Shown in pieces: positions 1 through 64,000 of a DNA stretch of 64,000 nt. The position numbers and the translations under genes are program-made. Source of the stretch: Tubiluchus corallicola (taxonomy: Eukaryota > Animalia > Priapulida); NCBI GenBank assembly GCA_030141605.1, contig JAQGDQ010000071.1:475605-539604 (forward strand), read 5' to 3'. The notes under the pieces were generated by a model that did no database searches, was not told the DNA's origin, and saw only the letters and a program-made list of their open reading frames with translations. The first letter of the stretch is position 1, and each line of letters starts with the position of its first letter.

Positions 1-692
1 TTTATATCCGTTTACTTAACCTAATTTTGTCTATGAAACGTCAATAGAAACGTTTTCGTCATCACTTTTAGCCCTTTGACAAAATCCGCGTCATTTGCAA
101 TATTGAAAGTCTAAGTCTATATGCAATATGCAATAGTTTAAGTGACAAGAACTTTTTCTTTTTTTCTCGTTTCATTATTTTATTGATGAAATAACTAATA
201 GTTGGTTTCACAATTTTTTCTCCTATAGTTATTTTATTCTTAATAAAATAAATCCAAATTGTATATCAAAATTAGGTTGTAAAAATACGCGGGAGTACAA
301 ATACTCAAGTTGTAAATCGAACGTACAAAATAAAGAAAATTATTTGACTGTTTATATAATTATTTATATCAGTCAAAAGTCAACATATGCAAGCTTCGCA
401 CTGTAAACGCAAATTACAAAACCTGACTGAAATTAATTTCGTGTATTAATCTTTTCTTAAATTGTAAAAATAACATTTAATTTTAAATAATCTAATTACT
501 ATTTTCCTACCAATAATAATAAATGTCGAAAAGCGAATATCTTTGGGATTAACGAATTAATCACCTAGAAAACTAAACATTATTACACAATGAAGCAAAT
601 TTTTATATATGTACGAAGACAGGTGTATAAACATTTTCGCACAAACGCCCTTTTAAAATATTTAAAAAACTAGTAGAGTGACAAAAACTTAC

Positions 693-772
693 CATGAATA
701 CGCACTCAAACTACAAAAAGATATTAAAAGCAGCGTTTCATGCAACACTTTTAAGTGTCGATATTTGCACAT
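693..772 (-). CDS. Possible first coding exon of a gene running off the left edge (MCKYRHLKVLHETLLLISFCSLSAYS..)
   Basis: Strong donor TG|gtaagt at 692, a candidate acceptor tttacag near 806 and an upstream donor at 929. No recognisable homology. Confidence 0.25.
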
Positions 773-2542
773 CGTAATTGTTCACAGATAATTAACTTCG
801 TTTTTCTGTAAATATTTTTTAACAAATTGATATTATCTTCTTCTGCTAATTAATCAACTTGATATCAGTTGTTTCTTTCACCTGATAAGAATCAACATGC
901 AATTTATCACCTACTGACACCCAACTTACCTGGACCAGAAGGAGGAGTCAGATACCTTCTTAACCAATCACGTCCTGGCGGCATTGATTAGAACAAAGGC
1001 AACACCTATCAATAACAAAAATAGCTGACGCCGATTCCATAAAGGCACGCTTTCAACTCACAGGTACGGCAGGTAAGTTGTTTTTGTATTGTTCCAGCAA
1101 AGAGCATCCTTTCCCTTTTTGACCGTATGGGTCTTTTGTCGGAATCTCGGCACCTTTGATGTTTACTTTATTATATATACCTGTACTATATGCTCACCAT
1201 ATTTTTGTCTCTTACGTAAAAAAATGGCCGTGTGTCATAGTCAGCTTTTGATATGATCAGAGCCACTGTTTATTAAATTTCTTATTGTAGTAATTATGTA
1301 GGCCTAAATGTAGCTTTGGTGGATTTTGATTTTAACTCTTATATTATACGTGATTACGTGCCTCAGTTACCCATTGTTAGTGTAGTTAAATATGTGGGCA
1401 TTCAACTTAACACAAAATCTTGCAGAGTAAATTTGTTAAAGTTCAAATATTTGTTTTATAATCCAGGTATAGTCATTTGAATTCGATTATAAATCACTTA
1501 CAAATTAATAAATTTTAAAAATTAAACTTGACTGAAAGGCAGAAAATGTGAAAAAGTCGAGATTGAGATTAGACTTATGCTTAAGCGTTACACCAGGCAA
1601 TCCTTAGGAACGTAGCAGATTTTAAATAATTATTAATGGCTCATAAGTTAATTATTAGTATTTAATCAATTACACATTGAATTAGTCTCTTAAAGTTCAC
1701 GTGTTTAGTAGTTGCTAAACTAATAGAATTAAACTAAGGCCTATCATGATCACAAGAAGCTTCATGATCTAGTGGACATAGCGTTCGATTTGTAATACAA
1801 AGGACCTCGGTTCAAATCCACGCTAAATTCTGACTAGTTCGCATTTTTCGGCCACGTGTTTTTATTTGTCAGAAACAGATTACAACTTTAATTTCTGTTG
1901 GAAGACCGCCCAGAGTCGCCATTGGGCTTGCTTAGAGCGATTTGTAAAAAAGTCTTTGTTTCAAAAACTCAGTAATTGCCATGTTGTTTTTCCTTGGGCA
2001 TATCATTTTATCAATAAAAATTTGCAAGTATCGTTCTGTATTAAATACAATTACACTATCCACTTTCTGTAATTATATGAACTATCCCTGTAATAATACA
2101 AGTGAAACCGCGTGCTCAGAATGGCACTTGATGGCAGGTGAGGAATACAAATTCAAAGAACCTCTTATCATAAAACAAAAGCTTCCCACATCGATTAGGA
2201 AAACTTAGATACCTCACTTGCTTACTTTTTCTTTTCTCTTTCTCAATAAGAGTATACTGTTTACAGTGATCTCTACGGTGCGCATCAAAGAATTAGCGAA
2301 TCTATCACGGTATTTTCTAAGCAATCACTTTCTAAGCAATGCACCCAAGTCTAAATATGGTTAAATTTCGCAAACCGTACAAAATTAATAATGCTGCTAC
2401 AGGTAAAATGAAAAAGCCATGTTTTTAATACGTAATTCATTTTTAATTACCTTGTGCACTGTGGGTGAACAATTTAAACTAAGACATAAGTTAGTTAGCT
2501 GCACTTATGATAAGAGCGTAAACATGCAGATGTAAATTGAAA

Positions 2543-2672
2543 ACACACACACACACACACATACACACACACGCACGCGAGCACACGCACTCCCGCATAC
2601 ATGCACACACGGACGGACGGACGCGCACGCGCACGCGCACGCACACGCACACACACACACGCACGCACACGC

Positions 2673-2748
<76 letters not shown>
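2543..2748. repeat. (CA)n/(CACG)n/(TA)n compound microsatellite
   Basis: Read directly from the sequence. Confidence 0.97.
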
Positions 2749-2749
<1 letters not shown>

Positions 2750-2976
2750 AACCTTTATTGTAGAAAATATACACTAGTACAGAGTGAAACAAATTACATC
2801 ATATATAAAATTAGTGTATAACCAGACAGTGACAGACTGATGAGTGCAATTGTGTCAGTCAGTTTAAGTTAAAAATCATAAGAATAAAAGCATTAAAATA
2901 CTACATTACATATCTACAAATTTGTCTATATGTAATATAATATTTTAATGTTTTTATTCTTATGATTTTTAACTTA
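2735..2976 (-). mobile_element. Short LINE 3' end (same family as 6795-7790) with fold-back palindrome
   Basis: Close similarity to 6800-6970, AATAAA next to the (TA)/(TG)n tract, and a 112-bp palindrome at 2865-2976. Confidence 0.7.
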
Positions 2977-3260
2977 GTGAAGCGTTTTAAATAAACAAAT
3001 AAATAAATAAATGACTTTTATGTTCCTGCTTTCTCATTCATGACTTTATCAAAACGTAGAAGTTCTTGCTGATTACAATACGCAGGTTTTCCTGTAATTG
3101 CTAAATTTTACCTGCATTGACAAACTTCAGCTAATTCAAGATGCACCTACAAGAGAAAAATACAAGCTAATCTGTCGCTTTGTAAATCAAGCAAAATAAT
3201 AAATAAAATTTAATTGAATAATGTTGTGTCTTTCATCTCTTCTTTACAGCAGAATAACTA

Positions 3261-3792
3261 TTAAAGTCACACTGCAATATTATTTTATGAGTAAAGATTT
3301 AGGTGTTGTTCACAGATTGCTCAAGTCTTACCTCTCCTTTATAAAATTACTAAAAAAACTGTATAGCTAAATGCTTGTCTTATCAGTATATTAAGAATTA
3401 TATTATTTAGTATTATTGTCAAAGTTAGTAGATTTGTTCTTAATCAATAAGCCTAGAAATAATGAAGTTGAACTCAAATCAAAATGTATTTAACTCCTGT
3501 TGTTGATTAATAGCATTATTAACCCAATGTGTTTTTATCATTTCATAACAATTTTGACCTGTATTTCACATAAAATCTAAATGCAATTTTTAGTTTAATC
3601 AAGACTGACCTTATTTTGTTGCCCGCTAATTAAACTACATGTATATTCTTTTCTCTGGATTATATGGAAAATGTCATAATTTTAAAAATTACTAATGTTT
3701 CCTAAATTAAACTGATAACATTAATGCCCACCAGTGTCTAAAAAATCTTTTTATCTATATTCGGTAAAGGATTGCAGTCTAGGTGACTTTAT
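3261..3792. mobile_element. Candidate MITE (Kolobok-like termini)
   Basis: Imperfect terminal inverted repeat ttaaagtcac-actgcaat ... attgcagt(ctag)gtgacttta. Confidence 0.4.
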
Positions 3793-4227
3793 AGTCTTTT
3801 CGCTATCCTTTCTCTAGTTCTAGATCTATCTATACATTTTAACCATTTTTCAAAACTTATTAGAGATTCTTTTATTAATCATGTTTTACTGTAACACTAT
3901 AAAGAGATAAAAAAGTTGAATTTGAATTGTGATATAGGACAGGTCTAATAGGAGCAGATGTCGTACAATGATATAATTTCAGCAAACATTCATAAGAAAA
4001 TTAGCCGAATAAATAATAGTTTGAAACCATGCTACACCAGTCAGTAATATATAAAGGATATGAAGAATATGATCCATATGCCAATATTATAATCTGCATT
4101 TATGGCACCACTGAAGTGTCATGTTATGCAGTCGGGTCGTTGTTCTTTTGAATGAATGCCAGTTTATGGACATTTAAGCAATCGAGCTGCTGACAAACTA
4201 AAGGACAAATGTCAGCAGCTAGAACTA

Positions 4228-4940
4228 TGATAAGATAAGATAAGATAAGATGATATTTATTTTCATCGGTATGATATAAACAGTACATATTTGTAAAACA
4301 TGAGCTTAAAGCTCGTAAACCGATATCAAACATAATGTATATGAGCGATAACATGGTAATAATATGTACTTCTTAAAATCTTTTGGATGCCACCAGAGGT
4401 ATTGGTACAAGAAAAATTTATAACTACATAAAAATTTTAGGCAGTAACATTTTCTAAAATTTACACAAAAAGCTATCCAGGTCAATAAAAAATTTTCCTG
4501 CCAACATTTCAGCATTTAATTACGACTTAACAAAATTGGGAAGTTCGCTGAATTTACAAATGGCACATTTACATGATACACCAGTCCATGACTTAATTAG
4601 ACGTTTAAATTCCCCAAGATTTTCGGCCATTCGGAGACAGTTTGGTAATTCATTCCACAATGTGGCTCCATAATAGGAGAAACTTTTCTTGCCATATGTA
4701 ACACCATCATATGTAGGGTGTTCTGCAGTGTTCATTTTTCTGAGGAAGTAGCGGTTTTGCTTTCGTTCCTCTCTATCAGTCCATAAAGATAGGACGGGCA
4801 GTTTTTGGACAAAATCTTGAATACTTCGATAGCAATGAGAAGTTGAAGAGACACAAAATTGTCTTTAAACAATAGATTTTCGTAGGTACTTTCAAAATCA
4901 GGTATGCTTTAGCTCCTTTCGACTGGCCTTCTTCCTTTAG
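4228..4940 (-). mobile_element. LINE 3' fragment with (TCTTA)n tail
   Basis: YGKKSFSYYGATLWNELP..FKRLIKSW..CxCxxC is typical of CR1/L2-group ORF2 ends. Tandem TAAGA repeats at 4230-4250. Confidence 0.8.
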
Positions 4941-5235
4941 CTTAGTTGATTAGCCCCGTCTTCATCTTTTTAGAAAACACATTTATCACAGTTTCACCAC
5001 CAACATCAAATGCTATACTCGAAAGCAGATCTAACTGGTAATAGCTATAGTTTTAGTTCCGCTTGATTGTGCCAAACCATATGATCAGAATCAGCGTGCT
5101 TCCTCAAACGATACTTTCCTTCCAGCGAATTTCTCAACTCCCGTGCGCCATCTGCCGGCAGAAGTCGAAAAAATTTCGCGCATGCTGCAGGTATATTGAA
5201 GCTGCCTTGCTTTGCGAATTGCTGAAAATGAAGCT

Positions 5236-5249
5236 GTTTCCGTGGCAAC
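5236..5249. promoter_or_regulatory. RFX X-box-like motif GTTTCCGTGGCAAC in a GC-richer island
   Basis: Matches the X-box palindrome. A donor AAG|gtaggc follows at 5414. Confidence 0.3.
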
Positions 5250-5921
5250 GGCAAGGTGCGTGTTGGTGTGATCGCGTAGGGAATTACATTATTCCCGTTT
5301 TGGTTTGGTTATTGTTGTATGATATATGACAAAAAATGCAATAATGCTGATGAGCTTTTGTCACTTTAGTGAATTAACGGCCAAAACATGAAATGCAACA
5401 ATTTGCTTATAAAGGTAGGCATTGTTTTGTGTCTAAAAATTCTTTTTATTCTTAAAGTTTTATTCTTATTCTTTGTACATAGTCATGTCCTTGTAATTAT
5501 TGTTATCATAAATTCGGTATTAATTGTAATTACTACCAGGGTTTGTCTCGGTGTACTCGCGTTACAAAAGTACGTATCATTTAGCTCAAGAAATAAAATT
5601 TGATTGCCTTATATAACCACTAGTACGCTTTACTATGTGTTTAAAGCATTTGGATTAAACATGAAAAGGTTAAAAGTTTGTTAGTTTCGCATTAATAAAT
5701 GCGCAAATTCACATTAACTACGAAGTAGGCTTATGAAAACCAAAAAAATACACTTGGATATGAATATGGGCTCTTTTTACAAGTCCAAGCATTTTGGCTC
5801 GACACAAAGTCTTAAATCCATGATACGGTATCACATATATTCGCTACTTTATGAACTATAGGCCTACAGTATCATTCACTTTCCGATTGGTTTCAGAGCT
5901 ACATTTGTTTTAATTAATCAT

Positions 5922-6304
5922 TAGGGGTGAGCATCGAACGTTCGAGTTCGAACTCGATTCGAATCCAAAACTGTAGATTCAAATAATTCAGCACTTCAAT
6001 CACATATGTTCCTGATCACTAAAACGATTGAAACAACATGCAATTAGCGTAATTTAGCAGTGATTTCTGTGCACAATTTTAAACAAATTACTAGTCGTTT
6101 TATTGCAGAACAAAATCTAGTGATACACATGATCTTTGTAAGACTAATTTTTACTGGTGGTTCGAAAACTTGTTCGAAAATCATTCAATCTCAATTCGAC
6201 TTCAGTTCGAATTTGAAACACTGAAGTTCGGTTAGATTCGAATTCGAAAGTCAGAAATTCGGTTCGATTCGAATTCGCTTTCTGGTAGAGAATGCTCACC
6301 CCTA
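5922..6304. mobile_element. hAT-type MITE
   Basis: Perfect 13-bp TIR TAGGGGTGAGCAT, 8-bp TSD ttaatcat/ttaatcac, and subterminal TTCGA repeats. Confidence 0.88.
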
Positions 6305-6794
6305 TTAATCACAAGCTGCTGCCTGCGCGTAGTGATTTAAGATGTTACACTCGTGACCAAAAGGTCGCCAGTTCAAATCCAAATTCAGTCAGGACTTTTA
6401 TATTTCTTTCCTTCAGTTAAGTTTGTTCCAAAATTTTAACAACCTTACCTTTGCTGCATAAGTTTTGATAATCTTTAAACTGTGATCGTAGACAGTAAAA
6501 AATTGTTTATTTACTAAATAAACATCAACACAAAACTAACAGCTGAACAGCTTACGTACTTAGTGAACTTTTTAAGAAAATCAACATTTTCATTATCAGT
6601 CATTTGCAGGTTACCAATTAATGCGATTATCTGAGGATATAAAAATGTTATAAAATTTGTTACATGATGGATTATTTATCATACAGAAGATGTTTTTGAA
6701 GTTCCAAAAAAAATTCAAAACTGTATATGTTAAACATATTAGAAACATCAGAATTGATATAAAGTAAGAATGATGAATTTCATTTATCTTTTTC

Positions 6795-7790
6795 ATTTAT
6801 ATATACACTGGTACAGAGTAAAGCATTTTACATCATACATAAAATCAGTGTACAACCAGTCAGTGACAGACTGATGTACACTATGTACAGTTGTGTCAGT
6901 CAGTCTAAGTTAAAAATCATAAGAATAAAAACATTAAAATACAACATTACATAACTACAAATTTATCTACATGACGACATGATAGTGACTTATGAAATAT
7001 GGTAAATTTTAATATTTTTTGATACTTTTTGCTACTTTTTGCCATGCAAGTTTCCGTATGAGTCGCATATTTTTATAGTATAGACACTTATATTATGATG
7101 AATTTGTGAGTCTAGAGCGTTATGCGTTTTTGATATTCTCAATTATTGATGAATTCTACTTTATCGCTTTTATGTAAGGGTCTTTTGTGAGTTAGCAGTT
7201 TGTTTTTAGTTCTGTTTTAAACGTTGTTAATCCGTCTTTTGATTTTCTACTTAAGAGTGCTGAATTCCATAAGTTGATTTTTGTTTTGCTTATCGAATTG
7301 TGTCCATATTTTTTGTAAGTAACTGTTTTAGATTATAGGTGCGTTCGTTTTTATGTTTATCGGGGTAAATAATAAACCATTTTCTTTGAAAACTGGAATT
7401 ATATCATTTATATATTTAAATAGAAATATTAAGGAATGGTAATAAATGTTTGATTCTATATTGGGTATTCTTAATTTTTTTCTATTAGTGGCTGAGTACA
7501 TATGGTGTTAATTTATTTTCTTAGAAAAGTGGCCTAGTACATGTTTGAGCGCATAATTTTGAGTTGTATCTAGTCTACCTGTTTGGGTTTAGAAATGTTT
7601 TCAAGTAGATGGCAGCCATAAGTTAAATGAGGCATTATTAATCTTTTGTATATTAGTAGTTTGATTTCAATAGTAACTTTGGTATCAATAATAAGCTGTT
7701 TAAATATTAAACGTTCCCCAGCTTCCTCAATTCCAGAGCTCTCTGTTCTATTTTTGTTTAAATTTAATTTTGCTTTCAATGCGATCTTGA
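6795..7790 (-). mobile_element. Degraded LINE 3' portion
   Basis: A KLLIYKRLIMPHLTYGC remnant. Its 3' UTR (about 6800-6970) recurs at about 2765-2925. Confidence 0.7.
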
Positions 7791-8846
7791 CTTAAAGAAG
7801 CTGGTGTCCAAAAATAACAATGAAAATTATTACACATAGTTTTTGTCAATTTTTTTTGTCATAAAGATGTAATATATTTTGTTTCAATGTATGCAATATT
7901 AATTGATTGCACTACAGCCCAACAATGATAATGGTTATTACTGTGTGAGTAAAACTAGTAATTTTCTCTTAATAATTTGCTGTCCAAAAATTTAGATATA
8001 TAAAAATTTAGCTGAAAGGAAGATGACAGTTATAAGGCAACGACATTTTATATAACTGCTCGTGGACCAAGTGTGTTACATACCAGGTAATCAAATTTAA
8101 AAACAAATAAAACTAATAAACCATTAAATGGTCATAACCGTGGTAAAATCAGTGCAAAGGTACAACCCCGGATGATAAATGGACAATTTGTCAAAAACGA
8201 ACATTTAATGACGTTTTCAGTAAGTAGGTAAACGCAAAGAAAAGCAGCAGCTAATATATTTTATTCTATACAATTTTATGCTGTGTATAGTTTTTAGGCC
8301 ACGCCTATGTAGGGTATAATTATATTGCAGTTCGGTTAATTACAAGTTTAGCAAGTTACATGCTGTACTTCTACTTGCAGTATTATTTATGATAATTGTC
8401 CATAATAACAAATGTATTGCAAATGACAGCATAATGCTGCTTACCATCAACAAAGCTACAACGCTGGAATTATGAATCTGTTGTGTAACAGCTATGCAAT
8501 ACACACTGCCAAAGACAAACACTTGCTGGTTACAGGTTATAATAATAAATAAAGAATAACCCATTCTTCAAGTTTCACTCGTTTTTCACTGTCATTTTCT
8601 GTTAATCTACCCAGCAATAACCCTAAATTACATGAGTCAGAGACACGTAGGGGTTTTTGCTTTTCTAGGCCAACGAATGCAGATCATTTTACCTAGATTA
8701 TGACTGAGTAACACATTGTAGCCAATCTAGGTACTATTTAGTAATATTGTGCAATTTTTAAATGTTAGTTTGGACTTTAGAATACCCGTATGAATTAAGA
8801 CAGCTAAATTAAGTAGCGCTGTAAATAAACTTGCAAGAAAAATATA

Positions 8847-8920
8847 TGGCCAGTACGGGGGTCGAACCCGCGACCTTAGCGTTATTAGCACCACGCTCTA
8901 ACCGACTGAGCTAACCGGCC
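8847..8920 (-). tRNA. tRNA-Ile-AAT: tRNA-Ile (anticodon AAT)
   Basis: The reverse complement reads GGCCGGTTAGCTCAGTCGGTTAGAGCGTGGTGCTAATAACGCTAAGGTCGCGGGTTCGACCCCCGTACTGGCCA. It forms a full cloverleaf with A and B boxes, and a TTTTT Pol III terminator lies a few nt downstream. Confidence 0.96.
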
Positions 8921-9800
8921 AAGTATACTAACAGGAAAGCAATAAAACTTGCTGAAACATCGCTTACTAACAGATAGCAGTGCACATGCGCTTTCGCAAT
9001 ATGTACTATGCGCAGAATCATTGTACAGAATTTATATCGCTCCCCGCGACCTACGTCGCTGGTTGTTCAGCTATTTACTAAAAATTGTTCTTGCATAGTG
9101 GCTGCAGTAATCGCTAGCCACTGGCAAATGTTACATTTACTGTGTTAATTATTAAGCTAATAATTTATTGTAGCTAACTACGTAGTGTGTTCAAATATTA
9201 TCATATAAGAAGTTTTAACTTTCTTAAAAGAATTATTAATAATTTTTATACGATTCGGCACACTTGTTCAAAGCCAAAATTCAGCATTTAGTCTAAGTTA
9301 GGTATAAGTGCTTTCAGTGCACTGTTCCTGCGACATAGGCCTATTAATTGTATTTATAGGCCTAATTATATTACTAAATCGAATAACAGTCAATAACAGT
9401 TCTGTGTATAACAATATAGGTACTACCTGGTACATACAAAAGAAACAAAACTGAATTAAACGTTTATGAGAAAATAATTACCAAATGTCACGTCACTAGT
9501 TTAAACAGACAGAAGCACAAGTAAATAAAAAAGAAATCTGTAAAAAAAAATAACAAAAAACTTTGTTAAAGGCTAGTAATGAAAATTAATAAACCTATGC
9601 AAAAACCGTGATAAATGAAAGAGGAAAACAGGGAAGGCAAAACGAAAAAACGGCACCTATGAAGTGGTACTTTTTTCTGTCGTATTTATTCGAGATAATT
9701 ACACTGATATAGGAACAAATTTTCAAGTTTCACTCACAATTATCAACATAACTTATCTTGCCTATTTTAAATTTTTCTAGTGCTGATGACACCATGACGG

Positions 9801-10092
9801 CATAGGCGAACGGGCCGATTTTTTCAGGAGGGAGGGTAAGCCACTTTTGCCGGAAAAATTCAGGGTCACCTCCGCGTCGGGAATTGCCTCACCACACCCC
9901 ATGATAAAAAAATGTCCGAATTTCGGGCACTTCATTTGGCAGCATGGAGAAATTGCGAGATTTCCTTTTATGAAAAATATTATTTTATAGTAATTTCGGT
10001 GCCCGAAAAAAATGTGTTTGCCCGAATCCGGGCGGGGGAGGCTGCAGACAAACAGCCACCCCCCACCCCCAACCCTTGCTCGTGCACGTCGG
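9801..10092. mobile_element. Degenerate MITE
   Basis: CATAGGCG.ACG start, a CGTGCACGTC-like end, internal GCCCGAA repeats and G/C runs. Confidence 0.45.
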
Positions 10093-10912
10093 CTGTATTG
10101 TTTAAGAATTTTGTGTTAAGCCAATGATACACGGCCGCCACAAGACAAACCGGCAGACGTCGGCCGTGATAAAATGACCGCCCAAATTAGACTACATTAA
10201 TTTCAAATCAAAGATGAAACGCGGAGTTTATGGAAGTGGCCGTGAAGACAGCAGCCGTTCTAAAACAGAAATGAGTTCTATTTTGTACAGTATGCACCAG
10301 CCGGCCAAGGGTTTTATCCAATCAGGGATCAGTATTCCAGCATTGGTTTTTGCTTTTCCCGCGACGTATTGTAACACGGTATGCATGAATGCTGTACGTA
10401 TAATAGATAGATGGTTTATGTTAAGTGAATTTAACTTAAGCCTGAAGAATACTTGCATCATGCATTTAACAGAAGCCATGTAACCATTTAAACTTGATTT
10501 AATAAGTTCACTATTTTACTTGACAAAAATTCCGCAGTTTTTAGCGTAACCTTATGCAACGGTTCAATACTATGCAAGATGTATTTCCGTTTTTCCCACT
10601 TAAATTGTAATGTGATGGTCGATATCAGAAAACTTCAGAATTTTTCAAAAACCAAACCGAATCGCGGATGTATGGCTGAATTTCAGTAGACTCCGGGCCA
10701 AATCAGGAGGATGGCAACCCTAGCAGTGATACAAAAATTGAACTTAAAAAACAAGATAACCCACTAAACAATTGATTATAGATCTAAATTTCAACGTTAA
10801 AACACTACCCATGAGTACTTAAAACTAAACAGTGACGAAATGTTTGGCTGTACGGTCGTCATTAATGCTGCGCTCCCTTCTACACGGACGGCTGCGTATC
10901 AGATCTTTCGTT

Positions 10913-12580
10913 AGTTTGATTGAATGATTGAATATCTTTATTGACATAAACATATGATAATAACGATGTAATAATTCATGTGTTAATTAATACTGTAAAA
11001 TGTTATTAAAGCTGTTTCCAGCCCACTTGGGCTTACAAGTCAATTTCATGAAAATTTATCACATAATAACTGTGCAGTTCATTTACATAGAATATCAAAT
11101 AAAAGAATATATATAATATGGAATTTTAACATATACCTGAATGGACAAGTCATGTATTAAATATATATCTTGCTTTGCCTCATTCTAAAAATCTTATAAG
11201 CATATTTTGCAGTCCTAAGGACATTCTCTTCTGACATAATATATTTCCATTTATTTACATTATCTAATTGTTCCGGGTCCATGTTAATATCTTGGAAAAA
11301 TTCTTCTCTCTCTAGTCTATAATGTGTACAAACAAACATAAAGTGAGATTCATCTTCTACATCTCCACAGCAACATATCTTACACAAACGTTCACCAACC
11401 TTAACATTTCTAAACCTACCATGCTCCAGTTCCAGGGGAAGAGTACCACTTCTTAGCTTTGCAAGCACAGACCTGTATTTTCCTTGCATATTAATATAAA
11501 CATATGGTTCTACTCCAAAGCTGTTCTTATACAATATATATGTTCTAAGTTTAGGGTAATCTGCATTTTTTGCTTTCCAATCAACACATTGTTTCTCATA
11601 CAGCTGTGCCCATGCTCTGCTAAGAGGTACAGTATCCATATTAACAAAAGCTTGCTGGAACCCTGCTTCCTCTAGGACTTTAGAAATTTCATATGACCAA
11701 CCAACGTTGGTATTACAGTCCCAAAGAAATATTCTCTTAACAAGTCTAGAATTATCAAGTGTTAAAAGACGATTCCAATACCTTATCATAGATGACTTTC
11801 TTCTAACTGAAGATGGTGACCATCCCATATCACCCTGTATACATTGATTAGCAGCAAAATTATGAACACCAAGAAATATTCTTAATGCCTTATTCTGGAC
11901 AGTATCAATTTTAGGGTACTTGTTATATCCCCATACTTCTGAACCATAATCAAGTATAGGACATACACCTGCATTGAATAACTTAGTAAAAGAATAATAA
12001 CCCAGCCCATTTAACTTTTTATATTTACCAATCAAGGCATCCAGTGCTCTACTGCCTGAGTCTGCCAGTACTAGTGCTGTAACCTTATAATCTAAATGTT
12101 CATTAAGATAAATCCCCAGATACTTATACCTATCTACAGTGCTCAAAATCTGATCACTAAGTTTAAATAGTACATCAGTTTGATTCACTTGGGGTTTTCT
12201 GAAATGGACAACATTTGACTTTTTACTGTTAAATTTGATTCTCCATTTCTTTCCCCACTCAGTGATCTTATCTAACATTTTCTGAAGATCTTCTTCAGAT
12301 TCTGCTAAAATTACAACGTCATCAGCATACATTAAAATACAAATCTTATCATTACCAACAGGAATACCAATATTTAGGGACTTTACATCATCTGCCATAT
12401 CATTTATATACCAGCTGAACAGGGTTGGTGACAAAGTGTCTCCCTGCCTGACACCATATTCACATTTAAATTTATCAGTGAGGATACCATTTAGATTCAC
12501 AGCACTATAGGTATCTGAAAGAATATTCTTAATGCTGCTATACATTTTGCCATCCACTATTACATGTTAGTAATAAAATA
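10913..12580 (-). mobile_element. 5'-truncated non-LTR retrotransposon (CR1/L2-group LINE) with an intact 466-aa RT C-terminal ORF (11157-12557)
   Basis: GVRQGDTLSPTLF, YADD, YKYLG and a C-terminal CxxC..EDESHFMFVC. The 3' UTR has AATAAA and a (TCAA)-like tail at about 10915-10935. Confidence 0.93.
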
Positions 12581-13227
12581 ATTTGTTCGTAATTTGTCTG
12601 TATTAAAGGAATAGCTGGTATTCAACATAGGGCAGATCCAGACTGCTACTTGTTGCAGAGCCAGAATTCAGACCACACCTGTTTGTCAAGGATAAACCTG
12701 TGAGACGAGATAGTGAAAAAATACAGGTAAGTAATTCTACCTCTGCCTGCATAATCAGATGCACACCGTGGATGTCTCTACGACTTAACCAGACTAGGTC
12801 CCTCAACGACTTAGCGAGAGAAATAACCTGCGAATGGCGCATCATTTTACTAAATAGGTCGAGTTCTATGACTGCTTAACCATGGCTTCGCATTATCTAC
12901 GAAGCTCCATTTAACCATTATTATTGCCCTAAACATAGTCTGTTAATTTATTCATTATGATTCATAGAATCGGTTAGTAGATTATATTGATATTAAAGCA
13001 TGTTTTTTGGTATCTGTGAGAAATTCACGAATCCCACTTCAAACTTTTCAAGCTAATGAACATAAATAAATCAAAGTTCTTGTAACGCGTTTTCATCATT
13101 GATGGTTGCACAAATCATGTTGATGTCAGATAGCAACACTTAACAAGTATGTCAGATAACTTAATTAATAAACATTTTCATTGTGGTAGTTCTGTAGATT
13201 GCTGATGCCGATAGCTTAGCCTTCAAG

Positions 13228-13282
13228 ATGTTTGACAAGAAAGTTGCTTTGTGTCTAACATTGTCCATTCTCTGGCTGCAAA
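13228..13282 (+). CDS. Ly6/uPAR three-finger protein, coding exon 1 (signal peptide MFDKKVALCLTLSILWLQ)
   Basis: ATG at 13228, a hydrophobic leader, and a phase-1 donor A|gtaagt at 13283 that joins exon 2 in frame. A possible upstream UTR exon has donor CAG|gtaagt near 12726 and acceptor ctgtag at 13197. Confidence 0.8.
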
Positions 13283-13523
13283 GTAAGTAACTCAGCATAA
13301 AAAAGTTGTTTTTGATTTTGGTAAATTTGCTAACCTTTAGTCGTAACTCAAGCCGGTCGCCTGATAGTGATTCGACTCTCTACTATAGACTTTATAATGG
13401 TGGTCAGAAAATACTAAATTTCAAACGTTGACTCTCACGTTTTTATATAATTTCCAGTGTACTTCAGGACCGAGTAACGTCTACACTAGCTCAGCAATTT
13501 TGGAGGAGATAGATTATACAGAC

Positions 13524-13742
13524 AGAAAAATACTAATTTTAGAAGTTTAGTAGAAAAGTACTAATTTTAGAAGTTTAGTAGAAAAGTACTAATTTTAGAA
13601 GTTTAGTAGAAAAGTACTAATTTTAGAAGTTTAGTAGACAAGTACTAATATTAGAAGTTTAGTAGAAAAGTACTAATTTTAGAAGTTTAGTAGACAAGTA
13701 CTAATTTTAGAAGTTTAGTAGACAAGTACTAATTTTAGAATT
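13524..13742. repeat. 28-bp minisatellite (about 8 copies) in Ly6 intron 1
   Basis: Unit tactaattttagaagtttagtagaaaag recurs at 13531, 13559, 13587 and onward. Confidence 0.95.
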
Positions 13743-14473
13743 TTAAGTTTTATGACCGTTGTTAGGCATTTTTAACGCACAGCTATAGGTCAGATCCTAC
13801 CTGCTGTGTAAGCTTTGTTCGAATCGTTTCAGAGATATCGGAGAAAGAGCAAACAAACACAAACAGTCAGACAGATAAAAATTCTAAATTTTGACTCCTA
13901 CAACTTTTAGATAATTGTTCATTGTATCACAATATCCAGTTGCGTCTTCACTACCTCAGGAATAGAGATAGATTTTGAAGTCAGAAAAGTACCAATCTTA
14001 GAAGTTGTTTTTATGCCGCAGGTAAGCGATCGTTGTCAGCATGGCCCCACAGTTTTTTACTGTATAACAAGTGTTCAGGCTGGCTTGGTTGCTTGCTTGG
14101 TTGGTTGGAATTGTATCAGCCGTCCCCGAGGAGTAGCGTGCAGAGGTAGGCAGGAAGGCGGGCGGACAGACAGGCGAACAGACTGATGCGACTGAGAATA
14201 AAAGTTGGCTAAGTTGTGTTGTCTAATAGGTTAATTAGAGAAATGATAAACGGTATGAAAGCAATGTCAAAGCTTGAAAAGTGCGAAGAGAGAGAAAAAA
14301 GAGAAAGAGAGAGACAGATAGAAAGAGAAGGAGAACAGAAAAGGGAATAGAAGAGATGGTAAAATAATAATTTTTTGTAGTAAAATTAACAGGTAAGTTG
14401 CAATTTATATCTGTCTGTAACAAATTATGGCTCACCTACTGAGACGGAACTAATGTTTATTTTTGCTTTGCAG

Positions 14474-14676
14474 CACTGTCATATACAACCGAAGGAAGCT
14501 CATCAAATGCAAGATATGGAATCCCTTTATTAGACTTTGAAGATTACTTGCAGTGTTATGAATGTGAAGTATCGTTTCGCAAGACGTACAATACGAATGA
14601 TACCTGTTTTAGTGAAGATAGACTCATCAATAGCAGCTATTGGGTATTTTGCCCGAAAAAGTACAATACCTGCCAG
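14474..14676 (+). CDS. Ly6/uPAR three-finger protein, coding exon 2 (..LQCYEC..TCFSE..FCPKKYNTCQ)
   Basis: Acceptor ttgcag, the LxCYxC start typical of LU domains, and a phase-0 donor CAG|gtaact. Confidence 0.9.
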
Positions 14677-15462
14677 GTAACTACTATAGTTATTACTAAT
14701 GTGTTATATGTGGGTCTTAAACGTCATAGTTAATATCTATCCTCTGGGTAATTTGCTTATGACTGTTCTTGCAGCTTCAAATTTGCATGTTACAGACATT
14801 TCTGCAGACAAGTTCTTTACTTTGCTGAGGTGACTTGAACTGCCCAAATTAATACTATAATTAATATTCAGCACTAAAGCAGGTTAATAGCTGAGTGGTG
14901 ACGTTCGTGTGTCTCACGACCGAAGTTACGCAACGCTACCGCCTGGGCTCGAATTCGATACTTGCCCTTGGCCATATATCACTCTCCATAGTGTTTTTGG
15001 TTGCTGGCCTTGTGCTTTTGTATCAAAACATGGCTAAGACGCCCCTTCTGGTTCAGTAGCTCACTTGGGTTGCACTTAAGGTTACTGACACGAGGTAAGA
15101 CGCCGATCTCGCCATAAACACCACCTTAAAGTGATCCCGCTGTTTAATGCTGCATTCCTGCTAGCATTGCTCCGCATTATGCAATACAATAATGTATGAG
15201 AAACTTATCATTGCTGTTGTTTTTCCGGCTAGTGAAGCGAATGATGTTGCACAACAAAGCCACGTTCACACCTCGAATTCGCTCCGGCAAATCAGAATTA
15301 TACGAACCCTTGTGCAAGAGGTGACATGGTTTGGCAATTCGTCACTACACTTGCAACAAAAAGTGTTTATTTTATGCCTTTTTATTACTAATATCAAATC
15401 TAAAATTTATATCACTTTCAATTGGCATAATTATTAAAATTTATTTTACGTTATTTTTGTAG

Positions 15463-15693
15463 ACGGAGAGAAGAGAAGTGAATGGGGTTCTTGTTCTCCT
15501 CCTGCGGAGATGTGCTAAAGAATGTGAACCTGGCTGTGAGCTGAGTGGTTATGGAGTGACAATAAAATCATGCATTTCCTGTTGTAATTCAACTCTTTGC
15601 AACGTGGACAATTTTGCCTTACTGATGTTGCCGTCCAGAACTACGATAACAGCAGTGCTGCTGATGTTGTTATATTATGAATATTTAATTTAA
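15463..15693 (+). CDS. Ly6/uPAR three-finger protein, coding exon 3 (RRCAKECEPGC..SCISCCNSTLCN plus hydrophobic GPI-signal-like tail); 12-Cys LYPD6/U-scoloptoxin(05)/quiver-like
   Basis: Acceptor tttgtag, the CCxxxxCN hallmark, a hydrophobic C-terminus, stop at 15693 and AATAAA at 15995. The spliced product has 12 Cys in the domain. Confidence 0.9.
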   Translation, partial: TERREVNGVLVLLLRRCAKECEPGCELSGYGVTIKSCISCCNSTLCNVDNFALLMLPSRTTITAVLLMLLYYEYLI

Positions 15694-16739
15694 TTCCATT
15701 TCGTTTTACATTTTATTATGGAAACTGCCGTACACAGCTCATCCTTACATTATGCCCCACATTGCTGGTACCGTGCAACCGAGAAAGCACTTTGCAAAAC
15801 GGTTTTATGAAATTCCATGTAGCATGTAAAAATAGTAGAACCTCGACAATTAAATTTGTAACCAAACATACGTTAAATGCCGTAAACTCAATAATGTTTT
15901 TCAACTTGTATAAAACTGTTATAAAAATAATGTACCCTGAAAGATGTACATTTTCATGTATTATCTCGTAAGATTATGAAAGGCAGCTAACGATAATAAA
16001 CTTAACTAAAGACTGCATAAGTTGTATAGAAAATACAAATCTTAATTTTTATCAAAGTATCAATTGAGAGAAACGTTAGAATATGTGGGGATCTTTTTAA
16101 ATTAATTGCTTTGTCTTCTTGTATGAAAATAACTTCACTACTTTTTTGTTGTTGTCAGTTTTTAATATATTTAATATACTTTTGCTAATAGTCTACTAAC
16201 TTCTTTTAATTGAATCACTTATGTAACTTGACTGTACACGTGTGTTCGAAAATAAATGATGTTAATAATAACAGTTTACCTGCTAGTCATAATGTTGCTG
16301 CTTCTGTTACTGGTGCTGCTGATGACGATGATAATAATAATGGTGATGACATGATGGCATGTATTATGGCACTGGCGATGATGATGACACGACTGTGATA
16401 GTGATGGTGAGAGAGACAGTGATGATGACTGAGATTATGGTGATGAAGACGATGAAGACAATGACGAACGGTGATTAATTTCTTCATTTTACTGGCAGCA
16501 CCAACAATAATTTAGTTAATTTTGAGTTCAGTTTGGTATCATGATATTATGTTATTAAACTTTAGTAATTCTATTTAGATGTAACCATATTGTAGTATCA
16601 TTTTACATTAAGAAAGATTATACATTATATTTTGTGTATACTTAATGTTGCCATAATATTTTGCGATAAATTAAACATAATTTCTTTTTCTCTATGAAAG
16701 TTAACATGTTTCCTGACGAATGCTCGCTGGTAAAAAACA

Positions 16740-17470
16740 TTGGTGTAGCTATTGCTAAAGTGTTTGCCTGTCACGGAAAGGTGCAAAAAAGTGACATTTG
16801 AATTACTCAGCACGTATATATTGCTAAAACTTTTGCTTGACACGGTGATGTACTGTTCAAAGTGACATTTGAATTACTCAGAGCGTATATATTGCTAAAA
16901 CTTTTGCTTGACACGGTGAGGTACTGTTGAACATTTGAATCACTCACAGCGCATACATTGCTAAAACTTTCCCCTGTCTCGGTGAGGTTCTGTTGAACAT
17001 TTGACTCACTCACAGTGCATACATTGCTAAAACTTTCCCCTGTCACGGTGAGGTACTGTTGAACATTTGAATCACTCACAGCATATACATTGCTAAAACT
17101 TTCCCCTGTCACGGTGAGGTACTGTTCAACAATTGAATTACTCACAGCGAATACATTGCTAAAACTTTTGACTGTCACAGTGAGGTACTGTTGAACATTT
17201 TAATCACTCACAGCATATACATTGCTAAAACTTTCCCCTGTCACGGTGAGGTACTGTTGAACATTTGAATCACTCACAGCGCATACATTGCTAAAACTTT
17301 CCCCTGTCACGGTGAGGTACTGTTGAACATTTGAATCACTCACAGCGCATACATTGCTAAAACTTTCCCCTGTTACGGTGAGGTACTATTGATTATTTGA
17401 ATCACTCACAGCGCATACATTGCTAAAACTTTTGACTGTCACAGTGAGGTACAGTGAAAGTAACATTTGA
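16740..17470. repeat. 66-bp tandem array (about 11 units) overlapping the stop codon of the membrane-protein gene
   Basis: ttgctaaa anchor at 16752, 16821, 16892 and 16958, then every 66 bp to 17420. Confidence 0.95.
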
Positions 17471-18067
17471 AGCTGAATCTGTGTCTCTAAAGTCCTCTGC
17501 CTGGCGAACAGCAGAACTTATTACTGGACACGAGGACGCGTGAGCATCCCGTAGCTGCTGACGAAATGGAAATGTGGTGCCATGCTGTAAATTGTTTCTA
17601 CAGCTTGTAACAGTTGGAGTGTCAACTGAACTCCGTGTCGTCCGCATTGTATTCTGACTAGCACCATCACTAACTTCTAATACTACACGGTTTATATCAC
17701 TTGTATCACTCGGTGTGGCTAGATTAACACGCGTTTCATTGTTCCTAGCTCCTCTGCGGTTGTCTGTTGGCGACGACCTTGATACGTACCGAGTTAAGGA
17801 TGCCGGATTTAGTTTGATAGCTTCCTGATATGGTGGGAGCACTCCACTTCCGGTGGACATTGTGGATTCCTCCCGAGTGAAAAGGCCGCGACGTTGAGCA
17901 ATGACAGAATGACTTGGATTGATAATGCTGATGGATCGACCAAGGACGGATGTAACTGGACGACTATGGATTAATGCTTGACTGTAAGACGGCGGAAGGT
18001 CCTGCGCCATTTGACCCTCCTCATGCGTTGCTGATGTATGGGCAACTGGAGAAACTTGTTCAAGGTA
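17423..18067 (-). CDS. Type I membrane protein, exon 5: disordered Ser/Thr/Arg-rich cytoplasmic tail with PPSY and LPPY motifs
   Basis: ttttgcag acceptor, 214 open codons and TAG at 17425-17423. The spliced total is 1077 nt (358 aa). Confidence 0.85.
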   Translation of the reverse strand, partial: YLEQVSPVAHTSATHEEGQMAQDLPPSYSQALIHSRPVTSVLGRSISIINPSHSVIAQRRGLFTREESTMSTGSGVLPPYQEAIKLNPASLTRYVSRSSPTDNRRGARNNETRVNLATPSDTSDINRVVLEVSDGASQNTMRTTRSSVDTPTVTSCRNNLQHGTTFPFRQQLRDAHASSCPVISSAVRQAEDFRDTDSASNVTFTVPHCDSQKF

Positions 18068-18294
18068 CTGCAAAAAAATTGTATATATAGCAAAAAAGTA
18101 TAAAAACAGGTTATCTGGGTATGGATAGGTATACACAGTGAACAATAAGTGGAACAGGCAAGTTTGACATTCCCTGGTGCTTATAAATGATGTCTTACAT
18201 CAGTCCCCTCAGTCTTGGCACCTCCTGGGCTCAATTTAGGGTTTGTTCCAAGTTAACTTGTAAACTGAAGTTGGTATAGAGATAGATACAAACA

Positions 18295-18840
<546 letters not shown>

Positions 18841-19068
18841 GTCTAAAAATCATTTGTTACAGGAAGTAGGCTGAACAATAAATGAATTTTGTAGATAAAA
18901 CAGCGGTGTAGTTAACGGGCTGTTAGGGCTGCATTTCTATATAAAGAAAAACATATATCCGCTGCTTGCATATTCCACTATCTCTTAAGCGTTAGCATTT
19001 TTATAATTGAGTATAATCGCTCACTAACACCTATCTAACTTAGGCTTATTTAACTAATTAATAATTAC

Positions 19069-19181
19069 CTGTCCATATCGTCGTCTGACATAGAAACAAA
19101 AGCTGTAGACTAGAACGGCTACAAACGCCATCGTAAAGAGTAGCAAAATCGTAGACTGCAGGCTCGTTGTCGAAGATTTAT
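19069..19181 (-). CDS. Type I membrane protein, exon 4: transmembrane helix plus basic stop-transfer (ILLLFTMAFVAVLVYSFCFYV-RRR)
   Basis: cttatag acceptor and CAG|gtaatt donor bound a 113-nt exon, phase 1 to 0. Confidence 0.85.
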
Positions 19182-19512
19182 CTATAAGCATTAAAAAATG
19201 TAATTTACAACGACTAATGCTTGGATATACTATTTTAGAGGTACGTATTTGTAGTGCCATCCCGCTATTAGTATATAAAATGGAAAGCAAGTTAGTTAGT
19301 TCTCCAAAACGCTTGCTGTATATGATTTATAAAAGTTGGCGATAGATGACGCTGTACTACAATGTGCTTTGGTCTGAAACTGCATGCCAATGACAGCAAA
19401 TGAATGTTAAATAATCGTTGCAATGTAAGAATAAAGCAGTCAGTAAGACATCGCTTGCACGTATGTCTTTGTAAAAACGAGAAAATTATAACTAATAAAC
19501 ATAGATGCTCAC

Positions 19513-19605
19513 GTGTTGATTTTGTTGGTGTTAAGGTAAAATTTGCAGGCAGAGGAGTAGTTCCACGGGGTGGCACCAGTGTCACCTTACTATTGTTTTG
19601 TAAGC
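19513..19605 (-). CDS. Type I membrane protein, exon 3: Thr/Pro-rich stalk (LQNNSKVTLVPPRGTTPLPANFTLTPTKST)
   Basis: tttcag acceptor and gtgagc donor bound a 93-nt phase 1-1 exon containing N-glycosylation sequons. Confidence 0.78.
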
Positions 19606-20140
19606 CTGAAATCAATTTATAAATAATACGTAAATAAAAATATTCCACGGTAAAAAGTCATCATCAAAATACGATGTATTATTTAACAAAAATTGTCGAA
19701 ACAAACAAGCCAAACAGGTTTCATTTCCGTTGTCTTAATTTAATCAGTTTCACATCTTGATCAGATCAACTATATTAACAGCTCAAGTAATTAATAGTCA
19801 GTAAGACTTAACTGGGGAAAAGGGGCGCATTTCTATATTAAGAAAAGAACTGAATGTCCCACCTAAGACGTAACTGTTTTTAATGGAGCAATGTCAGACG
19901 TTAGTCGTTATGACCCACACTGCGTAGGACAAATGAGAATAAAAAGGTTGACTAGGTCTTTTTTGTCATCGTGCTGCGTGGTTTTTTTTGAAAGAGGGTT
20001 TTTGAAAGACCACATCATTCTAGAATCCCAAGTTTATAGATTTTATCAAGTTTATAGATTTTATCATAATACACTAATGAAACCTATAAATCAATTTATG
20101 TAAACCCAAAGAAAAGTATGTGTCATTGCTTTGTACTTAC

Positions 20141-20305
20141 ACAGCAGTTCCGTACAGACATTTGAATCATTCTCACAGGAAGCATAGCAACCGCAACTTC
20201 CGGCCAGGCATTTTGGAAACAGATTCGACTCGATGTTCAACTTCACCTTGCAGACTCGCGCACAAAATAGACTGCAGAAATCGTCCCGGGTGCAAACAGC
20301 GTTTC
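20141..20305 (-). CDS. Type I membrane protein, exon 2: Cys-rich CS-alpha-beta/alpha-KTx-like ectodomain (NAVCTRDDFCSLFCARVCKVKLNIESNLFPKCLAGSCGCYASCENDSNVCTELL)
   Basis: ttcag acceptor and gtaagt donor bound a 165-nt phase 1-1 exon with 9 Cys. A 10th Cys is formed across the next junction (T|GC). Confidence 0.85.
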
Positions 20306-20515
20306 CTGAAAATGAGTAATTTGGTAATTACTACGGGGCAGGTAACTGATGACCTTTATGAACACATTAAGAGTAGATGGTAAAGAGACATTCCGAATCT
20401 CAGATACACGAATGGAGATTTTAAGGAAAAGCTATAGCTATGCACTACCTACTGATGTAACTATTATAGGCAATGAAACCTCATTTCTATTTCTTAGAAA
20501 GTGGATGGATTAAAT

Positions 20516-20546
<31 letters not shown>

Positions 20547-21894
20547 TACTGAAAAATTTATAATGGTTGTTGTAGGTATTTAAACACTGTCAGGGCTTTA
20601 TTACTCTCATATTTTTTCAACAGTGAAATTTTACTGTGTACATATAGCAAATATTATGAGAAGAATTGTACCAAAATAGTTAAAGGAAAAAGTACCAAAT
20701 AGGAAAACAGGGCGATGTTTCAAACTCTGCATCATTTTGACCTATGATCTGACATATGTACTTTTTACCTGTATTGACAAGGCTATATATATATTATATA
20801 GGTTATAATTATATTAGGTTAGGTTATGTCATGCAATGCTGAGTCAAGTCTTTTGTGTTATGTAACACAAAGTCAGGTCACATTCAGATAAACTGAAACA
20901 GCTTCTATGTCTTGTTTTGTCAAACTGCACAAAGGATCAAATGCAAAAACTCAACTGTTTATATATATATTAACCTATTATATATTTGGAATTCTCACTA
21001 TTTCTGAATAACAATCTCTATGCTGTTTTTGTGAATGGGCTGAGTAGTCACCGTTGCATGCAAAGTTAAACAACTCGGGGCTTAGTTGTTAAATGGATGA
21101 GTGCCTGTTGCGGAAAAACTGCTGACGAGAGTTTCAACTTCTATTCTGCTCTGAAGTCGAGAAGTTGCATACGCATTCACATATAATTAAGACGCTTTGT
21201 CGGTTCAATGTTTTATCTTCAACGATTATATATATTTATACAAGCCAGCCAAAAATATAAAATTTTAAATGATCCTTGGTAATAAACAGCGTTCTGGCCC
21301 CGCCATGTCTGACGGTATTCTAGCAGGGTGTAAAGTGGTTCTAAAATCAGTTCCAACGTTCTCCAACTTTAGCAGATAAGTGACCCGAATACTAGGAAGC
21401 GGTAAAAGTGCCCATGTTTTTGGATCATATCTCGCTTTAAACCAGTTTCAGCAAACCAAAATTATTGATCATCTTTTTTTGTTACTTTGCAATCTGCGTC
21501 AGAGAATTTTTGCGAAGAATATGGCTTTGGTGGGATTGAAAAAATGCCGCTAAACAACCCTGCTTAAAACACGTGCTATACTTTACATCGAAGGCTGCTT
21601 TTTGAATTAGGATCCTATATTAAGTTAAAAGAACGCACAGAAGGGGCGCTAACTGGCTTGGACATCACTAATGACCACCATAGTAACAGGCGTTCCAGTG
21701 ATCATTTGTTAAAGTGTTAAGAAGTGAATGATTAGGACACTCGGGATACCCATAAAGCGAATTTACAACCATCAGTCGGTTGCCGTAACTCGGACAACGG
21801 ACAGCTTTAGTGCAGGTATGTGATCAGGTGACATTTTCAGCACGCACAGCAGCTGAATGGTCACGATATGTGCTTGGGTTACGGCATACCACAG

Positions 21895-22015
21895 GAATAG
21901 CTCGAAGGTGCCGTCCTTGCTTCTGATGCGAGAAGTGGTGGGTTCAATTCCACGGCCGAGTCATACTAAAGACTTGAAAAATAGTACCGCATGTTCTTTG
22001 ACCTAGCACGTGGAA
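21895..22015 (+). mobile_element. tRNA-derived SINE
   Basis: tagctc..ggttcaattcc A/B boxes followed by a ggccgagtcatactaaagacttgaaaaat body. Confidence 0.6.
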
Positions 22016-22340
22016 TAGTTGAAGTAACATTCGGGTAATAATAAACAATTCACAGCTTCAGTTGGAAGAATATCCTTGAAAATGAGCTAGATTCCGATCC
22101 CGTTGCAACAATCCAGACTTTTCAGTAATGCAGCACAAATTGGTGGGCATCCTGCTAGTTTTCTAAGAAGAAACTGCAGTAAGTTAGATACATAGTTTAA
22201 GCTTACTAAATGGAGTAAAAGAACTTGTTGAATTGCAGAATTCACCAGAAGTTCTAGACCATAAATTTATCATGCTGCATTAAAGGTTAGAAATTGGTAA
22301 GTTCTGGTCTCCCCTCTCTCTCTCTCTTTCACTCTCTTCC

Positions 22341-22389
<49 letters not shown>

Positions 22390-23536
22390 ATCTCCCGCTC
22401 TTTCTCTTGCATCGCTTCATCCTCTCTTTTTGTATCTTTCTCTCTATCCCCCTCGTACTGTCTCTCTTCTTTCTCTTCCCCCTCTCACTGTCTTCTGTTC
22501 TCCCAGTGTTCCTTTTTTCTTTTTACTGTCTTTTGCTCCCAATCCCTGTAGCAACTAAAACTTACTTCACTGTCCTTGCAAAAACGTTAAGTGAAACATG
22601 GAATCTGCTCACTGTCAAATATAGTCATTCTAAATAAAGTGAGTACGTATTTTTTAACCTCACTTTTCTTAAACCAACAGAGGTGTTTTAGCTACTTTGT
22701 GTAAATTTGTTTATGGCAAACATCCTTTCTCATGGAAAGAAACAGCTTCTGGCAAATTAGACTAATCATTTTCGTGGCGGTCTGCTTATCTTCACAGTAG
22801 GAGCGCACTCAGCTTCTTTGCACTGAAATACCTGCTTCATCGTACTAACTAACGGTCGTGTCTCATTCTAGTCAATATACAAACAATGCCTACTTCATTA
22901 GCAGCATTACAAGTTTATGACAATCAGCGTCACTTATTCTTGACCAGACACAGGAGTCCCTAAACGTAGGCCTTGACTAATGTTTACGTGGCAGCATCCA
23001 TAGAGGTACACCCATTTACAAGGGCCATTTTTATCATCTTTTTCTCGGCAAACTTGCATTATGTGCTAAAAACTCATCGCCCAGGACCGGATTATGACCT
23101 TCCGCGCGCCTAAGCTAATGAAATTATGGGCCTCTATCAGATGGAGCCACCCTCTAAATCGTCCCACACCCGGTCTTGAACATTGTTTACTCGTGATATA
23201 ATGCAGAGACACTTACATAGATTAAAGTGAGCTTATTGCAATTCTTTAAATAAATTAGATTAGCATTCTTTTGTTTGTTAATAAAAATATTCTTTAAGAA
23301 ATGCCAGTATTTTACTATTTATTGCAAACCAAATTAGTACACATTTCAACATAACCGCAGTGAAACAACAGACTTTTTTACTAATGTTAAAATGGTAGCA
23401 AAGCTTGAAAGGTTGCAGCCTGTATTAGCCTATAAAATAATTCGCCCTGCTCATTACTTCTTAATTAAGTGCAGTACTGAATATTCAGTTAGGACTTTAT
23501 GAAATTATAACAGACTTTTTACAGTTTAACGCTTAC

Positions 23537-23597
23537 CTGTTATGAAAAGAGTCATCCATGTTGTAACCAAAGCTGTTATCGCCAAGCATAGTTGCAT
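23537..23597 (-). CDS. Type I membrane protein, exon 1 (signal peptide MQLCLAITALVTTWMTLFITG)
   Basis: ATG at 23597, a hydrophobic leader and a phase-1 donor G|gtaagc, in frame with the Cys-rich exon. Confidence 0.72.
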
Positions 23598-26017
23598 AAT
23601 AACCCGTTTTTATCTTGATGAATAAACTGCGTTATAAAATTTGCAGCAGCTGAAGGTTATTGTACAAATATTGTTGTTAATAAGCGCAAGGAACTTTCTT
23701 GTTTGCACATCATTTGTCCCATTGTGGTAAAGCTTATTTCCATGTCTTCAATAAAATATATAGCGTCACCTTAGATATTGTCACGTGTGGGTTACGCCTT
23801 TTAACGACCGAAAAAAGCGTCAACAGTAGACATGTTAGCGTGCTGTACTTTCCACAAATGAGATCTTCAGGCAATTTAGAAGTTCCACATGAACGGGCGT
23901 TCAGGTTTTGTTCGCCAGCGTCCAAGTGGATTAAGCTTAACAATTTAACGTGGCTGGGAGGGTCGAGGGAGGCGAACACAAAACAACCTTAGCCTAGACA
24001 CACGTAAAACTGGCCATCACGTTTTTAAATTATGGTAAACATGCAGAAATTGAAATCGTAGTTGTTTGAAAGCAGAATTTATTAATGAAGATTCATTTGA
24101 GCTCATATATTTCCACTCGAATACCTAATTTTATGGGTCGCATGTAGCTATAAACTAATATCACCTTTCTGGCTAGTATTACATACTCGTACTATTCTGA
24201 ATTATTTTTATTTATTTATTTATTTATTTATTTAGTAAATGTAATTCCCTTTTAGGTAAGTTTAATAAATTACTTGAATTTTTAATTTTTGCTTTTCAGG
24301 CAGACAATGGGTTTTGTTGGATGACGTAGAATGTCAAAAAGGTCACTAAGCCTTCTTTCACGATTACGTTCTACGTCTTTTAATTTAGATTTACGTCTTT
24401 GCAACTAATACGAAAATATTTCTCACCAGCCGAATAATATTGATTGCAACAAGCTAAATCAGATTTTGACGAAACTAAGAATCAATTTTCGCCATCTTTA
24501 AAATGTAACAAATGAATACGTTTAATTGTCGCTGATTCACAATTGAATATATTGTGCAAAATAAAATTTATTACAGGAAAAACAGTGTTAAAACTAATAT
24601 ATTTTTTGTAGTTTGCCACACTAAAACGTAACATTGTGATACAAAATTAATAATTATGACTGGAATGAAAGAAGATGCGCCACGTGGTCTATGTGAAGTG
24701 CAGAAATCACAACTTGGCATCGCAAAAATTCCAATCTTGCTTGTCATTGTCTTTACGGCTATTGTTCAATCGGAAAACTGTACTTCCTCCCAATGTTTCC
24801 TCTATTATCCACGTCAGGCACATGAACTTCACCACTGTCCTTTTTTGCTAAACACAAAAGAAACAAAATTATGTTTTATAAAACTTAAATTATTATTTTT
24901 AAAAATTACACATTCCTGATACGCCATTTTCAAATTGCCAAAAATAATCTGTTAAACTAAATTTTGTTTTCTAAACTCTAGTTTGTAATAATTAATGCAA
25001 CAATAAGTGTTTTTGGAATGGCCGTAAAAGTTCCTTCTATAATCTATTCGTTCAATTTAATTGAAATTTATAAAAGTAGGCATTTGCGTTTTTGTGCTCG
25101 TCAGACATGCTTTTATAATATCATGCTGATTTTGAAAAAAATTGAATCCAAATTTTATTTTTGAAGAAAATTTGAATCCAAAAAGCAAATTTTACTTTTG
25201 CACAGGCTTCACCCACACTTTTGTGTAGCGCTTTTACTAAAACGTATTCTCGCGTTTAAAGTTGAAAAAACAAAAAAACTTAAAGCATTAAAACCAGAAA
25301 AAACGCATAAAAATTCTCTCTACCAACGATCGAACTATGGGCCTTCAGGTCAAAAACAAATAGTCTCATAACCGCATGATTGAGCTGTGATACAGTATCG
25401 GTTTTAAATCTTTTCAAATTTTCCTTCCTATCAAATTGTTAATTTGATTAGTGATAATTACTCTCTGTTATTTACATAGTTTTATCTTAGCTCTAATTAC
25501 TTTTCAGTGCATGCAAGAAGGACATTAATTAGCACTGAATTGCGTTATTATTGCTACACAAAAATAAAAACATTCCCATACGAAACCTTCAATTTTTTTC
25601 GAAACACTGAAGCTTGTTTCAGACATGTGACCTGGTGAACGTGCTACAAAAGTACCTGTAGAACACACCTATAATAAATAAAATAAATACGCACACGAGT
25701 TAGTTATTTAGCAACAGTCAAGAACCGTTAGTTAAAAAATAACGAGTTAATAACAACAATTTTTAACAATAAGTTAATAACACGAATTTTCCTATCTTTA
25801 CTTAAGTAAATGTTTTTCTTACGTTTTAAAGGACAAGAAAAGGTGTACCTGAAGCAGGTTTCAGAAAAATCGCCTTAAAAAATTATATTACTTTATAGCA
25901 ATTTTATGCCTATATCTTACTCGCACTGAAAGTAATTTTGATTTGTTTTCATTTTAAATTTCCCGCAATACTATTCCGAAGTCGCCATTACATGACGTCA
26001 TGCACCAAACGTAAATC

Positions 26018-26998
26018 AAGGGAAGAAAAGGCAATGTTAAATTATATCTCAAAAGACTTTCCGTGCAAATCTATATTACTTAGATTTTCGCTTACCTGCT
26101 AGAGAGATTTATGTAACTAGAAAAGAAAATTATTAATTATTTAAAATGTTTTCACCAATTGGTAAAATGTAGCTGACTCACCCTACAGGGTGCACCACTC
26201 ACTAACAAAAAAACGTATTTTTAATCTTATTGACAAGACATAGTAATTTTAAATTTTATTTAGTTAGTGACTTGCGCGCTACGAATGCTCTGATTATTTT
26301 TTCAAACTTTACAAAATGTTATCTAAACTTGTTTCAAATGACCTGTCGTGAAAATGGCTGCGTCTAACGGTCATCGCGGGAGTTTAAATTTACAGGTTTT
26401 ATACAGCGTGACTGCCGATTGAAGTCCTGCATGCAAAAAGGCAGCATGTAAGCGAAACAAAATTTCAAAACGAATTTTTCAAGCTTTATGTTTATGAAGG
26501 GTTCTCTTGTGCTTTAAGCACCACACCGCTTGATTAAGTTCTTTCGGTAGACAATGTTTTGCAGCCTATACTGCCTTATTGCACACAGATGTTATATTAG
26601 CAATAATACTGTATAAAACATGTAAATTTAAACTCCCGCGATGACTGTTAGGCGCAGCCATTTTGACGGTAGATTGTTTGAAACAACTTTAGGTGACATT
26701 GTGTGAAGTTTGAAAAAACCATCAGAGAATTCGCAGCGCACTCTTCTGTTACTAAACAAAAGACTTAATTACTTTACATTACCAATAAAATTAAAAATAC
26801 GTTTTTGATAACTTAGTGGTGCATACTGGGCTGGTGAAACACTGACGATTTACCAGTTGGAGCAAACATTTTAAATTGCTAAAAAATTTCTTTTCTAGTT
26901 ACATAAGTCCCTCAAGCAGGTAAGCGTATAGCTAAGTAATATAAGTTTGTGTGGAAAGTTTTTGTGAACATTCTTTAAAAATGTTTTTTCTTCCCCTT
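26018..26998. mobile_element. Fold-back/MITE element with about 390-bp imperfect TIRs
   Basis: 26018-26406 is the reverse complement of 26609-26998. Solo arms occur at about 30835-31200 and 48800-49180. Confidence 0.85.
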
Positions 26999-27591
26999 CA
27001 ACATTTTTTGCTGTTTCAAGGAAATCAATGTGCACCACACGCTTAGCACACATGGAACTAATGGAAGGAATTCAGCCAAACGAGTCAAGAACCAAACTTA
27101 GAGTCCTGGTTGCACCATTTGAAAACTAGGGCAGAGGCGGGCCAAACTGCTGGTGAAATTGAGGAAGCGCTTTTACATCTCCCTGGATATTCTGACATTT
27201 GGCACCGCTTCACTTAAACTTTCATAAATACTTTTTAAGAAAAAGCTTTCTTCCGATTAAAATTTTTCGTCTATAAATGGTAGTACTAAACTAGTCATCT
27301 AGATAATTTAGTAAAAAAAGCAAGCGAAGGCAATTAGCTGATCGAGCGCCCGAAGTTAAGCAACAGCTGATCCTGAGCAGTAAATGAATGGATAATCAAT
27401 ATGAAAATTGGTTCTGCGGCTTCTTCTGCTATATTTCCCCGGCTCTTTTCCCTGCTGAAGAGAGGTACAATCGCGTCCATCTTAGAGGGCTGTCTTCGAT
27501 AATAAGCAAGATCCCGTCCAGTCACAACAATTTATAATAATCATTTGAACGCACGAAAGAATATTATATTAAAAAGTGTGAAAAATTTCAA

Positions 27592-27662
27592 ACCACCGCT
27601 AGGACTCGAACCTAGGACTTATGCTGTCCAGGCAGCTATACTAGCCGCTACACCACAAAGGC
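27592..27662 (-). pseudogene. tRNA-Gly(TCC)-derived pseudogene or SINE head
   Basis: GTGGTGTAGCGGCTAGTATAGCTGCCT..CCTAGGTTCGAGTCCTAG. The T arm is intact, but the acceptor and anticodon arms are disrupted. Confidence 0.6.
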
Positions 27663-28424
27663 ACTTGACCTACTTGACGGCACGTATGCTACTAGTTGTA
27701 TATGAATGAGGAATTAAAGTCTACATTGTACCACATAGTACAAGATCAATTCTATGAACGCCCGAAAGCTGGTATAAATTATCCCTTCATCGGGATTCGA
27801 ACTCATAACCTACAATCCGGGTTGCTAACCATTACGCCACAGAGAGATTTTTCAGAATAAAAAAAATACACTGGACGATGAAAAAGGTAACTAGCAGGTT
27901 GACCTAATTAGCAAACGCCAAAAGACAAGATATTAGACAGGTTTCCATCATTTGTAAAAAATGTGGCACATGTTTTTCCTTCCATACAGGTGCTGCCAAT
28001 GAAATTAGTATTCATCAGTTTGTTAGATTTGAGTGCACGCATGCGCAAGTCAACTCAAAAATAAATGTAAAGACAAGCATAATAATTAGTAAGTTACGGA
28101 GGTAACCTTAGTCATCAGAATACCGACCAACCAAAAGCTGTACTGCCTGTAGATTTTTGCATCAGTAGATTTAGTATAATAAATGCATATTATGTTAAAA
28201 GTAATTTTTAATTTTTTTGTGCGTATGCGTTGAGAAGTTATATTTTGTAATTGAATTTTAATTTTACCTATGTAAATTTTATGTCTTTTATTCACAATTT
28301 AAAAAATTAACTCTTGTAATAGTAGTTTAACACTATTGCCTACAACAGGCATTGAGTGGTTACACATATAGTATTTTCACGTATTTTATCACACCTGTAA
28401 ATGTGTAGAACTTATGCAATAAAG

Positions 28425-28474
<50 letters not shown>

Positions 28475-28566
28475 CACTGCTGTGATGGCAGTGCTAATCG
28501 TGCAAAGTTAACAGCGCAGTTCACAGCGGGTATTGCTCTCCTCAATTTTTCCCTAGTTCTTATGCA

Positions 28567-29266
28567 TTAAATAACAGCATATTTTAAGACTAACAATACC
28601 TGAGTGCTATTGGTTAATCTGCCATTGTAGTATTTAGTGTTCCTGTCGTGTGGATATCGCAATTCGCCGCAGCAGCTCCTGCTTTTCAGGACAGCAATGA
28701 AACCCAACCGGAACTTCCGGTTCAGAAATCCGTACAGGACCGGATCAATCCCACTATTCGACGTGGATATCCATTGGCATATGGGTATGAGCAGTGCCAG
28801 CTGCGCATTGTTATCGGAGACAACTCCAAAATAAACAAACGCAAACGTCAAGTACAGTGGCAGCCAACTGAAGGCGAACACCATCACAACGACTAGGACC
28901 ATTTTTGCAAGTTTGAGCTTCTGTTTTCGAACCAGCGTTTCCAAGTCACGTGTTTCACCAATCACGGGACGTCGTAAGACGTGCAGAAATATCAAGAAAT
29001 AGCAAACACTTATGACAGCTAAGGGAACAATGTAGCACTGCAAAGCTACAACGCACAAGAAGTACCATTTTGCTGCAGCGGGATCGTGCCATCCGAATTC
29101 GCCACAAACTGACAGTAATTGACCCTTGAATATTATATCTACGGCATCGTAATACAGCAACCAAGGAATGAAGGTCAGGCAGGAATATATCCATATAACA
29201 GCAATGAATCGTCCCGCTGCCTTCGTCGTCATCTCATACTTCATCGGATAAACAATAGAAATGTAT
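28567..29266 (-). CDS. SIFaR: GPCR cassette B exon 3: ICL2 to TM7 and C-tail (FAFSWLPLY, QWISTSNSGIDPVLY, KSRSCCGELRY)
   Basis: tttccag acceptor and an intact frame. With exon 1 it gives 356 aa. It may instead splice at CAG|gtattg near 28600 to a further exon. Confidence 0.9.
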
Positions 29267-29344
29267 CTGGAAATATAAATCTCATTATTTTTGCAATACA
29301 ATAATTGCCAACAGGTGTCTCTAGTGAGAAATCCTTTTCAAGAC

Positions 29345-30007
29345 CAGGGCCGGATTTTAATTTTGTAGGCCCCTGGGTTACAGATACATGAGGCTCCGGC
29401 CCCAGTGACAATTAAAAAAAGCGTGAATGTTGGATTCTTCAAATCAGCTTATTCAAATTCTACAAAATAATGCCAACATTAGGCCCACGTAGATGGGTGA
29501 AAGTTTAACACAACAAAAAGAGAAGAAATATTCTGATATTTACAAAATTAAAACATGGAATACATACGAATTACAATAAATTGTAATTTTGTCACAGGAG
29601 GTGACCTCAATTCCTCTAAAATTGTGTCATTGTAATCAGATTGCTAGTGTATTTGGCAGTATCAATGAGTTCAAATAATGAACAAGAAAACAATTTCAGT
29701 GTATTATTACACAGTATATTAATGCATTCTCTAGCAACTTTTCACAGTAATTTACTTTCACTTAATTTCTGGAGGCCCCTCAACTGGCAAAGGCCCCTGG
29801 GCTGCAGCCCATAAAGCCCATGCTCTAGTAACTTTTCACAGTAATTTACTTTCAGAATCTCTGGAGGCCCCTCAACTGGCAAAGGCCCCTGGGATGCAGC
29901 CCATAAAGCCCATGCTCTAGTAACTTTTCACAGTAATTTACTTTCACTTAATTTCTGAAGGCCCCTCAGCTGGCGAAGGCCGCTGGGCTGCAGCCCATCT
30001 GGTACTG
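29345..30007. mobile_element. hAT-type MITE in the cassette B intron, with an internal 92-94-bp triplication (29729-29998)
   Basis: CAGGGCCGG.. and ..CTGGTACTG termini, with 8-bp TSD ttcaagac/ttaaagac. Confidence 0.8.
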
Positions 30008-30360
30008 TTAAAGACAATTAATGAGTTTTGAGAACTCAGCTGATTCACGGCTGTTTCAACTAGAAAATGCTCACTAAGCAGCATTAGGTTTTATACTGTA
30101 CTGTGTTATACTAGCTTTAAAAATCTTTGCATGTTTGTTAGAGATTTCGTCGTCTTTAATATAACATCAATAATTGATTCATTAAACCACCATGCATCGT
30201 CTCCCAAAAGACAGTCACCAAACTAATTTTCTTACTTATTTAATCGTTGGTAAAGAGCAAACATGACTGACTTATTCCTTATTCATTATATTAAACACTT
30301 ACTGATTAATAAGACCAGATTTCAAAAGCAAGCCTCCCTTGCTCGTGTGTATTTGCTTAC

Positions 30361-30460
30361 CTCTCTACAGATATGGTAGCCAGTGTGTTCACGGAAGAGG
30401 AAACGGAAACAGCTTGAAGCCAGACAACTGTTTTGCACGCCCCATCCGAGAACGGATAAC
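30361..30460 (-). CDS. SIFaR: GPCR cassette B exon 2: ECL1-TM3 (SYPFSDGACKTVVWLQAVSVSSSVNTLATISVER)
   Basis: 100-nt exon between aag and gtaagc, with the same phases as cassette A exon 2 and 18/34 identical residues. Confidence 0.9.
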
Positions 30461-30834
30461 CTTTAAAAGAAAGCTTGTGCTAGCAAACTAGAGTTTAGAT
30501 CTATTACTGTATTAGTAAGGTACTAATTATATCTTTTATTTATCATTACTAATTGTTTTGTCTGTATTCAGGTTTTGTGGTTTTCTGCCGAGGAAAGCGC
30601 CAGTGATGCAAAGACGACAGATATATTTTATTCAAATTTGAAAGTAGCTAATGCAAGAAAACACTTTTCATAACAAAAGTTTAAAAAATCGTCTTGAAAT
30701 TTTATATCACTTACATGCTGATTGTAAATTAAAGTACAAGAGAACACTCTTCATAAATAAAGCTTAAACATCGTCTTGAAAGGTCATATTGCTTACATAC
30801 TGTCTTATTGCATACAGGGCTTACGTTAACAGTA

Positions 30835-31200
30835 GCGCTGTATAGAGCTCGTAAATTTAAACTCCCGCGTTAGGCGCAGTCATTGTAATGTCAGTCGTTT
30901 GAAACAAATTTAGATAACATCGCATAAAGTTCGAAAAAATAATCAGAGCATTTGTAACACGCTCCTCGCTAACTAAGCAAAAGTATAAATTGCTTTACAT
31001 TATCAATAAGATTAAAAATACGTTTTTGGTGAATCAGTGGTGCACGCTGGGATGGTGATGCAGTGCCATTCCACTAGTTGTCGCGAGCATTTAAAATTAT
31101 TAAGAAATTTCTTGTCTAGTTACATTTGTTTTTCAAACAGATAAGAATGATGCATACAGAAGTAATGTAACTTCATATCATGGAAAGTTCCTAGAGACAT
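30835..31200. mobile_element. Solo arm of the 26018-26998 fold-back family
   Basis: gtaaatttaaactcccgcg..tctagttacat aligns with the right arm at 26609-26960. Confidence 0.75.
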
Positions 31201-32039
31201 ACTGTACTTTAAAAACCGTTTTGATTCTCGTTAAAAAATTTATTATGAGGTTTTCGGTGACCGCATTGGTAATTTTATTTCATGATATGATATGATGTGA
31301 TTAACATGGTAATGTTATAGCAAAGAATGTTTTTTACTATAATGTTTACGAACTGTATTCTGTACAATAATAATTTGCTAATAAAACACGCTTCATTTCG
31401 TCAGTCACAAAACAGTTCAGGTCGTGGCATCATCCTGAATTCTGTTTGTCAGCTAAATCGATCTAGATTCGCCCTGCGTTATGACTTTCACTTAACGCTA
31501 CACAAATAATTTACATATTTCATTATTGTTGTGACTAACCGACTGACTCAATACTATCTGAGGTTAATACAGCGCCCTTTTCGCCTAGAAATATACTGTT
31601 TTTTATTTTGTATTAATTTGCATTTAATAATGGATAAAGTTACGATGATTTTATGCATGAGATGAGTTTTCTTACTGCAGTTACAAATGTTTGCGGCCTA
31701 AAATGTTTCACTGTTTACCTGTGTTTGTCCTGCACCTCCTATTAACACCGTGTATTATTTGAAATTAATTAAGATTGAACAAAAGATGGCGCTTCTATCA
31801 AAGAATTGAAACTTGAGTAGTTTTGTTACGTTAACGCCAGTGACGCACTACAAGTCCTTTTTTGTAACTTTTGTCAGCAAACAATGATGAATTAAGAAAG
31901 AATAAATGGCTTCCCATTCTTTGGGGCAAAAATCTTGTGCATATGTCATAGATAAGAAAAAAATTAAATGTTCAAGCAGAAAGTCAGTCTGTGTCACCAG
32001 AAAATCATCGACTCTGCCAATCGGTTAGTAGATCAGCTA

Positions 32040-32400
32040 ACCATCTACTTTTCAACCTGGTAATCGATGAACTGATCTCGAAAGTCGGTTCTCGATTTGG
32101 CTATGGGATCGACGAATACCAAGTGGCTATAGTTGGTTTTACCGATGACCTAGTCCTAATCTCAGCCTCGAAACATGGCATGGGAGTTTTGTTGGAGACA
32201 GCCAATGGCTTCTTCACGAAACGAGGTATGACACTGAACGCCAACAAGTGCAAAGCCATGAAGCTAGTCAAGGCATACCAGCGAAAGGCTATGAAAGTGT
32301 TAATAGAGCACACATGGAAGATCTGCCAGACTCCTATTCCAATGCTGGGAGTCAGTGATACGTATAAATACCTGAGAATCCCCATGACTGCCAACCTGTC
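32040..32400 (+). mobile_element. R2/NeSL-like non-LTR RT fragment
   Basis: LLFNLVIDEL..GFTDDLVLIS..GMTLNANKC..YKYL. Confidence 0.75.
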
Positions 32401-34301
32401 TAGTCAACCAGCTGAGCAAATTTATTTATCAGAGAGTCCAAAGATATACCATTTGTGCTGGTGCAGCATGTAACCACTAGCGTGTGTAAAATTTAGAAAA
32501 TCACGCTTAACTTCTGAGAAAACAAAACAATAATAACAGATATGAGATTAATACTGTTTCACTTTTATATTTCACAAATATGAACTTTCACTTCATAAAC
32601 AATGACGTCAGGATTCGCCAGTTAAAATAATCCAATCCAGAAAAATGTGACACATTAATGATAAAACAGTATAGATCTTAAATGTACCACAAAAATACTG
32701 GTACTTATGTAAGTGATTTCTAGTGATGTTGACTTTTCAGCAGTATCAGTCCTGCGTGACTTATAAATGAACAGTCAATCGCAAGGTACAATTATACGAG
32801 CTGTCATAGAAGAAATAAACTGGGGAAATAAACCTGTTAAGCAGTAACTATGACATCAGCTACCGTTCTGTCGGTTTCTCCAATCATTGGCACCTAGTAA
32901 GAAAACTACGTCTCTAGGAATGGCAACTTAACTTTATGATGCGTCCTTAAATGTCAATACCTTATTTTAAACTAAGTGTAAAGAAAGTGTATCAAAAAAT
33001 GATGACACTATTTGCAGCAAGATAGAAAACCAAAAATGGCAGACGGTAATAACTTTATAATTTTATAACTTTATAACCTAATTTTATAATATCAGCAGTC
33101 AATTGACCAAGATACTCATAATGACGAAAGTTTAGTTCATACTTGATTTAATACTTTTTGCAAGCTATATTATTACTGTCTTGTGTAGGATCTAACTACA
33201 ATGATACAGAGCCATGTAGTAATGGTTTTTAATTCATTTGTTGCCAATTCCAAAACCAAGTACAACATCCGGACAAACTGCAGAGCTGATTCAGTCAAAA
33301 GAAGCTGGAAAGTATTGCAACTTTAGAATAGAGAATGCACATGAAATATTTCTTACTATCTCATGGTCACATCCCGTAGAGCAGACTAAAAATTATATCG
33401 TTAAGCATAATCAATGAAAAACAGTGACAACATATGATACCACTAACATCAACATAGACCTAAATCAGACAGTGAGGGCAACTCAAAAAATACACTGGTC
33501 TTGAAAATATAATTTTTCAGATTGCTTCAAACTCCATTGTGATTTATATCTTCCCTGATACCTGATAACTTAATAACAACATTCAAATATTGCACAAAGG
33601 TAACATCACATTATATTAGATAGTGTAATATAACAGGCAGCTACAACATCGTAAAGATTGCTCATACTGCCAAGTGTTAACTAAACAGGCTACTAAACAA
33701 GCCTGCTCAATCCATCAGTTCATTTATTACAAGTACACTTCTATATTCCATACTCATTACACTAATGTGTACAATCATTTTCATTGTCAACTAACTTCAA
33801 CCTAGGCAAGATCAGAAGACAATATTTGGTCACATGCTTGTCGCTACAAAATTTTCCAATCGTGAAGACAATAGCACAAGTTTCATTTGCTTTAAAATTG
33901 GTGCAATAACATCTTTGAACTTGTGAATGTAATATAGCGTGTTTTATACAAATAGTCTGTGATTCACTTCATGACCAAGAGACCATCACAAAATTCGGCT
34001 CACATTCCAGTATCTGCAAATAGGATTATGACAAGTACACTATTTGGGAATAATTTAACAGATGTATTGGTAATCTTGGAAACTAGTCACCATTCGAGTT
34101 ACAAAGCGAACACATCACACTTAGCCCGCACATTGTGCAGAAAAACGTTCTCTTGTAAATTTCTCTTCTGTTATTGTTGCTGGTAACAAAAAAGCAGCTC
34201 CGTCACATGTAAGAAAAGTACCAAGTAGACGCCATCATGCACAACCATCAATGACACTAGCGACATGTGGAGCTGCTTTCAGAAACTCCTCTTCATTTTC
34301 T

Positions 34302-35037
34302 TCACACATCGTCTTTCAAAGTCGCCATACAGTAATCTACATGGGTCTGTTCAGAAACGATCCTCTGACTATTTACTGCAGATGTGGTATAGTGTCCTAT
34401 CCTGTCTCCAGGATACTTCAGCTTCTTACAACAAGACCCACTCATCACTATGGCTTTGAACCCTTGCCTGTATTTTCGGTTTAAGTAGGCATAGATGCAC
34501 GGATTAATACAACTATTTGCAGTGGAAACCCACTGAAGGACGGGAACAGCGTGATTGACGTAACTTAGTGCCACGTCATCAAAACTGTTGAAGTAATAGC
34601 CGATGAAGATGGCGTACAAAGGTAGCCAAGAAATGGCGAAAATCAAGACTACCACCAGAAGCATTTTGATGACTTGGATCCGTTGGCGACGGACAATATT
34701 CTCATACTCTCGAGCATCGCCGATTAAATCTCTTTTCCACACAGCCAAGAAAATGTTCATGTAACAAAAACTGATTGTTAAAAGTGGGGCAACATAGCAG
34801 AGGATGAAGACATTGAACAACAAATTCCACTTCATCGCGTGTTCGTACCCGTTCGGCCATTGTTCCATGCAGTAGCGTATGATTACTTGGCGATCTGCTG
34901 ACGGATTATCAGTTATTTGGAAAAAAGCAAACCATGGAATAAAAAACGCCCCGGCGCAAATCCAGATGGCAGCACAAGCTTTTCTAGCTGTCCTCAATGT
35001 CATCTGAAATTTCATTGGGTGGCAAATGGCAAAGTAT
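34302..35037 (-). CDS. SIFaR: GPCR cassette A exon 3: ICL2 to TM7 and C-tail (FAISWLPLY, QWVSTANSCINPCIY, SGSCC)
   Basis: ttttccag acceptor and an open frame to the stop at 34302. SWLPLY, QW..NSCINP and the post-helix-8 CC match SIFamide/NPFF receptors. Isoform A would be 368 aa. Confidence 0.93.
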
Positions 35038-35331
35038 CTGGAAAAATAACAATAAAGACAAAGTTATATGAAACTTGTTGGCTGATTGGAGTTGAACATA
35101 TGTCAGATATAGCGGGGTTTTAACAAAACGGAGACAGGCTAGGAAATAGATAGAAGGTAACTACAGTTAGCAAACACTGACTAAACTGAAAAAGTTAACA
35201 AAAAATGTCTGACCATTAAGTTGGATGTTGCTGATGACTTCATTCAATAAAACTATTTTCAATCCTGTAAGACGGCAACTTACTTTGCAAGACTACATTT
35301 ACAAATGTCAGTGCCACTTTTGCAGGCTTAC

Positions 35332-35431
35332 CTATCAAGAGAAATTGCCACCAAAGTATACACAGATGTCGCCACCGACAAACCCTGAAGCCATGACACC
35401 AACTTGCATGGTATCATGCCGAACTGATAAC
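35332..35431 (-). CDS. SIFaR: GPCR cassette A exon 2: ECL1-TM3 (SYQFGMIPCKLVSWLQGLSVATSVYTLVAISLDR)
   Basis: 100-nt exon between tag and gtaagc, phase 1 to 2, with the intron inside the Arg of DRY. Confidence 0.92.
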
Positions 35432-37169
35432 CTATAATACAAAACACTCATGTTATAATAATAAACTAACAAAAATATCATTATGCATAAAACGATTATG
35501 CATAATTATACATAAATTATAACACTACATCAGCATAATTAATGTTAAACAATGCTAAACAATGTTAAACCCACAATAATTAATTAGCTATTGTCGTTGC
35601 TTATAGTTTTTGATCACATCAGTCAGTTAGGCACCTTCACAATAATTAATGTGTTTTAAAAAAATGTAAAACAAAAAGCAATTGTCACAATGCGATGTAA
35701 TGTAAAATTTATTTTAGTCGTAATTATAAGCACTGGGCAACTACATTACGACTGTAACAGTCAGTTACACAATAATAAGGCTTTCACAGTTTCGTTGTGC
35801 GCACGCGCAGTTGTTGTAGGTCGTAGGTTAAGTGTACCACAGCAACCCGTCGTATCTACAATCGTCACGTGACATGTGGGTAAAGTAAAGCCCAGTTCAG
35901 TAACGTCAGTGTTTTCGTGGACTTCACTTAACTGTGCAATAGTCTGTGCGGGATCTTGTTTGGGAACAAGAGAAAATGAATTAGAATTAATTACTAATCC
36001 AATAGCATGGACTGCGAGGTGTGGTCAAGTGAACACAAATGCGTTGTCTGGTACATTTAACCTTTGACCTTTCCACGATCATCATCAATCGCTGGAACTG
36101 CGAAAAGGCTTATTAACTGACTGTACAAGCTACTGCTATTACTATAGCTAATGCTGCTATAACTGCTACATTACCATTGCTATATAATAAACTAATTATA
36201 TTAATTAATTAGCATAATTTAATTATTAGCAGTTTTCTGTATTAGTAATTATACCAATTAATCAGACCAACACTAGCAGTTAATTATCAGTATTATAATA
36301 ATTCTCAATTGTTAAAACCTAATAACACTTATTATTATTATAAGGCATAATAATTCCGTTTTGTGCAATACAACACACAATTTAACAATTGCAGACTTAT
36401 CATCATCAAGTTTACAAAAATCATGGCATGTAAATTCCCTGCTCACAAATAAAAAATTAAACACAGTTAATCATGCTTTTGTGTTTAAATTAATTGTATT
36501 TGCGGGCGCTTAGAACTGCAAGAATGTGTTGGTGACATGCAGTCCACTGCACCTACATGCAGTTTACATGCAGACACGTGACATGCATGCGATAGTTGTT
36601 CTGAAACGCATAATAATTAATATGACGTTGAACGTTGGAGGTCTGTTTAATTTCTCGCAGCTTCAAAATGAAGCCATTAATTAGGTCGTCATTGCAGCAC
36701 GATAAGTGCTCGGTTCAGCTAGAGATAATGACTTATCTTCATTATGTTAGTACGATGTGACGAAAATTACGTGTTTATTAAGCGAAAAACCATCACGCAT
36801 ACCGTAGATGTCAAAACCAGAAGTGCCCATTCTGAGAAAAGTAGGAAAAAATTATGGCAAATAATCATTTGCGGATGTCGTAGTAGCCAGTTAGTAAATG
36901 AATCAGCTACACATAGTGATGATAACTGTTTATTTGGTATAATACAAAATGTAAAGGCATAACAACTCTTTTTGCAGTAGAACTTGAGTAAACACTTTTG
37001 TATCCAACTTATACCTGATGTAAAAACTATACAACTGATTATGTTATAAAGTCACAATGATTGTATGTTAATGCATGCCCAGTTGGTTAATGGAATAAGT
37101 AGCATAAATATGAACAATTCTGACAATTTCTCAGTCAAAAAAGCTTTTGTCGTTTTAACTTTAACACTC

Positions 37170-37370
37170 ATAGCTAGTTTATTGGACAACAAGCGTATTT
37201 TCTGTTGGGAGGTTGCGGGTTCGATACTACGGTGGGGTAATACAAACACTTTTTACGTGGCACCTGCCTGGGTGGATTAACGATTCTGTAATGTAGCTGT
37301 AGTTGTTATTTACAGCCGCTGATAAACGCCTAGTGTTGTCTATTGAGTTTAAAACCATCTTTAAATAAAG

Positions 37371-37453
<83 letters not shown>

Positions 37454-37490
37454 TATTACTATTATTATTACTATTATTATTATTATTATA

Positions 37491-37563
<73 letters not shown>
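37170..37563 (+). mobile_element. tRNA-derived SINE ending in an expanded (TTA)n tail (37371-37563)
   Basis: B box gggttcgatac at about 37217, and aataaag immediately before about 190 bp of TTA. Confidence 0.6.
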
Positions 37564-37564
<1 letters not shown>

Positions 37565-40424
37565 AAGAAAAGCAAGGCCCTCTAGGAAGTTGGGCTTATT
37601 TCAAAAATGTTAGAAAGATTTAGTAATAAAATTGCTATAAGTGCTTCGTGTAATTAGTAAAATCTCCTTAAAATCGCGATCATTTCACGGTTGGGCGCTG
37701 CTATTTTTAAGGCCTGTTCTTCCCCTAATGACATCGTTCATCAAAAGCAGCCCACTCTTATTTGCCGTCAAAACTGTAAGTTTTCATAAAAAATTATACA
37801 GCTAATTTTTTGATATTTTTGTTCGAACATTAGGTATGCTGCAGAAGCTTGAATTAGTTTATGCAGCGCGTGCTTACGGAAACTTACGATGCGCTTACGA
37901 AAAGTCACGAAGTCCACCAGTTACGCCACAATTTCAAGTGAACGGTGGCAACCACCGCGCCGGAAAATTTCAAATAAAGCGAAAGTAAAAATTAACTTTA
38001 TGCTTTATAGACAATTTTTGCAATTTTACTTCTTATATTTTTCTACATTTAGGTGATAGCAGTAAAATAAACCCAACATGCTAAGTGACTTGTCATTTCT
38101 TTAAAGAAAATAAGCCTAAAGGTAAAGACGAATGATGAAATATGCTTAGCTTTAGCAGGCAGCAACTTTCTTACACAAACTGTCACTAATAACATGTATT
38201 GTTATGGTCACAGCAGCCCCGAGCATTTCCTTTATTCGAGATTTAGTAAACTTCAGCGTTTCTTACGTCTGTTGAAAAGTGCAGATCGAAATCCATTACG
38301 CTTGTTTGATGCTTCAGCGGTGTGCCTTTTCTAATTCACTTATCAGTCTGAAGCAGCGGAAATAAATTATGAGGAAAAGTTTACGCGGTGTGACGACACA
38401 ATTACAGAGTGAGTCCACAGAATGGTGATGCTGCGGTCAGTGATTCCCAGTCGTCCAAATATTTTTCTTGAAACAACCGGTGATTTTCACTGAGTTGGTT
38501 GTTCTGAGATGAGGGAAGCAGAACAGCCGAGTGGCCACGGCGTGTACTTCGCGAGCAAGGCTAAGCCACGCCAGGCAGATGAATCAATCACTTGTGACCG
38601 CTTGTGTTCCATACTCTCTCTTGGCGGTTTCATTGGCCATACGAACTGTGGATGTTTACGTTCGAAGACTAGACGATTTGAGTGCAGTGAGATGCAGCCC
38701 CAGCCGATTCAGTCCAACCTCATCCTAGCAGGTTAACTTCGTAATGAGTCACAAGGTGCAGAACGGTATAAAAAATAAAATACTCTTGGTAAAATGGCAA
38801 AAGGCAAGAAGGTCTCAGCTGGCTTTGAACCAGGTGTCTTCAGGTACACAGGTACTGTTCTTGCTGTCATCGCGTAATTTTCGTTGATTTAAAAGTGAAC
38901 TCGGTAGAACTGAGAAACTTTGGCCCACCTTACAGTGAGGAGCATTCCTTGGGGCATTCCTCATGGAACACATTGTTTTTTATGGCGCATTTCATACAGA
39001 CGTCTCATGTGGAAATCAGATAAAAAAGTTTGGGATTCGTGAAAACAGTACGGATAGCAATCGCAGCACGAGTGGACCATTTGTGTGGCAAGTTAACCCC
39101 GTAGTTTAAGAAAAAACGAAACCAAAACCAGGTTTTGTTTAATTTTCTGCATTCTGAGTAAAACGTTCAAATTTTTGATTTTTACAAAAACATTGGCCTA
39201 TGAACGTTTTAAACTGAATTCACTTTTTTTAGGAATGGTAGCCTATTTAAAAATGTACAACATAAATATTATTTTTGCCTAAAAGAAACGTCAATATGTG
39301 TACTTAGTTATACTTATAAAGCTTTTTCATAATATATTTACTTTTAGTCTAAGTATCATGATGTAGCCAACATTGTTACAATTGTGTTTTTGAAAGCGTC
39401 ATTTTCCTTGCGTCCTCAGTGTGAAGTGGGCCTTAGGAATTTATGTTCACCACGATCAGTGTTCTATTTTTTCGTTTTTGTAGTTGTTGCTATGGTCACG
39501 TTGTTGTCGTCATTGTCATCATCATCGTCATCGTCATCGGAGCCTTTCAGACGTTTAGACACTACAGAAAGCAACATCATTTATGGTGCTCTCAAACTAC
39601 ACATATTGGTAAAGGGGTAAAGTTGCACAGTTCACATCATGCCGAGATATTTTTGGTTTGAACTTGTCGTAAGTCGATAGATTGACGAACAAGAACGAAG
39701 ACAACTCCTATAGAAAGCGAATACAGCCGCCAGCGGCAATCTAGGATAAATATCCCCTTGGAATCACTTAAGCGAGCGCCGAAGTAACGCGCTCAGTAAT
39801 ATTTATTTTGGGCAATACATTTTAGCTTGTAATTAGCTGTTTCAAAAATGCCATCTGCAATCGTAATATAAGATAATACTGTAATTAAAAATGTAACATA
39901 CGTATTTTGTGGAATACGTATACATTAGTGCTGGATCCTGCATGCAATAGCCGCTGCTACAAAGTATGAGAAGCATTTTCATGCACTAATTTAAAAATGT
40001 GGTAAAGGCATGCTTATTATTCGTAATATATAATGCAGTGCCAGTGCTATACATGTATAAATAACAACCAAACGTACCCATTGCAGCAGAAAGCGGTAAC
40101 TTGCAGACGGTGTACAACCATAATCTCATTGTCCAGGTAAAATAAAAAAAATCTGGAGCCATCCACAAACGCACGTCGAACAGCAATAAAAACCGAGGGT
40201 AGAAAAAAGGAATGCAAACCAAAGCAATAGAAAGCACATAAGCACGAAACAGGTGCGAGCCACAACATCTAGATTAAAATGCGAAAAATTGTAGCATGTT
40301 CTGAAAAACTTGTAGGGGCTTTGTGACAGATATTTAACTATGGTGCAGGCTGTGTGTTTTTGCACCATCACAATTTTAAAAAGATGTAAAATAACCACAT
40401 TTTAAAGTATATCACACTTAATAC

Positions 40425-40670
40425 GCAGGATACAAACGGAGGTGTACCACAAGGATCCACTGTAGGACAACTGCTTTTTCTTAGCTACATCAATGATCTC
40501 TTTCTTATTACTGATTTCAGTACATATCTTTTTGCTGATGACAGACCCCTTAATCAAATCCATCCACTAATTCATTTCAGTTCCAACATCACAATAACAG
40601 AGAGCTAACTGGATAGAAGCATACAAATTATCAGCTAATTACACCAAAATTAAATATATGATACTAATAA
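40425..40670 (+). mobile_element. CR1/L2-type RT fragment
   Basis: Translates as GVPQGSTVGQLLFLSYINDL..LFADD, then NWIEAYKLSANYTKIKYM after a frameshift. Confidence 0.8.
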
Positions 40671-43600
40671 GCAGCAAAGGATGTCTCTATTGGTGATCGC
40701 AAGATGTAAGGCATTCGCAGTACGGAGCACAAAAATAATTGGGAACAGATGCCCCTGTACGGTAAGTAGGTGTTTGTCAGGTGATGGATTGACTTCAAAG
40801 CCTTAAATACAGTCAGTTAACTTACGATCTTATACAACTTACGTGCCCTCTTGGCTGGTTGCTCGTTGTAACTAAATTATCACTAAGCCCCCGGTTCATT
40901 TGTTCATGCTATGTTTCAGTTTATTGCTTTCTTGCCTGCTTTATAAAACCTATGCGAGCGAATGCAGTAATAAGAAGCAAAAAAATTTGCGTTTTGCCAA
41001 AAATAGCTGAACTAGCAGTGCTGAGCTATATGTAATAGCTTTTTATAGTAGCTATTTAAAACGCAAAATTCGCCCACATAAATGGGTCACTGCAAAATTT
41101 TATACAAGGTGTCTAAAAAGTCAGTTTTGTAATTTTCGTGTAATTTAAGCAGGATTTCAAGTTTCTAAAAGTAGCAATAAATTACTCAGGATCTTCGTTG
41201 GCTTCAAGCTACAACCAAAGAGCGTGGACAAAAGAAGCTCGATTCTAAATTCAGCAAGATTGGTGGATACTGTTTGACAGAAAACTGAATTACCTGAAGA
41301 AAATTAAATTGCGTGAGGAATGGTAACGAAATCAAGTCTCTTCATACGCCAGAAATTATTGTGAAACGAAAATTTTCCAATAAAAATCAAGACGAGTTGA
41401 TTCCACGACAGAATGGTATTTGGTCAATATTAGCTTTTTGTTGAACTGAGCTGTTTTGTTTTGCTTAAGTTATGCTGTTTAACATAAACAGGCTTTTCCA
41501 CTGTTTTTTGGTACTCCAAAAATTTATAGCAACAATAGCTATTGTGATGACTTGCAATAGCTATTATACTAAAACTAACGCTTTATACACCGTGTATGCA
41601 TAGCTATAATGAAACCTAAAGGTAAGAATAACAGGGTAGTAATCATTGCGCACATCAAAGTCATCCATAAAAGAAAGACCTATTATAACGTAGGTCAGAA
41701 AAGTATTGTACACATACTTAAAAGTGCAATAGAAGTAATCTTGGCAGGTTATACTGAAAGGTGCTAATAGTTATTATTATAAAATACTATTAAATGATAT
41801 TTTATAATATCATATATATATAATATAATATCGTCTTTGTTTGTTATTGTTTAGGTCATTAATTAAGTCTTGTCCATGTTGAGCTTAGCTCATAAGTTAA
41901 TTTCTTCTACTACGCTCATAGCACTGCAATGCAATGTTAATTTGTAATTGTATAACTTTTGTATTGTGCTAAATTGATGAATAAATTAATCTAAATCTAA
42001 ATATGTTTTATAAACGTACAGGTTAACCAACTAAAGTAGGTCCCCACTGGAGAGTGCTACGACACTCGTAGATTATTTCTACTAATGCCATCATGCATCA
42101 GGGATTTGTAAATTTAAATTTACAGTTTGCTGTAAAAATATAGTCAACCATTGGGACAATGAGCAACTGAGCTGTATATACTTCTAGGCACGTGTAAGTG
42201 AAATAAACTGGGAACCATTAAAGTTTTTGCTCCTCTGTGTGTGTGTGTGTACTGTAGACAAGCATAGAAATAGAATTATCATTTTTGTGAAGCTCAGACG
42301 CTTCTGATGCAGATCTCATTTGAATTCAGAGACGTGACCGTATTTTGCAAAACAAAAAAAAACTAGCTGAAGAGTCGATACGTCGCTTAACCAAACGTCC
42401 ACAAAGCAGTCAGTTGTCAATACTCGTCGGTTGTAGTCACACTGTAAGTTCCAATATATACTAAAATTATCATCGTCGTCGTCGTCGTCGCCATCGTTGT
42501 CATCACCACCATCATAATCAATATTCACTACCATGTGGCACCGCAACTAACACAAACATCAACGCCAACAACACTATCATTGCCACTAACGCCCCATGAC
42601 CTTATTCAGCCACCATTTTTAATTTTGCTGTTTAAATTTTTAACACCAACGGCAGCTAGAATGTCAGCTGCATTCAGTACGATTTACTACACGATGTTCA
42701 CAATATTATAACGCTTTGTTTCACTCTCCTTTCATCAACCCTACACCTGGAGTTTAATACTTTCATCTGAACGCACTGATTATTTTAAATTACCACACTT
42801 GTGTAAAAGATCACGTTTCTGTGACAGACTTGATTGTATGGTAAAGCGAGCGAGTCATCGTTTAATCATGACACCTGAGGCATGGCAGTGATTAAAAGAA
42901 TTGTCAGTAGTAGAACTAAAAATCATAATAAAGGTCATTCTCACAGAAGCACAATGGGGAAAATAATTATACTGCAAGTCTGTAATTTGAGTGAAAGTCA
43001 GATTCAAATGTAAAGATGAATGATCATTGTTATCTATGTATAGTATTAAATGTTGACTTCATGGTTGTTGATGTTGGCACAGCAGTTGCTGCTGCTGCTG
43101 CTGCTGCTGCTGCCCTACTTTTGCTGCTCCTGTTCCTGTTGTTTTTTGCTGTTACTGCCGTTGTTGCTGTTGCTGTAATATTCTGGAATTTGTGATTAAG
43201 TACGAACGTATTGCCAATGTCTAACTCGCTTTTGTACTAGAAATATTCAATCTGGGTGATGTACCAGACAGGCTGATGAAGTAGCTGTTATTGTTGGTGT
43301 TGCTGTTGTTTCTAAAATTCTATTTCAACTGCCTTTTTATAAATTTTGACGTCATTTTATGTCACAGTTTTCTGAAATTCTGTCCCTATAACAATTCTGC
43401 TTTTGCCGCTGATTTGCGCAAATCTTCATTGAAACGCCGCCTGGTGACAGTAATCATCAGCTGTCATTGGCACGGCCTTTGTTGTCATTATTCTTGAGTG
43501 ACACTACAACAAGTCTACATAAGCCAAAAAAAATCTAAGTCCAAAAATGTATTAGAATGCGCAGTTAAGTGACGTTTCGTTCGAAATTCAAAAATTTTAC

Positions 43601-43854
43601 ATAATTCTAATAAAATACCTCCTAGTGTGCATCATTCGTAGATAGATGTTGAAAATCCAAACTTGTTAGACATCTTATATGTAAAACCAAATTACCTGCA
43701 ACACGTTTTAGTCATTGTGGTGACGTTTTTACTGACAGCAGCAAAGGACACAGTGAAGCGGAATTTAGTGATGGCAGTGGCGTTTGCTGCAATGATTATA
43801 ATGAAACTAGGGTAACAGTGATAATTACGATGATGACGACGATGGTGATATAAT

Positions 43855-43858
43855 AATA

Positions 43859-43907
<49 letters not shown>

Positions 43908-43965
43908 CGATGATGATGACGACGACGACGATGATAATGATGATGATGATGATGATGATGATAAC
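43855..43965. repeat. (GAT/GAC)n microsatellite
   Basis: Read directly from the sequence. Confidence 0.95.
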
Positions 43966-44217
43966 ATAGTGATTTACATAATACATGTTATTGTAGCCTT
44001 AGTTCTGCTTAAGAATCACACTTTGCCAATGAATGCCGCTATCCCTCTATTATTCATAATATCATTGCGATTGCTGTTATGGTTTCTCCTAAAAGCTGTA
44101 TTTTATTAAAATAAATTCATAACCTCGTACTACTCAAATTATTTTATTATAAATTTATAGATGTGTCTGATGTTGTATTCTTTGATGTGTGGAAATAAAT
44201 TCATAGTCATAATCATA

Positions 44218-44760
<543 letters not shown>

Positions 44761-47184
44761 TAATGGTAATGCTGCTAACGATAAAGATGGCGATGTGGCA
44801 GTGGTTAAGATAACGACTGAAATTTATGACACTTATTACAAATATCATATCACTTAGTTTAAGGGAATCAAACTGTGCTTAAAGCGAACATTTCCTAAGA
44901 AGGGCAGGACTAACCTGCCCCGCTAATGCCCTATACGGTTTTAAGCAATATAGGATTTTGCGGTTATTGTCTTACGTGATTGCCGAAAAAATTTCTCCTA
45001 GGCGGCCTCCCAGGGAACTCGGATTTCAGTGTTCAATAATCATTTCAACGCAACCTATTACGGCAAATTTCTATCATAATTTCTTAACGTTAAATGATTT
45101 ATATTTGACATTTTGCGATATAAATCCCAAACGACTACACTGACAATAGACGTTCAAAATCACCTTGGATTTTGATTGTAATACAATCTTTGCACAGTAA
45201 CTTCATATGTTTTTACCCAAAATTGACATTAGAATATTATAATATAATTTTATCGCTGCAAACTGACAGTATTTAGACACTCCTTCTAGAAGTGAAAATT
45301 GCTAGACATCTTTGAGCGAAATATATGAAGAAGAACAGGTGGAAGAACAAGAAAAAGAACAAAAAATGAAGGAAGAGAAGGAGAAGGAGGGCTGGTCTTA
45401 TATATGCAACTGAGGAAGCGCAGGGGTAGATGGTTACGGTAGAGCCCTCTTCCCTCCTCCCATAGCAAGTAAGTAAGATCTTTATTTACCATAACAAATA
45501 ATCGTAGCAAATAATTAAGAAACCTAATCAGTGAATGTTTTAAAAAACATACACTGTTAGAGGCAAATGAGACAATGGAAAAGCTAAACTACACGTACAA
45601 ATAACAAAACAGAACTTTAAACTTAAAGGAAGACAGGATGATTTTTCATATACCACCCCATTTTCAAGTCTGATAAAACGTGTACATTTTAACACAATTA
45701 ATACTGCAAAAGCGTTTCTGATAATTAAATAATAGATTAAAAACTTAGATCCCAACTATTGATGACAGACACAAACTAACATAATTTTCAACAACAAAAA
45801 TATTCGACGAGCGTGTTGCACGTGTTGGCGAAAGCGAAAATTGAACTGCAGTACTACCGTAAGATATTCAGAATTTCAAATTTACCGTTGTGCTCACGCA
45901 TGAGCTGTCGAACGTGTGTAGTTCGTCACAAACTAACACATCTGAACTGAGAGGTACAGCACCTGTTTTTGTGCAATGCGTTTCTAAAATGCAGGCGCTA
46001 GTGCCTCTCTAACTAGCGAATGGCGAAATGCGTGTAACAGCGAAGAACTAGTATCAAAAATGTGAAATTGTGTTTGTGTTGTAATAACTCTAGTACGTTT
46101 CCTTTCAATATTTTAAAGAATAGACTATTTTGACCTACAGTTTAAGATTGGGTCCGAATTTGCTTTAAACTTTACATATTAACAAACTGACTAAGATCAG
46201 GTATTGAATTAAAAATGAGTAGTCCTAGAAACACGACCAGAAAGATCTGTTCATGTGGAACATGACTAGTAAATTCCCAACACAAGTGGGAGTCGAACCC
46301 AAAACCTTTGAATCAGCACACATAGAAAGACGACCACTGCAAATTACTGTAAATAAATTTGATAAATAAAATAAACGAATTTGCAGATAAATACATAGAG
46401 CTTACAAAGAACACACTTTTGACTCCTGTTCGTTTATCTGCCGCCATCTTGTTGCAGACAAAGTTTGCTGGTATATCCCTCCAGTGACCCTGTGTTTCCA
46501 CAAATTTCCCTTCTTTTTGTGGGAACAGCGGGAAAAATTGCTATTTAAATTTTGCGGCAATGGCGGCATTTCTATACACATTGATTGAGTTGAAATTTTA
46601 AATTATAAATTAATTCATAATTTAAGCGTTTGTTGATTATTCAGCGGTAGATCAAGAATTACTGGACATTTAAGAGAAATTAAACTTGGCACGATTACTG
46701 CGCCATTTTCAGTCATTTTTCCTTTGTAAATAATTAGTCTTGTAAACAGAAATTCATCGACGTTTCGTTTCACGTTCAATGTCGCTAAATTTCTGTTAAA
46801 TTTCTGTTAAAAAGAATAATAATTGCAACTGAGGTATACATTATGGGTATGCATATGGCCTTATATTTATTTTCTTAATACTAATGCCATTTTGACTTGG
46901 AATATTTGCCCATTGGACTATACATTTACTAACCTTTTTTTAAATGTTTAGCTTACTAATCCTCTGTTCTTTGTGGAAATATTTATTTTATTTGTCATGC
47001 AGTAAATGTCCTAAATAGTGATTTTTAATTAAGCTTTGTTTATTGCATTTGTTTATTGTTTGTTTGTGGCATTTATTGTAGTATTAAAACACAAGGATTG
47101 TCAATAATTACTTTATGAGATCAGATCTATTAAACTAAGCAAAATGACAAATTTTCTTTTTAACGATGCCAAGAAGCCTACAAA

Positions 47185-47590
47185 GCATCCACCACCACCA
47201 TCATCCAATGAATCACACGTCCAGGGACATGATTCTGCTCACCTCTCTATGCCAGGTCTCCCTGCTCGCCGCAGTGCCCCAAGTGCATTTATTTCTAAGG
47301 ATCAATGCTGAAGTGTTTAAATCTTTCTGTGCAAAATCTAAATATGTTAACATTTGTCCCCTGCAGGTTTTTTAGCTGGTTCTATGGCTTGTTGAAGAGC
47401 TATCTTCACTGGAATATCATCAGGTAGTCTAAACATATGCCCAATCCATCTTAAACGGCGTCTTTTTATTTTTCTTGTCCAAGGTTCTTCTTTTATTTTT
47501 TTCATATAGATCTTTGTTTGAAATTTTCTTTGGCCATCTAATACCCAAAATGTTTCTGTAATTTCGCCTTTGAAACACATCGATTTCAAA
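47185..47590 (-). mobile_element. RTE-clade LINE 3' fragment
   Basis: FQRRNYRNILGIRWPKKISNKDLY and KRRRLRWIGHMFRLPDDIPVKIAL across a frameshift. Confidence 0.82.
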
Positions 47591-48799
47591 ATACGGCCAC
47601 TCTTTCACTGCGCCAAAACAATGGTACAAATCTTTTTGATTGCCGAAAGTCACTAAATCACTCACATTCAACTCAATTTATTCACACCTATTGTGAACTG
47701 AAATATACGTAAAATAAATAAAAATACATAGGATGTTTAAAAAATAAAGATATAGTGTTAGTTTCTTGCTTGAAATAGGTTTCAATTGCTTCTATTCGTG
47801 TTTCCGGAAGCTTAGTGCGTTTTCATTTCATTTGATAAGTAAAAGTATGTAAATATGTTAAAAAAAACTCATTTCTGGTATTTACTGGTTTCGATACAGT
47901 AAGTTTATACAGCCAAATTCGCTTGTGCAATTGAATAGAATTGATTCACGCGATTTCACGTTGTATATCACGCAATAAAAACTGTTTGTTTTGTCATTTA
48001 TCTTGTATGTCTGAAATTGTTTCAACAAATTTTAAATCTCCATCAGAGCATACATTAATCAAAACGTCAAGGACCAATTATAGAAGTATTTACACTCTAA
48101 ATCATCATCATCATATGCCCATTACGTCTATTGTGTCTCTATTGCAGAACTCTAAAATAAAAGAAATCTTCTCTCAAGACAGGTAAACGCAGCAGTAATC
48201 AAGCAAAAAACTAGATACTGCTATGCCAGTGACTTGTCAGTGATCGAAATAACACAATATGGAATATCTTCAAAATACTGAAATGGAAAAGCTTTATTGA
48301 TTTGTTACTTTTTGAACGCTCTGCCTTTATCACAACTCGATGACTTTAGCCAATCAAAACAAAGTCATTTTCTCATAACTAATAAAAAGAATAAATTCAT
48401 GTCCAGGACGTTTTGCGCGTCTGAAACGACGCAGGCAGTTTTGCAAGACGTTTTAATACTTTTCCTCCTTTGAAGTCCGTCTCCTGTGGAATTTATAGTT
48501 CGCTTAATTGAGAAGTTGTTTGTATATGGTCTGCATACTGTAATAAATTTCCTTATTCAACTAAACTCCATGTTAAATTGTTTCGCAATTTCTACTAGCG
48601 CAGCATCAAAATAAATTGCGTATATTTTTTGCACGTACAATAATTCAAGAGAGTTGCAGCGTCGTTATATTTCTGCATGAGGAATTCATCTAAACAGATA
48701 AGTATTAGAACGCAATTTATGCGGTGAAATTGTTTACATCTTATAACTTTAATCGTCGTCGCCATCGCCGCCACAAGAGATGCCAAAGAAGAGCGCACA

Positions 48800-49180
48800 A
48801 AGGGGAAGAAAGGGGAATTTTGAAGTATATCTCAAAGAACTTTCCACATAAAGTTTTATAACTTAGCATTACACTTACCTGTTTGAAACATTTATTATGT
48901 AACTAGAAAAGAGAAAAACTAGAAAATAATTTAAAATGTTCGCGCCAACTGGTAAAACGTCACTCCAGTGTGTATCGCTGATTCACTAGAAACGCATTAC
49001 AGATTTTATTAGCAAGATAAAGTAATTTATACTTTAGCTTAGTTAGCAAAGAATATGTTACAAATGGCTAGATTATTTTTACAAACTTCACGCAGTGTTA
49101 TCTAAACCTGTTTCAAATGACTTTTTTTAAATGGGTGTTTATATTTACAAGTTTTACTAAGCGTTACTGCTAACACTTAG
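48800..49180. mobile_element. Solo arm of the 26018-26998 fold-back family
   Basis: aaggggaagaaa..tatatctcaaa..actttcc..atgtaactagaaaaga aligns with the left arm. Confidence 0.75.
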
Positions 49181-49437
49181 TAATTTCTTCTTCTCCCTTC
49201 CTTCTTCCTATCCCTAATCTTACTATTTTTTCCATTCCATCATGTCTACTAACCCTAACCATTCTTTCGTTCACTCATTTGTGCCACCTTAACAAGCCAA
49301 GCTTTCAAGGTGTCATACGGCAACTCTTTTATTTGGTTAATTTGACTTCATCAACGCTTTTTTACCTATACTGTTTCTTTTTGTTTCAATAATATTGCAT
49401 GTTGATGTATTGTATATGTATTGCTGGAGTGAAATAA

Positions 49438-49543
<106 letters not shown>

Positions 49544-50211
49544 CACAAGCTCTGTTTACAATAATATAGCATGTAGGTGATACAAAATTACAAGACTAAT
49601 TCTTTAACCTTTATTTCTGAAAAGTGTTTTCTTATGCTTTAAATAACCGTTTCCAACGTTTGACCGCACGCTAAGCATGACAGGTTTGATGAAACGTAAG
49701 GCTTCCGCCAAGGTATAAAATTTAAGAAAATTAATCATCACTGAAAACCAATTCGACTAAAGGTTCTAAAATTTTATTAAAACTGATGAGATGTTGAACT
49801 AATTGAAAAAGGGGAACACATATAAATGTTCACCGCTATCTAATAGACTTCTGAAACAACTAAAAACTTCACAAGCTTCCCTGTTACGGGCGTCACGTGA
49901 CAGTCTGTACTTGTTACTTGCATGATATGATGACGTTCACGGTGACATTCGTCGACAAGCACTGAACCGAACGTGTGCTTACAGACATCCCATAACTAAA
50001 GCCCTGAGGAGCTCGCAAATTCTGAATTAAAGTATATATACGTATTTGGCAGGAAAACGAAAAATTTTTGCAAACTATAAACCGCATTCAGTGAATTTGC
50101 AAAATACTGCAGCTTTCTTTGATACTTATTTAAGACCCATCAGACTTTCTGTTTTCATTATATATTTATTTATTTATTTATTCATTCACTCATTTATTTA
50201 TTTATTTATCG

Positions 50212-50362
<151 letters not shown>

Positions 50363-50999
50363 CATACATTCATTCATTCATTCACTCAGTCACTCATTCA
50401 TTCATTTACATTTGTTTATTTATTTACTATTTTATTTATACTTTTAAACTAGTTTCCGAAGCTGGCAGGTCTTTCAAAAGAATAAACAGAAATAGCTCAA
50501 TCGGCTGCAAGCTGTTTTTCCATGTCGAAGGTTGCCGGTTCAATTCCGCGTTTAGCAGTTAGCTTAAAGCAGTTAGAAATAAAAACAATGTTTACTGGAA
50601 CTTTCTTCATGTATTGAACAAACAGGGTCAAGTTTCTGCAACACAGAAAAAAGGTTAACTCCACCCAGCGAATATAACGACGCATATATGCTTCACCCAG
50701 GTATATCAGCCCGTCGGCTACATAGTGAGACGGGGAGATGGAGACATTAACCCAGACAATCTAGAACCTGTAGTTGCTCAATGGCTGGAACCATGTACTC
50801 TGTGTGTGTCATATAATCGCTCATCTTAGACAACTACCTAAATATTCTGACATCGACACATCATCGCTGACATCAATATTAGCACATAATGATACCGCTA
50901 AACAAGTGGAAAATGTACATAGATGTTCGTTGTTATTTAGTTTAAAAATAATTTATTATAGGATTGGATCAGACAGTTTGAACAACATTATTTAGGATC

Positions 51000-51350
51000 C
51001 TCATCACAACAGACTTTATACACTATTTACAAAAACATTTACAGTAAGAATAGACTATAACTACACAAGCTGACAAGTTTTACTACAAGATTACATTAGA
51101 CATTAGTAGAAAATGACGGTTAGAAAATATTAATGTACGAATATTTAAGACTGATGCATTTCATATCAGATAGAAACTACTGGAAGCGTTTAGTACGTAA
51201 TATAAAGTCATGTAGGCATTGGAATATTGTACAGTTAGCAACATAGTTAAGTTCATCTTTTCCGAATAATAACAATTTCAACAGATCATTAGTTCCTAAG
51301 GCAGCTATATTAAGGTTGTCGGGCAGAAGTTGCTATTTCAGCGAATGCCT
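51000..51350 (-). mobile_element. Degraded LINE 3' end
   Basis: An LLFGKDEL..CTIFQCLHDFILRTKRF-type ORF2 terminus on the minus strand. Confidence 0.55.
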
Positions 51351-51864
51351 TTGTATATTTAGACATACGAAAACTATTTTGCATTACTATTGTATAATAT
51401 TGCTGCGTATAATAGTACTTGCATTTTGCTAAAAGTGTTTTTTAATATGCACCCAGTTTGCATTTACGTGACGTCACTGATGTAGCAGTAAGGAACATGC
51501 CTTGTTACGAACTTCTTACAGCTACCTTGCAATTTGTAATTTTATTATAATTTTGTTGGTCAATAAATTACATACATACGTAGGTAAGTGACGCCCGCAG
51601 CATTTTTGATACGCCACAAATTGCGTAACGTGCAATTTGCGCATGTACATTAAGTGCATTACTAAAATAACGCAAATGGATTATAAGGTAATTTCGATGC
51701 CATTTATGGCAAAACAGAAAGCCTATGCTTGCGGCAGGCTAGTGTTAACAATTTTGAAGTAATTCGACGTAAAATTTTAACATTTATGAAAATGTCGGTC
51801 TAATTAACTTAATTTATACAAGCGAACAAAAACATAACTTGAGGAAATGAGTTAAAGTGTTAAT

Positions 51865-52089
<225 letters not shown>

Positions 52090-54599
52090 ACTTTTAAAAC
52101 AGCAATCCGTTTTCAAAACACAAAAATTAAAAACAAAATCACAATTATTGTACATTAAGTTGTTTGTCTTTAAAACATTTGAAAGATCACGTTTCGTAAA
52201 CAACAACACTGCGCATTACAGTCAAACTACACTGAATTAAACTAGACGCATCGACGCATGCACACTGCCATCTGTTTGAATACGTAATTTCGCGTGCAAT
52301 TTAGATTTTGTTTTGGAAGATTTTGCAAAAAAAGTTTCTAAAATATTGCTAAATTAAACGCCTCTGGGTCTGTTTTTGCCAGCGCAGACTCAAGGTCTTA
52401 AAATGGCTGGCTTAAAATGTGACTAGGACAAGAACAAACTAATTGGCAAAACTTGAAAAGGTTGGGCAACTAAACTTACACAGCTTATAACACTCAAGGG
52501 AAATAAAAATTTTGGAGGGATGCTCGGTGACCTATGGTGGGTCAGTCAGGGTGGTAGTTGTTGGCTGCTTAAACTACAGGTGTTTGAAACTGAGTTACAT
52601 AATAAAGTGTGTAGAGATTTAATACACGCCTCTAAATTGGTCACTCCAAGTGAGTGGGCGCGGCTGACAGAAGCCAAAATGTAAAATAAGGAGTCACAGG
52701 TTCGATGACCTGTTAAGAAATTACCAGCAGCCAAATTTTTGTTTTACAAAGTAGATACCTGAGGGCATTCTTATAGTAAACAGAGATTCTATCGAATAAC
52801 GTTTAGAATTCAATAAGTAATTAAACAATGTTCAAGTCAGTTGACGGAGAAAGAAAAAACTTCAGAGACATTATACTGGGAGCCGACTAGGGCACAGATC
52901 CTAAATTTTAGACTAAGCTTTTCAACATGTCTGTGAGCAGAATCCGCCAGTCTTATTTAAACGAACCAACTGAGATTGCACCAGCAAATGGTGCATTATT
53001 ACATATGTACCAGCGAAATTACATGTTCTCTTAGCAGAATTAGCCAGTTTTATTTAAAAGAACCAACCGAAATGCACCGACAAATTTGCAAAACATGCCG
53101 ACACAAGAAAATGGGTTAACAGAAAAGACATTTTTGACGTAAGCATACAGCTCGAAGACTTTGGGAGTCTGGAAAAGAGTTTCATAACCTATATTGGATA
53201 ACTTATAAATCATATTCCTGGTGGCAATTGCCCGAAATGATACGTTGACGGTCGGTAATTTGGACAATACAAACGTCAAATATAATAAAAATGAAGTGGA
53301 TAAATACATCAAAGTTTTATGGAGTAGAAAAATACAACATGTAAACCAGTAGACCGGTAATCCGCAAGAGATAATTCCTGTGTGGCTTAGAAAATAATGA
53401 CATTCGGACCATTTACAGAAAGAGAGACACTAATGTATATAGATATTGTAAAAGAACTAACCCAAAATGATCTTATAGTAAACTGATTATACAGGATACT
53501 GTGTTATATACGAATGACATTAGCTTAACATTATTTATGTATGTAGAAGCTACAACATATACTATTTGTACATACAGTATAACATGTATAAACAATGTAC
53601 GCAATTATTAGATATATAATTAGAATTAATAAATCATAATGCAGTATTGTTAGCTTGTTTAGTAAGAAATTGTAACTGTGAAGAATTTAATGTAAAAATT
53701 TATTCAATGTACATAATGTAAAGATTCATTTAACATTTTTGTACTTATGTGCCCTGCAAATAGCGGGCTTATTGTATCATTTTCAATAAAGATTTTTAAT
53801 AATAATAATAATAACAATAATAATAATTCCTGGTGGGGGACACTTTCAGCAGGTCAACCAGCAACTTTTAGTTTGTGATTAAAAGTCAAAGGCCAATTCG
53901 CAAAATTACATCTCAAACACTAGAGGAATAAAGTTCAAAACTTAATAGTATTAAGCAACAGATTAGTGTGAGGACAGATTATAGAAGGAATCCCCGGCAG
54001 CACTGAATGTGTGATTGAGTTCAAAAGCTAATTTCTCAACTGACAAATAGCTTAAACAGTAACGAAAACTCAACATGTGGAATAAAAGCAAGCCAATTAA
54101 TAAGTAAATTGACGCGACGAAAATGTTAACGCCCTTCACTTGCAAGCCTTTGAGTTTCGTACAGTCTATCTGTGACGCTGCAGGACAGTGTCTTGCAACC
54201 CAGATCTATTTACTTCATTATTACCTGAACAAAATGTCGCAGGTTGTATTTAAGTACAGTGATCGGAAACATGCATTGCCGAATTTTGATGATTAATCGC
54301 TAAAATAATTTTTGCTTGAATTAACGACTATGAATCCACTATGAGCTCATTGATTTGCCCTCACTGCCCCAAGTTTTTTTTAAATCAATTTGTGAAACGC
54401 AATGCTTCCTCGCTTTCCAGGTGCTAAACTCTGACCGTATAACAGACGTACAAACAAAGTCTTTTTCAACATTTTATTCGCGAAATATCACAATTACAAC
54501 TTACGGGCAAAGGCTCGTGTTGCACAAGCTAAAGTTTTTAATCCTTTGGAGCTTAACGACACCACATTATTCAAAACTTAATAATGTTATTGAGCGCAT

Positions 54600-55250
54600 A
54601 GCTGTGTTGTTTGAATACAATAGTATAGCACTATTACTCTTCCCTCCATTTTGCAAAAAAATCTTTGAGAGGCACAATAAATGCAAGTTTAAAGCAGCGC
54701 AGAAAACATTTTTTAAATTTAAGCTCAAATGAGTCTGCTGTAATTGGCGTAAATTTAGCGTAAAATTGCTGAGATACATAATTACGGCACACGTTATAGA
54801 CTGAACTATCACTACATACAGTGCAACACTAATGTTAGAAAATTTTCTATTAAATACAATGGAATTCAATTGCTCCAGCTATTAAAAATGCCAACTCGCT
54901 GCCCATATTTAAAAAAATTTATAAATTAAACTTACTTGAAACGTATAACTGATCACTCAATCATGATTTGTTGTTTTTCATTTTCAAAAACTTCCCCTCT
55001 AGTATAATAATATTTTTATTACTTCCCACCCGTATTTATATTTGTATATATTGTAATATTGTATCTGTATATATTGTAATTTTTTCGTAACTAATTCTAG
55101 TGGCCTACCATAAGCTAGCTTCTTAGGTCTCTAGCGCAGAATTCATGAATTGTATCATAAGTTTGTATTAACAAAAACTGATTATCGATGCACATGTAAT
55201 GTATATGTATATGTTTATTGCGAAATAAATCTATTAAATCTAAAAAAAAT
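54600..55250 (+). mobile_element. Degraded LINE 3' end
   Basis: A WNSIAPAIKNANSLPIFKK remnant near 54860, an AT-rich UTR, and AATAAA plus a short tail near 55225. Confidence 0.55.
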
Positions 55251-55789
55251 CTGACCAGTTGCATTTTATCTGTGTTTTATCACATACGCGTGTGCATTGT
55301 TAAGTACGTATGAGATACCCGTGACGACCGCCAAAACGAACACAGCTTGTTTCACCTGCACAAAGCTTTTCATTATGGCATGGTATTTTAAATATGGTCT
55401 GGTTATCAGTAATATCTACATTTGGCACCCAATCATGTGTTTCGTTCAGTCAGTGCTGCTTTAAATCTAGGAAGCCACAACAACAACGGAGCAATAATCA
55501 TTTAACTAACCGAAGTCTAATACATTCTGAAATGTAGCAGTTTAACTGCTGCCAGCGTTTAACCTTTTCCAAACTTAAATCATTTAATCCAGGCCATTAT
55601 CCCGGGCCACAAATTTCCATCTTTATTGCTCGCCGCATAATAACCGCCTAACACCTCACGACAATTTATGTAAAATATAAGCCGGTGCCGACATTTCCGT
55701 TTGTGAGCACTATGCTGTGTTTTGTTGCTATGCTGTAATGGCTGATGCAGTCTGTTCAGCTTGAGAAGGGGGATTGGGGAGCAGTGAAA

Positions 55790-56026
<237 letters not shown>

Positions 56027-56108
56027 AGCAGATATACCATTTTGTTTTCACAATAACACGTATAAAATAGACTAAACATGACCCATAAGTCCGAAGCGGT
56101 GTTTTATC

Positions 56109-56385
56109 CAGTGCCGTATTCACACTTGGTGAGGATATAAGCACTATATAAGGCTCTGAGGCCCTCTTTTTTTAAATTTCGCCAATTGGTCCCAGAAAAC
56201 TTGAAAATATGCGTGGCTTAATTATTTATAGCAAAGAGAACAATACACTTGACTAAAACATTACTAAATTATTACTTAAATATAAAAATGGGTATAAAAC
56301 CCAATCTGGAACCTTGTTGAGGCCCCATGTAGATTGTGAGGCCCTAAGCTGTCGCTTACTCAGCTGATACCTAAACCCGGCGCAG
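56109..56385. mobile_element. hAT-type MITE
   Basis: Perfect 8-bp TSD gttttatc (56101-56108 and 56386-56393), CAGTGCCG and CGGCGCAG ends, and GAGGCCC subterminal motifs as in the 29345 element. Confidence 0.8.
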
Positions 56386-57129
56386 GTTTTATCTTAGTCA
56401 GGCAAGTGATTAGTACGCATTCAACAAACGTGGGTGAATGCTAAGTTTGATCCCCTTGTGTTACATAACAGGAAATAAAAGTTTTGCTTATGAAATTTTT
56501 ACAAATTACAGCAGGGTTCCAGAATTGGTCAGCTTCGACTTTAGAGGTCAAACAGATCATTCGGGAGGTCTAAAGTAGGTTTAAAAGAGGGTCGAAAACT
56601 GACATTCGTATAGAAAATAAAAATACATAAAATACTAAGATAAAATATAATTTGTTTATACATTAATGCCTAACTCATATATAATCATAATTCATAAGTC
56701 TTGATTATCTATTTATTTTATATTCAGTTTGCTAGTACACAATGATATCCATATTATGTTGTTATTATTATGGTAATAATTTATGATTAATTGGAACCAA
56801 AAGGCAATGGACCGTTATAGTACCAATGTTTCTATATTTGGATAAATTGACTTACATTTTCTTTCCCTTTATCGTGTTCTATTATTTAAAAGACTCGATG
56901 TAATCATCATCAACACTGAAATCTTTTGATATTTGAAATTTTTTTAGTTCATTTTACTTCAAAACTGGGTTGTGGCAACGTTAGATAGAGTGTCCCGGGC
57001 TTCCTAGTTACTTCATTTCCTGTCCTATTCACTTACGTCATTTCCTAGTTACGTCACTTCCTGTCCTACTCACTTACGCCAGATTTCATGAGGAGGTCGG
57101 TGGTTTAAAGAGTTTGGTTTTCTAAACTA

Positions 57130-57470
57130 CAGGCTGCCAGTGAGTTGACTATTTCAAATACATCGCTTTATATGAAGTCAGATGTCATTTGAAGATCACT
57201 GATGACAATTGGATATATTCACAAAATTAGCAGCAAGCTTGTAAAAAATTCTCAAGAATTATGAAAAAAAATTTGGTCTATCATCCAGCATGGAAGCAGG
57301 CATGCGCTATTTTTCTTGCGCTTGTAGTATTAGTCAGTCCAACACTCGCATTTGTATTAGGATTCATAATGATGAAATTTGAGAAAAGCAATATATGTAA
57401 AGTACACACAAATGAAACTTTGATGAAAATGCTGATAGGAGTAATATTATATGAAAGTCTAACGTCCGCG
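57130..57470 (+). mobile_element. Possible relic of a hAT transposase C-terminal dimerisation domain
   Basis: LVVLVSPTLAFVLGFIMMKFEKSNICKVHTNETL resembles the LPVSTAxCERxFSxMKxxKxxxRxxLxxETL consensus. Confidence 0.35.
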
Positions 57471-58786
57471 AGTCTACTTAGGGACACCCAATTGCCCTTG
57501 GACAGTTTCATAAAGCAAAATATATCGTTTAACTGCAGGCAGCGGTTTTACGCATTATTAACTTTCTCCTCCTTCTCTGCTTTCTCCTCTTCTTCTGTGT
57601 CTCTTTTAAGGGCGTATAAACATAGTCAAACTCCAAGTGTTCAGCAGAACTCGGGAAACTTTTGATTGGCCCCTAAAGTGGTATTTTTGTACGGTAATTT
57701 AGTTATTTGCTCAAAATATACAGAAAAATTTACGCACGAAAAGAACATACGTACAAAACATATTCTGTATCTAAGTCAACATTTTTATTACGCTAGGTCT
57801 AACAACAGACAGCGAGTGCAAGTCTCCCCTTGGTGCTGCGGGCTGCCGTATCGGCTTTTAGTTATCCATATGCAACGGAATATTTTTCTGTTTCAAGACA
57901 AGTTTATACAGTTTCAAGACAAACTTTTATTGCTTGGAAACAGTTTGTACTTTGGAAGTTTAGAAGTGGGACTTTGCTTGCTTTGTTAAATTTAAGTTTG
58001 TTCTGAAATTAAATGTTTGTAGTGGATTAGCGTGCCCTCGTAAGACAAGGACAACATTTATTTGCTGTCGCTTGTTTAATAGACAACACTTGCACTAACA
58101 GTTATTTAGCGGCTTATACTTAAAACAATATGGATAAGGACACTTAAACACGAATATGTAGGGTATGTGCCCTGACATTGGTAGCCGGTAGTCTCGAACT
58201 CAAGACTGCATGTCCGAAATCTAGACCAGTCGGCCAACCAACCCAAGACAATGCTGCTACGTCAATTATTACTTCGGGTCTTCCTTAAATTTTTTCCAAC
58301 TTCTAATTTCTGAACACTCCGTTCAAGACTAGAATAATCTCCTCTCGATAAGAAGTTGACCAACAAGCACTTTCCACGATTTTTCGGGCGCCATAATTCA
58401 GTAAGCTCGCAAGACCATAAAAAACTTTTAGCGTCAAGTTTCAGCTTCTGTTTGCAAACAATATTATTTCTGAAAAATTGTATTCATCTTATTTAATCTT
58501 GCATAATCCTCGACAAATTTCGTTGAGCCACTTCATAAAATAATCCTTGCTAAATCCGCCGATATTCTTTCACGGCGATCAACAGCAATCTTTCTGTCGT
58601 CATTAGTGGGTTCTTACTGCACAATAACTTTTTCATAGCGGATTATCAGAATGAATGTGATTGGAGCTTCCTCTGATTAGCAAAGGGAAGTCTTCCATTC
58701 TTTATGAGTGTTTGTTGTCGTGCAATCATTGACTACTGCAGAGATTATGCAAAGAAAACTTAGCCTGGTGGATAAGAGTAGAATTT

Positions 58787-59165
58787 ATCATCATCATCAT
58801 CATCATCATCTACATCATCATCATCATCATCACCATCACCATCATCATCATCATCATCACCATCATTGTCATCGTCACCATCGTCGTCGTCATCGTCGTT
58901 TTCATCATCATCATCAACAACATCACCATCATCATTACATCGTCGTCGTCATCGTCGTTTTCATTATCATTATCATTGTCGTCGTCGTCGTCATCATCAT
59001 CATCATCCTCATCACCATTATCGTCATGATCATGATCATGATGATGATCATCATCACCATCATTGTCATCGTCATCATCGTCGTCGTCATCGTCGTTTTC
59101 ATCATCATCATCGTCATCATCATCATCATCAACATCACCATCACCATTACATCGTCATCGTTATT
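58787..59165. repeat. (CAT/CGT/CAC)n microsatellite
   Basis: Read directly. It explains the poly-His/Ser/Ile ORFs. Confidence 0.96.
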
Positions 59166-60754
59166 TCGCGTCGTCACTATTGTTTTCGTCACTTCTCAGA
59201 ACATTATTCCCCTATAGTTATAATATTGCTATAATACGCAAAACCGTCTTACAACAACTATACCTCCTTCATTCTTTTTTCATCCTTCAAACATCAACAT
59301 CACTCACCAATGTTTTCATCGTCGTCGTCGTCGTCGGTAGCTCATTGTCGATGTCATCTGTTCTTGTTATCATTGCCAGTAACTTTGTCTGTTTTTAATC
59401 TACCCTTTGCTAGTTTGGTTTTGTTTTATGACGCAGATTTGCACGTTTATAGAAATACAATCTAGACGAGCGCATCCCTTCTCATTAAATGCAACACTTA
59501 GAGAGAAATGTGCTGGTAAATTGTTTCTAAACAACCCTAATTGTTGAGTTGAACAAACATTAAAAGCCTTGTAGGTAAAGGCGAAATTACTTGCATTTGC
59601 ACAATTATTTTAACATACAAACTACATGTATTTTTACAAGCAAATGAAAAAAAATTGTAATCAAATCTTATCTCTGGCCTTCAGGTGTGAAAATAAATTG
59701 ATAAAGTGGGTGTTATGGTGGCCATAAGAACGGAAGAAACGTGATAATGGTAAAGGTACTTTCACATGCATACAGAATGTGCTGCGATGATGTCGATCGG
59801 GCAGACGATTATTCACTTGTTTCGTTGGAAGTACATTCCGTAAAAATATGAAAGCACCTTTAGTTATTATATAGTCAGAAATTTATTTTATCGTAAAAAT
59901 AAGCTTCGATGAGATTGCTGTATTACAAAGAAAGTTCTTAGAAAACAAAAATATTGCCGCATGAAATAAATGTAATATCGCGCAACAAAACAAAGTTGCC
60001 AACGAAAGTGTTTTAAATAATTATCTGATAAAAGTAAACAAGTTACTATTGGATGAAGCTTGAAATATTGTCTAAAACAAATACTAGGCATCATTTCGAA
60101 TTTCGAATAATGCTGGAAAAATATGCAGGTCACGACAAGTGATCGTCACAACAGAATGTGCTTTTTCTGTTTTTTTTTCACTGAAAACTCAACAGTTATT
60201 TTAATTAGAATAAAACGATAATAGTCTTTAAAAACAAATTACCAAAAAGCTCCCTTCGCTTGTAAGCCTATAATTTCTCCAATGGGCTTTCTTGATTTTT
60301 TTCGGTGAATTTTTTCAACCAATCACCATTCTTACTGGGTAATGAGCTTGAGCTCTTACAAATTAGAAAAGTTTCACAAGAGTTCACTGCTGTACCTGAA
60401 GATTATAGTCCCTATACGACGTCCTCATAACATTAATTTTAAATACGTAATTGTTAAATTATTATTTAAAGATAGTCACGTGTGTCTCTTCTTTCCCATT
60501 ATTGAACATTATTTTATTATAAACTAACACATTCGTACAATAATTCAATTTTCATTCGTCTTAAATGCAAAATTTGATAATTTTTAATTACCTGGTACAT
60601 GCGCATTAACTAATTAATTATATTAGTAACAATTCTTACCTATGTTAGGGTGCAATGAACAATTCACCTTACAATAAGGCTACAGATGAATCTGCCATTG
60701 GCTCTATTTTAGTGTTTAAAATGAATGATTACCGTTAGAAGTGTGCATACTTAC

Positions 60755-61025
60755 TTGCAAATAAACTATTGACTAGATTAAAAGGTAAACAGAAGAGCAA
60801 CACCAATATGTCCGCCGCCGCAAGGTTAGCAATGAAAAGATTGGTAACGTTCCACATGTGTGGACTTCGAATCACCACAGCTAACACAAAACTGTTTCCA
60901 ACCACTCCCACAATGAACACTATCACGTACGCCATTGTTAGAAACACTATTTCCCAGTTATGGTCCAATTTTAGCTCCGTGCTGTAGGATAAGTTAGTTC
61001 TCGATATATCGGTGGAATTCGACAT
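60755..61025 (-). CDS. SIFaR: Neuropeptide GPCR (SIFamide/NPFF receptor-like), coding exon 1: N-terminus, TM1, TM2
   Basis: caaaacATG start, N-glycosylated N-terminus, VGVVGNSFV (TM1) and [15 protein letters not shown] (TM2). Phase-1 donor A|gtaagt. An upstream acceptor cttatag at 61139 implies a 5' UTR intron. Confidence 0.92.
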
Positions 61026-61562
61026 GTTTTGGAATAATATGGTCGCCAGTAAAAGCAAATTAACGTTCAGCGTCCACTGAAGTATGACTGCTGCCGCTAG
61101 CCACTGGTGATTAATGAAGAGACTGGTCCTTCAGGTCACTATAAGAAAAGAAAAGAACTTCGTAAAGAAGAATTTTGATTTTTTACAGCTTCCTACTAGA
61201 TAAAAACTAGGAAAAATATTTATTAATGGTAAATGACATTAACATTATCGCGATTAACATTATCGTTTATTTTCATAAGCAGTTGTGTAATGCATCTTAT
61301 ATTATGTACGTATAAATAATGTAATGTACATACCCTCATAACGTTTCTTGTATATATTTCTTGCATATACAATATATATTGTATATATATACAGGGCCTA
61401 GTATATTTTTCACGGTCATAAACTCTAACCTCACTATCAACAACAATGCAAAAGGTAAAGAACAATGTTGATATCGATCCCTTCCCCAATTCTACCTAGC
61501 CAATCACAAGACAGGTCACGTGACTTTCACAGAAATTATACCTGGTTCTACATTATACATAA

Positions 61563-61800
61563 TGGTAATCCCCCAATTCGCCAGTTATCTTTTCGCCAGT
61601 CTACTTTTTCGTCAGTGCACTTTTTCGCCAGTCTACTTTTTCGCTAGTGCAATTTTTCGCCAGTCTACTTTTTCGCCAGTGCACTTTTTCGCCAGTCTAC
61701 TTTTTCGCCAGTGCACTTTTTCGCCAGTCTACTTTTTCACCAGTGCACTTTTTCACCAATTACTTTTTCGCCTGGCGAAAAAAGTAGACTGGCGAAACGA
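61563..61800. repeat. 16-17-bp tandem repeat (ttttcgccagtctact / ttttcgccagtgcact alternating) with an inverted terminal copy; probable MITE remnant
   Basis: About 11 direct units followed by the inverted ctggcgaaaaaagtagactggcgaaa. Confidence 0.85.
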
Positions 61801-63439
61801 TATACAATCATACATAATAAACCCTGTCCTAGTAAAAGTTTTCAACAGAAACAACACTGCACGCGAGTTCTTCAAATGGAAAAAGAACTTTCTCTTGGAA
61901 ATTCAACAATCTAAACCACACACGCAGCGCCGCCAAGCGTATCAGACGTGCAAGATTACACCATTTTCCTCTTCAGTGTAAAATCAATAAAAACTTTTCA
62001 TCAAAATACTAATCATTAGTAGCTTCTCAAGAATCTGTAATTGAGTTCAATCACTGACTAGTGAAACACGGGATGAATCTAAAGCGGGCATTCTTGCTTT
62101 TTGGTCATTATCATGAAATCTATCAAACTGTAACGCTTAGCATTTTACATGCTTTATCTATTAGCTCTGACATTCGAAGCATTGCTGACAATCGTGTAAC
62201 CTTACCATAAGAGTCTCAATGGAATTTGAACATGACAAGCAAATGTAAGTTCGCCTGTGTCAAAGACAAAAATCTCAACAGCTACTGCGCAGACGGAAAG
62301 ATAACTATTGCGCATTTACTTTTAGATTTTACAATGCCAATGTGTACATGTACATACAGAACAATATGTAATATACAAAGTTTATAAATCATCAGCACAT
62401 GAAGACACAACAAGTCGAAATTGTAAGAAAACTTGTGCAGAGTGAACTTAACAAATGAGTGGACACAAAAAAGATAATTTAAAAAAAGAAAAAATGGTGA
62501 TGAAAAAAACACAAAAACGAGAAATTGGGACACAGACATATAAGTTGCCGTCAATATTAACTTTTTTTTGTCATAACTGACTAACTGACGCACTACCATC
62601 ATTATCTTAATCATCGTCGTTGCCACTGCGGTCGTTGTGGTCACTGTTATCGTCAAAATAATTATCATCATCATCATCGTCATGATGCCGCCGCCGTCGT
62701 TGTTGTTGTTGTTGTTGTTGTCGTCGTCGTTATCATCACCACCACCATAACCATCATTTTTCTTTTTGCTTCTCTTCTTTTCACAAATTTCGTTTTTTGT
62801 TTTAGCGTTTCTCTTTTTTAATAGCTAAAAACACGTATCAGCAGCATCTGTATTATATTACTCTGATTTGCTTTGAGTGAATTAAAAACATTTGCCTTTG
62901 ATTAGAGAATCCCCGTTCAAAAGAGGCATAACAAGATTACTAGAGCAATCATAAAGAACGCAACATGGTAATTAACACGGTATTTTTGATTTGGTTTGTA
63001 ATCATACCGCTTTATTGCTGAAAAAATAATTAAAACGATGAACGAGTATGAGTCATAAAGTCTAATTACACTCGACGCTTTGAGTGGGTCGGATACAAGT
63101 TCACTTTAGACTTGTCTTTTGTGACGGAACGGAAGTGTACGAGAAAATTAAAATTTAACGCGTTGCATAATAATTATATTATAATTAATTGAAGGCGTGG
63201 TACGTTTGAGTCGATCTAACCACGTGACTGGGTTTAAAATCAATCTAATGTTTCCAATAATATTCTGTTGTTAACTTCCAGCTATAGTGACTTTAATTTT
63301 CAATGTTTTATGTTGCAAAACATTTTTTGTAAACATTTATTTGAAATAATTGCCTTTAGCAAATAAATGCTGATCAAATTGCTTCAGGCTGCAAAATTTA
63401 CAGGAGTGCAGTTTGACAGGAAAAACAAATCTATCACAA

Positions 63440-63760
63440 AATATACATAACTATTCCAATTGTTAATTATGATAATTAAAACGGTTAGATGAACCAATAT
63501 ATTGCTGCACCAGATCAAATAGAATGATGTTCTGTTCATAACTTAGTAGTGAACTACCTGAAAGAAAAACTGAAGTTTCTAATTGTGGGTTAAAGTTATT
63601 TATATTAAAAGGTAATGTGTTTGTTTGGTATAGGTTTGTTAGTCGTTCTTTGAGGTCCTCTCTACTAGCAACATGCAAAGGGCAATCGAGCAAAAAATGT
63701 TTAATACTTTCAAAACACTTTAAATCTGAAAACAGGCTACCTGTTGAAATTGTAGACATA
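63440..63760 (-). mobile_element. LINE ORF2 3' fragment
   Basis: ESIKHFLLDCP..LSGSSLLSYEQNIILFDLVQQYIGSSNRF. Confidence 0.75.
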
Positions 63761-64000
63761 ATTTAAGAGCTAGACACATTTTTTGCTATTGCTTCTTTTG
63801 CTGAAACTGTTGTTGTTACCACAGCTATTGTTGCTGCAGTTGTTACTGTCTTCTAGATGTGGCAACTGATTTTATTGGGGGTCCTACTCAGCAAATTTTA
63901 TACCTATAAGGCAAAAATAAGGAACTTCCGTCTAAAAACAGTAACGAATATTCAGACATATCCAAACCCTAAGGTCCGCGCAGACATGTAAAACTTAAGA

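Follow-up and report, generated by a model that had tools for sequence, protein, structure and literature searches.

A SIFamide/NPFF-type receptor gene of the priapulid Tubiluchus corallicola with a single TM1-2 exon and two tandem TM3-7 cassettes, probably used alternatively

The question raised by this locus is whether one exon encoding the N-terminus, TM1 and TM2 of a neuropeptide receptor serves two downstream units, cassettes A and B, each of which encodes a complete TM3-7 part. The window analysed here, i.e., the whole stretch of 64,000 nucleotides, contains five exons of interest, all on the minus strand (Table 1). AG precedes all four acceptors and GTAAG follows exon 1 and both exon 2s, so that all introns are of the GT-AG type. 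Translation of exon 1 joined to cassette A yields 368 amino acids and to cassette B 356, with no internal stops in either case. The exon coordinates, the equal length and phases of the two exon 2s and the open joins given in the preliminary description were all reproduced; the identity of the two exon 2s, reported there as 18/34, is 17/33 in the present alignment. Thus, in this window, duplicated 3' units of equal splice phase stand in tandem downstream of one common 5' exon. Because cassette B exon 2 begins in phase 1 and there is no in-frame start codon before ICL2, B requires an upstream exon. No nested gene was found in intron 1: a scan of 120 of the 137 filtered ORFs, those of intron 1 included, gave no convincing Pfam match, the only one being below threshold (E 0.009). 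These features are best compatible with one gene in which a single TM1-2 exon is followed by two intact tandem TM3-7 cassettes that are likely joined to it one at a time, a reading to which we assign a probability of about 0.7.

Table 1. Features of the receptor locus, in positions of the window
Feature	Position	Strand	Remarks
Exon 1, common to A and B; N-terminus, TM1 and TM2	60755..61025	-	271 nt; phase-1 donor; 7tm_1 positions 1-46, E 2e-10
Intron 1, repeat-rich; no other genes detected	35432..60754	-	25.3 kb
Cassette A exon 2; ECL1 and TM3	35332..35431	-	100 nt; phases 1 and 2
Cassette A exon 3; ICL2 to C-terminus, stop TGA	34302..35037	-	736 nt; 7tm_1 positions 84-260, E 4e-28
Candidate polyadenylation signal after A (putative), first AATAAA past the stop of A	33723..33728	-	One of 10 hexamers in the A-B gap
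A-B gap	30461..34301	-	3.8 kb; no TM1-2 exon
Reverse-transcriptase fragment, inside the A-B gap	31952-32470	+	
High-copy repeat, inside the A-B gap	about 30650-31150		
Cassette B exon 2; ECL1 and TM3	30361..30460	-	100 nt; phases 1 and 2
Cassette B exon 3; ICL2 to C-terminus, stop TAA	28567..29266	-	700 nt; 7tm_1 positions 84-260, E 6e-26
Candidate polyadenylation signal after B (putative), first AATAAA past the stop of B	28287..28292	-	

The encoded proteins belong to the class A (rhodopsin) GPCRs, with similarity to the 7tm_1 profile over TM1-7, and the motifs characteristic of this class (N1.50, D2.50, C3.25, D/ERY, W4.50, P5.50, xWxP and NPxxY, the latter in the form DPxxY in B) are intact in both A and B. 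Among the 66 residues that are invariant in five SIFamide receptors, A keeps 52 and B 49, and two annotated Priapulus receptors keep 49 each. An IQ-TREE analysis of 27 rows, in which family names are those of the database annotations, recovers a 20-row protostome set (support 95/91) and a seven-row clade that unites A and B with two Priapulus SIFamide/NPFF-type proteins (97/98). In this tree, A and B group with SIFamide-receptor-like proteins, apart from RYamide, PrRP-like and deuterostome NPFF receptors, in agreement with the SIFamide-type assignment made earlier. Protostome SIFamide receptors are described as orthologs of vertebrate NPFFR1/2 (PMC5818035). Among the matches listed, the named proteins closest to A and B are XP_014672862 and XP_014677779 of Priapulus, together with SIFamide-receptor-like proteins of arthropods. 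Orthology with the receptors of ecdysis triggering hormone (ETHR) was also considered and rejected: there is no ETHR among the named matches, the best of which are SIFamide/NPFF receptors, the tree itself containing no ETHR row. Within the clade, cassette A is the sister of an unnamed protein, P0013 (97/93), and XP_014677779 is weakly grouped with B (70/78); the end branch of B is longer than that of A (0.82 vs 0.66), which, like its DPxxY motif, counts against the preferred reading. Despite the grouping of A with P0013, the AU test does not reject monophyly of A and B (p-AU 0.131), and more than one order and age of the duplication would fit. Other sequences, seen without genomic context, include an A-like protein (P0013) and two that are weakly B-like (P0014 and XP_014677779); no A-type Priapulus protein occurs among the 120 matches listed, a further point against. 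In favour of the preferred reading, XP_014677779 carries an exon 1 end similar to that of the window, with 15 identities over 21 residues compared with 13 over 24 in the other Priapulus paralog. A metagenome scan produced no locus of a close relative, the 56 loci reaching at most 40% identity over long segments.

The preferred reading depends on there being no second TM1-2 exon for B, and the search for one gave a consistent answer. A tblastn search of the window with exon 1 finds only exon 1 itself, the next best match having an E-value of 1.3. A TM1-2 profile built from seven relatives, with the window sequence left out, scores 107.5 bits for exon 1, -0.7 bits for the top minus-strand match in 30461-34301 and 12.3 bits for the top match elsewhere in the window, a valine repeat; three shuffled windows give 4.4-8.5 bits. 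In the A-B gap, a scan that recovers exon 1 detects no open frame of at least 40 amino acids that runs up to a phase-1 donor of one of the types listed. Thus, the window, which stops 3 kb upstream of exon 1 at position 64000, contains a single TM1-2 exon, and the earlier statement that neither the gap nor intron 1 holds another is confirmed. An unlikely alternative, and the one that survives best, is that B has its own TM1-2 exon, either upstream of the window (interleaved genes, or two first exons for two cassettes) or in the A-B gap, with loss during assembly. The proximity of the window end, the high-copy repeats in the gap and the fact that the two Priapulus relatives each carry their own TM2 end, on different scaffolds, are compatible with this possibility, as is the fragmentary state of a DNA run (X1): 24 of 30 bins show depth, and none of the listed pieces spans the gap. 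However, the window contains no letter N, the unique X1 pieces listed are free of differences from the assembly, and every joint shown falls within a repeat. Tandem genes interleaved on the same strand are, moreover, unusual. Over B exon 2, X1 reaches a contig depth of 30, compared with 4-14 on the other listed pieces, a difference that is unreadable as copy number. The contigs of another run (X2, guessed to be RNA; 13 million letters) cover only repeats and one 80-nt stretch here, and neither exon 2, so that they speak neither for nor against expression.

Comparison of A and B over 263 codon pairs reveals saturated synonymous divergence (pS 0.80, pN 0.41), such that dN/dS has no numerical value. 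Fourfold sites are equal in 8 of 36 cases, identity at codon positions 1, 2 and 3 is 0.50, 0.64 and 0.34, respectively, and no similarity was detected between the introns of A and B. Protein identity is about 43% outside exon 1, which contributes 91 common residues. A and B are old duplicates, as suggested in the preliminary description, and both were kept by purifying selection over the long term, with the qualification that saturation proves past selection only. For this reason, a recently orphaned B could still be open, and a quite improbable scenario is that B is the leftover of a whole-gene tandem paralog whose own exon 1 disappeared recently; B would then be silent and receptor A alone would be made. 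The distance between A and B equals that of either to the Priapulus paralogs (exon 3 of A and B is 44% and 42% identical to that of XP_014672862, i.e., equally distant), which fits old separate genes; mobile-element remains are present in the A-B gap, and a polyadenylation signal after A could end transcription before B. In simulations of neutral decay, a copy of B was still free of stops in 45% of cases at 0.02 substitutions per site but in only 0.2% of 2000 at 0.2 and in 0 of 2000 at 0.5. The neutral decay of B named earlier as a refuting outcome is not seen: besides the result of these simulations, the splice sites, motifs and GC3 of B are all intact (GC3 is 0.51 in both A and B, compared with 0.35 in the window). 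Furthermore, with the profile search relaxed to -30 bits, the gap still yields no remnant of a TM1-2 exon, and 3.8 kb is small for a deleted promoter and first exon given the 25 kb of intron 1. It is highly improbable that B is made without exon 1, either as a truncated product of 4-5 TMs from an internal promoter that modulates A (there is an in-frame Met in ICL2 of B) or with TM1-2 gained by trans-splicing from another locus, given that the gap yielded no coding first exon and that TM3 of B, upstream of this Met, keeps C3.25, Q3.32, V3.36 and ERY, which are sensible only in a complete receptor.

The layout, the constraint on B and the family assignment of the proposed gene are thus borne out; that A and B both use exon 1 is probable, their alternative joining being inferred from the sequence. 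Under the shared-exon model, receptor A would be produced when splicing includes A and cleavage takes place past it, possibly at the candidate signal at 33728. This AATAAA, noted previously, is indeed present, but is weak evidence alone because the gap holds 10 AATAAA or ATTAAA hexamers. Receptor B would result when the exon 1 donor skips to the acceptor at 30460 and the whole of A is removed as an intron, in the manner of known 3' tandem cassette clusters. Matching phases would also permit an in-frame join of A exon 2 to B exon 3, giving a possible third form of 356 amino acids. A more ambitious and doubtful version of the model is a modular ancient priapulid locus in which the TM1-2 module, a pair of TM3 exons and a pair of TM4-7 exons are combined into A, B and the A2-B3 hybrid, three receptors that differ in peptide preference and G-protein coupling, a second, independent ETHR design that extends deeper into the ligand pocket.

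The preliminary description proposed a gene for two receptors, which is still the best model, but overlooked the established precedent of insect ETHR-A/B. In these genes (Drosophila CG5911 and Bombyx ethr), duplicated 3' exons are swapped from TM4 onward according to PMC8175484, and the alternative units of the Bombyx gene encode about 60% of the receptor (PMC8175484, PMC3510462). According to the same two papers, Bombyx ETHR-A responds to ETH and PETH with EC50 values of 0.466 nM and 9.428 nM, and ETHR-B with 0.236 nM and 0.406 nM, i.e., the same peptides act with unequal sensitivity, and the expressing cells do not overlap. Like the present locus, ETHR is a single neuropeptide GPCR gene with a common 5' part and two alternative 3' units that make up most of the receptor. 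The differences are that the present gene belongs to the SIFamide/NPFF family, hence an independent origin, in a host that is not an arthropod; that the exchanged part amounts to about 75% of the protein, with its start at ECL1/TM3 instead of the end of TM4; that the cassettes consist of two exons, permitting the in-frame hybrid; and that splicing is demonstrated for ETHR whereas the present gene is known from DNA alone. The swapped-3'-unit design is therefore already known, and the novelty lies in the receptor family, in the start of the swap at TM3 and in cassettes of two exons. No description of such a SIFamide-receptor gene was found in the literature listings searched, subscription papers and supplements excluded.

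Duplicated 3' terminal cassettes whose splicing is coupled with alternative polyadenylation are also reported in PMC6191721 for Drosophila PGRP-LC, CG42235 and pip, which are not GPCRs; these cassettes may contain internal splice sites and use docking-site/selector RNA pairing. No sign of such pairing was detected between the 1.45 kb after exon 1 (of the 25 kb intron) and the 600 nt preceding either cassette, with control pairs as strong in 229 of 276 cases, and no 10-mer is shared upstream of both cassette acceptors. The list of inverted repeats for the window is swamped by microsatellites. Arthropod-type SIFamide-receptor ORFs (e.g., P0003 and P0004) stop after TM2 where exon 1 does, and an intron at this position appears to be common to both. 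Among the named arthropod isoforms inspected, the Portunus SIFamide-receptor isoforms X1 and X2 differ by a deletion, not by duplicated cassettes.

The ligand pocket was compared at eight cassette-encoded sites that contact the RF-amide end in NPFFR2, as given in PMC12069643. A and B have the same residue at seven of these eight deep-pocket positions, and both keep Q3.32, V3.36 and E45.52; position 6.59 is Tyr in A and B, Lys in arthropod receptors and Asp in NPFFRs. Given this identity, tuning of A and B to one peptide family appears likelier than binding of two unrelated ligands. The earlier view of pharmacologically distinct receptors is thus weakened with respect to the deep pocket but agrees with the differences in the outer pocket, loops, tail and NPxxY motif. 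Both forms would likely bind the same amidated peptide family and may differ in affinity, coupling, desensitisation or cell type, like ETHR-A and ETHR-B.

If both junctions are used, this gene would be an independent ETHR-like case in another neuropeptide receptor family, outside arthropods, and would indicate that GPCR paralogs can be retained within one gene under one promoter. It would also be a natural helix-swap experiment, in which one TM1-2 part has to pack against two TM3-7 bundles differing by about 57%, making the roles of TM3 and TM4-7 in ligand choice and coupling directly testable. Gene counts based on standard annotation would then overlook one of the two receptors.

At the end of cassette B, the final 10 codons of exon 3 are AT-rich (GC 0.23 vs 0.45 in the exon body), and a weak possible donor is located at 28600, just 5' of them.

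All five minus-strand exons proposed in the preliminary description are present, with canonical splice sites: exon 1, which encodes TM1-2 (271 nt, ending in phase 1), and two 3' cassettes, A and B, each with a 100-nt exon 2 and an exon 3, jointly spanning TM3-7. The window contains no N. As claimed, exon 1 joins either cassette in frame, yielding receptor A (368 aa) or receptor B (356 aa) with zero internal stops, and the Pfam profile 7tm_1 matches exon 1 with its positions 1-46 and exon 3 of either cassette with positions 84-260; exon 2 of A also joins exon 3 of B in frame. The expected AATAAA at 33728 is the first after the stop of A, and the first past the stop of B is at 28292, such hexamers being common in this region. 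We consider the 3' cassette architecture real and well-formed, probably yielding two receptors (probability about 0.7).

Positions and strands of the receptor exons and other features in the window
Feature	Position	Strand	Remark
Exon 1	61025-60755	-	TM1-2
Intron 1	60754-35432	-	25.3 kb
Cassette A, exon 2	35431-35332	-	
Cassette A, exon 3	35037-34302	-	
A-B gap	30461-34301		3.8 kb
Cassette B, exon 2	30460-30361	-	
Cassette B, exon 3	29266-28567	-	
Reverse-transcriptase (retroelement) fragment	31952-32470	+	inside A-B gap
Reverse-transcriptase (retroelement) remains	11157-12566	-	
High-copy repeat copy	30650-31150		in A-B gap
High-copy repeat copy	26110-26920		
High-copy repeat copy	48820-49640		
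Three tandem copies of ~94-nt unit	29725-29998		intron of cassette B
Separate downstream gene	17423-20306	-	
Its cysteine-rich exon	~20306-20142	-	
Its transmembrane exon	end at 19069	-	
Its last exon	18067-17423	-	two PPxY motifs

That the TM1-2 exon is single is borne out within the window, which extends 3 kb upstream of exon 1 and delimits the search. A tblastn search of the window started with exon 1 matches only exon 1 itself. A TM1-2 profile made from seven relatives, with the window sequence left out, gives 107.5 bits on exon 1 and at most -0.7 bits on the minus strand of the A-B gap, revealing no second exon there; its top score elsewhere, 12.3 bits, falls in a valine repeat, and the range over three shuffled windows is 4.4-8.5 bits. 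A scan that recovers exon 1 finds in the gap no open frame of at least 40 aa that terminates in one of the listed types of phase-1 donor; intron 1 contains 11 such frames, three with hydrophobic stretches, none picked up by the profile. The window holds 616 ORFs of at least 40 aa; beyond position 30300, 137 passed complexity and GC filters, and a Pfam scan of 120 of these 137 returns a single sub-threshold match. Contigs of the one DNA run are fragmentary and do not bridge the gap. A hidden second TM1-2 exon, upstream of the window or missing from the gap through an assembly error, is unlikely.

Over 263 codon pairs, A and B are identical at 0.50, 0.64 and 0.34 of first, second and third positions, with pS 0.80 (saturated) and pN 0.41; GC3 is 0.51 in both and 0.35 in the window, and the introns of A and B have nothing in common. 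Under simulated neutral evolution B stays open in 45% of cases at 0.02 substitutions per site and, in 2000 runs, in 0.2% at 0.2 and in none at 0.5. Thus, both cassettes have long been under selection, and neutral evolution of B is not borne out over the long term. These data are compatible with a very recent loss of function, but a B recently orphaned from its own TM1-2 exon is quite improbable. A truncated or trans-spliced B is very improbable. Five SIFamide receptors share 66 invariant residues, of which A retains 52 and B 49; the latter is also the number retained by each of two annotated Priapulus receptors.

The assignment to the SIFamide-receptor type is upheld: the closest named relatives are XP_014672862 and XP_014677779 from Priapulus caudatus and arthropod SIFamide-receptor-like proteins, and orexin and NPFF receptors give the best matches among solved structures. 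Trees were built with FastTree (119 rows, coverage being sufficient in 117 of the 161 proteins fetched) and IQ-TREE (27 hand-chosen rows). A and B fall in a seven-row clade (support 97/98) whose other members are both Priapulus proteins and three unnamed Logan proteins; the sister of A is the unnamed P0013 (97/93). B is placed beside P0014 and XP_014677779 with weak support (70/78), and the data do not reject A and B as a clade of their own (p-AU 0.131). From this placement, the source organism is probably a priapulid. The priapulid-like clade (P0001, P0017, P0018, P0013, P0014) comprises at least three deep SIFamide-receptor lineages. No A-type Priapulus protein is found among the 120 matches listed. 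XP_014677779 starts within TM2, where it matches exon 1 at 15/21 residues, compared to 13/24 for the other Priapulus paralogue, which weakly suggests that exon 1 belongs with a B-like body. Arthropod-type ORFs (e.g., P0003, P0004) stop just past TM2, at the exon-1 boundary, suggesting that the intron following TM2 is old.

Contacts of NPFFR2 with the RF-amide end include 3.32, 3.36, 5.38, 5.39, 5.42, 6.52, 7.39 and 45.52, and subtype selectivity is ascribed to the outer pocket (PMC12069643). With positions numbered from the alignment, the claim of pharmacologically distinct receptors stands in part: A and B differ at 3.29, 45.51, 6.58, 7.32, 7.35 and 7.49 and in the loops and tail, but are identical at seven of the eight RF-amide contacts, 5.38 being the exception. 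By inference, this pattern favours one peptide family, differently tuned, over two unrelated ligands.

In its probable working design, the locus resembles ETHR-A/B, the insect moulting-hormone receptor, although the receptor itself is not an ETHR. According to PMC8175484, PMC3510462 and PMC6158917, the Bombyx ethr gene combines two exons common to both forms with two alternative 3' exons that encode everything from the end of TM4 onward. The two products differ in peptide sensitivity and occur in different cells, and this alternative splicing is kept across arthropods. NPFF signalling is orthologous to SIFamide signalling, and neuropeptide signalling in priapulids is described as little explored (PMC5818035). 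A search of literature listings, largely of freely available papers, found no SIFamide-receptor gene of such design. The design is thus already known from ETHR-A/B; what is new here is a variant outside ETHR.

The likely route would be splicing coupled to alternative polyadenylation: use of acceptor 35431 with cleavage past A would give receptor A, and skipping of 35431 in favour of acceptor 30460 would give receptor B. In the regions tried, no docking/selector pairing of the PGRP-LC type is detected (229 of 276 control pairs are equally strong). The repeat copy adjoining the B acceptor upstream is inverted relative to the intron-1 copies and 70-85% alike; base-pairing between them might conceivably exclude cassette A by looping, but with a repeat of such high copy number this arrangement is likely due to chance.

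Neither the first nor the last exon of the downstream gene has a Pfam match. The run guessed to be RNA has no contig over exon 2 of A or B. One of its contigs (depth 44.7) has an 80-nt match, with six differences, at 34238-34351 (minus strand), where cassette A ends and its 3' UTR begins, the remainder of A being without coverage; an overlapping 24-codon frame without a Pfam match starts at 34309 (minus strand) in another phase. The A tail may therefore contain repeat-derived sequence or part of another gene. The last 10 codons of B (28570-28600, minus strand) are AT-rich (GC 0.23) and lie just past a weak candidate donor, which raises the possibility of an additional tail exon in B.
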